A stretch of 64,000 nucleotides of DNA, taken from contig OY253674.1 in the NCBI GenBank assembly GCA_958009085.1, positions 434,001-498,000 of the forward strand, read 5' to 3'. Within the stretch, counting starts at the first letter, position 1, and each line of letters begins with the position of its first letter. This document shows positions 1 through 64,000 of the stretch, one piece after another. This DNA comes from Protoeuglena noctilucae (Eukaryota). The notes under the pieces were generated by a model that worked only from the letters and a program-made list of their open reading frames with translations, did no database searches and was not told where the DNA came from. Both the position numbers and the translations under genes were made by a program.

Positions 1-189
1 CCTCGTCGGGAAGATGAGGAAGGTGTCCCGCGTGGGGCGGTGAGAACAGACCCAACCAGCGTGCCGTGCCAAGGGCCGAACATTCAAACCAAGTGCTTCG
101 CGAGCTCCAGGGCTGGAGCTCGCATGGGACCGCTGAGCTGCGCAAGCATGAGGAGCATGCAGGGCTGTGGGAAGCGTGTGTGCTGCGTC

Positions 190-1366
190 TCAAAGGGCTC
201 GAAGCGCCCCCATTTTCTTGTAGACCCCGACCGCTGTGGCGCACACGACGTTCTTGCCCTCCTTCTGCGTTAAAAGCTCCATGCGCACCTGCGGGCAGGA
301 CGAGCCATGCGACGTGCACCTTGCGTCCCTCTGCTCTGCACCCGCGTGCAGCGGCCTGCTCCCTCCATCCTTTGAATCGTCACCTCCACCACGGGTCGGT
401 CCACGCCCAGCTTGGGCCCCTGCGTGACCTTCAGGACCTGGGACTTGAGGGTCAACGGGACATCAGGCATAGCAGGCGACTTGAAGTCCACCGCCAAGTG
501 GCTCGTGAGGGTGAGGGCGGGGCGGGGCAGGCAGGCCCTGTCCATCAATGCGATGGCCGCCGTCCAGTTCCCATGGCACTCGAACAGCGTCGAGATGACA
601 CCGCCGTTGAGCACGCCCGGGAAGGCGCAGTACTTGCTGCCCAGCACTGTACAGGCGAGGCGAGGCATTGGAGGTCGGATGGGGTTAGGGTCTGGAGGGT
701 CCGACACGTCGGCAAGGCCGCAGGGTGGCACTGCTGCGCTCACCGATTTGCGCCACGAGACCCCCATCCCCGGAGCGGAACGAGCGCAGCCCGAGTCCGC
801 CACTGGCGGCGGGCCCGCAGCCGTAGCATGCAGAGAGAGGCGTGTAGGCCTCCTGCACCGACGTTTGCTGCTCGTCCTTGGCATATCCCAAGCCGCCTTG
901 CACCACGGCAGGGTGATGCGGACTGTTGCAGGGATTGATCTTCACTCCCTGAGACGACAGGGCTTGCCAGGCCGCCTGTCGATCTCCGTGACCGCCCTCC
1001 GCCGCCTCGCTCTGCGGAGCGGGCCCCGAGAGCGAGCGTGTGGCGTCGGCAAGGTGCCAAGCTTTGCTAAGCGAATGGGCTCACAGCATAACCCTGATCC
1101 CGTTGCGCCTCACCCCGAAGGACTTAAACAAAGACCTCCATGTTCCGGTCCCGGCGTGGCCGGGATGGGCCGCGGCGTCGCCTGCGCAAGCGTTAACAGA
1201 CACGCGTCGATGGCAGCGGCGCGTCGCGATGGTCGGCGAGCGCGGTGAGGGACTCACCTGCTCGAGCCGGACCAACGGAAGCCCTCGGCGTATACGCCCC
1301 GACGGTGGCCTGAGACCCAGAGCGACTCGCGAGCGGGACAAGTTGGCGCAGCAAACGCCGGGACAT
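190..1366 (-). CDS. Hot-dog fold thioesterase-superfamily protein (PaaI-like), multi-exon, probable organellar targeting peptide
   Basis: Exons encode CYGCGP...GLGLRSF, YCAFPGVLNGGVISTLFECHGNWTAAIALMD and terminal GVYKKMGALRAL* (TGA at 190-192). The first exon MSRRLLRQLVPLASRS starts at 1366 and is followed by a GTGAGT donor. Confidence 0.75.
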
Positions 1367-2005
1367 CTGAGCGGCGCGCGAGTCGTGAAGCCCCAGCTGA
1401 CTCGGTCACGATAGAGCGGGTCCGCGTTGGCATTAGACGTGGCTTCGCGAGGCGTCATGACGTTGACGCGCGGGCCCTGACGGAGGGCGTACCTGCCCCC
1501 GCTCGGTGCCCGCGAGACAGGAGGCTATTGCCGAGCGCGTGGGTGGGAGAATTCATGTTCATCGGTGACCTCTCTGGGCAATATCTGTTTTCCTTTCACA
1601 AGCTTTTGGACCACACTTGACGGGCGCATCTGGTCCTGAGGGCGCTGGACGGCCCACGAGTGTCCTGTCGATTTAAGCTGGATCCACAGGTGATAGCCAG
1701 GAGCACCTAGCACGAGGTGGGGTGCTGGGAATGCGTGGCAGCGCCCAGCATGAAGGTCCGACAACGTCTCCCTTGCCTACCGGGGCTGGAGCGACTGCGG
1801 AGCCCCCCATGTCTGTCTTTGGATGAAGTACTATGCAGGGACGTCTCTTGGGGTGAAAATAGTCGGCCAAGCGGCACGAAGCCTCGAGGCACATGTTGGA
1901 CTTCCATACCTGCCCATGGCTTCAACGCGCGCAGGTCAGAGAACGGCGGACGCGCGCTGCATCATCATTCGGTAGGCGCGGGGTCTGTGAGTGGGGAGGG
2001 GCGGC

Positions 2006-3673
2006 ATGGCGACGTCCGCCAAGGGCGGCGCAGCCCAAGATGCCAAGGGGGGGACTGTCCCGGCGCCTCCGCCGCCCGAAACAGAGGGTGAGGGGCAACC
2101 ACACATCGTCGTATGCGCCAGCGTGAAAGTGCGTGGCTGCTTGGGGCACAGGGCCTCGAGTTTAGGACCCTCTGCCCGCTCGACCGTCCTGTAGCCCCCG
2201 TCCCGGAGGACAACGCCGCTGCCGAGGCCCAGCCGCCCCCGCCGCCGGAGCTAGATGCGGTACCGAACCTTGCGGATGACCAGCTTCGGGAGTTCTGGGG
2301 CCTCCGCGGCAGCCTGGAGGAGTCGGCTGACATGCTGTCCAAAGCCCTGGGGTACCGGGACTATCGGGCGAGTGGCGACCGCTGCGAAGGCACCCGGGTC
2401 AGGTGCTTACTTGCTGGAATGCACGGCACGAATAGCCTCCGCCCCGCCCTCGCAGGTGGATGCCCAGCAGAGCATCCGCCTGGACTTCGCGATGTTCGTC
2501 CTGCAGTTCGCGCATGGGCATGCGCTGACGTGTCCCCAGACCCGCGCAGTGATGAAGGCGTCTCACGCGTTCCTGCACCGTATCCAGAGCGAACCGAACT
2601 TGGACGCCATCCAGGTGAATGACGCGCAAGGACGCTGGCTTACGCCTGTCGCCTGGCCATTCACAGTCTCTCCCAGCAGCTGGTTCGATCGACTCCATTT
2701 CCCCTCGCCGCAGGAGGACCTCAAGAACATGCTCATGCCGATGGTGAAGGCCGCCGTGTCGGCGGATGAAGGGTTCCTTCTTCCAGAGCAGCTCGGGGCA
2801 TTTGGGCGCTTCCTGGTGGATCTGGTGGTGAGGGCACCGGGCGTGCACGCAAGGCAGGTAGATGTCTAGATGCCGCTAGGCTTTTGGGTCGCGAGGCCGG
2901 CGCCGGTTCGCCCGCAGGTCAAGCATTTCCATCTGTGGCGGTTCGTCCTCACCATGGAGCAGGAGCACGACTACACGGGTGAGTGCGAGCGGGTGCAGCT
3001 GTGAGCCGAAGCAGTGCGTAATGGCAGAGTCCGAAAAGCGTTAGCATGCGCCCCTGCAGCCGAGGACATCACGGTGGAGACTCCCAACGCGCCTGTCGAG
3101 TTCGACAAAGTCGTCGTCACCGAGGAGCAGTGGTTCCGAGCGAAGGAGCAGCGCGTACAGGCCGAGGTGACGGCTCGCGACGCGTGCGGCTGCACGTGGA
3201 GGTGCTGCGGCGGCGTGCATGCCGCGGAGAGCTCGCCTTGCCTTGCCCCGCAGGAGGACCGGAAGAAGCGGGAGGTGCTTCTGGCACAGGAGAAAGCGAT
3301 GGAGCAGGACCGGTTGAAACACGAGGAGGAGAGGAAGCGAGCCGAGGAGCAAATTGAGCAGCTGAAGCAGGCGAAGGTATGTGTGTGCGCATGTGAAGCC
3401 TTGCGCCCGTTGGCACGGTGTCGCCAGTGACGCCGCTTGGCCACGCTTGACCACCTGCTGCTCTTCCCCACGCTGCAGCCGGCGTCTCTCGACGAGGCCG
3501 TGGAAATTCAGGTTCGGATACGCCTCGAGGAGGAGCGGCTGAAGCTCATCGCCGAGTTCCAGGCCAAGGAGGACGAGATACGCGAGGAGATCAAGGGCCT
3601 CGCTGCCAAGCTCGCGGCCTCGCTCAACCCGCCTCCCGCCGCACCGGCCGCGCCCCACACCAAGGAGAAGTAG
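2006..3673 (+). CDS. CFAP119/C1a-32 (CLAMP)/C8orf74-like flagellar protein with coiled-coil C-terminus
   Basis: The spliced product reads ...LSKALGYRDYR|VDAQQSIRLDFAMFVLQFA...FGRFLVDLV|VKHFHLWRFVL..., then an E/K-rich coil. Family assigned by motif recall. Confidence 0.55.
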
Positions 3674-4155
3674 CTTGCGATGGGTTTGCCCCTGTGTCTG
3701 TTTCGCCGTTTCAGCTGCCGGGGCGGAATCGTTCAACGATGTGCCAACTCCAGCCATGTTCAACCCGTGGTCCTCGTCGTTGTCGCGGCGGACATCGCCA
3801 GGCGCTACTGCACAGCCGGCAAAGTCTTGAAGTCTTCGTGAGCCTTAAAGGGGCCTAGAGGCATCGGACTGCTCTAATCGCTGTATCTGCGGCATGAAGT
3901 CCTAAGTCACTGCGTGGTCATCGGAGCCAGTTAGGCAGCCTGCCGAGTTTGTGTCCCCAAGGTGACGAGTTTTGACGCAATCGATGTTTGGCGAGCGCCG
4001 ATGTGGATGACGAGCCCTGCGGCGACAGGCGCGGCAAGGTTTAGACTTGCTGGCAGCCTCCGATGTTTTCTCTGGGGGCGGACGGGTCCGCGGCCTTGCA
4101 CGAGAGGCCTCCCAGCGTCCACGCCTTGCCTGCGCCGCAGGGGCGCGGAGGCGCG

Positions 4156-7100
4156 ATGGCGAAAGCCCAACACGCCGCATCTTCCGTTGATGCGGAGCTG
4201 GCGGCGGCGGATCAGGAGTACGCGCGTTTGAACGGTGAGGGGCGCCGAGCACGGGGCCCAGCCTCGCGCAGCCTCGCCCACTGGGCCTCTCGCCGTCCAA
4301 TGGGCAGACAGCATCGGAGAATGCTTTTCAAATTGCTGGGGGAGATGCTGTGCCGGGGCTGCGAAGGCCCTCAGGAGCCTCCTGCGGCTTGCCCGTCCCA
4401 GCAGCACCCGTGTTCCCCCTCCCGCAGCTTCTGCCAAGGGCGCCCGCGATGATATCGTCGGGAAGCTGGCCTCCTATGCGGGGGAGGCCGGTCAGGCTGC
4501 CTCGAAGAATCTCGGCGCCCTGGCGCAGGAGCTGCGCCTCCTGGATGAGTGCTCCGATGCCGTCGCGAGGTGCGCGCCGGCCGCGCCACCGTGCGCGGCG
4601 CGCTTGCCTGCTACGTGCGATTCAATTTGCCGATGTCTCCCGCCGGGCGCAAGGGCGAGATCTCGAGGGGCGCAAGCTCTTAGCGCCGCTCATCGATGCA
4701 TCCCCTTCACTGGCCCGCAGCATGATCAAACTCCAGAGGTCGGTCGTCCAGCTCACAGAGGCGTCGTCGGTGTTTCAAAATCCAGCGGCTCCCGGGTCCG
4801 CAACCGCCCCGACGATGAAGGACATGCAGGCCGCGGTGTCGGCCCTCGCCACGACTCGCAAGCTGGCTGCCGGTGCGTGTCGCGGGCGATCCTGGCCGGC
4901 TGGAGTCCCAGCCGTCGCCTGGAATCGAGACGTCGTCAGACTGCACCCCGCCTCGGTCTCCGCAGACGCCGCGGCGAGCTCACGCACCGTCACGGGCCTG
5001 GGGGCCGCGTTTAGCTCCGTCCTGATTGCGGTGGAGAAGGCGGAGCATTCGGTTCGCGCTAGGGCCGCCGCGCACATGCAGCGACACCTCAGGTGCGCGG
5101 CGCGGGCGCGCTGGGCCCTGGGAGCGAGGTCCGCCCCTGCGGCCGACACCGATGCTCAGCCAGCCACCCTCGCCTCCTCCGCCGCAGCGCCGTCGGGTGG
5201 CCCCCGGATCTGTCCACCGCGAAGGCCAAGGCGGGCACGCCCGAGTGGGCCCTGACCTGGGGCCACCTGTCGGTGTTTGCTGGGAACGCCGAGGCCCACG
5301 AAGGCGTGGCGCGCATCTCCTGCATCCTCCGGGCGCTCCAGAGAGTGCTGGAGACGTCGGAGTCCCATCAAGGTGCGAGGCTCGCTCGACGCGATAGATG
5401 GGGGGTCTCACCTCTCAGCTGCAGCTGTTGTCCATTTGCTGTGGACCCCACTTCGCGGCAGAGACTCTCCGCGGAACCAGCCTAGGGAGTTAAAACGCAT
5501 CGCAAGTCGCCGTTTACAACCCTAGCTGCGACTGCCGGTCCTCGCAGGTGGCGGAGAGGAGGTAGAGAAGGCCGCAACGGAGGCACCGGCCCCCGATTGG
5601 GCCGCAGAGGAGTTGGTGGCGAGCCTGCGAAGCCGCCTGGCCTTCCACTTCCAGTCCGGCCGAGACGGTGGCCGCTCGCACGCGTCGGGCATGGCCCAGG
5701 CGCTCGGCTGCGCCCGGGCTTGCGCGTCCCTGGTCGTGCCTTGCGTCGACCCCATTGCTGCCGAGATGGCCAGGCTCGGGGACACCCGCGCCTCCAAGTC
5801 CCTGCGGCCCATGGTCCTCCGGGCCCTGGCCCGAGCCACAGGTGCGCTGGGGTTTCTTCCTTCAGGACTCCTGAGCACTGCGCCGCCCTGTCGCCTTTCT
5901 CAAGCGCGGGTGCCTGCGTCGACCTGTGCCACCCCTGCTACCCTAGCACGTATACTCACTCCAGACTCAACCATGTGCTCGCAGGCTCGGTGCTGCGTGA
6001 CCACCTGGAGGCGCTGGCAGCCGAGGGCGTGACGCCGATGAGGGTCGCCACGGAGCTCCTGGCCTTGGATTGCCACTTGGCGGTGTCGTTGGGACTGGAC
6101 GCGGAATGGGCCGGGGCGGGCCGGGACGCAGCGGGGCGGGGCTGCCTCGGGGACGTCCCCAGGGCTCTGGGCCCCGGCATGAGTGCGTCGGGGTCAGCCG
6201 TCGGTCACGGCCAGGCCCTGGCAGCCTTCCTCGCCGGGTGCACCCGGGAGCTGGCGCTGCGGGCGACCGCTGCGTTCGACGCGCCCGACGCCTGGTCCCC
6301 GCTGCTGACGGCGGCAGATGCGTACGACGGGACGACGAGGGGCGGCGGGTGCGCGGGGGTGGCCCTCCGGGTGCCGTCCCCCGCCACGCATGCGAGCGAC
6401 GCGCTCGCGGGGCTCCTGTCCACGTGCGTGACCTGGGCGGCTGCGCTGGACGAGGACGCGGTGCGGATGTCGGCCATCGCAGACATGGCGGGCGCCGTGG
6501 GTGAGCAACGCTGGGGGCATCCCGCGTTGACATGGAACTGAGAGCGTGTCTACAGCGAGCGTGTTCCTGCGACTGTGTCACTGTTGCATGATCGGTGGAG
6601 GGTTGGATTGCATTGCGCTGTACGGGTGTCGTATGCGCGCTGACTCGGGTGCTGCCAAGTGAGCCATGCGGGTGGCTGACTGGTGAAGCGCAAATGCAAT
6701 CTCTGCTTCTTTCTCTTGCTTCCCAGTCAAGGCGGCCCTCGCTCGTCTGAGCCGGGAGATGGAGTCGGCAGCCGCGTACGACGAGTGGGTGACCGGGCAC
6801 TGGGGCGCTCGTTGCGCTTCGTGCGTGTGCACTGCCGAGGCCCTGGCCGTGGCGCTGGATGAGCTGACGCTGGACGGCTCCGTCGCGGCGCTGGGCAACC
6901 CCCAGCCCATCACGCAGCACGCCCGAGCATGCCGGCGCTTCCGCGATGAGTGGTGAGCGGGGTGCCGTGCGACGGTGTATGCCCGCAAAAACGCACGCGA
7001 AGTGGCTCTTGATGAGAGGCATAAGCTGCCAGCCAAGCTGGCAAAGGCGGTCAGCTTTATGCACGTGGCCCCTGATGTGCGTGCCATCACGACCGCCCAC

Positions 7101-10100
7101 CCTCGTCTCCGTCCGCAGGTGCGGCCGCATCGGCGCTGGCCTGGCCTCTCACGTCATCCGCGACATGGCGCCGTGGAAGGCCGCGTGCAAGGCGCGGTAC
7201 ACGGCCCTGTCCTTCGACGTGACCTACTCGGCTGCCCCCGAGCTCACGCGCGCCCTGGCCACGTTGTCAGACTCCCTCGAGGCCCTCTGCGCCCACTACG
7301 ACCCCGTCACCCTCCGTGAGGTCCTTCGCGCCCTCCTCCCGACGCTCACTGTCGACATCTTCAACACAGGCGAGGCGATTATTAAGTGCAGTGGATCTTC
7401 GCGGCTGCGGGGGTGCTATCAGGCCCAAGAGCAACCTCCTGACTCGTCTGCAACACCTTGCTCACTGCATCACCTCCTTAAACCCCCCCGTCGAGGTGAA
7501 TCACAGTTCGATACCCTTGATAGCCGCTTACCCTCCTTTGATGTTCAGTGGTGACGGAGCACGAGTTCAGCTCGGCGGGTGCTGCCAACTACGAGTCGGA
7601 CGTGACGGCCATCGCCACCACGGCCCAGGCCAACCTGCCCGGCGCGTGGGGCTACATGCGCGAGCTGTGGGACGCAGCGGGGCTCCTCTGCGCACCCCTC
7701 TCCCAGGGACGCCAGGCCATCGCAATGTTGACGCAGGCAAGCGGTTGGGTTGCAACGGGGCCTGGGACTGGGCCTGGCAGTGTTTTATGTTCGCGCACTC
7801 TGTGTGCGCAATCGGTGCCCCCAAGTCCTTGACCATGGCAGTGCTTTCCGCTGTCGAATCTTTCTTGTTTCAACGTCGCTAGCGGGCGGCTCGGTAACAC
7901 TTGTTGCGATTGCCAGAAACAGCCCACGTGTCGGTCCGCGCAGGGCCTCAAGGACGCCGCTCCTCGGGAGCAGAAGGAGTTGTTGCAGTCGCTGGGAGTG
8001 GAGAGGCTGACCGTGGAGCAAGCCATTGCTGTCCTGTCTCAGAAGCTGGTGGAGTACGACGAGCAGGGAAACGAGGTGAGATGGGTGGGGATGTGTGCTG
8101 TTGTACGCGGTCTTTGTAGGCGGAGGGAGAGAGCGATGTGCCAATGATTGGGCTACGAAGCGACCGATAGACACCCATGCAGCGTGTTAGGGAAACAGAG
8201 CGTCATCATCGTCACGTGTCATCAACAATCAACAACACCCCTTAACTCTCCTTTCCGTCCGCAGCTTGAGCCCTCCCGGCCGCAACGGAGTGGCGTCCGT
8301 GGCGGACTCGGGGGGGCCAACGCCAGGACGGCCCAGGTGTTCATGCCACCGCCCAGCAGCGGGCGGCCGTCGTTGTCCACGCCTCGGAACTCCCAGGGGT
8401 GGCCGTCGGCACTCGAGGGTGCCGATCGCGCTCACACCCACACCCCGGCCCGACGGGGCCCCATTTCCGTCGATGAGGTGCGCGACGTCGCGAGTCGCGA
8501 TGGCAGCGCAGTCGCGGCGGCCGGCGGGGCGGACGCGGCGCTGGGGGACCTGGCTGTGAGTGCCGGGGCGTCGCAGGCCCTGGCGGAGTCGAATGGCATC
8601 CCGTCGCTGTCTCACTGGGACGGCACGGGCCAGTCGACGGCGTGGGGTGACGGGGAGGGTCAGGACGGGACTCAGTGGCAGGGTGCGGAGGGCGGAGCGT
8701 GGTCCGAGGCCGCGCAGGGCGCAGGGTGGTCGGAGGCCGGGGCAGACGCTGCGCCGGGGTGGGGCGGTGGGTGGGGTGGCGCTGACGGTGGGGTGGCGGA
8801 GGGTGGCGTGAACCCCGCGGGCAGCGTGCCTGCTACGGGGGTCTCATCTGTGGACGCTGGGTACGAGCACGACCCCGACTACGTCCGCGGTGCTTACCGG
8901 GACGATTCGAACCGAGACGAGGCCCCCCGGGATGGGGCGTATGCGGACGAGGGGTATGCAGATGGAACCTACCAAGATGGGGCATATGCAGATGGGACGT
9001 ACCAAGATGGGGCGTATCAGAATGGGGCATACCAAGAAGGGTCGTACCAGGAGGGTGCGTACCCAGCGGACGGTCCCATGAACGCGGCAGGGTGGTGGGG
9101 TGGCCAGAGTGGTGGCGTGGAGGCATACGGTGAAACGGGTGCGGAGGGCGGGGGCTGGGGTGCCGAGGGGTACGGTTACGCGCCAGAGGACGGGTATATG
9201 CCAGAGAATGGGGACGTGCAGGGCTGGGGTGCGGGACAGGACTCTCAGGGCTACGCTGCCGAGGGTTATGCAGCGGACATGGGGCCTGGGGATGTGGGAC
9301 AGGGCTGGGGTGCAGGGTACGCATCGGGCCAGTATGTCCAGCAGGAGGGGGGATGGGGTGCAGTTGGGGAGGAGGGTGGTGATGGGGCGGTTGCGGGAGG
9401 GTGGGGCATGCAGGAAGGGGAAGAAGGCGGTGCAGGGGAGTGGGGTGCGCAGGGAGGGGAGGAGGGAGGTGCCTGGGATGGTGGGGCTGGTGCGTGGGAC
9501 GGGGGTGGGGAGGTGGCGGACGTGGGCGGCGTGGCTGCGGACGATGGAGCAGCGGGCGAGGCGGGCATGGGCGACGCTGGTGGGGAAGTTGAGAGGAATG
9601 GGGCGGAAGAGGAGGGAGCGGGGGAGGGATGGGAAGGGGGAGAGGGAGGGGAGAAGGAGGGCGAGGGCCTGTCGCGGGGACACGTGACGCGTCGTGCGCA
9701 CTTCCCGACCAATGCCACTGTCCTGGGCAGCGACAACGCGTGGCAGGGGTCAGCGACGCCGCCTGAGTCGCCTGGGCCAGATGCGGATGAGTATGTTGAG
9801 GGGTATGGGGAGGATGGCTGGGCGGTCGATGAGCGTGACCCCGCGTGGGGCGATGGCACATGGAGTGGCGCTGGGGCCCAGGGCCACTCGCTGGGCGATG
9901 ATGGGGCGGATGGGGCGGGTCCATCGGGAGTGCAGGAGTGGGGTGGAGCGGGGGCTGAGGGTGGGGAGGTCGGGGAGGCGGTGGTGGGTGGCGCCAAGGG
10001 CATTGATGGGTATGGGGAGGGAGCTGGGGGCGGGAGTCGTGAGGGGGGTGGGGATAACGCTGCAGCGGCGCAGTGGGGTGCGGAAGCGGGGGCGGAGGGT

Positions 10101-13004
10101 GGCCAGGGTTGCGCAGCCGGGCAGTGGGGTGGCGAGGGAACAGCAGAGGGCGATGCTCCTCAATGGAGCGGGGAAGGGGCGACGGAGGGTGGGGAGGGTG
10201 CAGGTGTGCCTGCGTGGGGTGGAGAGGGCTGGGGCGAGGGCAAGCCTGAAGATCTGCCAGGCGCCGGGGATGGCGAAGTGGCTGCGGAAGGGTGGAACGG
10301 GTGGGCCCAGGGCGGTGCTGAGCAACAGGGTGCGGTGGGCTGGGGAGAGGGTGCGGCTGAGGAAGGGGAGGGGTGGGGTCAGGGCGGTGGTGGGGAGGAG
10401 GGTGCTGCGTGGGGTGATCATGCCCAGCAGGCGTGGGGTGGTGTGCAGATGGATGGGCAGTGGGGCGAGAGCCAGGGGTGGGCGCAGGGGCAGGAGGGTG
10501 GTGACGCGGTGGGTGGTGCTGGAATGGGGGACGCGGGTGATGGGGCGGCGGATGTGGGTGGATCGAATGACGACGCTGCTCGCACGGAGGCAGCACCCGA
10601 GTCTGCCGTCGCTGGCACGGATGGGCCCCACGAGGGTCATTCGGGTGGCCATGGCTGGGGCGACCGGGGTGACGCCGATGAGTATGGCGGTGAGGGGTAC
10701 GGCAATGACGATGGCATTGCCAAGGACCAGGGCGATGACCGGGTGCCGGGGGCAGGCGAGCGAAGAGCAGGGGCTGTCCCAGGAACAGTGGCAGGGCCAG
10801 GAGGGGCATGCCGAGCAGTGGGAGGGTGCGAATGGGTGGGGCGCGGCGACGGGGATGGCAGAAGGGTGGGGAGAGGAGAAGGACGGTGCGGAGGCTTCGG
10901 GGTTTGAAATGGGACGGGTGGAGACGCCGGAATGTTCGTGGGACACCCACAGGAGGCTGGTGGTTGGGGGCATGTGCCGGGGCGAAGGTCGTTTGGCGCG
11001 TCGAGCCACGCTGACAAGATGGCTCATCTGGAGTCTGTATTGGAGGATTCTGGGGAGGCGGCAGCTGCGAGTGAAGACGCGGGGGGGGCAGGGAAGGGTG
11101 CGGAGGTGGAGCAAGGGTGGGCGGGGGCTGGCGAGGGGTGGGCGGGGGCGGAGGGTGCGGGGGAGGGGCTTGGGTGGGGTGGAGGGGAGTCGGGGTGGAG
11201 TGCGGCAGAGCAGGGTTGGAAGGATGCGAGTGGGGATCAGGGGTGGGGGGAGGAGGCGAAGGGTGGGGACGGCGGAGCTGGGGAGGTGGGGGCGGAGGGG
11301 AGCGCAGGCGTCGCCAATGCTGCAGTGGAAAGTGCAGTGGAAGGCGAAGAGACAACCTGGCCCAATCACGTGGTTGGCGATGCCTCGACAGACACCCACC
11401 AGGCCCACCACCCCGCCCCGGACGCGCCATCCGCTGAGCACTCGCCCTCGGCCACCCACGCCACGCCACCTGCCGACCGTGGTTCCCCGCCCGCCCACGG
11501 CGCCGACGCCAAGTCCGCCAAGCACCCGCCGTCTCGGCGAGGGTCGGGCAAGCGCCACCCACCGCCGCCCCCGCCGCCGCCCCCGCGTGCAGGGAGCAAT
11601 GCGCCGTCCGAGCGTGCCAGCACGGGCGTGCCCTCTGCCGGGGCGTCGCCGGCGGGGCACCCCCCGGACCTCACGTACCGTGCCAACCCGGCCCCGGCTG
11701 GGGCTCTGGCCGGGGCTGCAGACCACACCGGCGATCCGGCGTGGGGTGGCTCTGTGTTGACGACCGCCGCCGCTGCCACGGGCCCCGAAGCGCATGCCGA
11801 GACGCGGCAGCTGAGCCGCGACGAGTCCAGCGGCCGCAGCCACGAGGCGTCGGGGTGGGGCGCCCCCCCTTCTGGCGGCGCTTCTGGCGTTGCTGGCATG
11901 CCAGACGGGGCGTGGCAGGCGCCGGGCGCGGCTCCCACTCGCGGCCCGGGGACGTCGCAGGGAGGCGTTTGGTCCCCGCCTCACGCCGGGAGCGAGTCTT
12001 CGTGGGGCGCTCCGGCCACTAACGCATGGGATGGACATGCATGGCACGCCGGCCCTGCCGCGACCACTGCCGACCCCGCCCGCACCTCACCCGGCCACGG
12101 CCACGCACCGCCGCACGCCGCGGGCCTCCCCGGCGCGTCCGTCCAGGGCCCGACCACCCGCATGCTCGTCCCGGACGTGCCGCCAGGCCCCGCGCCCACC
12201 TGCCCGGCGAGCGTGCCTCCAAGCGTGGCCCAGCCGTCCCTGCCGCTTACCACCTCTGGGAACCCCGTTCCCTCCCGGGGCTACTCGGCGGGTCACATTC
12301 ACGTTCCGTCGTCGCATTCGGGGACTCCCGTTCCCTCCCGGGGCCCTTCCGCCGGGCAGATTCACCTGCCTGCAGTCCCGCAGAGCCCCGCGCAGGGCGC
12401 GATGCAGGTGCCAATGCCGACGGCCGCCTCCGTGCACCAGCCGCAGTTTGCGCCGCACCAGGCGGTGGGTCCTATCGTGCCTAGCAGTCAAGGCACCTCT
12501 CCTGCAAGCGCCTCGGGCCAGCCCTTCTCGCCCCGCTCGAGCATGCAGGGCGCGCTGTCGCCCCGCATGGGCCGCCCCGCGCAGCTGGGCTACTCGGTGG
12601 GTGGCACCCCGGCCGGTGCCCTCCTGCCCGGGGCATCCCCGGGGCCAGGGATCATCCCGCCCGTGCAGCCGTTGCCCGCGCCTCGGCTCTTCATCCCTCA
12701 CGGGTCGACCACGTGGGGTGGGGGTGGTGTCCCAGACGCACCCGTCGCCCCGGCGGAGTCTGTCGCTCCCGGGGGTTTCAAGACTGGGAACCCCGATCTT
12801 GCAGCTGTGGGGGCGCAGCGCGGCGCCGCAGCAGCGGCGGGTGCCAACGCGGCTGAGCCTGGGCTGGCTGGCATGGGGACGGCAGGGGTGGGGTTAGGGT
12901 GGGGCATGGATGGGGGCCAGGAGGCCGGGTGGGGGACAGGAGACGACGCAGGGAGTGGGTGGGGCGGCGGCGGGGGGTGGGGCGGTGGAGGGTGGGGCTC
13001 GTGA
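4156..13004 (+). CDS. RINT1/TIP20 (MAG2-like) tethering subunit with a very long acidic Gly/Trp-rich and Pro-rich C-terminal extension
   Basis: RINT1/TIP20-like motifs are PDWAAEELVASLRSRLAFHF, VVTEHEFSSAGAANYESDV and LTVEQAIAVL. A phase-0 intron at 8076-8263 (GAG|GTGAGA...CCGCAG|CTT) joins the core to the low-complexity exon. The frame is disturbed at about 10750-10915. Confidence 0.65.
8931..9065 (+). repeat. Nine tandem 15-bp units encoding the pentapeptide DGAYA/DGTYQ/EGSYQ
   Basis: Units such as gatggggcgtatgcg, gatggaacctaccaa, gatggggcatatgca and gatgggacgtaccaa read directly from the sequence. Confidence 0.85.
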
Positions 13005-13106
13005 GACTGTTTTCATAAGTCCAGGTTTTGCGACGTGCTGGGTTCCTCAGATCCGCCAGCATCGCGGCATCTTCCCGCTCCCTGCCGCGAGCGTAGCTGG
13101 GCAAGC

Positions 13107-15048
13107 TTACGCCGTTTCTTGAGCTTCAACATGAATCTGCGCTGCCTTGAATGTCAATATGCTCATCAGCAAAATTGCCTCCTTTAAAATGGGAGCCTGG
13201 GCACTTGGGCCGGCGAATACTGCCGGGTTCGAATGCCCTGCGTGCGGTGCGGTTCGAGACACTTGCATCTTGCCTTCGCTCAACACGCTGCTGCTCGCAT
13301 GCAACCACGCTGCCGCCTGCGCGCAAGAGCTGCCGCTTGCATGCGAGGGCTGCAGCTCACCACGCGTCTGCGGAAGTCGGCGCAGTGCCCTTCGGCGAAG
13401 TACCGCTCCACCTCTGGGACGTGCTGCTGGCACGCCGCCACGCGCTCCTTGCTGAGCGGGTGCGTGCGCAGCAGCGCCGGCACGCGCTGCCCCGTCTTGC
13501 GCGCCATCTCCTCCTCCGCCCTGCGCACAGAGAGAGCGCCTGTTGTAAGTCTCAGATACAGAGAGCTATCCGTGACCCTGTGGCAGGGTCACGTGCCTTG
13601 GCATGGTCGATACATCACATCACGATGAGTGACTCTACCATAGAGTTAAATGGACGATGTTTCAAGAAACAATGCCATTTGGTTGCTCAACGAGCAACCA
13701 CTCACCTCCCCAGGCGCTCGAAGACGTGTGCCATGGCTTCTGGGTTGAAGCAGGCCCGCGACATGAGCTCCAGGCCGATGCGGTCCGCCTCGTGCTCGTT
13801 GTGCCGCGAGTTGGGCAGCGTGAACATCAGTTGGAAGAGGTTCGTCACGTCCACCCCGAAGGTCACTGCGCCCGTGGTGAAAAGGATAGGAAGCTCAAGC
13901 TGTGATGGGGTTACTTGACAGAGAGCGTCACGGGCACATGAGGATTCCAGGCGATGCTAAGACTGTCTTGGCTGACGAGCAGCACACGCGAGCACTCACG
14001 CATGGCGGCCAGCCCGACCAGCTGCAGTAACTGCGACCGAGTGAGGCTCTCCGCCACGTGGCGTGCGACGGCATGTCCAATCTGTGAACGCGGGCGGTGA
14101 GTGCAAAGTGGCGGGTGCATTTGTATCCGGGGGTCGATGGGCAGGCTGACTCGTGCCATGGCTGCACGAGCGACCAGGCGAGCGACAAGCACAGCACGCT
14201 CGCCTCGTGAGACAAAACCCCCGCGATGCCATCCACGTCCCTCACGAAGTCAATCAGACCGCTAAACACGACGACCTTGCCGCCGGGAAGCACGAAGGCG
14301 TTGACTGCGTATTAGAAAGAGTGCAGGGGCACCCATCACGCATCGTAAACGTGCTGAGGACTGCATCGAACACACGATATCAGAGAACATCTGGCATCTG
14401 TCGATGTCGTCGACACACACCTTGGTCCGACTTGACGACGTGGAACTCCCACTCCATGCCCTTGAGGTGCCCCTGGTCCCCACCGCCGTAGCCCTTGCCG
14501 GCCGCGATCGCGATGCGCGTCCCGACCTGGCGGACCAGCTTCGTGTACTCGTGGTTGCTGGGGAGGACCAGGCCTTTCGAAGCAAACTGGTCGAGCAGCT
14601 GGCGATACATGTAGGCCCCCAGCTGACGCTCCCAGCTCACGGGAAGCAGCACCATGTGCTTCCTGCGTCGCAAATACAATCGAGCAGCGTGAGCCGATGG
14701 CGCGATACGCCCTGCGAGTCGGTATTCGAGGCTTCCGGAGCGAAGAATCGCGACTCGCCTTGCCGTGAAGGGCACCGTCTCGCGATTGTTCCACCAGACG
14801 ACCCCGAAGCCGAGCCCCCCCACGGCTACCCCCCGCAGCCACGCATTCACTCGCTCCGCCGTCCAGTACGGACCACGCCCATCGAAGTGCGTGTATCCGT
14901 CCGCAGTGGTCCACATCGCCCGTCGCAGAACGACCGGGGACGGCACAAACGAAAGGGCATGCAGTCCCGGGCCGCTTAGGGGGCCTGGGGACCCCCTAAG
15001 TCCGGCATAGATCCGCCAAGCCCCTGCGAGAGCCCGTCTGGCGCTCAT
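13107..15048 (-). CDS. OMA1: Mitochondrial metalloendopeptidase, peptidase M48 (OMA1-like)
   Basis: Motifs: ETVPFTARKH, WEFHVV, NAFVLPGGKVVVFSGLI, spliced HE|IGH zinc motif, LPNSRHNEHEADRIG and LLRTHP. Confidence 0.88.
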
Positions 15049-15587
15049 GCCATCGGCACGTGCGCCGCAGACGATCTACGAGGTGTCGTGTCGGGGGCAA
15101 CGCTAATTTCCCCACTTCAGCGTGCGCTCAGCACAATTGTTTGGAATTCCGGTGCCAGCGGGGGAATATGTCTTACGAGTAAGCGTCGTTAGCAGACTAC
15201 GGCGGACGGAGCGGTGTCGGAGACGAAGAATGGGTTTTCTCGCGCCGCATCGCCAGACCCCATCGCGACGTGCCAAAGCATATCTTTCCACAACCTCACG
15301 TCCACAAACACAGTCGATCGCGATGAAGCCGTGCAGGCAATCGCGCAAACAATCTGTGAAGCCTTATTGTGGTTTTCGCCTTTCCCTGTTCCGCGACGCC
15401 CTAGCACAGCCCTAGCATGCACAGTCTCGATGCATTCAGCGTTCCCGCGGCACGTGAGAAAGGCCTCCATGCTCGCGTCTCGCGAGAGGGCCTTCCCGCC
15501 CTCTCGCCGCGACGCACATCGCCCGCATCACCTGCGACCGTACGCGATGCGGCCCCTCCCCATCGCTGGCAAGACGGCCGCACCTCG

Positions 15588-18500
15588 ATGGCTCCGACCT
15601 CCCGAACCTCCGTTGCTACATGCGCCCTGCGCGAGGACGACACCGACATCGCGGCTCCCACCGACTGGGGCGACCTTGCGACCTTGGTCCGGCGCATGGT
15701 GTGTTGCCGCTCCGCGCCCTGTTCTCGTTTTCGTCCCTCCCCTTGCTAACACGCGCGTGTAATGAATCATCGCCGCGCCGCTCCCCGCCCGCAGCCGTCC
15801 CACGAGTTCTCAAGTCTGCTGGTGGACGTCGTCCCTGTCCTTCACGGAAAGAAGGCGCCGTTCTTGACGCCTCCCGCCGCCAAAAGCTCGCAAGACACTG
15901 CTTCTGCCGTGACCTGGTGCACTCAGCTGAGCTTGGACCGCTGGCACTGCCTTGTGCGTCTCTCGCAAGCGTGGCCCGGGCCCATCTCGGCGGCCGTGCA
16001 CGTGCCCTGGCCTCTGGGCACCGCGGCAGCGGCCGAGGTGGAGTGTCAGCTGGCCTCCGCCGTCCAATCCCTCGGCCCCGACCACAGGTGAGTGCTGCAA
16101 CTGGCGGTGTGCCATGCCACGTCCCCATGCATCCATCGGTGCGTGCATGGTCGTGGGTTAGACAAGCGTGCTCCCGTCGCCGTCCCCAGTGTCACGGTGT
16201 CCACCCTCTACGCGCCTGCGTGCAAGGCAGGGCGCCCCGCGGCCCCCATCCTCGGCGTTGCCGCCCGCACGGCCGAGGACTCCGACAGCGAAACGCCAGA
16301 GGTGCTGATGCGGCTGGCGGGCGCGGAGAGGCAGGGCGAGGAAGGGCCGCCGGACGAGTCCACGTACGCGGCGTTCTACCCCATCAACGCCCTGCGCAAC
16401 GTGGCCATCGCCCAGGCCAGGACGGCCATGGTGGCGGTGGCCGACGCCGACATGGTGCCCAGTGAGGGCCTGCAGGAGGCCATCGTGGCGGCACTGGAGG
16501 CATGGGACGCTGGAGAGGGTCGGTCAGGGGCTGACGGTGGGTTCCCGGTCGCTGTGGTGCCGACCTTCGAGACGGGTCAGGTCACAGAGCATGAAGACCG
16601 TCGATCGCAACAGGACGCCAGCACCTCTGCCCGTGGCCTGGAGGGCTACCCCCGCACGCGAGAGGAGCTGAGGGCGAGCGGGGCGTGCATGTTCCACTGT
16701 GGGCCATCGGTAGCGGACTCGGGGGCTTTGGACCAAGGCACGTGGTTTAAAGCAAAGGGCGCCATTTTCGAGGTGCCGTACGCCGAAGGCTTTGAGCCAC
16801 TCATGGCGGGTAGGAAGGACGAGATGCCCAGGTGACACCGACGCTGACGGTCTGGGCAGGTGCGTGCTGGGTCTGGTTGTAATCAAATCCGCCACCCGCA
16901 CCTTGCAGATTTGCGGACGACTTTCGTGGCTACGGTTTGAACAAGGTGCAGCAGGCGTGGCACGTGGCCAGCACAGGGGGCCGCTTCCTGGCAGTGACAG
17001 GTGGCTTCGCAGTCACAAGGCCCCATGCAAGGTCGGGTGCCTTCCGGCGTGTCTTTGGGGCGGGGGCGGATCCAAGGAACAAGCTCCGCATCGCTGCGCT
17101 GTACGAGCGGTGGAAGATGGAGACGGCGGCGTTGGGACCGGTAGCAGGTGGGGTGCGATACTCGATGGATGAGGCGACGATGCGGCTGGCTGGGAGCGGG
17201 CGGACAGACGCCCCTGCACTACTGGCCCTTGCACTGTCACCGTTACTCGCACCCGCAGTGGCGCGTCTGAGCCGGATGGACGACAGCACTTCAGCGCAGC
17301 TGCTGTCATCGCTGCCCCAGGCGTCGCTCGACGTCGAGCCGGCGTGCCTCACTCGCGCCGCATGTCCGCCCGTGAGCGCCGACTGGGACGTCCGAGAGGC
17401 CTCGGGCGCAGCGGAGGACGCCACGCGACGAAGCGAGTGAGGGGCCAAGTGATCGTTCTCTGACAGTTAGATGCGACACATGAATGCGTGGGTGCACGGG
17501 GTCTTTCCAGCTCTTGTGTCACAAGAAATGTGCCCAAGCTGCACATCTTTTACCTCAACTACTGTTCCTACCGATTCCGTCCTCAGGTACATACTGTACA
17601 ATTCCGAATGGCGGTCGGCCCTCGACCGGGCCTTCCTGGGGGGCCAAGGCGCGCCGCCTGTCTCGTTCGTGACGCACTGGTGAGTGTTGGCGGCGTGAGA
17701 CATGGGTCTCTGAGCTTGTAGACGCAGCAGACGGAGTGTTCTAGAGATAGGCCAGTCGCCGGGGGAGCTTGATGTGGTGATTCTCTGCTTGCCAATCTGC
17801 CCATGCCACGCCACGGCAGGCCACCCATGCTCTGGACTGTGATGCGCTTGACATGGCCCAAGTGACCGCATCGACAACTGCCTTACCCTTCAGTGAGCCA
17901 TCGACCACTTTGCCCAGCTGCTCGGCCGACCTCAGCATCGACCGCACCGCCCACCCCGCAGCCCGGTGGCGTCCTTCCCTACGGTGGCGGCCCGCCTCGC
18001 TTCCCAATGGGATGGCAGCGCCTCCATCGCCGTCTTCGTCCCGGCTCCCAAGTCCTCCCCCGAGGGAAGGGCCATGGCGCGGTGGCTGAGGGAGCAGTTC
18101 GCGCATCTGCCCGACGACCACCGCATCCGCGCCACGCCCGTGTACGGCGACCGCTTTGCGGAGGTGAGGGTCGCATGCTGTGAAAGCGTGCCGAGTGGTG
18201 CACCCAAGCTTGGCAGAGTGACGAATGATGTGGACTGGACGTCATGGGTATCGATGTCTTGGACCGCTTCCCTCACGCAGGCGGGGATGCGTGCGCTGGC
18301 TGCGATGGGCCTGGACAGCATTTCGTCGCCATCGCGGCAGCACACCTACGCAGACGCCTACCCCGCCGGGGCCCTGCTCAACGCTGCGATCGCCGCGGCG
18401 GAGTCTGACGCTGTGCTGGTGGCGGACGCGTCTCTCCGGCCCTGTGCGGGGCTGGCGGGCACCCTGGCTGCGTCTCTGGGAGCAGCCGCGCAGGCTGGCG

Positions 18501-19420
18501 AGGGGCAGCCTGCGGGGTCCGAGGCGGGCGCTGGGGCGGGACTGGGCGCGTCGCTGGGCGGGGCGGCAGACGTGGAGGACGCCAAGAGTCGTTTGGAGAG
18601 GGCGCTGCGGGGGACGAGCGCCGACGCGTCGCCGTCCACGACGGCGCGGGTGTGCCGGGTGGCGCTGGTCCCGATCATTGCGGTGGAGGGCGGCTGCGAG
18701 CCGACGACCAAGGCGGGAGCGGTGGGGCTCGTGCGCAAGCACATCCAAGCACAGCGGGGCGGGGCGCTCAGGCGAGTGCGGCAGTGTTGCAGTGCAATCC
18801 CTGACTGGCGCTGTATGTCGTCTCCTCTGTGTGTCGTCTCGTCTCGCCTGGTCGGCACGTGAGCGGTGGCCCCCCTGCAGCGCAGCCAATCGCAAGGCCA
18901 TCCCGTGATGCGCAGGTGGCCCTTCCGAGGCGACTCCCTTCTGGCCCGGTGGGCCAATCGGTCTCGATCGGACTTCCCGGCACGCGCCCCGGACCTCTTC
19001 GACGCGGTGGCGATCGCTGGCCCGCGCAGCTGCCTCCCGAGGTTTGACGAGAGGTTCAGGGGCAGTGCCGGCGTCAGCCGGGCGCAGTTCGCGCGGCATG
19101 TGATGGACTCGGGGGTGCCTGTCGACGTGTGCGGCTCTGGATTTCTGACGAGCAGCGCGTGGGACGCGGAGCGGTGAGGCACACATTACTTGCCTCGGGC
19201 AGCGGCGCTGCGGATGATGAATGCAGCACCTGCTTCGCTGCGAGGTGTCTTACCCAATTCAGCGGCTCTCATGCGTTTTCTGGGTGACTCTTGCTCATGC
19301 AGGGATGTATGGGACGAGATCGACCCGTCCGGGACGCGGGACGTGGCATTGGCCGCTCTCTACAGAGACTTCACGACAGCGCTGGCCGTGGCGCGTGCGA
19401 CCTGTCGTGAGCTGTCGTGA
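15588..19420 (+). CDS. Glycosyltransferase family 49 (LARGE/B4GAT1-like) protein with two tandem GT49-like domains
   Basis: Domain 1 has TQLSLDR...WPGPISAAV, FYPINALRNVA...VADAD, FEP and FRGYGLNK. Domain 2 has VTHC...WDGSASIAV, YPAGALLNAA...LVADAS and PRFDERFRG. The exons join in frame; the start codon is approximate. Confidence 0.75.
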
Positions 19421-19544
19421 CGCGCCGGGTGTCTTAGGAGCCTGGCTGCAGGCGTGCTGCGTCACTCGCCAGTGGCACCTTCAACGCAGCACGCGCGCGG
19501 CAATGACAGCACTTTCGCCAACCTGCTCGTCTGGCAGGCGACCC

Positions 19545-20685
19545 TCAGAAGAGGGCGTGCTTGACGGTGTCCACCGCCCATGCGACCCCTCGCACCAGGG
19601 AAGGCAGCCGGTCGAGGCGGGAGGCACCCGGCGGCACCACCAGCACCCGGACGCGCTGCCGGCCCCACTCCAAGGCGTCCCTGTGGCTGCCGTAGTACAG
19701 ATCGACCCTCGTCGGCCTGCGTGAAACGTCAGGGCAGGAACGTCGCACACCACGGCCCGCCCGATGGGCATGAATTGCGTGCCGGGCGCGCAACCAGGCG
19801 TGTCCCGCACCCCTTGATGTCGCCTCCCGTGTCCTCGACGCGGCACCAGCCGTGCCCTTTGACAAACATCTGCGTCCCGAAGGGGTACGTGCCTGGGTCG
19901 GCCGCCACTGTGCCCTGCTGGCCCAGTAACCTCCAAGGCAGCACCGCCCGCCGCAGCAGCCGCCCGGGGTCGGACCACGTGCTCGGGTGCAGGATGCCTC
20001 GACGTGCCTGCCGGGGCACCACCTGCGGCGCAGGGCAGGGACATCCTCACCATCAGTAACTAATGGTATGAGTTCATAATAACTTTGTGAGTAGTCCACG
20101 TGCCGGTGCTCTCCGGTCCCTTCCCCATGAGCTCTGGCCTCATATCGTGTGACCGGGGCGTTCCCCACCTCCGTGGCTGTCAGCCCGAGGTAGGGCTCTC
20201 CCCGCAGCGGCGTGTCTGACCAGAAGCGGTCGAAGATTCGGTACTTGCGGCTAGGGCGGAACCCGGAGGGCTTGGAGCGCTTGAGCTGGACAAAGGGCCA
20301 CTGGGGGCACGAAAGGGCGGCGTGCTGCGGTCGGCCTTGCGTCCCTTTTAGCAGGCGACCAGCACGGTCGCCTCTCGCGTTCGCAAATGCCGCGCTTTCA
20401 ACGGCCGGCCCCTGCAGCGGCCGAGGCGGCGGCCCTACGGTGCCCACGCCCCGCCCGGCGTCAAGGGGGGGTCACCTGGGGAAGCAGCGCTAGGTGGTGC
20501 CCTGGGAGCGACACGCCCCATTCCCAGTTGCAGCAATGCCCGCAGCTGCAGTATGCAGTGCACTCCAGCTCCCGCCGAAACGAGTGCGGCCGGGGAGCCA
20601 TGGTCACGCGAAGATCCGACAATGCGTCCAGCGAGGGCCTGTCTGGGCCGGCAGCGACCTGCGGGGCAGCGCGGATGTTCCGCAT
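19545..20685 (-). CDS. 3D (Asp-Asp-Asp) domain protein, 4 exons
   Basis: Motifs: ECTAYCSCGHCC, GLTAT, GTVAADPGTYPFGTQMFVKGHGWCRVEDTGGDIKG|PTRVDLYYGSHRDALEWGRQ. The start is at 20685 or at the downstream MAPRP ATG. Confidence 0.85.
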
Positions 20686-20832
20686 TAAGCATCATCGCGC
20701 TATCGAGGGCCATCTGGAGCGGGAAGAAGCCCCGATCGCCGGCAAAGGGTGGCATTCCAGCGGCAACCCAGCCTCGTAAACGCCACGCGACGTGCGGGGG
20801 CTCACGGACCTGGACGCGGTGCGGAGCGCGAC

Positions 20833-21426
20833 TTAGTGGTGGCTCGCGTGGCTCCTGTGGACGCCGAGAATGTTGGAGTTCCAGTACTTGGACTTCTCGC
20901 GGAGCCCCACGGTGCCCTGGGTCAGACGCCAGTAGAGGATGCCAATGGTGCCGAACCCTGGGAGAGGGAGCAGTGAGGAGACCGTGAGAAGGCTGGCAGG
21001 GCCCGGCGCCCCGCCATCGCGCCCCGGCTGGCGTGCCCAGGCGCGCGTGACATCGCTGGCTCCCCGAGGCCAGCCAGGCGCTCCTGCACCTCGCGTCGCG
21101 GCCCACCGCACCCTCGTGACATGACGCGCACGGGGAGGGTGCGGACGCGGCGCGCGGGGGACCGGGCGCCCTGCCAGCGGGCGCGAAGTTTCGTCGCGCG
21201 GCTCACCGAGGATGAAGTGGCGCATGCGGAAAGCTTCAGGCAGCCAGAAGTTCAGGCCCCCCTTGGCCCACGGGTGGACGGGCGCCGTGCCCCTCGCGAG
21301 CCCGACGGGCAGGAGGGTCTTGATCTGCACGCGGGGCTTCCCGGACGCGTCCTTCGCAACGGACGTCTCGAACTTGAAGTCCCAGGGCGCCGCCTCGACC
21401 GTCTTCTTCAAGGTCTGGCCGGACAT
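20833..21426 (-). CDS. Small single-TM protein resembling the plant mitochondrial ATP synthase 6 kDa (i/j) subunit
   Basis: Two exons (intron 21206-20958). HPW...FWLPE...HFILGFGTIGILYWRLTQG...KSKY resembles the recalled plant pattern DPW..F.RE...PFL.GFA.TG.LI.KLT.G...NSKF. Confidence 0.5.
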   Translation of the reverse strand: MSGQTLKKTVEAAPWDFKFETSVAKDASGKPRVQIKTLLPVGLARGTAPVHPWAKGGLNFWLPEAFRMRHFILGEPRDETSRPLAGRPVPRAPRPHPPRARHVTRVRWAATRGAGAPGWPRGASDVTRAWARQPGRDGGAPGPASLLTVSSLLPLPGFGTIGILYWRLTQGTVGLREKSKYWNSNILGVHRSHASHH

Positions 21427-21698
21427 GGCTGGCCCGGAGCTTACCCCGCCCCGCCGCTGAAGCGAGTAGCCTTGATGATCGAGCGCGACTGCCGAATGGG
21501 GCGCACGCGGCCTGGTGACGAGAACGCGAGCGACACGGGCTTTCTGATTTCTGCCAGAGACGTGGAGTCCGTGTCGATCCATCCGCCCGTTTGGCGGTGC
21601 GGTCCGCATCCGTGGCTCGAAGCAAGGCCAGGGCACCGGGGCATCGCGTGCCCTGAGCCCGCAGATGCCTTGGCAGGGCCTCGCGTGCACGCGCGAAG

Positions 21699-22888
21699 AT
21701 GGGCAAGAAGAAAGGCGACGCCGACGCGCCTTTGGGCATGACGCCCGAGCAGGCTGCCGAGGCTGCTGATGCGCAGGTGACGCCGCGGTGCATTCACGCT
21801 GTCGTCGCGGGGCTGCGTCGGCAGCCGAGGCTCTTCACAGTTCCTGCCTCGCAGGACCTGCTGAGACACGCGGTCAGGTCCGGCGTGCTGTCGGAGACGC
21901 GTAGGCTCCCTGCGAAGGGGGTGGCTCTCCCGCCCGGCGACCACGTGGTCGCGCAGAGCCACCGGGACATCATGAAGAAGCCCGCCCAACGCAAGCACCG
22001 CTACCTGGTGTTGCTCTGCGCCCAGATAGCGCCCGTCGCAGCCGGCAAGATCGGCTCCCTGGCCAAGCTGGACACGCGCAACCCAGGTGCGGACGCAGGC
22101 CTGTGCATGCGACATGCGATGGGCGTGGGGCCAAACGTGACGTCGCATGGGTCCCTCCCTTTGACCCCTCTCCGCACCTCCAGTCATGTACCTGGACTTC
22201 GAGGCCGGCCGCTTGAAGCTCCTGGGGACGCTCGCCTTCCCCAAAGCGCGGTACCTCGTGCTGAGGCCAGGGCCGAACGAGCACGTGCTGTGTGAAGACG
22301 TGTTTGAGTCAGTCATCGGTGCGTGGCAGTGCAGGAGCAACAGCCCTGGCGTCAGTTTGTGTTGTTAGCTCTGCGGGAGTGCATGTGGTGCAATGTGGCT
22401 TGTGTCTGCAGTCTTCTCGCGTGCCGTTTGGGTCGGGAGCAAGGAGGACAACCCGGACGAAGACCCGCTCGACATGCCGGCGACCTTCGGGGACATCGCG
22501 CACACGGGCGCGGACTTTGGTGGCGGCGCGGGGAAAGGCCCGACGGTGATGACGGCGGAGGGCGGGGACGACACGGGGATGTCGGATGGGCAAGGGTAAG
22601 TGCATGTAACGTGGAATGGTGACTGGCGTGTCTCTCTGAAAAACGCACCGTAGATGGCGACCATTACAAAGGACTCGACGCTGTGATTGCAGGGACGGCG
22701 ACAGCGGCAGCGACGGGGAGGGGGACGGGGGCGGCGGTGAGGCCGTCGCGCAGTGGGGGGGCCGTCGGTCCAGGCGGCCCAAGGTGTCCTACGCGGACGA
22801 GGAGGAGTCGGAGGAGGAAGCGAGCGATGCTGGCGAGGACGACGCCGGGTCGGAGAGCGAATGGGAGCAGACGTCGGGGGAGGAATAA
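21699..22888 (+). CDS. RHL1: DNA-binding protein RHL1 (topoisomerase VI accessory subunit)
   Basis: DIMKKPAQRKHRYL...GKIGSLAKLDTRNP|VMYLDFEAGRLKLLGT...LCEDVFE...VFSRAVWVGSKEDNP, followed by an acidic tail. Confidence 0.88.
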
Positions 22889-23050
22889 GTTTAAGTAACT
22901 GCGGGGAGGGTTTAGGGGTTTCAATGAAACCCAACATGAAACGGTCTTCCAGGGACGTCCGTCAGAAAAATGCATGCGCGCGGATTGCGGGTGGCCGGGT
23001 TCGGTCCCGGATTCGTTGCGCATCCCCCTGCGCGGGGGCTGGCTCGTCTG

Positions 23051-24564
23051 ATGGCTGCCCGACGCTCTGCCGCCGCCATGTCGAAAGCATCTGTCAAAGC
23101 GGCGGCTCAAGCAGATGCTGGACAGTCCTCTCCACTACTGAGACTCAACTTACAAGCCATCCAGGCGCGGACGCGACGCGGAGGGGCGCATGACCTGAAG
23201 GAGGGCCACAATCGCGCATGGGGATTTTCATAGGCTATCCAATGCGCCATCGCATGCAGGATGCGATGGAGCACTTGAAGCGGGTCGACGAGCGCCTGGT
23301 GCCCGTCATCGACCACTTCGGGGCCACGAGCGCAGCTGAGAAGGTGAGCGGACCAACTGCAAGGCGTGTGCGCTCCGTGCGCTTCCATCAGCGCTGAGAT
23401 GGTAGCTAGGACATAACGATACGCCTCTCTCCGGCGCCCCAGCTCATCCCCACTGCGCCCACGGAGGGCACCAGTGTCCCACGGTCGTTTGTGTCGCTGG
23501 CCAGGTCCATCTGCGCGCAGCAGCTCAGCATGAAGGCCGCGACGACAATCTTCCTGCGCGTCTGCGACGCATGCGCCCCCGAGCTGACCCCGAACACCGT
23601 CCTGCGGCTGCCTGACGACACCTTGAGGGCTTGCGGCCTCTCGGCTCGCAAGCTGTCGTACCTGCGCGACCTCGCCAGCCGTTACGAGTCGGGCGGGCTG
23701 TCGGACGCCGCCATATGGGGGTGAGTCCGCGGTGGTGCGAATGGCATGGCCAGGCGAGGTCGCTTGCCCTGCTCACCTTGCCTCCCACCTCACACACCGC
23801 ACGTGTGAGGGCTGCCTCACCTGGGCCCGTCCCTCGCAGCATGTCCGACGAGGAGCTGGTCGAGGCCCTTTTGAAGGTCAAGGGTATCGGTGTCTGGACC
23901 TGCCACATGCACCAGATCTTCGCTTTGGGCCGGCCAGACGTCCTCCCCGTCGGCGATCTGGGCGTCAGGCGAGTACGCATGCTGAGAGCTTGGAGGTGCT
24001 GCGTTGATAGCGCAGACCATGTCTCACTGCATGCCTGATAGCGCACACCAGAGCTGACTGCACTGCCTGGCAGCTTACACCAGGGCTGACTGCATGATGA
24101 CATGGCTACTACCCATTCCTATTGGCAGGAAGGGCATCATGCAACTCTACGGCCTCAAGGCCTTGCCCAGCCCCGGGGAGATGGAGCGGATCACGGCGCC
24201 GTGGAGGCCCTACCGATCTGTGGGTTCCTATCTGATGTGGCAAATCAACTCGGACAAGTGGGCCGAGGTCATGGGGTTTTTGAACGCGAGTGTGAAAGCG
24301 GGTGTAGGGGCGAAGAAGAAGGGGAGGAAGGCGGCCGCGGGAGGAGACCAGGCGGTCGGGGTGGCCACGGCGACTGTGGCGACGGTGGCTGAGGGTGCCG
24401 ACGGGGCTGTGGTGGTCGAGGAGGCTGCGGCAGTGGCGGTGAAGAGCCGGGGGAAGCGCGGGGCGACTACAGTCACGGCAGTGGCAGTCGCGGAGTCGGA
24501 GGCGCCCGTAGTGAGGAGGCGGCGGGCGGCGCGGGGTGCGAGCGGAGGAGGCGCGGACGAGTGA
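23051..24564 (+). CDS. DNA-3-methyladenine glycosylase (AlkA/Mag1, HhH-GPD family)
   Basis: Motifs: [22 protein letters not shown], Hh[25 protein letters not shown] and [13 protein letters not shown]. Confidence 0.92.
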
Positions 24565-24937
24565 GCACCGTAGTTGGGCTGAGACAGAGACGGAGTTCTT
24601 AGGCGAGCAGAGACGCCCAGGCAAACATTGCGTTGATTAAAGCGAGGAAGGGCCGCGGGCAACACTGGCTTGGGCACAGTGTAAGCAAGGCAAAGGCCGA
24701 TGCATGCGTAAAGCACTTCGTGCTTGCTCGGGGGTGCAGCCATGCGCAACAGGGCAGGGAGAGGAGGCGCTAAGGCGCTGTGGCGGCAGGCCTGCATGGG
24801 GCTCTGGATTGACCGGTCAGACCAGGAGGCAATGGAAAATCCCTGGTGACCATGGCAAACAGTGGGGGAGACGATGGCGCCAGAAACGGCTTGCTGTCAG
24901 CGTCGGTGCGCGACTGGCCCAGTACACCAACAAGCCG

Positions 24938-27929
24938 TCATTGCCAAGGGAGCTTGAACGTGACCTTGTCTCCCACCTCCACTCCCGCCCGTGCACCCAC
25001 GTTGACCTTCTCCCGCTCCACTGCCCCGTTGTGGCCCTTCTTCGGCAAAGGCCTCTCCACGGGGCGCCTCGCGCCCTTGGCCTCTTTGGCAGCCCGGGCC
25101 TTGGCTGCGGTCACCAAGGATGCTGACATAAGCGCACGGCTACCTACCAGGCATGCGCCAGTGGGTACTAACAGTCGACCCGGAGTCAAATCAGATGCGA
25201 CAGTACAGCAGATGATATGACCCACTGATATCCCATCGGTGGCCCCACTGAACACAACGCTTGTGCTCATCTCATCGCCCGTGCTCGAGACACGCACCGG
25301 CGAGTCGTCGCTCCTGCAGCCGCTTCCGCTCCTCCAGCCGCCGCTGCATCGACTTCTGCCGGTCGGCCCACCACGTGAGCGTCTGCGAGATGCGCACGTA
25401 GTCCTCCGGCATCTTCTCCCTCTTCATCTCCAGTTCATCCAGCTTGGCCTCCGTCAGCACGCTGTACTCCCCGGTCCTTGCAATGCCGTCCAGGAACTTC
25501 TCATCGATCAGAGGCTCCACCAGCTGCTCCAGATCCACCAGGGGCGCCTTGCCCGTCACGAATCGGTACTTGAGAGCCGCGTCGGCCGACGGACGCTTGC
25601 TCGGCTCGTACTCCATCAGCTTGCTGCGGGGCAGGGGCAGCGCGCGGGGTTTGTGCGCGCGTCGTGATTGATTGCGCGTTGGGACGATGACACACGCGGC
25701 TGCGCTTGCTGCAGGGCCAGGGGCGCTAGGAGGGTCGGTATGAATGTCGTGACAGAGCGTCGGGATAATGACATGACGCGTGTTGCTGCGCTTGCTGACA
25801 GCGTCACTCACCACAGCAAGTTCCACCCAGCGCCGTTGTCCAGGTCGAGGATCTCGAAGCCCTCACGGAACGCGCCTGGCTTGCCATCGAGGGACGCCCT
25901 CCATCGGCGCAGATTCCACCCATACTGCTTGCTGAGCTTCTCCTTGAAGTCGACGATGGCGTCGTCGTTCCTCAACGGCGCAAACACCATCTGCAAGAGG
26001 ACCATGCCGGTGCTGCGGGGAAGGGAGGGCTACGGACGTCGACGTGCTGCTCACAAAGCCCGCCGGCGGCAGCTGAAGCGTCAACGGGGTGCCTGGCAAT
26101 GTCAGCGCAGTCAGTGTTGCTGGGAGGGCTGCGAGGGTCACGCGCGCTCACCTGAAGGAGTCGAATCGGTCAGGGGAGTTGACGACCCAGAGCACGGGGC
26201 TGAGGAAGGCGGCGACGGGGGCCGGCGGGGCCGGAGGGGTCGTCTGGCTCATCATGTACTGCTGCGGCGGGCAGAATCGGGGGTCCAGCAGGAAAACGTC
26301 CGGCTGGTAATTGATGCCCACGCGGAGGTCAGCAGCCGCTCCCAGGTCGATGAGCTTGACGCGGCCGGCGTCGACGGAGATGATGATGTTCTGGGGCTTG
26401 ATGTCGCGGTGCACGATGCCCTGGGAGTGCAGGTCCCTGGGAGGGAGAAGCACAGCACGCGGGGTTGGCAGGGTGCCGGTCGTGAGGTCGTGCTTCACAG
26501 TGCACCTCGTGTAGCTCTCGCTGTGCAGAGGTGGCTGTACCTGCCGCGCTCCATTCGCAGCAAGGCAGCTGCGACCCCACTCGTTCGCGTCCCACCTGAG
26601 GTTCTCCAGGAGCTGCCCCATGACGGTCTGCAGCACGACTTGCTGGCGGCGCGGGCTCTTAGGCACATTGAGCTCCCGACGAAAGAGCAGGGGCTCCAGG
26701 TTGTAAGGGAAGTTGGGCTTGTTCTGCGGGCCAGGCGGAGTCAGCATACATCACACGCTTCCATGCGCGGGTGCCACCTCCTGTCACGCGTGTTGATCAA
26801 AATGGAACGGCGACTCGCCATGAGCTCCCCCAAAGTGAAGTCCCCCTCGTACTTCCAGGCGAGCCAAAGCACGTCGTCGCCCTCGTCAAACGCCTGAATG
26901 AACTCCGCCACGGCCCCCGGCTTGGACCGACTCAGGCGCTCGTTCATCCACACCTGCGGCACAGCCCTCACCGGGGTTTTGCCATGTGCCCGGCAAACAC
27001 CACGGCTCCTCGCGCACGGGCCTTCGCACATCCACCGCACCTCTGCCTCCCCAAAGTCCTTGGCCTTCTTCAGAATGACGTCCTTCTCGCTTCCAGTGGT
27101 TGGGTCCACCAGTGTGGCGCGATACACCTCCCCAAAGCCCCCCGTCGCGATCTTCCGGCCCATGCGGAAGTCCTGAAGCGTCAGAGGGACCTGCGGGGAG
27201 CGGACAGGTGCGTGGGCGACGGGCGCAACATGCTCCGGCCCAGCAGGCATGGCGGATGGCTGGGCTGTCTCGCTGGGCCGCAGAAGCTGTCCTACCTGCG
27301 ATCTTCGTTGCCGAGCCGCGAGGACGTACGTGTCCCATGCGCCCTGGAGCACCCCCGGCGTGGCCGTGAGGTAGGCCAGGGTGAGACCGAGGCCCACAAA
27401 CACGATAGGGTCGACCTGGCGGAACTCCCCTCGCAGCGCAGGATCCAGCGTGGACCTGCAGCGAAGGTAAAGAATCATTGTCACGGCGGCAGAGGCACCG
27501 AGCGGGGCGCAGGAGAGGCGCGCGGCCACTCGCCGATGAAAAATATCGCCGCAGTTCATGGTGGAGCAGGGGAGAACCACGCGCTCGTAGGCGAGGGGCG
27601 CATGCTCGGCAACGGACCGCATGGCATCGCCCAAATGGGGCGCGTGATCTGCGGGGCACCAGAGGGTCGCGCGTCGCCGGGCCGCCCTGTCATCTGCGCT
27701 GGCACGGGCGAGGCGCACCGCAGGGCGCCGAGCCCGTGCAAGGGCGCCGAACGCGCCCGCCGACGCGAAACGTTCGTTTTTGCGCGGATCGCTCGCCTTG
27801 CAGGTGAAGCAGGAGGTCGAGAGGCTCGAGCAGGGCCTGCGCCCTACGCACAGCGCGTTGACCCGGCAGGGGCGCGCACGCCCGGCCCGATGGCGAGCAG
27901 CGACCCAGTCGGCAGCTTGGCCCTGCCAT
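24938..27929 (-). CDS. STT7: Chloroplast state-transition Ser/Thr kinase STT7/STN7
   Basis: A transit-peptide exon is followed by the Cys pair PCSTMNCGD and a TM ending YLTATPGVL. Kinase motifs: [49 protein letters not shown] and SPVLW...PDRFD. Confidence 0.92.
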
Positions 27930-28773
27930 GCTGCTCCTCATATCCGCCATTTGCTGCCGGCCTGGCCGGTCGCCCGGGTGGCGCAGCCTGGCTCCGTGCG
28001 AGATTGTGAGTCCCAAATCCCGCCTGCCTGGACAAAAGCCGATGCTGGAGCGACGCCGCCCTGCGAGAACGCCACCGTTTACGACAAGGGTGAGCGCGGC
28101 ACGGCCCCTAGGGGCTTCCCCGGGACGAGGGCGCAGGGAGGAGAGGGCCTCAGTGCAGCGAGCGAAAGCGCGACGAAGGGGTGCGCCCGGCAACGATCGT
28201 GCACCCATCGGATAAATTCATTGCGACCGACACCACTCGACACGGCCGGGGCGCCTCGCCTGGAGAAAAATCTTGGGTCGCGCTTTCCGAGACCGGGGAG
28301 AGACCGATCGAGCGACTCGATACTTGATGTCGATCATTCACGAGTGGCGCTTTGAATGGACCGGTCTCGCTCATCTCAAAAATCTGGCGCTGGAAAAGCG
28401 TTTCGTGTCAGCGTGTCGCTTGCGGCCCTGCCATCGCGGCTGGCATGGAGCCTTCGATCGCGAGGGACTGTCGGGAGCGGCGCAGGCGTCACTCTTGCTG
28501 ACTGTGGTTCTTCTCCGAGGACAAAGGCCCTTGTTAAACATCTGCATCTCAGAAGTGAATTTGGAGGCAGTCACGAGCGTGGGCTGGCTTCGGCATTCCC
28601 TGGGGATCTCCACAGCGCGGGGTTCTGGGCAAGCGTGGTACGCTGTGGCGTGCTGGCGCGGGAACGCGGGAAGGACGCACGATGGTGGACACCGGGGCGG
28701 GGTGAGCACGGCATTGTATACAAGACACACAGGGGAGGCCCAGCGACGCCTCGTTCGTCGCAGCCGCGGAGGG

Positions 28774-30459
28774 ATGGCCGTCCACGCCGCGACTCAACGC
28801 AGGGGCGATGCCGGGCCGTCCGGAGCGGGGAAGGGCGTAAACTTGCCTTGGGTGGAGAAGTATCGTCCCGTCAACATACAGGATGTGGTGGGCAACCAGG
28901 AGGCCGTCTCACGACTGCAAGGCGAGGCGACCTGCGCTGGGGCTCGCCCGTGCCCGGGAATGCCTCCCGCCCGCCAGACACCCCTCCCTGTCCTCGCTGC
29001 AGTCATCGCGGAGCAAGGGAACATGCCGAATATCATTCTCAGCGGCCCCCCAGGGACAGGTGCGTGCCCAGCAATGCCGCGCTGCTTGTGCCTGCAGCTT
29101 TGGCGCTCATGCCGGCCCTTGCTTCGCACCCGGCGCAGGCAAGACCACGTCCGTGCACTGCCTCGCGCGTGCGCTGCTGGGCTCTGCCTACAAGGACGCG
29201 GTGCTGGAGCTGAACGCGTCGGACGAGCGGGGCATCGACGTCGTCCGCAACCGCATCAAGATGTTCGCGCAGTCCAAGGCGACGACGCGCCTGCGCCACA
29301 CCCGTCTTGCGCTCCACCGACTCCCGCGTTCTCGCGCCGCACCCCACCCTTGGGACCCATGGGCTTTCGAAGCGAACGCGTGTGCAGGGTGCGCTCTCCG
29401 CAGGTCACGGTGCCACGAGGTGCGCACAAGATCGTGATCCTCGACGAGGCGGACGCGATGACTTCCGGAGCCCAGCAAGCCCTGCGGCGCATCATGGAGA
29501 TCTACTCGTCGTCCACGCGCTTCGCGCTGGCCTGCAACCAGTCGTCGAAAGTCATTGAGCCCATCCAGTCGCGGTGCGCCATCGTCCGGTTCACGAAGCT
29601 CAGGTGCGCCCACCTGCCGCAGTGCATTCCTTGAGTTGCCCAGTATTGAGTGATGGATGGGCGCTGGTAGCAACTGCGACCGTTTTTGGCGACGGCCGGT
29701 CCGCTTGAGTGCCCGCAGCGACAAGGACGTCCTGGACAGGCTCATGAGGGTGTGCCAGATGGAGGGCGTGAGCTACGACCCGCGCGGTCTCGAGGCGCTT
29801 GTGTTCACGGCAGACGGAGACATGAGGCAGGCCTTGAACAACCTCCAGTCGACGCACAGGTGGGGCCCGGCGATGGCTGTGACGCGGCAGTGGAGTGCTG
29901 GCAAGCGCGTGCCTGCTTGTGCGGTCGACAATTCATGACTCAGCTGCCACCGCGCTTGCCTGCCTGCGTTGCATCCGTGAGGCGCCCCGGCTGCGCCCCT
30001 CCGCAGCGGTTTCGGACACGTGACGCAGGAGAGCGTCTTCAAGGTCTGTGACCAGCCGCACCCGCTGGTGGTGGCCGGCATGATCAAGAGCTGCCTCGAG
30101 CAGCGCTTTGACGACGCCTGCAAGTCCCTCGGGCAGCTCTGCGACCAGGGCTATTCCCCAGGTCCGTCGCTGTCACTGACACGCCCGTTGCTGCAAGCGG
30201 ACCAATGCGTGCGACACTGGACACCGCCGCAGGCGCTGACCTCTCAACGCGTCTCGGGCCTCTCATCGCAGTGGACGTCATCACGACCGTCTTCCGTGTC
30301 ATCAAGAATTACGATATGCCCGAGTTCCTCAAGCTGGAGTACATCCGTGAGACTGGCTTTGCGCACATGCGCATCGGAGACGGCATCAACTCGAGGCTTC
30401 AGCTCATTGGGCTGGTCGCCAAGCTGTGCAAGGCGTCAAGCAAGGCGCGCAAGCAGTGA
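28774..30459 (+). CDS. RFC2: Replication factor C small subunit 2 (yeast Rfc4 orthologue)
   Basis: Motifs: [72 protein letters not shown] and HMRIGDG. Confidence 0.95.
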
Positions 30460-30559
30460 GAGGGACCAGCCACCCCATTCAAGATGGTCTTTGAATGAAC
30501 AACACGACGTTACTGTTGACTTCGATATCTCACGCTCAAAGTGCAGCCGTTTGGTACTG

Positions 30560-32265
30560 TCAATCTTCACTGCCCTCCGCGCCCTCGTCGTCTCCGCTGT
30601 CCTCTGCGTCCCCCTGTCCCTTCTGCACCGCAACCACCGAGTTGTAGTGCTCCCCGAGGCCGTAAGCGTGCTTGAGGTAGCACACCGTGATCTCGGGCCC
30701 CTCGCCGAGGCGCAGCGTCGGCATGCCCACGCTGTGCACGGTGATCTGGCGCCCCAGCGCCTGCGCCAGAGCCTGCAGCTCCAGCTGCCCGCCCCAGGCG
30801 GCCGTGTCCGCCACGTCTCGCAGATACTTCTCCCATGCCGCCTCCTCGTCCTCGTCCTGCGCAAAAGGCGGCATGGAGCGTCCAATAATGCCGCGGAGCG
30901 GTGCGACCGACACCCACATGCACACCCGCAGCTGTGCAGCACAGCGCAAACTGGCAATCAGCGTTTATAGCTGCACATTTCTCACCTCCACGTCGTCCAG
31001 CTCCGCAAAGGGCAGGAAGTCGTCCCGGTGGTCCCTCATAAACGTGGCCGCCATCTTTCGCAGCTCCAAGTAACCCGGCCCTTTGCCCTCCGACGTCCTG
31101 CGACGTTGCGTGCACGAGCGATGGCCGTGATGCTGCAGGAATCCAGCGCCCCAGCGGCCCACAGGGCTCAACGCAGCTCGGGGCCTCGCTCACCGGATCT
31201 GATGCTCTATGCTGCGGTACATGCAGTGCCCGTCGGGCGGGATCTCGAACATCCGCAAGCCGAGCGGAGCAAGGAGACCGAGCAACTCCCTCTGCTCCAT
31301 CATCCTGCACACCAGAGCGCGCAGAGGGTGGCTGATGACCCACAGGCGTACTGCCCCGGTGGCGGCGGCACTGCCCTAAGCTGCAAAGAGCATCCCCCAT
31401 CCTCGCGCACCGCTTCGTCTCCCCAAGATTCGCAAGCTCTTCCTTGATTCGCGCCTCCCTCTCCGCCTCCTGCTCCGCCAACTTCTCACGCCTCCTCTGT
31501 CCCTGCAGCCCAGCAAGGCTCTTGACCTTGCCTCGATACACGCCCAAAGAGCGTAGTCGCCAAGCTCTCAGGTCGCATGCCCGTCAAGCCGAGCGTAGAT
31601 CGCAAACGCGTCTGCTCTCTGTCACACACACCTTGGATTTCTTGCGTTCGCCGTGGTCCTCCTCCCCAGCGCCTGCCCCGTACAGCGAGAGCCCCGCGAC
31701 GCCCGCCTCCGCTCCCGCCGCCCTCCTTTCCTGGCTCTCGTTATCCCTGTCGAAATCCTGCAGCTCCCGCGCGTGCCTCGCCGCCATCTCGTCCTCCAGT
31801 CGCTTTCCGTCGTCCTTCGCCTTCTTGCCCATCTTCTTCAGCTGCGCCTTCAGGTCCCTGGGCATTGACACGGAATGATAGCATTGTTCCTGTGTGGCTG
31901 AGCGCGTCAGCATACGCCGCGGCGCGAAATCGCGGCTCGAAACTCGGCGCAACGACAGCCGGGCCTCACCGCAGCTCCTTCTTGTGCCTCTGAAGCATCT
32001 TCCCGCGAGTCTCGGGTCCATCGCCTTTCTCAGAGCCCCCCTCATCGCTGCCGTCCTCTTCGTCGCCGCTCGCTGGGTCCAGCACGGCCACCGCAGGCTT
32101 GGCCGCGCGGGCCGGACCGTCCTTCGCCGGCTCCGCTTTCGCGGGCCTGACCTCGTGCTTCCCCTTCACAGGCTCATCGACAGCGTCCTCATCGTCGAGG
32201 GCAGGGCCGCCGCGGGCGTGCTGCGAGGCCAGCACGGCGCGCTTGCTCCCTCCCTTCTTCCCCAT
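30560..32265 (-). CDS. OTU-domain deubiquitinase (OTUD6B/Otu2-like)
   Basis: N-terminal MLQRHKKE coil, catalytic IPPDGHCMYRSI, WGGQLELQALA and HAYGLGEHYNSV. Confidence 0.9.
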
Positions 32266-32475
32266 ACTGATGCTCGCTGATACTCGACCCGATGACACGA
32301 CCTGTCCACTCTGTGTTGGAGTTTGAGGCACAAATAACCGACGCATGCTCCGATGGCCCGCGCATTTGGCGTGCCAGCGGGCATGCCCTGCTAGTTTGCG
32401 TTGCGTTTTCATCTCCTTGCAAAGCCCCCGGGTTTCTCGTGACTGTGTGCATTTCTACCATCTCAAGCGGACCTC

Positions 32476-35400
32476 ATGGTGTCCCTGCAGCCATGGGTGG
32501 GCCACGTGTGCCCTCCTCGGGTGCGTCCTCCCCTGCGCCCTTTGCCGGCCTTGCGCCGAACCCCAGTGCGGGGCCTGCACCAGCATAGCCGATGTGCGAA
32601 AGCGTCTGCGAGAGCGGAATGGGACGACGGCCCGGAATTGGCGCCGGAGGACGTGGCGCGGTCGATCCGGGAGGCCACGGGGCAGCAATGGGGCAGCGGG
32701 GCCCCGCGACGCGCCGATGGCGCGCCATCGACACCCTTGGCTAGCAGCGAGGTCCGGAACTTTGCGGAGATGATGCGGTCGGGTATGTTCTCGCATCTGT
32801 ACGCGACGACGGACGTGGAGGGCACGATCCGGCGCGCCGTGAACAGCGGGGAGCTGGGCAGCGACGTCCTGGATCGGATCGAGATGCTTCCGGGAACTCA
32901 GAGGCTCATCGACTTCTACGAGCGGTCAGAGAGCCTCGCGGCGTTCCACGGTGCTCTGCGCAAAGGCGTCCTGCCCCGCCCCAGCGAGATGACTTGGCCC
33001 CAGGAGCCCTTCCGGACTCAGTTCCTGCAGGCGCTCTCAGGTGCGCACTGATGCTCCCGAAATGGGTGATGTGGCTGGGTGACGTGGCAGGTTGCTGAGC
33101 ACGCCGGTGCGTTCGGCGGGGACCGCGCTTGCAAACCAAGGCTGCTCCCGTTTCCGCAGACATGGAGATGCCGCGCTTCTGCAGGAAGCACCCGAAGCTC
33201 ATGGCGCCTCTGTTCGACAAGATGGTGGACATGGTGGGGAAGTTCGAGGGCAAGCTGCTCGAGCAGCAAAGCCGCGCCGAGCAGGAGCGGCAGAAGCAGG
33301 AGCGGCAGCAGCAGCAGCAGGCGGCACAGGGGAAGCAGAAACCCGACAACGAGGTCAGTCGCGTGTGTTCTCGCTTTGGAAGGCCATGCTGGGTCTCTGT
33401 TTGGATTCCATCGTCTCGTCGTCTGCTGATGAGGCGGATGCGCCTGGCATGGTCACTTTCAGATGCTGGCATTTGATTGCGTCTCTGCCAGGGCACCCGC
33501 AGGCCCAGCAGAGTGACCAGGGCGGTGCGCCGGGGGATGACACGGACGGGGACGGCACGGCGCAGGGCGGTGGGGAGCCACCGACGCTCGAGAAGCTGCA
33601 GAAGATGATGGAGGAGGTGAGGGGCGACACACTCAGACAGACGGGCAGGGCAGGGGAGCTTGCTGAGTCTTGCCATGCCTGCGCTCTCCGCCACCTCCTG
33701 CAAATCGAGAGCTGTGCTTCGTTCTGCAGCTCCATAACAGGAAGCCCAGCGCTGCGGGGGACCAGGAGGAGGACGATGGCAGGAAGAAGCAGAAGCTGAA
33801 CGTGCAGCTGGAGTCGATGGACGGGAAGCCGACGGCGGGGGATAAAGCGAACGAGGAAGGTGCGGGGGGGGGGGGGGGGGTGGTGGAACGGCGGAGTGAT
33901 GCGTGGGGATGCATGTGGGTATGATGCAAAGTATGGCTGCGTCTTCCTGAACTCGCCTCATCTTGCACAGTATTGCTATGTCCGCTTCGTGACGATGGCG
34001 TGCCCGCAGCCGCTGCCGCGATGAAAGCCATGGCGGAGGAGCTGGCGAGCGAGATCCTGGACCAGTTCCGTGAGGAGTGGGGCAAGATGGCGGAGGCGAT
34101 GGGGGAGGCGGAGGAGGCGTTTGACGACATATCTGAGCTCTTCGAGGGCCGCACTGGGTTCGACCTCAGCCTCAGGTGACGCCCAGGCCTGGAGGGTGGC
34201 GCTCGATCCGTCTGTGTTGTCATCATAGGTTGCGGCATTGTCACATTCAGCACCCCACCCGTCCGCGTACCCATCACCCACGGCAGCACCATTCAGTGCA
34301 GCACCCTCTCGGTCTGCATGCTCTTCTGTTGATGTCCGTGCATGACTGCTGCCAGTTTACTTCTTTGCTGCAGCGTGTGGAAGCGCACGGAGTGGCGCGA
34401 GGTCCGGGAGCTGAGAGAGATGCTGGAGAATTTGAAGGAGCTGAGAGAGCTTGTGAGGTCTCTGGGGAGGGGCGGGGGCCGCGGGCCCATCCGCAGGGCG
34501 CCCAAGGAGGTGAGGGGGAGGGGAGGGCGAATGGTGCTGACGACAGCTGAGTGATGCAGCTGTTCGGGGTTATGATGTGGGGATAGATGTCACACATGGT
34601 CACTGTCGTGCGCCACGTGAAGCGACCCGCATCCTTCACATGTAGCCCCCCTGTGCATGCCTGCAGGTCTCCAAAGCGAAGCTCCCGCCAGGCGTGGTCC
34701 ATTCGGAGCTCTGTCCCGAAGAGACCCGCGGCCTGACTCGATCGGGGGACCTGTCGCGGATGCTGCCGGCAGAGGCGGCCCTCATGGCAGCGGGGTGGCC
34801 CAAGGGCAGCGACGCCCACGGGGAGGGCGCGCGGTGAGTCACGCCGGGCCCCATGCTCATGTGCTGCTGTGGCTCTCTTAAAGGCGCGCCTAGTCACGTC
34901 ATCTCCATCACCAGGCCCGTTTCCTGCTGCTGTGGAGCTGTGCAAGCGTTGACAGGGCATGGACCTCACTGCGCCCACTGACATTGCAGGGGCAACCGGG
35001 GCGCCAGGCTGCTGCACCTCGCCCGGCGCGCCGAGCGCACGCTGCTGAGTTACGAGCGGAGTGGGTGGCTGGACGATGAGCCGAGCCGCGTGACGGACAT
35101 CCTTGAGGTGGGGGACTCTCAGCCATTGCAGCGGCAGCAGTCTCACGCTTCCCTTACAATGCGCACGGAACCGTTCGCAACACCCGTTCCCGCTCGCCGC
35201 AGATGCGCCCAGCGGCCGAGATGGGCCCGATCATTCTGTGCCTGGACACTTCAGGGTCCATGGTTGGGGGCCGGGAGAAGATCGCCAAGGCTCTGGCCCT
35301 GGAAACGCTGCGAGGCGCCCACCGCCAGCGCCGGCAGGCCTACTTGTACGCCTTCTCGGGCCCCATGCAAGTGCAGGAGCTCGAGCTCAAATGTGACACC

Positions 35401-36055
35401 GTCAGCCTCGGGCCGCTCCTCGACTTCCTGTCGCACTCCTTCAACGGCGGGACAGGTGCGTGGGTGCTTGTTTGCGGAACGGTTTGAGGTACTTGTGGGC
35501 TTGGTGGTGGACGTAGTCGTGACGTGTTGGTGGAGGTGCCAGCGTGCCCGTGGGCCGTCTGGGCGCACAGCCGTTCCCAATTTCCCTGAGAGAGCCACGG
35601 TCGTAATCTGAGAGACTCGCGCCTTTCCACCCGCAGACGTGGATCGCCCCCTGGAGCTGTCCCTGCAGCGCCTCCAGGACCGTGGCTGGGACCGAGCCGA
35701 TATCCTGATGGTGACAGGTGACACGCGCCGCGTAAGGGGCGTGTTCAAACGCCGAGCCTGATGGACGGCAGGGTCGTGCCGGAGCACAGATTCCGATGCT
35801 TCCATCGCCCTCTGCATGCACGCGCTGGGCCAGACTGGCGACGCGACATGTGCGATTCTTCACGCAGACGGGGAGATCCCGCGACCGAGCGAGGACCTGC
35901 TTTCCAAGCTCGGCGTTTTGAAAGTCGACACCGGCCTCGAGGTGCACGGGCTGCTGGTCGGGACCTCGGTCACGGAGCCCATGAAGGAGCTCTGCACGCA
36001 CTTGCACGTCTTCAAAAGCTGGCAAGTCGTCGAGGCGAAGAAGAGGCGGATGTGA
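32476..36055 (+). CDS. ViaA/YieM-like von Willebrand A domain protein
   Basis: Motifs: LRELVRSLGR, GLTRSGDLSRMLPAE, MIDAS GPIILCLDTSGSM, FNGGT|D and ADILMVT|DGE. Confidence 0.82.
33864..33880 (+). repeat. 17-nt poly-G run just inside an intron 5' end
   Basis: The sequence reads GAAG|GTGC(G)17TGG. Confidence 0.9.
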
Positions 36056-36241
36056 CGGGTTAGATCGGCACCATGGACGTAGTGGCGGTCATTCAGCCAG
36101 CACTCGTTGCCCTGTGCTGCGCAGCGCTGCGACGGGCGTGGAAGCGTCGCAGAGCTGTTTGAAAACGAATGAAAGGAATGAGACTGCGGTTCGGGTAGGG
36201 AAAACAAAGGATAGCATGCAACCACCGTCTCAAGGCCGGGC

Positions 36242-37627
36242 CTAGTTGCCCCCTATGCCCTCGTCCCCTGCGGGCCCCGCCTTGCTGCAAGGAGCGTGTC
36301 CCTGCTCTTCTCCCTGCTTCTGTCCCTTTGACACAACTCCAGCCAGGAAATCCTCCACGGTCGTTTGAACGTGCTGCACGCGCGTCTCATCCGAAGCCTC
36401 GGGGCAGGCGGTGCAGAGGTTGAAGAGGCAATCGGGGTCCGGGTTCACCACCACCTGCGGCAGCGACGCGGGGGCGTGGCGGGAGGGGCGCGGGCGCGAG
36501 GCCGCGCTCGGGGAGCGTGCGGGGGCGTGGCACCTGAAGCACGTTCGATGGAGAGAAGGCAAGGACACGACGGAAGTATTCGCAGGTCGCACTCTGCTCG
36601 AAACTCACGCCCAGCCACAGGACGGCGTGGCTGACCGACACATCAAGCTCTGCACAGGGACCAGAGGTGGCACCTGTTGGTGGGAACTCAGAGTAACACA
36701 AGAGGGTTGCTGGGCTCTGGCGAGCCCAGCATGGCGTTGTCTGCCCGTCCGCAACGCGCATGGCTCACTCATGACGCGAAATATCGATTCCGGCGACAGT
36801 TTCTCGCCGCTGATGTCGTCGTAGAGCAACACAGCAGGCCGCAGCAGGTCCATGTCGCACATAGGGCACGGCACGTATTTCATATCCTCGAAACGGCAGG
36901 CGAGCTCCTCGTCCATGGGCTCGCGGTGGCCGCAGGCTCCGCAGAAGACCTCGTGCAGCGTCCCGTGCAGCTCGTGCAGGGTGCCCCACTCGCTGCAACG
37001 CTCGGACCAGGGTGCGTCCGTCTGGGCGCCTGCGAGGCACTCCTCCAGGCGCAGGCGGTCCTCTCCAGCGCGCAGTGAGAGCCCATCGATGTTCATCGTG
37101 TAATGCCGCACGAGGCGACCGGAATTCTGCAGCTCTTGAATGCGCGCGTGGGCAGCACCGGGCGCAGATGCCGCAGCGGTGCGCCAAAGGCTGGCCAGGA
37201 AGGCGCGGAGGGCCTGCGGTCGTGGACAGGCGATGGGCCTTGAGCTGAGGTAACACTGGGACGAGTCACAACACCCTCAAGTCACGTGCCTCGGGATGCC
37301 GCTCATACGTTGTGTAGCTGAAGGCCTTCCAGCCAGGCTGCCCCGAGGCTATCCCCATGGATGCCAGCGCCGCGGCGTAGATGCCATTCTTCTGCGGGAC
37401 AGCGGCGAGGGGCTGCGCTGCGTGAGGCTGAGCGGAGGTGTAGGCCACGCTGCGAGCAGGACGCGGTGACGCGCCTCGGTGAACGTGGGGATCCCTGACG
37501 AGACCGAGATGCCAGCGCCCGAGAATATGGTCAGCTTCGCGTGGCTGAGGAGCTCGTGCAGCGGCGCACGGTCGCTCGAGGTGTCGTGCGCCTTTCTCGC
37601 GCGCTTGGAGCGGCGCGGAGGCTCCAT
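36242..37627 (-). CDS. Sirtuin (SIR2-family NAD-dependent deacylase)
   Basis: Motifs: FSGAGISVSSGIPTF, HYTMNIDGL, ELHG, zinc pairs CGAC...CPMC, LRPAVLLY and VVNP. Confidence 0.88.
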
Positions 37628-37866
37628 GCGGCGCGTCAAGCCATTCCTTTTGCTCCAGATTGCTGCGTCTTCAGACCATTCGCTACATCGGGGCCAAGAA
37701 GAGGGAGTTATCGTGCCAGTAGGTCGCATACTGTGCCGTGCCAATTGCATGTATTCAACGCCCCTTCAACCATTTGACTGCATGCGATAAACTGGCCTAA
37801 AGCAACTGCCCACCAATTCACGTCCAGGGTCAGCGGACGCGCGTCTCTGCGTTATGGAGGCGCCAT

Positions 37867-40800
37867 TCACTTGATGGGGACAGGGTCGATGGCCTCGTAT
37901 ATCCGCGCTAGCGCCAGCTGCACCCGCGCCGCCAGTCGCTCGGCCGCAGGGGTGGGTTCGGCGTCCTGCAATGGCGTGGCGTGGCAAGAGGTGACCACCA
38001 ATTGCAGGCGTGTCCTGCCCTGTCCCATCAATCCGACTCCATAAAGCAGCGCAGAGCAGAAGAGGCTAGGATTGACACAAGCAGTATCTCTGCTTTTTCC
38101 CTCCCTGGCGCGCACGTGCTCACCTCCACCTCGACGGAGCGGTCGGTGAGGTCGACACGCAGCGTGCAGTCGCCCCCGCAGTCCAGCATCAGCGTCGTCA
38201 CGCTCTCCCCCTCCGACACGCTCCCGAACTGCGCCTCCAGCAGCCCCGCCACCATCCCCGCCTCAGCCCGCGTGGCACCCTCACGGTCCCCCTTCAGCAA
38301 GCACATGCGCCGGTCTGCCTCCGCGGTTCCCATCGAGACGGGCGGGCCCTGTGGAAGAGAGACGAGGGGCTACTGATGCATGGATAGGCCCTTGAGACCG
38401 TTGAATACCAGATGGCGACAAGGGGGGCATCTAGGGTACCACCCCGGATGCAAGCCGTTGTTTGAACCTAATACAAGCATCACCCTTTTTCCCTACCACC
38501 ACTGTCCCTGCCTCACCTCCACCATCATGACTGTCGCCACCACCGCGTCCGCGAGCATGTCACCCGCCGCCCCGCCCTCCCACTCCATCACCAGCGACCC
38601 CGCGCCGCCACTCCGCCGCGCCGGCGTGTATCGCAGCACCAGGTCATCGCCCACCAACAACACCTCGCCCCGATCACCCGGCAACCCCGCCTGCCCCGCC
38701 CCGCGTGCCCCTGCCGCCCCCGCCCCCGCCTCTGACCCGCCACCCGCGCCCTTCCCCTTCTCCCCGTCTTCCCCTTTCCTCAACCCCGCCAATTCTGGAC
38801 CGTCCCCATCCCCGTCTTCCGTCTTCCCATCCCCGGCGACCTCCGCCTTGGTTTCTGGCAAAACGCCAGACACCCCGTCGCGCACCTCTGCAGACTCCAA
38901 ACCCTCAAACATCGCCTGCGGTAACAGATTTGTCAGCTTGGCACGTATTTGGTTACGACATGTCAGCTGCGTGGTGACATGTCCTGGTGAGCGATGGGTA
39001 CTTGAGCAGCACGAGTGGCGGGTGCACATGCAATGGACCGGGGAGCGTAGTACTAAGCAACACCCACGTCTCGTGCAGGTCACCTCAAGGGCCAGGCGGA
39101 CTTCAGAGAAGGGCCTGTGGATGGCCATAATCTGCTTTTGCCGGACCGCACCGGTCGTGAGGCGCGTGAAGGCAGGGAGGTCTTTTGGGTCAATGATGAG
39201 GTCCAAACGGGAGCCTTTGGGACGCACCACCAGGCCACTAACGCCGGCCCCGTCGGCCCAGGGCTGCACCGCGAGCGACCCCAACATCCGCGCCCGCCGG
39301 GAGGGCCTGCGAGGGCAAAGACCCACAGCACGGTCTGGGCAAAGCGGCGGCACGAAAACGCCAGGCCACGGTGGCTGCGGCTGGGTTTGGATGACAGAAT
39401 ATGGCAGCACATCTTACAAAGGTATACTCGAAAGAACACACCGTCTCGGTGCTTGCTTGGTAGCTCACCGGTGGGGGATGTGGACCGCCTCGCAGTTGGC
39501 GGGGGTGTGCACCTCACGCCTCAGTCCTCGTGTGGCCGCGTCTCCCTCCAAAGCCTTGCGCAATCGCATCATTTCGTGCTCCTCGCCGTGCACGAGCATA
39601 ATGTGCTCCGGCGACAGCTGCTGCAGGAACTCCCGGGTCTGGGGCCAGTCCGCGTGAGCCCAGAACGACACGCTCTCCACCTGCACCCACGGGGTGACCA
39701 GACAGGGTGACCAGGGTCCAGATGCAAGGCGCGAATCCAACCGCCACATCCACTGCTGTCGATTGTACTGGGAACCAAGTGTGCTGGACATCGCCCAGAC
39801 ACTGCGCTGGCTTGCCGCAGCGTCACGGCAGGGAGGCTGGCGGCGGTGGGTGGCGGCGGCCGCTGCACTAGCAGACGCAATAACAAGCATCGGCAGCTCC
39901 TCACCTGCGCTCGCATAGGCAGTTTGTAGCCCTGGAGGCTGGGAATCTCCTCGGGGTGAGCGGTGAGCTCTCGTGCCAGCGTGCCTTGCACGTGGAAGTC
40001 CGCCAGCACGACCCCGTTGGCGGGGTCCCCGCACCACATCTCCAGGAGCTGCCGGGAGAAACCGCTCTGAAGCATGGCGGGCGCCGCCAGGACCACGCAG
40101 GGCCCCACGTCATCGAACTGCGAACCGGACGCCAGGACCTGCGTGGGGCGTTGCAGGACAGAGTGCGGTGATGATGGTAACAAACAGAACCAACATAACA
40201 TTGCATAGACGTGCATTTGACACACGTGCATACGCATGCCGAGCCACGCTGCTCATGGGGAGCGAGCGGAGGTCGGCTAGTGAGACTTGCGGCACAGTGC
40301 GTGAGGTGATCATGCCCGCTCCCAGGGCATACCTGGACGTGCTTGAAGTGGAAAGGGTTCGCGACTCGTGCGAACGACTCGCGAATGCTGTCGTTCATCA
40401 TCTCCACGTATGCCTGATACACGTTCTGGGCACGCTGGGCCTGCCCGGATGCCTGCGTGCGCGACACACCCACACAGGACCCATTACGCATGGACGAGCC
40501 ACAATTGGATCGACGGCTCAACCATGCACGGGGCCGTAGCATGGCGGAGCTCTGCGCAGATGCCCCGCTGTTGACCACGACACCCGTCGTGGTCCGGGCT
40601 GCTTAAAAATCCTGGCTGGTGTGTCCGGCACACGCACCTGGTAGATGGGGACGTTCTGGAAGGCCGGATTCCTCTCCCAGAATTCCTCCAGGACGAGGAG
40701 AATCTCCTGGGCCCTCCCGATGGCCACGCACGGGATCAGCACGCGGCCCCCGTTGCTCACGATGCGCGCGACGGCATTGGTGAGCTTGGCCTCCCTTTCT

Positions 40801-41924
40801 GCGCGGGACTCGTGCTGAGCGATGCCGCACGTGGCTTCGACGATGACGATGTGAGGCGGGGTCGTCGGCAGGTCCGCAGCGGACAGGTGACGGTCAGGGA
40901 CGCGGCTGTAATCCCCTGCGATGCATGACGGGGCGACGCATGACGACAACAGGCAAGTGTTGAACAACAGGTGACAAGTGTTTGTAACAAGCAACAGCGG
41001 GTGCACGGCACATGGCCACAGGAGCGACGTCATTGCATTGCCTGAGACTGCGCCTGCGTGCGAGGCAGGAGAAGCAGCCGACGCGGCAAAGTGCAGCTGC
41101 CAGGACCCACCGGTGTAGAGGACGCGCAAGCCATCCCACTCGATGAGGTACATGGCCGCACCGAGGACGTGGCCGGCCGCGAGGGCAGTGATGGCGATGC
41201 CACCGAGGTCTTTGGTCTGTCGGAAACTGATCACCTCCGTCCTTCGCATCGCCTCTTCCACGTCGGCCTCCGTGTACAAGGGCTCCTCCCCAGAAGACAT
41301 GTCGAGCCTGCGGAAAGGCGGGACCCGTCTGAGGCAGCAGCTGGCGAAGCGGGCTGTGCAGCTACTGCAGAGGCCGCACGGGTCGTACCGGACTGTGTCG
41401 CGCAGGAGGGTCCCTAGGACGGCCCGGGTGGGGTGCGTCATCAACACGCGACCCTTGAAGTTCGTCTGCCCAACCAGGTAGGGCAGCGCGGCGCAGTGGT
41501 CGTGGTGGAAGTGGGTCACAAGGACCGCCTCCACCGACTCGAGGTCCACCTCCTCCAAATACGGAAGCGAGTGGCGCCCCTTGAAGGCTGCGGGACGAGG
41601 AAATCGCACATAGAAGTGTACATGTGATGCGAGGCGGGAGATGGAGTGGCCAGGCGCGCGGGACGGCCGCAGCGCACCCGGGTGGAGACCGCAGTCCAGG
41701 AGCAGGCTCCGTCCGCGCCAGCGGAGATAGATGCACGATCGGCCGACCTCCTGGGCCCCTCCCAAGGGGATGATCTCCACCTGAGCGGGCAGAACGGTCC
41801 GCGTTTGGGCACTTGGCGCGCAGCAAATGGCTTTGCCTGGTGCAGCATGGTTGCCGCACGCTCCCACCTCATCTAGAGGGCCGTCCAGCACGTCTACCGA
41901 CGGCACCGCATCCTCTTGTACCAT
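37867..41924 (-). CDS. CPSF73: Cleavage and polyadenylation endonuclease CPSF73 (beta-CASP)
   Basis: Motifs: PLGGAQEVGRSC, LDCGLHP, THFHHDH, AGHVLGAAM, YTGDYSR, GRAQE, NPFHFKH, MLQSGFSR, SFWAHAD, LVHGE and C-terminal EWEG...DMLADAV. Confidence 0.93.
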
Positions 41925-42215
41925 CGCTGCGCTGCGCTCCCCAGCGCCCCCCAGACAAGTCGGGAATCGGGTCGGTTTGCCTCCGAAGCACACTGCACGC
42001 CGTGGGACGCCGTCCCGGGACGATGGCGCGGGTAGCCCGCACTGATGCCGCAAACAAGCTTACGCAAGCACAGCTGCCTGCCTGGAGTCGGTCTCTCCTC
42101 TCCCGGCCCGACTGACGCAGGTTCACAATCTGACAGCTCGAAGTGGCCAAAGCGGACGCCGATCCGACTCCATGTCCCAGTGGGTGAATGATGCAACTTC
42201 AAGGGATCGTCTTGG

Positions 42216-42843
42216 ATGCCAGCTTCTGAGGAAACGCACTACGGCGTCCTGGGCGTCCCGGAGACCGCCACGGACGAAGAGATACGGCTGGCCTACCGGC
42301 GACGCGTTTTGGAGCTGCATCCAGGTGGGCCAGATATCATGTAGAATTGACGTGTGCGCTTGCATGGGTCGCTGCGACGAGATATTCATCAGAGGTCTTG
42401 CGGCGTCCGCAGACAAGCGTGCCACGGGTGCCCAGGCCGACGCCGGGGCTTTCTCGGCCGTCCAGGCCGCGTTTGAGGCACTGCGGGATCCAGCATGCCG
42501 CAGACAATACGACCGTGAGCTGAGGGAGCGCCAGGCGGCGCTAGAGGTGAGCGTCTGGGCCATCTGGGCGGCGGCAGCCTCGGCTCAACGGGGCTACCGC
42601 TGGGCCGACTGAGCGGTGCAACTCACGCATGTTGCGCAGGTGCCTGTGTCCGAAGATGTTGATCTGGACGACATGATGGAGAGAAAAGACGATGATTGTT
42701 ACACGTGGCCGTGCAGGTGCGGGGACTCGTTTTGCCTGCCCGCCAGCGCCCTTTCCGAGCATAGCGGCGAGGTCCTAGTGCAGTGCTCTTGTTGCTCTCT
42801 ATTCATTCGCGTCTTATATACCGTGGGGCCCCCAGGAACGTAG
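42216..42843 (+). CDS. DPH4: Diphthamide biosynthesis protein 4 (J domain + CSL zinc finger)
   Basis: J domain HYGVLGV...LELHP|DK...YD, then YTWPCRCGDSF...VQCSCCSLFIRV. Confidence 0.9.
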
Positions 42844-42904
42844 TCCAGGTTTCTTCAATTGCGCAGTAGCGAGCAACCCATCCATGCCGCCAGGCAAATG
42901 GCCA

Positions 42905-45485
42905 TTAGCCCTTGGCCGGCCCCCCCGCGACTTTCCGCGCCTCCCGCGTCGCGGTGGCGAGCGCGCAGACGGCGGCCAGCCCGACCGCGAACGCCCCCAG
43001 GTACCGCTTGGGCTGCCCTGCAGGGATGGGGACAAAAACGGCGGTTCAGACGCATGGGGTTGCATTAGAAACGGCTCGACGCTACGAGGATGCTGAGCTG
43101 CGCAATGACGTGCCTGACTGTCATGCATGGTGGCACCTTCCCCACCGCGCCCTCACCTCCCTTGAGCGTGGCGGACCGGACCCCAACCGCCTCCTGCTTC
43201 TTCTCCACGGCGTCGATCTTGGCCCGCAGCTCCCGTACGACGTCCGTAAGGCCTTCCAGCCGCGCTTGGAGCACCGCCTCGCGGGCAGCGTGCTGGGCAG
43301 AGAGTCGAGCGGCGGTTGCGGCAGACGCGGCCCATGCAGCGCCGAGGGCAGCCGCCGCAATGACGGCCAGGCCTGCCGACACCCACGCGAGGCTCAGCAA
43401 GCCCGCCGAGCCCAGCAAGCCCGCCGACGCCAGCAACACCCGGCAGACGGCAGCCGCCGCGATGGCCGCGCCGATGGCCGGCAGCGCCAGATTAGGCGGG
43501 GTTGCCCCCCAGGGGAGGAGAATCTTCGCAAGAAAAGCCATTGATAGCGCCCCTGCCGATGGCGCGCTTGCCGAGGACGTGCGCGCAGGAGCCGGTGCCT
43601 TGACGGCCCCCTGCTCCTTCCCCTCCACAACAGCCGGCGCCGCTATTGGCGCACTGGAAGGCCCGACCGTCACCGCCCCCGCGTCAACCTCGCAGTCCGC
43701 CTGCGTCAGGTCCTCCGCCCGTGGCACCGAGGGGCCGCCAGCCTGCGCCGCATTTAGCGCGGCGGCTGCGATGGCCCGCTCCACCGTGGCTGCGTCCACC
43801 GACACCTCCACTCTCCGATCCGCGAGCACCGCGGGGAACGTGGAGGCCCACTGGGCCCGGACGCCCTCCTGCGCCCCCCGGTTGATTGCGCCCCTCACAA
43901 GGCCCATCACCGGCTTCAGGTACATCACCCCGAACTCAATCACGAGCGCCGTCTCGCTGGGGCCCGACGCCCGCAGGGAGAAGCGCAGGAGCGTGCGGAA
44001 GGACGCCCCGTACGGCGCCGACGTCCGCACCACCGTGACATACGTGGCCGCCACCCCCGCGCGCCGCGCCACGCACCGCTGGACCTCGATGTTCCGGAAA
44101 CCCCGGCGGTGCACGTCCTCCGCCAGGCGCTCCGCCAGCCACGGCGCAGCCACCGCGACCGCGGGGGCACCCGCGCCCGGCCCCAGGGGGCTTGCCCCAG
44201 GTAGGCCGCGCACGGCAATGCCCTCCCCCGAAGCCACGGGGGCGTGTGGCACCCACTCCTCCGAAGCCGCGTCGAGGGAATCGGGCCCACGCGACCCCGC
44301 CTCCGTGAAGCTCGCCGTGTCGTGCACGGACCCGCCTCCTGCCCACATCACACCCAGGCCGTCAGGGTCCAGCCACGGCTCGCGCTTGGCGCCCCGGCCA
44401 GGCTTGGTGGGCGAGCCGGGGAGGGCATGCGAACGGAGGGCCTGGGGTTGGAGGGCGGAGGCCGGCCTCCCCTGCCGCGGCGGAGTGGTGCCGGGCGCGT
44501 AGCCACCCGACGCGCGCCTCCGGGACGACTGGGAGGCTTCCCGCGACACGGCCGCCGCTCCGTCGCCAGGCGCTCCTCGCGCAGTCAGTGGGTGCGCCCC
44601 GCCCCGGCTGCTGCTCCCCTCAGAATCCACGCCCCCCCGGAACGACAGCTCCAGGCCCTCGAGCCAAGAGACCCCGGGCGACGCCTCCAAGGACACCACC
44701 GGCTTGCTCCGGCCCGGCAGGGCTGGCCGGGTCGCGGCCTTGACGGGCCGCCCTCCCGGCGCCTGCGGCCAGCCCATCGCCTTGGTCGACAGGTCCCACA
44801 CGGACGTCAGCGACGCGAGGGACGTGTTCCATGCCGCCGCCATCTTGGCCGCCGTGGTGTTGGAAGCGCGGGTGCCTTCCCTGCTCGTCTTGGCTTTGGG
44901 GACCGGGAACGGGCCCCACTCGAGGCTGCCGTGGAGCTGGGCGCCTAACCCAGTGCCCACTCCGAGCCAGAAGTGCAGCAGCGGGTCCGTCATTCCCCCG
45001 GAACCCTCGCCCGCCACGTCAGCCGCCTCCGTGTCGCCCCCGACCGCGCCCGACGAGGCTGGGGCGGGACTACCGGCGTCCCCACGCGTCCTCGCCTCCT
45101 GCGCCCTCCCCTCCTGTGCCTTTCCCTCGTGAAGCTCCCTCTCTGAAGACCCAGGGCTTGTCCCCGACTGCGTGGCCTCTCGGACCGCCTGCCAAGGGAC
45201 CTCCACATAGTTCGTGCGCTTCTCGGCCGCCCGTATCTGCGTGACAAGATGCAGGTGCGACGTCCGAAGGGCGAGCGCGGCTGCATGCATGCCAAGGAGC
45301 TCCACGGCATGGGGGCGCACCTGCTCCTGTGTTGCAGATGCTGGGCCGAAGAGCATGTCCTCCACGTCGGCGATGGGCCGGCCAATCACAGCGCGCAGGG
45401 CCGTCTCTGGACCGACGCCGCCGTGCTCCTGGAAACGCTGCTCCTGTCCCTCGGCCGGCCACAAGGGGAAGGCCTGGAGATCCAC
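42905..45485 (-). CDS. Membrane-anchored VASt/StAR-like lipid transfer domain protein (start uncertain, may extend toward 46017)
   Basis: The 806-aa ORF contains RTSAPYGASFRT and VRGAINRGAQEG (VASt-like), then hydrophobic segments and a coiled coil. The last exon reads QPKRYLGAFAVGLAAV...*. Confidence 0.55.
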
Positions 45486-46205
45486 GGGCCGCTGGCCCCG
45501 GAAGTCCGCAGAATCGTCCCATTGTTGCGTGACGCACGCATTATCCGCCGAAATCTGCGAGTGCGGTGCCCCTTCCGTGAAGGACGGCTGCCTCGCTGCG
45601 GGGGGAGCCCATCCCTAGGCGACCGCCGTAACGCAGGCCGCGGGGTCGAGCGACAAGGCAGAATGGCGCAGCCCTGGTCAAGGCAACTACCACAAGAACG
45701 AAATATTCGTGCCGGCGACCTAGGATGACGCCCCAGTCAGCGCGGTGGCGGCAGCGAGCGTAACAGACGAGGACAGGGCCGCGAAAGCCGCGCAGCAAAC
45801 ATCGGCCGGGTCGCAATCCCATAATCCTCGCGGTGGGAAACTCAGCGCAAGCAGATACGACGATTTCGGGGTCCCACGCGCGCGGGCCGCGTGCAGCATG
45901 ATGAGTCGTCACATCGACGCGGCACTCTTTCCACATGGCCGCATCGCGTCGCAAATGGCTTACCTCGACGGTGTCCTGGCTTCGTTCCCAGGGCGCTGCC
46001 GTCGCTGCACCACCCATAGCTGCGCGGGAGCCACGGCTTCACCGCTGCACCTGGCGCGCGCCTTCGCAGCGCCGCTGGCAATGCTGGATCGAAGCAAAGG
46101 GACCTCGCGTGATTCAATCGCGTTCATCTGACGCCAGCTTGTCGGTCTGAAAGCGATTTGGCGAGTTTCTTGGCACTGGCGACTCGGTTGCCAGTGGCTG
46201 GCACG

Positions 46206-49200
46206 CTAGTCTATGCGAGGGACGTCGCTGCCACCGCGGCGCCCGCCCTGGGCCTGCTTGGAAGCGCCGTTCCGTCGCTCCCGCTCCATCAGCTGCTCCA
46301 AGTACTCGGCGAGCGACGCCTCGCCCGTCCCAGCGCCCTCCTGGGGCCGGGGGCGCTGCTGTCCCCGGCCGTCTTCCAGATCGCAGGACATGCGCCAGGT
46401 GGCGGTCATGCCGCTGTCCGTGTCGGGAGTGATAACGTCCTCGTCGCTGCGGCTGAGGAGCCACGCGGACCACGTCAGCTGGCCGGCCGGCCAGGGCGTC
46501 GCCCGCCCCACACGCGCCCGTTCCTCCCCGCACCTGCTCGCGAACGGGTCCAGCACGCGCCGCTCGCCCGTCTCAACATCGTCGTATTCCATCGTGATCC
46601 CCACGCGGTCCGCCGTCTGCAGCGCCGCCTCCAGCTGCCCGCTCGCCTCCACGGCCTCCTTGCAAGCCTGCGGACACAGCGTGCGACCCACCCTCAACGA
46701 CTCCCGCACAGGCGCTTCATCATCCCCGTCCCCCATCGCCGCCCGCACCTTGGCTGCCCGCTCTAACGCCTCCATGACCATCTCCTCCGCCTGCTGCCGC
46801 TGCTTCACGAGCTCCTCCTTGCCCGGCCCCGCCGTCAGCATCGGTAAGTCCCGCCTGCCATCAGGCCCTTCTGGCCCGAAGCTCCACGGGCCCCAGATCG
46901 GGGGCCACACCGCGGACACCAGCGACTCGATGCGGCCCTCGCTGCCGCGGCCCTCGCTGCTCCGGCGCTTCGGCCGCCAGAAACTCATCGCGCCGCCGAA
47001 CCGCCGCGGCGGAGCCACCGCCACCTGCTCGCGCCACTCGTCGTCGTCAAACGCCGTGGCACTGGCCATCGCACCCGCCCCCACCCCTGAGCCGCGCCCC
47101 GTCCCCGACGCCGCTGACGGCGAAGACTCCGCACCGGATCCCCCACGCTTGCCATCGCTGGCGCTCGCTTGCCCGCCTGCCGCCTCGCCCGCTCGCCCAT
47201 CCCTGCCCACCTCCCCCGCCCGCGCTGCCACGCCGTCCGGCGCTTGGACATCGTCCGGCGGATCCAGCGCCATACCCCGGGCCCGTATCGCGTCCAGCTT
47301 CCTCCGCACCGCTTCCTCTAACGCCGCCTCATCGGACAGCTCGGGACTGCGCGCGCGCCTCTCCTCCGCCACCTCTTGCAGCAGCAACTTGTCCTCCTCC
47401 TCCGCCAGCTCCTTCACCCGGTAGATCTTGTTCGCTAACCTGCAAAGCCAGGAGAAAACACGGACGTCACGCCCGACGTGCACGCCCGCCCCTCGGCTGC
47501 GCTCTACTTCGTGATGTAAATCATTGCAGTCGAGCAACGGCGGTGTCGTCACTCGCCCTCACCGCGCCAGCTGGCCTTGCAACTGGGAAACGTTCCCCGT
47601 GATACCCCGCGCCATCTCGTAGAGGCTGTTGGTGCCCTGCTGCGCCAGCGTCGACAGCCCGCTGCTGGCCGCCAGCACGGCGTCGTTCACCACCACAGGG
47701 TCCGCCACGCGCAGCGCCATCGACGCCAGCTCCCCAGAGTACTCAAGAATGCCACGCCCACTGCGAGGCAGGCACTCGCCGCCTCAACAACCCCGCTCCC
47801 TGCCGACTCATCCAGAGCCAGCCGGCGCACCTCCGCTTGACCCTCACCTGTCGTCATCGTCCTCCCTGTCGCCACTGCTGCGACTGCCTGCGCTGTCCGC
47901 CTTCCTTGAGCCCTGCGCACCCGTCGCCGGCCGATCCGCGGCCCTCGTCGCCCCGGCGTCCTTCCTTCCCGGCGGCGCCTGGACCACCGGGCCTCCCTCG
48001 CTGGGCTGCGGCCCCGCCCCACTCCCAGCCTCTGCCCCAGACGCCTCCCTTTCCTCCCGCGCCCCACCCCCCCTCGCAGAAACGCTCCATCCCGGTAACA
48101 TGGGGTCCCCCGAGGGTAACAGCAGCACCGGGGCGGGCGACCACGGCTTGGGCGAGACATCGGCGTCCCGGCTCAGTGCCCGCTTCGGCGTCGATGGTGT
48201 GCCCTCGGAATCCCCCTTGGCCTGGGCACCTGCCTTCTTGCCCTTGGCTTCTGGCTTCTTCCCACGCCCACCTGCTGGCTCCTTGTCCTCCTTCCCTGCC
48301 CCCGGCTTGCCCGTCCGCGGCTGCACGGTGGGTGGCCGCCGCGGCTTGCTCGGCTTGCGCCGCCCGCCCACGATGCCGTTCTGCGAGCGAGCGTTCCCAT
48401 CTCATTGCAACCTCCGCAGCGCAGCCACGGTCGCTATGCCGCACCCAGTCCCCACGCGTTCGGGGCCTCCACGCACCAGGGCCTCCCCCAGGGCCTCCAT
48501 CTCCATAGCGGCCGCATCCATCGCGTCCAGCGTCACGGGAAGGTCTTGCTGAAACATCAAAGCCGTCTCCTCCACCTCCCGCGATGCTTTCTCGGCGGCC
48601 TGCGCCCGTGACGTTTCGCGGTGTTCGCAACTGGCAAACCGCGCGCCGGCATCAAAGGGCTCCAGCCGCCGCCCTCCGCACCTTCATCGCCTCCTCCATC
48701 TCCTTGAGCGTCACGTCCATCTGGATCAGGACCGGCCGCACGAACCACACCACGGAAAGAATGGCGCTGCCCATCGCAAACAGGCTGCCCGCGAAGATGG
48801 CTGCCAACACCGCCCCCGCCGTCCACGCGCCCAGGGGGCGATGTGCAGGTTGCTGGGCGCTCGGCGGAGGCTGCGAGGGAGCGGCCGCAGCAGCCACCTG
48901 CCCTATCTCGGCTGCCGCGTGCGGACGGGGGGGTGCGACGTGCCAGTGAACAGCCCTGGGCTCCGCCGACGGTGCCGCCGCGGGAAGGCCTTGCGCGACG
49001 TAGTCCACGTCGATGGCTCCTGTGCCGCCCCTCAGCGCCCGCGCCTGCGTCGGTCGGCGAGGCTGTCGCCACGCGGGACGAGGAAGCAGAGGTCGCCCAC
49101 TCCAGCCGCGCGACGTGGATGGCGTCCCAGAACCCCTCGGGCATCCCAAAGCCTGCGTGAAGGACATGCGTGCGCGTGAGACGGGAAGGAAGCGCTCCTG

Positions 49201-49390
49201 GCGGTCCCCGAGCGTCCCAAAGTCCAGATGGGCGTTAGCGAATGTACACAGCGGCGAGCGACGAGAACGATGCTCGAAGGCATCGTCAACCACAGATACC
49301 ATTTCGTCGATGCTGCGGCGGGCTCCCCGCTCACCGCATCGCGCGTCGCAGCTGGGTGGTTCCGGTGCTCGACGTGGGGTGCGGAATTCA
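46206..49390 (-). CDS. Hypothetical single-TM plus coiled-coil protein (cyanobacterial/plastid DUF948-like N-terminal part), start uncertain
   Basis: TM AVLAAIFAGSLFAMGSAILSVVWFV is followed by AAEKASREVEE...DLPVTLDAMDAAAMEM. Downstream exons splice in frame to the ORF ending at 46206. Confidence 0.45.
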
Positions 49391-49819
49391 TGGCGAGCGG
49401 TCGCCTATACAGACCCTCAGCCGACTAGCTGCCAACGAGCTTGAGCAGGAGGGCACCCCTGACGCGTGACGGGCACCGATGGCCCGCCGAGCGACAAGCG
49501 GCGACAAGCGTCAATCGTGGTGTGGTGCAGAGCGCTGGGGCGAGCCCGTCCTCGATGTCCGCGGGCGTGGGGAGGGTGCTGGGCGGTGGTTCATGTATGG
49601 ATGTCATCGATGGCGTCCCCGGGGCCTTTGCTGGTCCCCGCAGTTTGGTGCCAGTCCATGGTGCCAGGACACTGTCGTGATTGCCGCCCGCGCCGCCGCT
49701 GCTGCCCTCTGAGCGCGCGAACTCGAGCACGGCCTTCTCTCCCAGCAAACTTTGATTGCCCTGCAGCACCGCATTCCCGCTCCCCGGCCTCTCCTTGCGG
49801 ATCAATTGGTCTGGCGGCG

Positions 49820-51644
49820 ATGGAGGACTCCCATGAGGGGAGGCAGCACTGCCGGTTCTATGAAAATGAGTACCCCAAGATCGACGAGGTCGTGATGGTG
49901 GAGGTGAGGCCGGCACCCAGGAGCCTTTCGACCGCGGCGCCCTCGGGATCGGGGCTGCAGGGCAGGTGGCGTCGCCTGGATGCCGTTCCTGCACATTAGG
50001 TCTCGGCGCTGGCGCGGGGCTCAGGCACGCGTGCCTCGCAAATCAGTGCGGGGGGCAGCGCGCAGCCCACGCTGCGTGGCCCGCGCCAGTCGCTGCCGTT
50101 CTGGCTCGGCTGTCTGTCCTCGTGGCATGAGGACATCTTGGCCCAGCATTTGAGCCTGCGAGCTGCCGGGCTTGCCCCGGGATGGTGTCGCCTGGGCCCT
50201 GCCGGGCGAGGGGGCCGGCAGCTCGACAATATGGACGAGATGCCGCGCCGAGAGCGCCGGCGCGGTCTCCTTGGCGACTGGTTGGCTTAAGGACTTGTCG
50301 CTGCGGTCATTTCTCGCGGGCTTCGGGGTGCGGGAGAGCTGTGGCGGGTGGCTGACTGCCTAGACCGGCGTGCGCGTGCAGGTCAAGTCGATCGCGGAGA
50401 TGGGGGCGTACGTGTCACTGCTGGAGTACGACAACAAGGAGGGCATGATTCTGCTCAGCGAGCTCTCGCGAAGGTGGGCGCTGGGACGCGCCCGGTGCTG
50501 CTGTAGGAGAGCAGCGGAAGGGCACGCCAACACCCCCGCGCCCGCGTCCCCGCGCGCAGGCGGATCCGCTCCATCGCCAAGCTGATCAAGGTGGGCCGGG
50601 TCGAGCCCGTCATGGTGCTGCGTGTGGACGAGGAGAAGGGGTACATCGACCTGTCCAAGCGCCGCGTGTCGCCCGAGGAGGCCATGGTGGCGGAGGAGCG
50701 GTACGCCAAGTCCCGCATGGTGCACACCATTGTCTCCCACGTCGCCTACCTCCTTAAGCGCAACCTGCTGGAGCTCAACCAGAAGCTCACGTGGCCGCTC
50801 TACCGCAAGTACGGCCACGCCTACGACGCCTTCCGCCAGGCGGCGTCCGACCCCGTGGCGGTCTTTGGGGAGTTCAACCTCGACCCGGAGCTGCAGGCGA
50901 GGCTGTGGGAGAAGGGGGCTCATGGGCGGCAACGCGTCGCTCGCCTTGGCCAGTCACGGTCACGGTCGTGGCGGTTGCGCGCCTGCAGGACCGGTTGGAG
51001 AGGGACATCAAGCAGAGGCTGAAACCGAATCCGCACAAGGTCCGGGCGGACGTGGAGATGAAGTGCTACTCGTTTGCGGGGGTCCAGGTGGGCACCTCAG
51101 CAGTGCAGCGGTGAAGTTGTGGCATGCCGGGATGGCTTTGGGGGGAACGCTGGTGATCGTCAATGAACGCGCCACGCAGGCCATTCGGGAAGCCATGCGG
51201 GCGGCGGAGGCGTGCTCGACGGAGGAGTGTAAGGTGGACATCAAGCTCATCGCAGCACCGCTCTACGTGCTGACGACCATCACGCACAACAAGAAGGAGG
51301 GGATTGACGCGCTCGCTCGGGCCGTCGACGCTGCGGCGGCGGCCATCAGCAAGCCGGAGTTCAAGGGGGAGCTGGTCGTGAAGGACAAGCCCAGGTGTGT
51401 GACGGGCGCTGTCGGGGGCTGTGGCCCTCAGCTGCGCAGTCCGGTGCGTCCCCACGAGCGTGCGCGATCGATATCCGATCCCGGCTGCCGCAGGGTGGTG
51501 TCGGCGGAGGACGACCGGCTGCTGGCGGAGAAGATGGCTGAGCTGGAGCTGGCCAACCAGGAGGTGGATGGGGACGCGTCCAATTCGGACGAGGGGGAGG
51601 AGGAGGGCATGGCTTTCAACGAGAACGCGGACAAGATCGAGTAA
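49820..51644 (+). CDS. EIF2S1: Eukaryotic translation initiation factor 2 alpha subunit
   Basis: Motifs: [47 protein letters not shown] and [11 protein letters not shown]. Confidence 0.97.
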
Positions 51645-51954
51645 CAGCGGCCCTGCTGCTGGGGCCGGGGTCCCTCCTGCTCGCTGCGCACCCCGCAAGT
51701 GCCCGGCGCGAGCACCGGCTGTCCGTCGCGCCCCGCGCATAGCGCAGGAGCGCGCTGGCCGCGTGTTGTCCATCACGTGCCGCTCCCGTCGCAAGGCCGT
51801 GGAGGCGGCGGGGTTGAAGTCGACTGTGTGACTGGCACCGGCTACGGGCAGAGGCGGCCGGCCGCCCTGGACCTATGGCGCCCGCGCGCGCGCCCCCCTC
51901 GCCCTTTTCCAACAACTAGGCCCACCGGGCGGCGATCGCTTGTTGGCTTGGGTC

Positions 51955-53202
51955 ATGGCCGACAAGACGGTGACCATCCGGACGAGGAAGTTCCTCACGA
52001 ACCGCCTGCTACAGCGCAAGCAGTTCGTCCTCGATGTCCTGCACCCTGGGCGCCCCAACGTGTCCAAGAAGGAGCTCAAGGAGCGCCTGCAGGTGCGCGG
52101 GGGGTGCCAGGGGCCGGCTGGGAGCTCCGAGCTCCGGGCGAGCGCAGTCATTGCGACCAGGACATGATTGGCGGGCTAGCCGGGGTGCCTGGGGCGCTGG
52201 GAGCGTCGGCAGAGTCAGGGCCGGCCGGAGCGGACCCCTGCGCGCGCCTGGGCCCGCGTCCTCGCGGCAGCGCGTGCTATTGCTTCCCATCCGCCGATTC
52301 GGGGATGTGGCTTCCCTCCTCCATGCCCTGGCGGGCCTGGGCGCCGGGTTGGGGAGCGCTTTCGCGTCGCGTGGGCGCACCCGGGCGCTGCCTCTCCCGC
52401 CGATGCCGTTTTCCGTCGAAGGGGTTTGCGACATGGGTCTGGGCGCGGGCCTGGATCCCACGCGCTCGCCCACGAGCTGCGTGACGGCTCGGGACCCGTG
52501 CGGCCCCGTCAAGAGGCCGACGCCCCAGTGCCTCGCGGTGGCCGTTGCAGAGATGTGCTCGCCCCTCGTGTCCCAGCCGGGGGGCGGCGGCGGTGCGCTG
52601 GCGCCTCGCAGTGGGTCCCAGCGCCGGCCTGCCGTGCGCCAGCCCTCGTGTGGCCCGGGGGGCTGATGCGGACGCTGGCGCGCGCTCCTGATGTTAGTTT
52701 CTAGCCTCCTCCATCCTTGCGCAGCGTGTGCGACCGCTCCGCGCGCTCCCCGGCCCGCAGAAGATGTACGACGTCAAGGACCTGAACCAGATCATGGTTT
52801 TCGGCATGCGCACGGCGTTCGGTGGGGGCAAGTCGACCGGGTTCGGCCTCATCTACGACACGGTCAAGTCGTTCAAGGACTTCGAGCCCAAGTACCGCCA
52901 GGCTCGCCAGGTGCCCGCACGGCGCGCTGCCTGAATAACAGAGGAGGCGCCGCCTCGCTTGGCTGTCTGTGGTATTTGTGGCTTCTCGTTAGGACAAGGG
53001 CGTTGCGTGGTCACTTGGCACTCCGCATTCGGGGCGGGGCGGCGGGCGTGCTGGATGTGCGCGGCCCGCCCTCACGTGCGGCCCTTTCTCCGTCTCGCAG
53101 GGGCTGCTCAAGATCGACAAGAAGTCCCGGAAGCAGCTTAAGGAGAGGAAGAACAAGGACAAGTCGAAGCGGGGCACGGGCAACAAGAAGAAGTCTGGTT
53201 AA
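51955..53202 (+). CDS. RPS24: 40S ribosomal protein S24 (eS24), 3 exons
   Basis: Motifs: [39 protein letters not shown] and [10 protein letters not shown]. Confidence 0.97.
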
Positions 53203-53459
53203 ACGTGACGAGGGTGAGGGCTGAGTGCGCCACCGTGCGCCAGCAGTTGGATTCGAACCTTGCTCTGCCTTCCCTGGAGAGTTCAAGGCAGCGGCGCGAC
53301 CGTCCCTGCGCCCGCCCGCTCGCAGTCGAGGGCGGCACGCAGCGTGCGGGGGCCGAGCCGATGCCTTGTCGTGAGTGGGGCGCTGCACCCTGGTCGCACT
53401 GCGTTTGGCCGCTCTACCTCGGGGGCATTGAAAGTGTGCGGAGGACGCGAGCAGCGCAG

Positions 53460-56400
53460 CTAGCGCGGCGGGGAGGCGGGGCCCGTGTCGATGGCCGCGT
53501 GCGGGTCGACAGGCGCCAGAGCGCTCGAGGGCTGGAAGAGCGGCTTGCGTGCTTTGGCTACTGCCGCGGCCGGCGCGCGCTCCGCCCTCGTCCCTACACC
53601 CACCGATGGCCCCGGCTCCGGCGCTGCATACCATGACGAGGCCTCTTGGGCGATGACACGTGCCCGGGCCTTGCGCCTCTTCCGCGCCACCGCCACTGCG
53701 CCCGCAGCCACCACAATGCCGCAGAGAGACGCCGCCGCCGCGACGCCGGGGATCCAATCACGACTGCTGTGGGACCCCGGCTGCCCTCCCGGGTCCGCCA
53801 CAGCTGCCGGCTGAAGCGTGCCTGGGGACACGCTGCCAGTGCCGTCCGTGGGCCCCGGCGTGGATGGGGTGGGTCTCGGTAGCATGGCGGACCTGCAGTC
53901 GACGTGTGCAGGGCCAATGCTTACAATGTCAACGCGGCGTGGGCGTGGGTGAAGGCCGCGCTGGTGTGGGCCATGCTTGCCTGATGTCGTGAGCCGCAGA
54001 CACCGCCATCGAGAGTGCCTGGGAGCCATCGCTCGTCGGGACGGTCCCGGTGATGACCCCTTCCATAAGCGTCACTGCAACTCACACCAGTGGCACCGAC
54101 ATTATGCATCCGTTCAGCTTCTCTCACACAACTGCGAGCAAGCACGCAAGCAACCAGCAGCACCTCACCCAAGGCAATGTCCCCGGCATCCACAGCGGCC
54201 TGGACGAGGGAGGCCACGGACTCGGGGACGGTGGCAATCGCCAGCACTGTGCCGCCGGCCTGCATTGCCTTCGTGAGCGCGGCGTGGGCGGCGTGTGTCG
54301 CTTGGCGGACGCGGCGGCTGCTGGCCTCAGAAGCTCGCTGGGCAGCGGGCGCCTGCAACGCGCGCGCGGCCAGAGCGGCCCGCCGCGTTCCCCCACCCAC
54401 GGGCGCAGCCCCGGCGAGGGGTGGCACCGTCACAGCACTCGATGGGCCGGGGGGACTCATGGGTGGTGGGGTGGCCGGGGGTTGCGTCGGGGGCGTGGCT
54501 GGCTGCGGGGCAGCTGCCGGGGACGATGGCGAGGCTGGTTGGGTGGTAGAGGCGGCCCATGTGCCGGCAGGAAAGCTGCCTGGCGGCAGTTGGATGGTGG
54601 CGATGGAAGCTCCGTCCACAGGCACGGCCACGACGTGCGGTAACGCCAGCGCCAGTCCCAGGTAAGCCCCCGCGGGGTGAGGGCCGCAGGAGGTGGCCCC
54701 TGTCCCCGCCCCGCCCCACCATGGCCACAGATTAACGCCCGCGATGGCGGCGAGGGTGTCCGACGACACCCACGAAGGCACGGGCCTGTCGGATGCGATG
54801 GTCTCGACGAGGAACATGGCCGAGGGGTCTATGACGGGCGCGAGAGCTCCTGGGACCCGCACGAGCGTGCCTAGGACTTGGGCTGTCGACCCGACGGGCG
54901 GGAGGAAGCCGTCTGACGAGGCGAGGGGCCCTGCCAGGTCACAGGGGAGGGCGACGGCGATGCCACTGCCCGGCGCGGCGGAGTCTTGCAGGAAGACGGT
55001 GAACCCCGTCTGGGGCTGGCCCGAGGGTCCCTGGCACGTGTCGTCAAGAACGGCCACGGCCGCCGTCACCGTTCCCACTACGGCCACGGGGGTGCCCACG
55101 CGGGGGTTGTCGGTGGGGCACGCGTTTGACTTGAGGGCCATGCCCGTGGCGGCGGATGGGGGCGCTTGCGATGGGGTGGGGGCGCCCGGGGTGCTGGCGG
55201 GGGACGGTGTGCCGGCGCCACCGCTTTGGGTGCTGGGCGCCTTGGCGTTTGCGGACGTGTAGGTCTGCACCTCGTCGGTGGACCAGCTCGCGGGCACTGC
55301 CGCTAACGTCAGCGACGAGATGCGGTCGATGGGACCCAGGTAAGCCAGCGAGGCCTGCGGGGGCGAGAATGTTATAGCCCTTGCGCACGCAGGCTTTCCT
55401 GTCGCCACTGGCAGTAGCGGTATGCTACCCAGGTCTCACCGAGTCGGCTTCGTTGACGATGGGGGCCGAGACGGGCTCGAGGTCAATGATGGAGAGGGCG
55501 TTGGTCCACGCTTGCTGCCATTTGGAGATCAACAGGGAGAGGAGCTGGTTGGTGGCACCCCGCAGGACCCACGACCCCGTCTGCCAGTCAATGACACCCG
55601 CAGACGTCGTCCCATCGGTCGCGTTCACCCTGCGCCATATAAGAGCCGTGGGAGGGCACGCGTGGGTGACCCGGCAAATGATGTACGCAGAGACGGAACA
55701 AGCTCAGCAAGCGTCAGCCCTTCACCTGACAAGGGCGCCCTGGAGTTCGTAGGTCGACGTGCCGTACGCGGCTGCCCGCTTCTGGCACGCCACGCCGGCC
55801 CCCATGATGTCCTGCGGCACGTCGTCCAGGATCCCTGGCTCGGGCAGGGACCAGCTGAGGTGCGGGACGATCGTCGCGTTGCGCACCCCACACATGTACG
55901 CCCCATAGTCTCCCGTGAAGGTGTAGTTGCCAGAGACCGTGATGGCCGACCCAATCAGCGCGCCTAGACCCTCCAATGGCCCCACGCCCAGGCTCCCCTG
56001 CACAACGCCCTGGGCATCCACGCACACCTTGACCGCTGACCGCGGCCCCGTGCCGTCCTGGACAAACAGCCAGCCTCGGATGTTCTGCGGGTGCGGCGTG
56101 CAAGCCCTTGCATCTTGTAACCTCTCACGCAGATTGCTGGGATCGCACAGTCACACTGCTACTCGCTGGGCCGGCCTACCGGGTCTGAATTCTCCACAGC
56201 TGCCGAGGTGATGACTCCGGCCACAGCGACGGGCCCCAGGATGGAGGGCGGCACGGGGGAGCACATGGGCGTCGTGTCGGGGCCGAAGAGGTCTGCGATG
56301 CGGACCATTGGGACCGGCGGCACGATGGGCTGGCACCCCGGCTGCGCCACGCACGGTGTCCCTGGTTGCACCATCTGGTGGCACCCCAGGCTGCTCAGCT

Positions 56401-57296
56401 GGCCGCCGTAGTACGTAACCCACTGGTACTTGGGTGGGTACCATGACCCACCCTCGCCCACCGGCATCTGCACGCAGCAGGCATGCGGCTGGGCTTTGAT
56501 GGCAGACGGCGACAGCAAATGGGCGGGTGTCAAGCCTTCTCGCTGCAAGGCACCGAGACTGGATGGCCCAAGGCGTCGCGGCAGGCTCACCTGGGGCCAG
56601 TTGACCGACCCACACGTGACGGTGGAGGCCCGTTTGAGGGTCCAGTCGAGCTTGGGCAGCATGTCCTGCACGCGCTGTCCCCCCAGGAGATCGACCATGA
56701 CGCCGTCCACGAACAGCGCGAACGACCGAAGAGGCGACTTCCCTACGTCGCTGAGGAGGTCGGTCCGGGCGTCGCACGGGTCGAGGGAGGGGGGCGGGGA
56801 CGTGCCGCCGTCCTGGGGCTGCGAGCAGACCTTGTAGGCGCCCCCGGGTGGGAGTGTCCCTGTCAGGAGGTGCGCTGGCGCGGCTGCCCATCCCTCCACG
56901 GCGTCCACCGGCTCCAGGCGCCGTATCTGGGCGCGGCTGAGGTCGAACGCCGTGCATTCCGGGTTGAAGAGCTCGAGCGCGGTAATCTGATCGCTGTCCA
57001 CGAAGCCGCTGATGAGCGGGCTCGGCGGGCTCGGAGCCTGCGGTCGCGGGGCGGTCAGCGGCCGCGTCCGGGTCCCTTGCCCGAGTGCCCCTGCCAACGG
57101 TCCGCCGTCCAGGGCGGGCGAACGGCCACGCATGACCGCTGCATGCTCTAGTTTATGCAGCTTAGTTGTGGAGCGCCAACGTCCAGCGTTGGCGCGCGCG
57201 GCCGTTCACCTGTGCCAGGACACACGCCAAGGCACCCCAGGCGAGCAAGGCTGCCGCGAGGGCCGCTCCCCGGCCTCGTCTCACAGGGCGGCCCAT
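53460..57296 (-). CDS. Predicted type I membrane protein: signal peptide, lamin-tail-like domain, two OB-fold-like modules, Pro-rich stalk, TM
   Basis: Signal exon MGRPVRRGRGAALAAALLAWGALACVLAQ; LTD-like ALELFNP...FDLS...LTGTLPPG...FALFVDGVMVDLLG...TLKR; OB-like VAGVIT...LFVQDGTGP and VVGTVTA...FLQDS; TM GVAAAASLCGIVVAAGAVAV followed by RKRR. Confidence 0.6.
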
Positions 57297-57571
57297 GTCA
57301 ACTCATGTTGAAGTCCCCGCGGCTGCTGGTGGCCTAGATTATCGCAGAAACGCTCGCCAGTGTTCTGGATCGTGCGACGAGGTGTGGGCTGCGCTCGCCC
57401 CTCTGCGCAAAGCTATGGATCACAATTGGCCCCTGGAATGCTTACGAGGTCCTCGCCAGGGCCTGTTTTGGCACCTCGGGGATTCCGAGCCTGTCGTTTG
57501 GACTTCCCGGTCCAAAGTTGGAGCGCGGGCTCGACGAAATCGCTTCACACTTCATCCACAGGTTTTCGACC

Positions 57572-59090
57572 ATGACTTTGACTGCGGACCAGATTAGGAG
57601 GTGCAACCTCATCGAGGTTTTGCAGGACGACGCTCCCGGAGTGCCCGAGCCCCCGGAGAGCGCGGTGCTCGACTGGACGGAAGATGACATTCGGAAGTAC
57701 TTTGCTAGGTGAGAGCTTGCCACGGAGAGCTCTGCAGAATGCCCTGTACGCCCCTGGAGCGTGAGGATCCTGCCCGCCCTCACCCGCAGCAACGGGCAAG
57801 TGGTCCCCGGCCCCAAGCGCCAAGCCCCGGCCCCGGTCCCCCAGGAGGAATTCGACCGCTGGTTCCCATCCATGCAGCGCAGTGGCACAAAGGTCCGGTG
57901 CAGCAGCAGGGCGCTCGGTGTTTTGCCGTGACGCTTCGTCAGCCGGGCCCGAGCGCATATCCCGCCCCTCACTTGCAGGTGCCTGACGGGAAGCCCGCCA
58001 TGAGGCTCCTGTGTCTGTGCAGCAGCGGCAACTCGGAGGACATGTTCTCGTCCGAGGGTACCGGCACACGCCGAGCGCCCTCGCCCCTGTTGGAGTGGTG
58101 CCGTGCGAACCGAGTCGAGATGATGGTGGGGCCATCGCATGCGTCATTGCGCCAGCTGCACCGCAGCAGAGACCGGGAGGGCAACAGCGGTGCGCCGCCC
58201 TGCACGCAGGCGGTGCAGTACCCCGGCCGTGCCAATCGCTCCCGGGACCCCACCATTCCCAGCGCCACTGACATGGCGAGGGAGATACTGCGCGTGGGGG
58301 GATCTAAGCTGGCAGAGGTGCCCTGGGCTGTCCTGGGCCACAGCGTGGGGTGCCTTGTAGCGTACGAGATCATCCGGCTGGCGCCAAGCATCGGCGTGCC
58401 TCTCCCAGTCACCGCTGTCATGGCCGCCTTCATTGCCCCTGACACCGGTGACTCAGCCGCGGCTGCTTACAGACACTGACAACCCTCCAGGGGGTGCTGG
58501 ACTGCGATTTCGTGCTCTTGCTCCTCACAGACGAGGCCCGGCGGCCCTGGAGGAGAAACCGGGGGCTGAGCGAGGGGGACTTCCAAAGCGAAGTCCGCGC
58601 ATGGGGAGCTAATGAGGTGACGGCCATTAGCCAGCTGGGGCTGTGGCTGTCATGACTTTTGCGTGCGCAAATGTGCTAAGGACGCCCCTCCGCACCCGCA
58701 GGCTGTCTTCTCCGACGCCTTCTGGCCCATGTACCACAAGATCCTGCGCAGCGACTACACGATGTTCGACGAGTACGTCTACGCTGCCCAGGACACGCGT
58801 GCACCCGTGCGGCTGGTCGCGCAGTGGGCCACGGAGGACACCCGCATCACGAAGGACCTGGTCGAGGGTGAGTGCGGTCGCTGTGAGTGGATAAGCACGC
58901 TTTCGGGTCCCAGCGACAGGTGCAGGTCTGAGAGAGGGTGAATGCGCGTGCAGGGTGGGAGCGTGAGACGGCGGGGGAGTTTGTGCTCGAGTCCGTCGAG
59001 GGCCCTCACATGTTCCCGCTTGACAAGGACCTCAAGAGAGCGTGGTTGGAGAAAGTTGTGGGCCACCTGCGCGTGACGCTGAAGACCTGA
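57572..59090 (+). CDS. Type II thioesterase (GrsT/SrfAD-like alpha/beta hydrolase)
   Basis: Motifs: AVQYPGR, nucleophile elbow LGHSVG, LRSDYTMFDEY and catalytic GPHMF. Confidence 0.85.
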
Positions 59091-59221
59091 GCGCCTGTGG
59101 CGGCCCTAGCTGGGCGACCTGGGGTCGCGTGGGTAGGGTTCAAGCGGCGCCTACGTGCTATGCGAACCGACACGTGGCAGCTTCCGCCTCGCTATCTGCA
59201 AATCCTTACAAAGCCCCTCTT

Positions 59222-59836
59222 TTACCACACGACCTGCACGGCCTTGCATTTTTGCTCGAGGTCGGCGTAGTCGGCATCGAAGTCCCGGTCCTCCTCGGCC
59301 TTGCCCTTGACGGGCTTGGGCAGCACCATCATGCAGCTCGTGGGGCGCTTCGTGAGCCCCGCGGCCCCGAGGTCCTCCTTGCTCGGCACGAACACGTACG
59401 GCACGTCCCGGTCCTCGCACATAACGGGAAGGTGCGAGATGACGTCCAGCGGCGAGATGTTCCCGGCGATAAGGCATATGCCCTTGGTGTCCTTCCGCAG
59501 CGCTTTCACGACCTCCTTGACGCCGCGCTTAATCTGCTTCTTCTTGGCCGCCTTCTTGGCCAGCTTCAGGAGCTTCTTGCAGAGCTTCTCGTCCGCGAGA
59601 GGCTTGGCGATCTTCACCAGGTTCCCGACAGGAACGACTGCGAGGGAGTCCGGGCACGTCCGCTCGGCGAGGCGCGCAGCGGAAGCGTTTTGGGTAAAGA
59701 GAATGCCACGCGGCCAGCGCTGACCTGTTGGGGCATGGCCGTCGTCCTCCGCGGGCGTCTTCGGCTCCTTGGGAGTCTTGGGCGTCTTGGGGGTCTTCTC
59801 ACCCTTCTCCCGCTTCTCCTTCTTCTCCTTGGTCAT
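59222..59836 (-). CDS. NHP2: H/ACA snoRNP subunit NHP2 (L7Ae family)
   Basis: Motifs: IAKPLA, IKRGVKEVVKALRK, AGNISPLDVISHLPVMCE and DLGAAGLTKRPTS. Confidence 0.95.
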   Translation of the reverse strand: MTKEKKEKREKGEKTPKTPKTPKEPKTPAEDDGHAPTGQRWPRGILFTQNASAARLAERTCPDSLAVVPVGNLVKIAKPLADEKLCKKLLKLAKKAAKKKQIKRGVKEVVKALRKDTKGICLIAGNISPLDVISHLPVMCEDRDVPYVFVPSKEDLGAAGLTKRPTSCMMVLPKPVKGKAEEDRDFDADYADLEQKCKAVQVVW

Positions 59837-60408
59837 CCTGCGCGCGCAGCCAGCCACCGTGGCTCGAGCGCGCCGGCGGCGGCGCCGCGCGCCACAGCAT
59901 CGCGTGCGATGGAATCCAACCGCAAGACCTACTTGACCGAAAGGAGGGAACGTGCCTCCCGTCCGCCTGGCGCCGCCCTGTGTGCTCTCCAACCTAGTGA
60001 TGTGGCGTACCGGCCTGAGTTTCCGCGACTTGGAGCTGCGACAGCGCGGTCTTGACTGGGTTGCAAAGTTGTGGGAATTCGGCAGGCACACTCGGCTGCG
60101 GACGGCTGGAGAGCCCACCGTGTCATGACACTGCTCTGCCTGGCAGCTGATGTTCGCTTCTTTGACGATTGGAGCTGTCTACACGCCCACGTTACCTTGT
60201 CGTACGGAAGGCGTGGCGGAATGGCCGTAGACGAGGCGCGTGACGCGGTCCAAGGCGAGTGTAACTGTAGCAGGGTCTCGCCCCCTTTACGGACGCTCCC
60301 CCTCCTCCAGCCTCCCGTCCCTCGGGAAGGCTCCAGGGGCTTGACAAGCTCCGTAAGTACTAGCTCTAAGCAGGACCCAACCTGCCGCTGGGCCCGCCTA
60401 CGCAGGAG

Positions 60409-61512
60409 ATGGGCGCTTCTGGTTCAAGGGTGCCGTACCCGACGACCCAGAGCGTCAGCAGTTCCCCATCGGTGTCGATGGTTCGCTCACGTTCTCGCAA
60501 GCCATCATGATTCTCCAGCGCACCATGACCGAGGCCGGCACCGTCGGGTACGCCCCTACTGTCTCAGAGAGCTACGCGCTGGGCACCGTGTTCGAGAAGG
60601 AGCGCCGCAGGGTGCGCCAATGGGCCATCTCAGCCATGGCAGGGGGGCTGGCGGGGACGTGGATGGCGCGACGGAGGGGCCTCATGGTTGGGTGGGCGCG
60701 GGGTGTGCTCGGGAGCACGTTTCTGGCAGTCTCCTGCGGGTACGTGATCGCCATGAGCAGCGTGAAGGAGGTGGCGCGGGTGGCCTGCGCGCTCGACACT
60801 CCGACGGGCGCAGAGGCGCGGCACTGGAGCCAGGTGGCCAAGACTGGTCTCACGTTCTCGGTGGCGCCGTACCATCGCGAGCTATTCGAGTCCATCCCCA
60901 GGCTGGCGTCCGCCGCCAAGCTGGAGCAGGAGGCGGAAGAGGCGAGGCTCATTCGCGAGGCGGAGGCTACCGGGGACGCGACACGGCTCAGGTGGGCGGG
61001 CGGGGTGGCCCACTTCCATCGCTCGCCATGCACCTGTTCGCGGTTCATGCCGCGTGCCGAGCAGAGCTCCCCTAGCCCTGCTATGTGCAAACAGCAAGAG
61101 CAAAGTGCGACAGTTGGCACCTGAAGCGAAGTTTTCCGCGCATTGCAGGGCGTTTAGGGAGTGGAAGTGGGCCCAGCACGCGCGGGATATGACGTTGCGC
61201 GCGAGGGAGGCCAAGCTGCCGGGGCAATCATCCGACAGTGGGGATGGGTCGGGGACGACGACGGCAGTGGCGCCCCTCCCTGCTCCCTCGGGCGGCGATG
61301 AGGCCGGGCGGGGTTGGGAGCAGGATGAGAGCGTGGGTGGCGAAGGGTCCCGGGACGGGAACGGGTGGGGGGACGGCCCGAGATGGGATGAGAGGCGTGG
61401 TGGGGACGGAGGCGGTGGTGGGGAGATGGTGTGGGACGACCTGATGGGATCCTCAGATGGGCCGGAGGGCGATGCGCGGCCCAGGAATGGCGAGGGCGGG
61501 CCACACGGGTGA
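60409..61512 (+). CDS. Hypothetical membrane protein (two hydrophobic segments, Gly/Trp-rich acidic tail); start uncertain
   Basis: The coding-like ORF at 60507-60990 has two hydrophobic stretches and splices (AG|GTGGGC...TGCAG|G) to an exon ending at 61512. Confidence 0.5.
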
Positions 61513-61937
61513 GCTGAGATGGACGTGAAGCTGGGGTGGGACTGTGATACGGTGCGTGTGATTGGAGAGGGACGATCCCATTGGAGTTGCCCCAGTTGCT
61601 GGTCTTTTGGCGCCGTGCAGGAGGCGGGGTGGGCGCGGGCGGCGGAGGCGTGATGCCCCAGGGAACGCGGAGGACGGGCGCGTCGGGTCACGCGGGGCTG
61701 AAGATGACTGATGACAAAAGCACGCGTTGGCACAGAGAAGGGGGCTGCATTGCGGGGAGACGCACAGCGCGTTTGCCGCGGTAGGCTGGCTGTGTATCCG
61801 TTTCTGGCCTGGTGGCGTGTAGCTCCGGCGTGTATTAAACGGTTTATTGTTGACGCCCAGTGTCGCTGCCACCTTGCACGGAGCCCTGACACTGGCCGGG
61901 CCAGTCCCCTCGATGAGGCCCAAACCTGTATGGACCT

Positions 61938-62561
61938 TTAGACCTTGTTGTTGGTCACCTTCCCGGCCTTCTCTGTGACCTTCGACGTCTTGTCGACCCC
62001 CTTCCGCGCCACGTCGTTCATCGTCTGCAGCGCCGGCGGCTCCGTAACACCGCTCCCTGCGCGGGAAGGCACGAGCGCCGCTTGACGGGGCTACGGGAGC
62101 TCCTCCAGACTTTCATCTCTGCAAAACACCGTCACTGCGTCCTCACCCGAGCACGGCGTCGCGGCCCCGACTTGGTTGCTGAGCTGGATCATAGCACAGC
62201 AGGGGCAGAACATTAACGCGAGGATGTCGATGCATGTGTTTCCCGCGATGCCGTACTTGGCGCGCGTCTTGGCCCGCATGCGGATGACGTAGCAGCAAGT
62301 CGTCATGGAGCACGCGCTCAGGCAGCAAGGCACGAGCTGGGTAGAGCAGGTCGTCCCATCAATCTTGGCGAACGTGTGAAGCCCCTGCACGATGTTGACG
62401 TACGGCAAGGACCACGCCAAGCAGATGCCGATGTCCGCGCAGCACCAGAACAGGCTGTGCTTCCACGCGCCCCCTGCGATAAGGGGCGGGGGCGGGCAGC
62501 GCTAACCTATCGCCACCTTTGAACGGCGATGAAAGCTTATCGAAGCCACCTTGCGACGCAT
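61938..62561 (-). CDS. PLAC8-family cysteine-rich protein
   Basis: Motifs: WKHSLFWCCADIGIC, RAKTRAKYGIAG and FCPCCAMIQ. Confidence 0.88.
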
Positions 62562-62931
62562 CAGGAACAGCGATCGCGCTAAAATGATGTATATCACGCG
62601 CTGAGAGTAACATCAAGCCGCTGGTCGCTCCGCGTGAAACGCGAGGGGTGAGATTCAGTTCAGCGCACAGGGCTGCCCCGCCCGCAGCGCCAGGCACCTG
62701 TGGTGGTATGACACGGCTCCCGGCAGCACCCACGGCAGTTCTCGACCCAGACGTCGACGCCGCGGCTGGCGTCGAACGGCGTCTCGCAGAGATATTTGCT
62801 GCACGAAGGCGCCATGGCTGTTTATGCAACTCGACGGGGCGGTGGCCCTTTCTTAGCCTCCGTTTCCCCTGAGAGGTTCAAGAAACAGACATCTGGTCCG
62901 CTACAACGGATCCATGGCTAAAAAGGAGGTG

Positions 62932-62970
62932 AAAGGGGGGGTAAAAGGGGGGTAAGGGGGGGGTAAAGGG
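62932..62970 (+). repeat. Short degenerate (TA2-4 G3-8) G-tract repeat
   Basis: The intergenic sequence reads aaaggggggg taaaagggggg taagggggggg taaaggg. Confidence 0.7.
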
Positions 62971-63092
62971 TCAGGTAGGCCCCACCCTGCTCTGTCGGAA
63001 CCAAACGTGCGCCAGCACGCTTGAGTCATGCCATGAAACTCATCTGGTAAACCGATGGAACGGAGGAGCGCAGTCAGTCTAGCTACTACATG

Positions 63093-64000
63093 CTACATAC
63101 AAGGCGTGGGCGTGGCCTGCTGCTCCTGGCTGCGCGCCACGCTCGTCTTGAGGATCTCTTCGCAGTTGGACTTGAAAAGAGCCTCTCGGTCCACCGCAGC
63201 CTTGATCTGGCGGGCCCGCTCGTCCTCCGACAGCTGCGCATTGCCCTGCAGGAGGCGGCGTGCTGTGTTGGTCAACTCAACAGCAACGGCTTATTGACAG
63301 AGACACCCGCTCCCCGGGCCTTTGCATTCCGCCCGCCTCGCCTTGATGTACGCGAGGAGGTCCTGGGACCACATGGAGTAGGTGCGCCGGAGGTTGCTGA
63401 CCAGCGTCACCATCTCGGGGGTGACTTTGAGCATCGTGCGCAGCAGGGGCTGCAGGATGGCCTCCATGAATGACATCTGCGGGGAAGCGACGCGTCTCAA
63501 AGGGATCTGGGGATGAACGTCGGGCTCTGTGCCAGCGCCTGACAATCGCTCGCTCGGCCAGCTGCCACGGGCGCTAAGCAGTACAGCGAGCAGACCCTGC
63601 CCATCGCGAGCGACAGGGTGCGTTCGACCCCCGGCTTTTTCTGCAACTGACCTGGGAGTCCGGCACGACCACCCGGGTCTTGTCGCACATGGCTGTGACG
63701 GTGAGTCCCATTTCGGACTCCTGGTCGCCCTGGCGGAAGAACTCCGTCATCACCCTCTGCGACCACAATCACCGACACATCGCAAATATGACAGGTGATA
63801 CACGCTCGGTCACAAGTCTCCGCAACGCTGAGGGCGATCGGGCCGACGGCGATGCCGCAGCTGCAGCTACGCGCTAGCAGCCCTCGCCTCGCCCCAGAGT
63901 CGCGCCACGTCGGGGGGCTTCATCTGCGCGCCCACGTCGGCGATGTGGAGCTGCGGGACAGGAAAGGCGCGGAGTTGAGACATCGAGCAGGGACGTGCTC
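63093..64000 (-). CDS. 3',5'-cyclic nucleotide phosphodiesterase, C-terminal part (gene continues beyond the window)
   Basis: LHIADVG...WGE|RVMTEFFRQGDQE...MCDK...SQ|MSFM matches the end of the class I PDE catalytic domain. Confidence 0.9.

Follow-up and report, generated by a model that had tools for sequence, protein, structure and literature searches.

Frequent, probably U2-type GC-AG introns in a GC-rich and intron-dense genomic window of Protoeuglena noctilucae

The analysed stretch of Protoeuglena noctilucae DNA, hereafter the window, comprises 64,000 nt (assembly GCA_958009085.1, contig OY253674.1, positions 434,001-498,000, forward strand; feature coordinates are given relative to the window). 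It carries genes for a RINT1/TIP1-like protein, an M48 (OMA1-like) peptidase, a HhH-GPD glycosylase, an STN-like protein kinase, a clamp loader subunit (RFC2/4), a sirtuin, eIF2-alpha and a class I phosphodiesterase (PDE), with an intron density of approximately six per predicted gene as judged by gene finding in the window. The best protein matches of RFC2 are chlorophyte (a Tetraselmis cluster, 72%; Pedinophyceae, 69%). The published genomes of Chloropicon and Pseudoscourfieldia, consulted for taxonomic placement together with that of Nephroselmis, are poor in introns. The G+C content of the window is 64-71%. A first-pass annotation had proposed 16 introns with GC instead of GT at the 5' splice site, and inspection of the letters confirmed a GC dinucleotide at all 16 positions. 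In DNA of 64-71% G+C this is little proof by itself, and each site was therefore tested as a splice junction.

Direct evidence for GC-AG splicing comes from contigs of three marine metatranscriptome runs of a single study (X1, X2 and X4), with a DNA run (X5) serving as control. The spliced RNA contigs of all three runs omit exactly three plus-strand segments that begin with GC and end with AG: 18772-18915 (cag/GCGAGT..GCGCAG), 23165-23259 in the HhH-GPD glycosylase gene (cag/GCGCGG..ATGCAG) and 23969-24128 (cag/GCGAGT..TGGCAG). None of these joints is present in the DNA run, and no placement of the three introns inside their ambiguity ranges yields a GT-AG intron. The intron at 23165 is a 17th GC site, which was missing from the first-pass annotation and was also missed by our gene finder. 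Among the 15 joints listed of 53, 12 are GT-AG and three are GC-AG, which exceeds a 1% baseline (binomial p = 4e-4; 95% CI 4-48%, for 15 of 53 joints from one study). The RNA-confirmed introns are 94-249 nt long, and their acceptor is CAG in 15 of 15 cases.

Nine further GC-AG introns are fixed by homologous proteins or by the contiguity of Pfam profiles across the joint. Spliced alignments to homologues were run with the donor dinucleotide left free, and GT-only and GT/GC models were compared; restricting the donor to GT cost 9-69 score units and opened gaps in conserved motifs. In the RFC2/4 gene on the plus strand, 108 of 120 homologues place a phase 1 intron at 28922..29002 (aag/GCGAGG, joining ..AVSRLQ/VIAEQ..) under the free-donor model, and the GT-only model scores lower in 120 of 120. 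A second intron of this gene, at 29279..29403 (aag/GCGACG, KMFAQSK/VTVP), is recovered with a free donor by 116 of 120 homologues and gives a gapless alignment; a protein search with the RFC exon returned homologues of at most 90% identity. The eIF2-alpha gene on the plus strand contains a GC-AG intron at 50897..50988 (cag/GCGAGG), across which the Pfam profile EIF_2_alpha is contiguous: positions 2-40 reach the last residue but one of the upstream exon, and positions 43-74 match the downstream exon from its residue 2 onwards. The gene finder retained this intron at every GC prior.

On the minus strand, the intron at 14082..14203 of the M48 peptidase gene (gag/GCGAGC..TTCACAG) splits the zinc motif HE/IGH. 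Positions 37-72 of Peptidase_M48 end at the last residue of the upstream exon and positions 73-98 begin at residue 1 of the next; the true acceptor lies at 14082, and the GT alternative would read HEAS..IGH. The STN-like protein kinase gene, also on the minus strand, was compared with three intron-less related metagenome contigs that all belong to one taxon (L001, L003 and L004); a further contig, L005, turned out to be an unrelated bacterial regulator. With a free donor, all three related contigs support GC-AG introns at 26724..26818 (atg/GCGAGT) and 27456..27533 (tcg/GCGAGT, phase 2), and the relative's sequence runs without gaps across the latter joint. The gene finder had instead chosen a GC donor at 27584, which is wrong since the related contigs place the donor at 27533.

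Two minus-strand introns interrupt the sirtuin gene, for which the exon search returned two matches, both at most 41% identical. The intron at 37214..37289 (gag/GCACGT) is recovered with a free donor in four of four sirtuin proteins from two clusters, and the end of one RNA piece, at 37211, agrees with GC at 37289 but disagrees with GT at 37274, the nearest alternative. The intron at 37392..37474 (gag/GCGCGT, ..GIPTFTE/KNGIY..) is recovered in four of four proteins when the donor may be GT or GC and in one of four when it is free; in the other three the donor moves 3 nt to a CG. Allowing GT alone lowers the score by 46-65 units. In the class I phosphodiesterase gene on the minus strand, an intron at 63757..63887 (gag/GCGAGG, ..ARLWGE/RVMTEFFRQGD) is found with a free donor in 17 of 25 PDE representatives, two more being shifted by 2 nt and six stopping short of the upstream exon, and in 19 of 25 with a GT/GC donor. 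PDE4-like proteins align without gaps, and Pfam PDEase_I positions 175-209 begin at residue 1 of the exon downstream of this intron; a PDB search with the upstream exon gave only chance-level matches. The first-pass proposal that GC introns split conserved motifs is thus upheld for HE/IGH of the M48 peptidase, FAQSK/VT of RFC2 and WGE/RVMTEF of the PDE, each junction being supported by profile or homologues.

Three further sites were predicted by a two-strand gene finder of our own making (intron limit 600 nt), which retained them even at a GC prior of 1%. These probable GC-AG introns lie at 7370..7548 (cag/GCGAGG) and 7737..7943 (cag/GCAAGC) of the RINT1/TIP1-like gene on the plus strand and at 14663..14758 on the minus strand (aag/GCGAGT; 96 nt, in frame and open). 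An alternative GT donor at 7391 would add seven codons to the exon preceding the first of these, and residues 2-58 of the 62-residue exon upstream of 7737 match RINT1_TIP1 positions 419-475. A search with the M48 exon returned one 100% match, P0123, an unspliced ORF of a metagenome contig that reads through 14663-14758 and is consequently evidence neither for nor against this intron, and a PDB search with the M48 read-through stretch gave only chance-level matches. At 2368..2455 on the plus strand, the donor is ambiguous between GC at 2368 (cgg/GCGAGT) and GT at 2398 (GTCAGG), which share an acceptor and score almost equally in the gene finder (112.0 for GC and 112.6 for GT, the GT model adding ten in-frame codons). 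The exons next to 2368, 7370 and 14758 had no Pfam match at E <= 10. The proposed minus-strand donor at 27796..27797 (aag/GCGAGC) is unsupported: it falls in the unconserved 5' (N-terminal) part of the kinase gene, where the gene finder predicts no donor and homologue alignments are noise. The 16 sites of the first-pass annotation thus divide into two supported by RNA, nine by homology or Pfam and three by the gene finder, together with the ambiguous donor at 2368 and the unsupported one at 27796.

The gene finder assigned GC donors to 17 of 140 up to 26 of 141 introns, and its share of 17-18% is inflated because at least four of its GC calls, at 20847, 27584, 52138 and 52601, are false. It also fused two pairs of genes (CPSF73 and the sirtuin; the PDE and PLAC8) and overlooked a 668-nt intron of RPS24 that exceeds its length limit. 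With 12 GC-AG introns backed by RNA or by homology and profile contiguity out of about 140, GC donors make up roughly 9-20% of the introns, or about one in six, an estimate that applies to this one window and not to the whole genome. The frequency is 10-20 times the usual one, and the earlier claim of unusually frequent GC-AG introns is borne out by three of the 15 listed RNA joints and the nine further sites fixed by homology or profiles, although the denominator of about one hundred introns given with that claim was too low.

The 12 verified GC donors share G at -1 (12/12), G or A at +3 (12/12) and, with one exception, G at +5 (11/12), and nine of them have A at +4, compared with 10 of 23 verified GT donors. 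On average they match the U1-complementary consensus at 5.33 of seven positions versus 4.74 for the GT donors, a marginal difference (one-sided p = 0.051; n = 12 and 23) in a verified set that is biased by the choice of sites to verify. The local donor consensus is loose, G/GYG[ACG]G. The first-pass annotation had singled out GCGACG, GCGCGT and GCACGT as weak donors; these sites are real, and together with GCGCGG each is supported by RNA or homology, but they are weak only relative to the animal and plant consensus. They conform to the local one, and verified GT donors (GTGCGT, GTGGGC, GTCCGT and GTGACC) are equally loose, including at positions +4 and +6. The introns are removed exactly from GC to AG, have donors with -1G, +3R and +5G and end in a YAG acceptor after a pyrimidine- or C-rich tract, as is characteristic of U2-type GC-AG introns, and no U12-type TATCC motif occurs among the donor sequences (0/12 verified GC donors). 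We consider it probable that the GC-AG introns of the window are ordinary U2-type spliceosomal introns carrying C at +2.

As the probable cause, we propose strong G+C pressure that would keep turning T at +2 into C. Given G at -1, +1, +3 and +5, the T-to-C change at +2 would be the sole donor change that a standard spliceosome tolerates, and GC donors might then accumulate to a mutation-selection balance that makes an altered snRNA sequence unnecessary. C/(C+T) is 0.60-0.64 in the intron interiors and GC content at third codon positions (GC3) is 0.83; the share of GC donors is well below the neutral expectation of about 60%, which indicates that T at +2 is still preferred.

The same pattern is already on record for other GC-rich marine algae and does not amount to a novel type of splicing. 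Iwata and Gotoh (2011; PMC3033335) reported an average of 1.3% GC-AG introns, but 39.6% in Aureococcus anophagefferens, 22.2% in Micromonas pusilla and 7.7% in Chlorella sp.; they linked the excess to G+C content and called its cause an enigma. Like these algae, P. noctilucae is a GC-rich alga that keeps AG acceptors and exceeds the average GC share by about an order of magnitude, whereas the window comes from a different, intron-dense organism and the canonical U1 5' end is a finding from theirs. M. pusilla CCMP1545, like P. noctilucae a marine green alga, has approximately 65% G+C and 25.6% GC splice donors, which surfaced only through RNA evidence and had escaped gene predictors that allow GT-AG alone (van Baren et al., 2016; PMC4815162); intron density is several-fold greater in the P. 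noctilucae window. In Emiliania huxleyi (65% G+C), approximately 56-64% of donors are GC, which was attributed to genomic G+C content (Feldmesser et al., 2014; PMC4028052). The AG acceptor is invariant there, comparable to the uniform CAG of the RNA-confirmed introns here, yet GC is the majority donor and near the neutral expectation in E. huxleyi and a minority donor in the window. More similar in their GC-AG share are the pelagophytes Aureococcus (14-17%) and Pelagomonas calceolata (about 14%), again attributed to high G+C content (bioRxiv 10.1101/2024.10.30.620910); these are, however, intron-poor stramenopiles (0.19-0.92 introns per gene), in contrast to the intron-dense window with its best protein matches among chlorophytes. 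In animals and plants, ordinary GC-AG introns account for approximately 1% (PMC3167603; PMC3033335). They are likewise U2-type and compensate for C at +2 through close agreement with the consensus at other donor positions, but they are far rarer and follow GTRAGT rather than GYG[ACG]G.

Micromonas RCC299 has 64% G+C and GC donors at only 1.5-2.7% (PMC4815162; PMC3033335), which implies that G+C content alone is insufficient and that a lineage-specific factor must exist. One such factor could be a relaxation in trans, in which the snRNAs keep canonical sequences but +2 is discriminated less strictly, owing to a U1 snRNP or catalytic-core protein or to a modified snRNA base. Iwata and Gotoh proposed the same explanation (PMC3033335), and the looseness of GT donors at +4 and +6 is compatible with it, as is the approximately ten-fold difference in GC donors between the sister Micromonas species at equal G+C. 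However, introner elements, in which 43.5% of donors are GC against 9.7% in regular introns, hold much of the excess in M. pusilla (PMC4815162), so that the Micromonas species difference partly reflects transposition history. We regard a spliceosome with lowered +2 discrimination in P. noctilucae as unlikely, and within that reading a change in a U1 snRNP or core protein or an snRNA modification as more plausible than one in the U1 5' end.

The first-pass annotation had suggested relaxed or altered 5' splice-site recognition, possibly through a variant U1 or U6. Its descriptive half holds, as a C at +2 is accepted in the window much more often than in most eukaryotes. The mechanistic half, an snRNA that recognizes GC about as well as GT, for instance through a U1 5' end pairing with C, would fit the high frequency of GC donors, the poor +4 or +5 positions of GCGACG, GCACGT, GCGCGT and GCGCGG, and the Micromonas trait that G+C content alone does not explain. 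Yet GT donors are still the large majority, with GC far under its neutral level, and the GC donors are if anything nearer to the consensus, as expected if C at +2 weakens the site. In addition, the U1 5' 11-mer is reported as canonical (AUACUUACCUG) in Aureococcus and M. pusilla (PMC3033335), which by analogy speaks against such a variant of U1 here, and we consider this explanation most unlikely. Rfam models, those of snRNAs included, had no match in the window, whether the cut-off was the gathering threshold or E <= 0.1.

It is even less credible that the GC donors were spread by a recently copied intron family, as in M. pusilla, where D-IE1 introner elements hold 79% of the GC donors (PMC4815162): an all-versus-all blastn of 140 curated introns of the window found two chance-like pairs of 17-24 nt and no intron family, and GC and GT introns are alike in length (medians 95.5 and 111.5 nt). 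Equally far-fetched is a reconstruction artefact in which neighbouring GT donors are truly used, a reading favoured by the in-frame GT donor at 2398, which is as good as its GC competitor, and by the false GC calls of the gene finder, but ruled out at 12 sites through RNA or homology.

For genome annotation, a GC share of about 15% combined with approximately six introns in each gene means that a predictor restricted to GT-AG would get one or more introns wrong in over half of all genes. In the window, such prediction would break the M48 zinc motif, the RFC2 clamp-loader core, the sirtuin, eIF2-alpha and the phosphodiesterase. P. noctilucae adds an intron-rich green alga, without introner elements in the window, to the few GC-rich algae known to have many GC-AG introns, a case that helps to distinguish between G+C pressure and transposon history as causes. 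Why sister species of equal G+C content differ in GC-AG introns has been an enigma in print since 2011 (PMC3033335). If lowered discrimination at +2 were true, the non-repetitive introns of P. noctilucae would offer a clean natural system for understanding why GC-rich algae differ in their use of GC-AG introns.

GC-AG introns are real and frequent in this window, which has a G+C content of 64-71% along its entire length. A two-strand Viterbi gene finder, trained on RNA-confirmed introns and then self-trained, predicted 22 gene models and ~140 introns, with a coding GC3 of 0.83. Pfam scans of individual exons identified an M48/OMA1-like peptidase, a HhH-GPD glycosylase, an STN-like protein kinase, RFC2/4, an OTU protease, CPSF73, a sirtuin, a DnaJ protein, eIF2-alpha, RPS24, an L7Ae-family protein, a class I phosphodiesterase and a PLAC8 protein. 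The closest matches to the predicted RFC2 protein are a Tetraselmis cluster at 72% identity and a pedinophyte at 69%, and the sole named relative of the sirtuin is from Trebouxia, making a marine green alga of chlorophyte type the most likely source. Based on Pfam domains, CPSF73 and the sirtuin (36242-41924, minus strand) and the phosphodiesterase and PLAC8 (61938-63983, minus strand), each fused by the gene finder, are separate genes, and at 37709 there is a loose RNA contig end. Furthermore, a long open frame at 8148-13004 (plus strand) with strong G-over-C skew (0.32) encodes a low-complexity G/A/W/E/Y-rich repeat (..GAYADGTYQDGAYQNGAYQEGSY..) with no Pfam match, which the gene finder joined to a RINT1-like gene via doubtful introns of 45-50 nt.

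Across 23000-32999, 42-55% of 31-mers are present in the marine metatranscriptome runs X1-X4 (one study) and 100% in DNA runs of "organism A", a pattern expected for spliced transcripts where genes are dense and introns numerous. Single RNA contigs span the 3' ends of three convergent gene pairs, glycosyltransferase-like/3D-domain gene (19400-19720), RFC2/OTU (30270-30860) and VWA-like/sirtuin (35865-36455), so their 3' UTRs abut or overlap, in either single or separate transcripts, which such contigs do not distinguish.

The first-pass annotation had listed 16 GC 5' splice sites. All 16 positions indeed read GC, which is trivial in DNA of such G+C, and each was therefore tested as a junction. 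Joints were sought across 18500-38499 in three RNA runs plus a DNA run; of 53 RNA joints found, 15 were listed, each slid through its ambiguity range before donor and acceptor were assigned. Twelve of the 15 are compatible with GT-AG only and three with GC-AG only (p = 4e-4 against a 1% baseline; 95% CI 4-48%), and none was present in the DNA run. Two of the three, 18772-18915 and 23969-24128 (both plus strand), were among the 16 sites. The third, 23165-23259 (plus strand, donor GCGCGG) in the HhH-GPD glycosylase gene, is a 17th GC-AG intron missing from both that list and the gene finder output. In addition, when ambiguous bases at RNA piece ends are placed leftward, a rule that recovers nine reported ends, the end at 37211 is accounted for by the GC donor at 37289 (intron 37214-37289) but not by 37274, the closest GT alternative.

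Protein-to-genome spliced alignment, with any dinucleotide allowed as donor and AG as acceptor, placed RFC introns at exactly 28922-29002 in 108 of 120 RFC2/4 homologues and at 29279-29403 in 116 of 120. A GT-only model scored lower with all 120 (mean 916 versus 965), and the alignment is gapless across AVSRLQ/VIAEQ and KMFAQSK/VTVP. For the sirtuin, all four proteins (two clusters) chose 37289-37214, while 37474-37392 was chosen by one of four with a free donor and by all four under GT/GC; a GT-only model costs 46-65 units and adds 3-5 residues. The phosphodiesterase intron 63887-63757 was recovered with 17 of 25 representatives (two placed it 2 nt away, six stop short of the upstream exon), and the junction LHIADVGAQMKPPDVARLWGE/RVMTEFFRQGD is gapless against PDE4-like proteins. 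Peptidase_M48 positions 37-72 finish on the final residue (..HE) of exon 14204-14302 and positions 73-98 start at the first residue (IGH..) of exon 14001-14081; because the profile is contiguous across both, the intron is 14203-14082, splitting HEIGH, and the gene finder had the right donor with a wrong acceptor. The EIF_2_alpha profile is likewise contiguous across 50897.

A metagenome scan identified intron-less relatives of the kinase (53% identity), and all three contigs, from one taxon, placed introns at 27533-27456 and 26818-26724, confirming the proposed donor 27533 and overruling the gene finder's 27584. This GC-rich taxon (contigs L001-L004) lacks introns where the window has at least eight (24938-27800, minus strand); the two green-algal lineages are sharply different in intron density. 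A short stretch of the catalytic-loop exon (26378-26429) shows a depth spike with many loose ends, and in every run it draws fragments of numerous unrelated contigs; this is a conserved kinase motif common to other organisms and not a feature of the locus.

Taken as junctions, 11 of the 16 sites are upheld by RNA, homology or profile; 7370, 7737 and 14758 are gene finder predictions only, retained at a 1% GC-donor prior, 2368 is ambiguous, with a GT donor at 2398 scoring equally for the same acceptor, and 27796 found no support. Site 14758 adjoins a 96-nt in-frame open intron, and the sole 100%-identical database protein there (P0123) is an unspliced read-through ORF, uninformative on splicing. 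This ORF, on a public metagenome contig, is identical bar two residues across 14383-15048 (minus strand) and runs through the intron, indicating a close strain of the organism in metagenomes; prokaryote-style ORF calling has put its intron-containing 'proteins' into protein databases.

With the GC prior set to 20%, the gene finder called 26 of 141 donors as GC, and with 1%, 17 of 140, including at least four false calls (20847, 27584, 52138 and 52601). RNA shows GT at 20809 instead of 20847, and RPS24 has one 668-nt GT-AG intron (52093-52760, plus strand) in place of the last two. No other intron in the window approaches this one in length; introns of ribosomal-protein genes frequently host snoRNAs, but Rfam gave no match in the RPS24 intron at E <= 0.1. 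The listed RNA joints (3/15) are the only unbiased sample of donor types, and the verified donors set a floor of 12 in ~140 introns. We put the GC share at 9-20%, bearing out the first-pass claim of unusual frequency; a mean of 1.3% is reported across 61 species (PMC3033335).

The 12 verified GC donors mostly read [CA]AG/GCGAG[TG]. The exceptions (GCGCGG, GCGACG, GCACGT, GCGCGT), some of which had been called weak, are so relative to the animal/plant consensus and not relative to the genome's own, equally loose GT donors; they parallel common ones such as GTGCGT, GTGCGC, GTGACC and GTGGGC. Match to the seven-position U1-complementary consensus averages 5.33 for GC donors versus 4.74 for 23 verified GT donors (one-sided Mann-Whitney p = 0.051), and A occupies +4 in 9/12 versus 10/23, so C at +2 appears compensated, as in other eukaryotes. 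Since C/(C+T) in intron interiors is 0.60-0.64, 9-20% C lies far under the neutral expectation, and T at +2 is still selected.

The most likely mechanism is a standard spliceosome under G+C pressure, which would generate the GC donors, possibly together with a lineage factor. Iwata and Gotoh describe the GC-AG introns of GC-rich species as "extraordinarily abundant" (Aureococcus 39.6%, M. pusilla 22.2%, Chlorella 7.7%) and state that G+C alone is insufficient, Micromonas RCC299 being at 2.7% (PMC3033335). Reported shares are ~56-64% in E. huxleyi (Feldmesser et al., PMC4028052) and 14-17% in pelagophytes (bioRxiv 10.1101/2024.10.30.620910), making the window a further example of a pattern already in the literature. 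The first-pass annotation proposed a variant U1 or U6; for U1, this idea has failed in the closest comparable algae, since the U1 5' 11-mer is reported to be canonical in all three algae examined, with modifications or snRNP proteins suggested instead (PMC3033335), and by analogy a variant U1 would be unlikely here. In M. pusilla, 25.6% of donors are GC (43.5% in introner elements, 9.7% in regular introns; van Baren et al., PMC4815162), and introner elements carry most of them, whereas all-against-all blastn of 140 curated introns of the window found no families, so the GC-AG introns here are not elements of that kind. None of the donors examined resembled U12-type donors. The chief value of these abundant GC-AG introns is as a caution for gene annotation.

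Follow-up and report, generated by a model that had tools for sequence, protein, structure and literature searches.

A RINT1/Tip20-like gene spliced to a long, acidic Trp/Gly-rich tail in the green alga Protoeuglena noctilucae

Results

A RINT1/Tip20-like core precedes a long open frame

The window, that is, the whole stretch of DNA that was analyzed, is 64,000 nt of the Protoeuglena noctilucae assembly GCA_958009085.1 (contig OY253674.1, positions 434,001 to 498,000, forward strand), and the RNA evidence consists of marine metatranscriptome contigs from three Illumina libraries (X1, X2, and X3). A core of 764 aa is encoded by 11 exons on the plus strand, from the ATG at 4156 to 8075. Across one intron it continues into a tail that in frame 0 is open for 880 codons up to a first TGA and then for 698 codons up to a second (Table 1). 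As encoded, the product has 764 + 880 = 1,644 aa and ends at the first TGA.

Table 1. Features of the RINT1/Tip20-like gene and of the downstream frame (positions in the window)
Feature	Coordinates	Strand	Remarks
Core exon 1	4141..4234	+	ATG at 4156; X1 depth observed 8.44 / predicted 8.46 and observed 6.78 / predicted 6.87
Core exons 2-5	4428-4569, 4721-4872, 4966-5092, 5188-5372	+	Exon model, agrees with X1 depth
Core exons 6-8	5548-5841, 5985-6500, 6727-6952	+	Predicted from splice-site matrices and open frame
Core exon 9	7119..7369	+	Depth observed 7.44 / predicted 7.47 and observed 7.08 / predicted 7.11
Core exon 10	7549..7736	+	Sole RINT1_TIP1 (PF04437) match; depth agrees with the model
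Core exon 11 (last)	7944..8075	+	44 aa, stop-free, ends at a codon boundary; depth observed 6.25 / predicted 6.33
Intron	8076..8264	+	189 nt, GTGAGA..CCGCAG, phase 0; donor GAG/GTGAGA; zero RNA cover
T1a linker	8265..8801	+	179 aa, Ser/Pro/Arg/Ala-rich, grading into GW motifs; GC3 0.82, normal codon usage
G-skewed block	8802..10742	+	Acidic Gly/Ala/Glu/Asp/Trp low-complexity coding, frame 0
Out-of-frame stretch	10743..10952	+	210 nt; frame 0 Arg/Cys-rich and worst, frame +1 tail-like and best
In-frame stop	10905..10907	+	TGA; ends the RINT1-tail ORF as encoded
T2a	10953..11399	+	Acidic GW block resumes frame 0; 8 Trp in 149 aa
T2b	11400..12800	+	Pro/Ala/Ser/Gly-rich; GC3 0.80, near-normal codons
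T2c	12801..13004	+	GWG-rich C-terminus, TGA 13002-13004

Within the core, introns 4873-4965 and 5093-5187 are seen as joints in RNA, and intron 5373-5547 bounds exon 5. Exon 6 is covered by RNA contigs at its start and exon 8 at its end, with further contigs over the middle of exons 6 to 8, and exons 9 and 10 are each followed by a GC..AG intron (7370-7548 and 7737-7943). In a single RNA contig, exon 1 is spliced to the 3' UTR region of the gene before it, with 3962-4140 as the intron.

An earlier note, made from the sequence, had identified the upstream exons as RINT1/TIP20-like, for which a RINT1_TIP1 match was to be expected. We found such a match in exon 10, at the expected near-C-terminal place, but its score of 22.0 bits (E 8.5e-5, model positions 416-477 of 514) is below the cut-off of 30 in these single-exon scans; when the clean exon 10 was scanned alone, the score was 19.2 bits (E 6.2e-4) against the same cut-off. 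None of the remaining 10 of the 11 core exons gave a PF04437 match in single-exon scans at E up to 10. The match is colinear, as it occupies the penultimate exon and the last exon accommodates the remaining 37 model positions, and the core ends approximately where the RINT1_TIP1 domain does. The size of the core is within the ~700-800 aa expected of RINT1/TIP20, and human RINT1 is listed at 792 aa in Table 1 of PMC4206994. On the basis of one sub-threshold Pfam match, supported by its position and by the size of the core, a RINT1/TIP20-like identity is partly supported. Searches of solved structures with single exons returned chance-level matches only, with neither Tip20 nor RINT1 among them.

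Spliced RNA joins the core to the tail

As the earlier note had stated, the core has no stop after ...KLVEYDEQGNE, and the last core exon is open at a codon boundary. The canonical phase-0 intron that was proposed to follow is likewise there, with GT..AG ends and in frame with the tail, except that it ends at 8264 and not at 8263. RNA crossing this junction was found in two libraries, in which spliced contigs join 8075 to 8265 (X1 and X3); the pieces in X1 record 2 (1242 nt) and X3 record 16 begin at 8263, which is equivalent to 8265 owing to a 2-nt AG ambiguity. RNA contigs also link exons 8 to 11 to 8265-8749. An exon-only model, in which the transcript breaks off at 8075 and restarts at 8265, matches the X1 depth within 0.09 in 18 of 25 bins, and the depth of the bin 8076-8509 is fully accounted for by cover from 8265 onward (observed 6.86, predicted 6.83). 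The depth over the tail is the same as over the core exons. The fusion of core and tail is real.

The tail is acidic, Trp/Gly-rich, and predicted to be disordered

The tail begins with a linker (T1a) that is covered by RNA at 8263-8749 (X1) and 8321-8782 (X2), followed by the G-skewed block, over which RNA contigs lie at 8796-9141 and 10464-10805. The GC skew of this block reaches +0.5, and the codons of the central block are rich in GGT, GGA, and GAT and poor in C, with a GC3 of 0.66 as against 0.86 in the core. Tandem repeats are short and local only, with periods mostly divisible by 3, and include a 5-residue Tyr repeat at ~8955-9063.

Segment T1 is composed of 28% Gly, 15.7% Ala, 9.4% Glu, 8.0% Asp, and 4.5% Ser, with Cys, Phe, His, and Met each at 1.2% or less, and the tail is nearly without Lys and Arg across 2 kb. 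The dozens of tryptophans in GW/WG contexts described previously were borne out by counting: there are 60 Trp (39 in 8265-10904 and 21 in 10908-13001), and 46 of them adjoin Gly. The neighbors of Trp are small or polar residues, and the spacing is more even than random, with a median of ~12 residues and mostly single GW/WG sites ~8-27 residues apart. A block of 726 aa (8565-10742) alone holds 37 Trp, and its acidic residues outnumber the basic ones by 122 (D+E minus K+R, +122).

The tail is predicted to be intrinsically disordered. AlphaFold2 gave a mean pLDDT of 33.8 for one tail model (822 of 826 residues below 50) and of 38.0 for a second (666 of 683 residues below 50), both from a single sequence; low values from such alignment-free runs support disorder only weakly.

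Several properties indicate that the tail is coding. By chance, 20.1 in-frame stops would be expected in the 880-codon ORF and 9.35 in the 698-codon ORF, and none of 5000 shuffles was open for either. Frame 0 is the best of the six frames in all tail segments except 10743-10952, the repeat periods are mostly multiples of three, and the GC content drops from 0.75 to 0.60 right past 13004.

The frame of the tail is broken before its C-terminal third

The tail had been described as about 4.7 kb of continuous coding sequence. A long Gly/Glu/Asp/Trp-rich ORF in frame 0 is indeed joined to the core, but it is interrupted by the first TGA. Over the 54 codons that precede this stop, beginning at 10743, frame 0 has the worst score and frame +1 the best. 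The out-of-frame stretch is flanked by a G5 run at 10748-10752 and a C3 run at 10946-10948. X1 record 4 (10464-10805, depth 10.3) is identical to the genome and colinear with it, and takes in the first 63 nt of the stretch.

Three origins or remedies for the out-of-frame stretch were considered and rejected. It is not an in-phase intron of 210 nt, because mature RNA covers its start at exon depth, and its splice scores are poor. A recent duplication would have left a DNA copy, and none is present elsewhere in the window. Programmed frameshifting would need two events; the G5 run could in principle allow a +1 slip, but the sequence offers no credible site for shifting back.

Beyond the break, in-frame ATGs are found at 10932 and 11019. 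The Pro-rich block and the GWG-rich C-terminus that had been claimed for the end of the tail (...GWGGGGGWGGGGWGS, followed by the stop) are both present. The Pro-rich segment T2b is covered by RNA contigs at 11309-12816 (X1, depth 34.8), 11294-12872 (X3, 11.3), and 11531-12834 (X2, 5.6), a depth of 1-3 times that of the upstream tail, with an approximately three-fold rise over 11294-12872 in two of the three libraries. This rise may reflect a separate transcript. None of the contigs listed bridges 10805 to 11294. We also observed gaps in RNA cover at 11114-11293 (X1 and X3) and loose contig ends at 8050, 9490, 9637, and 11140. As a candidate poly(A) signal, TGTAA was not enriched (23 occurrences versus 16.6 +- 4.6 in shuffled sequence), and none falls within 5519-13543. 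Either the Pro-rich/GWG ORF beyond the break is stranded, or it is expressed separately.

Searches with core and tail find no relatives

A HMMER search with 826 aa of the tail against 1.84 billion representative sequences gave 44 matches, all on the Tyr repeat (query positions 200-290). Pfam scans of 16 of the 44 assigned four (P0002, P0014, P0033, and P0038) to pentapeptide-repeat families and detected RINT1_TIP1 in none. Word-indexed protein searches at E<=1e-3 found no relatives of core exon 7 among proteins of 301-2000 aa or of the tail start among proteins of 350-2000 aa, ranges that exclude fused forms above 2000 aa and exon-sized calls. No relatives of core exon 7 or of a T2b piece were present on the metagenome contigs scanned, queries of the ESM Atlas with exon 9 and the G-skewed block gave no usable match, and Pfam identified no family at E up to 0.1 in 8148-10904 or 10908-13001. 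Because the HMMER matches are confined to the Tyr repeat and the 16 scanned with Pfam lack RINT1_TIP1, the fusion is probably a lineage-specific variant of a known protein.

Discussion

Taken as a whole, we give about even weight to the description of this locus as a single gene that a marine green alga expresses, in which a RINT1/Tip20-like core is spliced to a strongly acidic, disordered Trp/Gly tail. In the explanation that we propose, the core would be a subunit of the Dsl1/NRZ ER vesicle-tethering complex. The central 2.6 kb of the tail would have arisen by in-frame expansion of G-rich, C-poor DNA and not by ordinary protein evolution, as suggested by the GC skew, the low GC3 relative to the core, and the C-poor codons. 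The frame would then have been broken at the G5 run (~10748) in the genome and in natural RNA alike, so that the product would end at the TGA at 10905 and the former C-terminal 698 codons would be cut off, as a very recent relic or as a separately made product. The tail may form a long flexible arm that projects from the end of the tether nearest the membrane, its many tryptophans in acidic context could act as weak multivalent ligands, and the likeliest ligand would be the coat of the incoming COPI vesicle. In its most specific form, namely an independently evolved RINT1/Tip20 lasso with ~40 acidic Trp sites along a thread of several hundred residues, in a gene that is splitting and whose Pro-rich/GWG third is expressed by itself, we consider this proposal quite unlikely.

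Low-complexity insertions and extensions are typical of GC-rich green-algal proteins. The tail could have grown through slippage and expansion of G-rich DNA in the last exon and simply be tolerated, with no specific ligand and at most the role of a generic spacer, its Trp and Gly reflecting DNA rich in TGG and GGN. The C-poor, GGT/GGA/GAT-rich codons unlike those of the remaining gene and the GC skew of +0.5 are in keeping with such an origin, as are the counts of TGG, 39 in frame 0 against 26 and 67 in the other two, which show no preference for frame 0. Atypical codons, a frame break and stop that natural RNA tolerates, and the absence of homologues from the searches are together compatible with a tail whose specific function is slight or absent, and Gly-rich proteins are recognized false positives for GW platforms (PMC2910046). 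Other properties of the tail speak against such an origin. Some 20 and 9 stops would be expected in the 880-codon and 698-codon ORFs, respectively, yet both are open; the tail nearly lacks Lys and Arg across 2 kb, and it is expressed at the depth of the core exons. Tryptophan makes up 5.1% of the 726-aa block as against the 2.0% predicted from codon-position base composition, a 2.5-fold excess, and 29 of its 37 Trp adjoin Gly, compared with 18.7 +- 3.0 in shuffled sequence, a number that none of 2000 shuffles reached; Trp is also spaced more evenly than random. We regard neutral growth of this kind as a genuine, although less than even, possibility.

A stricter version of the COPI explanation holds that the tail is a relocated lasso, which binds the mu-homology domain of delta-COP and/or alpha-COP and replaces the lasso that non-fungal Dsl1/ZW10 lacks. 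The complex and the membrane would be the right ones, and the tail is acidic, predicted to be disordered, and rich in Trp within a negatively charged segment. The di-Trp form recognized by delta-COP is W-x(1-6)-[WF]. In the 726-aa block, this motif occurs 6 times compared with 10.0 +- 2.4 times after shuffling, and 97.6% of the shuffles contain at least 6. Since such pairs are rarer than in shuffled sequence, the tail is a poor fit to a simple amplified delta-COP lasso. The tail is also at least ten times as long as the yeast lasso, and it is attached to the C-terminus of a RINT1-like protein and not to the tip of Dsl1. According to PMC4868844, Dsl1 homologues outside some fungi, including those of plants and metazoans, are without a lasso, and Tip20 might have a part in COPI binding; the ELM resource describes negatively flanked Trp motifs as delta-COP ligands (PMC7145657). 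On balance, we judge a strict relocated lasso unlikely.

It is improbable that the full protein of 2,340 aa is made, with the break being an assembly or strain artifact, spliced out, or bypassed. The acidic GW block flanks the break in one and the same frame, the 698 open codons of T2 run up to the drop in GC, one-base changes at the G5 run and near the C3 run would restore a continuous frame, and an in-phase GT..AG pair exists at 10743/10952. Set against these features, the RNA contig at 10464-10805, which has exon-level depth, spans the G5 run and reaches 63 nt into the stretch with no departure from the genome, whereas true introns are uncovered, and no RNA run was reported to contain a difference or an indel. 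All introns that would remove the stop score 8.4 or less, whereas 10 of 10 plus-strand training introns score at least 11.7.

The second function raised in the earlier note, an ER-anchored Argonaute hook that would gather multiple AGO molecules at the ER through its GW/WG repeats, appears very unlikely. With 46 of 60 Trp adjoining Gly, small or polar neighbors, a median spacing of ~12 residues, and predicted disorder, the tail resembles the published WG/GW domains, which PMC2910046 describes as disordered, rich in Gly, Ser, Trp, Glu, Asp, and Asn, and poor in Cys, Phe, His, Met, and Tyr. The algal tail follows this trend for Gly, Trp, Glu, and Asp and for Cys, Phe, His, and Met, but it is Ala-rich and Ser-poor and carries a Tyr repeat, against the published preference. 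Such a composition is, however, itself a source of false positives in Gly-rich proteins, as the same paper notes. Moreover, neither Ago_hook nor any other Pfam family was detected on the tail, the protein to which it is attached belongs to membrane traffic and has no known link to silencing, and the full-text literature search found no mention of RINT1 alongside Argonaute or WG motifs among the 8 of 32 matching papers listed.

Finally, two independent genes, with RINT1 stopping at 8145 in a retained intron and a GW ORF with its own promoter starting at ATG 8343, can hardly be upheld: the earliest ATG of the ORF is indeed 8343 and the read-through frame halts at 8145-8147, but this reading is already contradicted by the spliced contigs of two libraries across 8075/8265, the zero RNA cover over the intron, and the equal depth on either side of it.

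How COPI vesicles are captured at the ER outside fungi is an unresolved question, since plant and animal Dsl1/ZW10 homologues have no lasso (PMC4868844). If the proposed COPI-binding arm is correct, a long, acidic, Trp-studded arm on a RINT1-family protein would be a natural candidate, in one algal lineage, for the capture element that is missing, and fragments of the tail could be assayed against coatomer as a simple test system. If the tail is neutral, the gene would be an RNA-supported case in which expansion of G-rich DNA lengthened an essential trafficking gene in frame by hundreds of residues, an extension that a frame shift could later break without silencing the gene.

Among the closest known systems is the RINT1/Tip20/MAG2 family (PF04437), a subunit of the Dsl1/NRZ ER tether that binds ZW10/Dsl1 and the ER SNARE Sec20/BNIP1. 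The algal core resembles this family in size, in the position of the Pfam match, and in where it ends. The family match of the algal core falls under the curated threshold, and the algal protein has a disordered, acidic, GW-rich extension of at least 880 aa, of which the portions consulted of PMC4206994 and PMC4868844 make no mention. In the same tethering complex, the lasso of yeast Dsl1, with its LIG_deltaCOP1_diTrp_1 motif, is likewise an unstructured acidic segment that bears Trp. That segment is on Dsl1 and has a few Trp, whereas the algal one is on a RINT1-like subunit and has tens, mostly as single GW/WG sites with paired motifs below chance. The Argonaute platforms of GW182/TNRC6, the NRPE1 CTD, and SPT5L/KTF1 share with the tail a GW/WG array in a disordered Gly/Glu/Asp-rich context in which only composition is conserved; SPT5L, as described in PMC2910046, is also similar in size, with hundreds of residues and ~40 motifs. 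The algal tail differs from these platforms in being Ala-rich and poor in Ser and Asn, in its attachment to a membrane-traffic protein, and in having no family match. With the low-complexity extensions of GC-rich green algae, the tail has in common an extreme composition and a fast-evolving in-frame expansion in a conserved gene, but it is unusually long, strongly strand-skewed, and nearly free of basic residues, and its tryptophans are placed non-randomly.

Core and tail are expressed as one mRNA

The last exon of the RINT1-like core lies in frame 0 (codon starts divisible by 3) and runs without a stop codon to ...KLVEYDEQGNE at 8075, as the earlier note had it. The intron that follows is GT..AG and phase 0 (GAG/GTGAGA ... 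CCGCAG/CTT), in keeping with the canonical intron proposed at 8076-8263; on a sequence ruler it runs to 8264 (189 nt), one base longer. Its sites match the local consensus of 15 RNA-supported introns, all of which have a CAG acceptor, mostly CGCAG. GC..AG introns are common here, with a GC donor at 3 of the 15 joints and at two additional introns of the RINT1-like gene.

The RNA evidence consists of marine metatranscriptome contigs from three runs of one study (X1-X3); 41 of the 43 matched contigs were at least 99% identical to the window, and the listing showed neither base nor indel differences. The whole stretch is also contained in a DNA run (X5), possibly the source of the assembly itself. 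In two contig matches, X1 record 2 (1242 nt) and X3 record 16, a piece starts at 8263, and because AG is present at both 8074-8075 and 8263-8264, this start equals the joint 8075/8265. The five listed X1 contigs were then set on the exon model, with contig depth multiplied by covered fraction in each bin. For 18 of 25 bins, among them every one from 6774 to 9377, modelled and observed depth differed by no more than 0.09, and the exon model predicted 1240 nt for the 1242-nt contig. This fit implies that the introns are essentially without RNA, including 8076-8264 and the predicted GC..AG introns 7370-7548 and 7737-7943, that DNA and pre-mRNA are scarce in the library, and that a single contig spans core exons 8-11 into the tail. 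Two separate genes are rejected on these grounds. RNA across the core-tail joint, which the earlier note had suggested looking for, was thus found in both contigs and backed by the depth model, and the RINT1-like core and the long tail are expressed as one mRNA.

An X3 contig matches the window from 8050 on, and its preceding 244 letters are absent from 2000-15000, so that this contig may be chimeric or may carry an alternative upstream exon. X1 record 1 (2266 nt; 2194-4234) spans the complete coding sequence of the preceding gene, of unknown family, with its stop near 3700, followed by about 260 nt of 3' UTR, a spliced intron (3962-4140) and RINT1 exon 1, joined 15 nt upstream of the ATG. The two genes either overlap in their UTRs or are co-transcribed. 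On the other side lies a convergent multi-exon Peptidase_M48 gene (13236-14758, minus strand), two exons of which match the family in Pfam (E 1e-6 to 9e-8); about 100-230 nt separate its end from the tail stop codon.

An in-frame stop divides the tail into two ORFs

Where the earlier note described a coding sequence of about 4.7 kb, apparently free of introns, we found two ORFs parted by an in-frame TGA (10905-10907). From 8265, 880 codons of frame 0 are open up to this TGA; the frame then reopens, with no shift, for 698 codons to the TGA at 13002-13004. Codon-position base composition would predict 20.1 and 9.35 in-frame stops, respectively, and neither ORF remained open in any of 5000 position-preserving or 5000 mononucleotide shuffles. 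By a codon log-odds score trained on the core and the upstream gene, frame 0 ranked top of the six frames in all tail segments save 10743-10952. Tandem Repeats Finder returned short local arrays only, with periods mostly divisible by three, so the tail is not a satellite, and long opposite-strand ORFs (e.g. 8833-11670) arise because the composition is G-rich and T-poor.

Within 10743-10952, frame 0 is Arg/Cys-rich and scores lowest of the six frames (-0.70), while frame +1 is tail-like and scores highest (+0.16). A G5 run (10748-10752) marks the start of this break and a C3 run (10946-10948) lies close to its end; as the break measures 210 nt, both flanks are in one frame. An intron was rejected, since X1 record 4 (10464-10805, depth 10.3, no differences) reaches 63 nt into the break at exon-level depth, whereas introns are uncovered. 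Stop-removing introns all scored at most 8.4, compared with at least 11.7 for the 10 plus-strand introns behind the splice matrices. No second DNA copy of the stretch was found elsewhere in the window. The interval 10806-11113 carried 5.44 depth units beyond the model, i.e. further RNA somewhere within it, with no indels reported. Probably, then, mature mRNA carries the TGA, giving a product of about 1,644 aa.

The second ORF is too long for old junk and ends exactly where GC content drops from 0.75 to about 0.6, which argues that it was the original C-terminus. Today the ORF is a relic of very recent origin or else is made separately, and both 10932 and 11019 hold an in-frame ATG. Contigs over this ORF run about 2.9-fold deeper than tail-start contigs in X1 and 2.5-fold in X3, and equal in X2. 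RNA contigs of the Pro-rich ORF (11294-12872) begin at 11309 in X1 and 11294 in X3, with none listed over 11114-11293. This depth step and the gap near 11294 could reflect an internally initiated transcript, 3' bias or a break in assembly.

Composition and predicted disorder of the tail

Features of the tail and of the window
Feature	Positions	Strand	Remarks
Start of first tail ORF (T1a)	8265-8801	+	codon usage normal; GC3 0.82 vs 0.86 in core
G-skewed DNA	~8800 to 11400	+	skew up to +0.5; longest such block in window
Pro-rich block of second tail ORF (T2b)	11400-12800	+	near-normal codon usage; GC3 0.80; Pro/Ala/Ser/Gly-rich
GC-skew patches	22251-22750, 24251-24750, 33501-34250, 38251-39000, 46501-47500, 61001-61750
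GC-donor introns	2368, 7370, 7737	+	7370, 7737 in RINT1-like gene, supported by depth model
GC-donor introns	14082-14203, 14663-14758	-

Gly accounts for 28% of the first ORF (880 aa), Ala for 16% and Glu+Asp for 17%; it contains 36 Lys+Arg and 39 Trp, and the second ORF has 21 Trp, bearing out the dozens of Trp reported in an acidic, Gly-rich tail. The Pro-rich block and the GWG-rich C-terminus (the final 67 residues) are likewise both present. The G-skewed block is C-poor (GC3 0.66), with many GGT, GGA and GAT codons. In the 726-aa central tail block (8565-10742), Trp reaches 5.1%, compared with 2.0% expected from codon-position composition, and 29 of 37 Trp are adjacent to Gly, a number reached in 0 of 2000 shuffles (18.7+-3.0). 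Residues within three positions of these Trp are mainly Gly, Ala, Gln, Glu and Asp, and Trp-to-Trp spacing is mostly 8-27 residues. TGG shows no excess in frame 0 (39) over the other two frames (26 and 67), so the Trp richness is partly a property of the DNA.

AlphaFold2 run without an alignment gave two tail models with mean pLDDT of 33.8 and 38.0 and no secondary structure, which agrees with a disordered tail, although for an orphan sequence such evidence is weak. The tail also holds a five-residue Tyr repeat of G-A/T-Y-Q/A-D type (8955-9063; DNA periods 15/30/45). The GC-skew patches elsewhere are shorter (absolute 0.27-0.40), none being GW-rich or matching the length of the tail block; one falls within another ORF, in a low-complexity part rich in Gly/Ala/Ser (46206-47558, minus strand).

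The core is a likely RINT1 family member from a poorly sampled lineage

The core was modelled as 11 exons (4141-8075; ATG at 4156) from the listed joints together with splice matrices and an open reading frame; its product has 764 aa, near the 792 aa of human RINT1 (PMC4206994, Table 1). In single-exon Pfam scans, RINT1_TIP1 matched only exon 10 (22.0 bits, E 8.5e-5 on the stop-to-stop ORF and 19.2 bits when trimmed to the clean exon, both against a cut-off of 30), and the other ten exons had no match. The matched segment is 416-477 of the 514 model positions. The 37 positions that remain fall to the last exon (44 aa), which places the end of the core at the end of the family domain. Solved-structure searches with single core exons gave noise only. 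The core is likely a RINT1 family member.

No relatives of the core exon, tail start, in-frame tail or Pro-rich part were found in a word-indexed collection, 1.84 billion HMMER representatives, JGI metagenome contigs or the ESM Atlas. HMMER matches were confined to the Tyr repeat, and several were bacterial pentapeptide-repeat proteins, a likeness that is probably one of periodicity only. For an exon of a conserved neighbour, NHP2 (H/ACA RNP subunit 2, L7Ae family; 59228-59836, minus strand), the window's own ORF was recovered at 100% identity; the best named relatives were green algae (70-74%) and the best unnamed one stood at 79%. These identities indicate a chlorophyte with no annotated close relative, in a poorly sampled lineage, and orthologues of a fast-evolving protein are out of reach for that reason.

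Possible roles of the tail

The tail would project from an ER-bound tether as a flexible, multivalent arm. As a COPI-binding arm on the RINT1-like subunit, it would sit in the lasso's own complex. PMC4868844 describes the lasso as missing outside some fungi and Tip20 as a possible contributor to COPI binding, and PMC7145657 describes Trp motifs with acidic flanks binding the delta-COP MHD; paired W-x(1-6)-[WF] motifs, however, are below chance in 8565-10742 (6 vs 10.0+-2.4). Largely neutral expansion is a serious rival because codon usage is skewed, the break is tolerated and homologues are absent. An Argonaute platform would fit the composition and Trp spacing, which agree with those in PMC2910046, but the same paper names Gly-rich proteins as typical false positives, Pfam places no hook family on the tail, and RINT1 was not named among the literature matches listed in a full-text search. 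Of the two binding roles, the COPI reading has the better context.

Of the architecture proposed in the earlier note, the in-frame fusion of a RINT1-like core to an acidic Trp/Gly tail stands, joined in RNA; the tail comprises two ORFs and its disorder is predicted. Compared with known systems, the gene encodes a new, apparently lineage-specific variant of a known protein.
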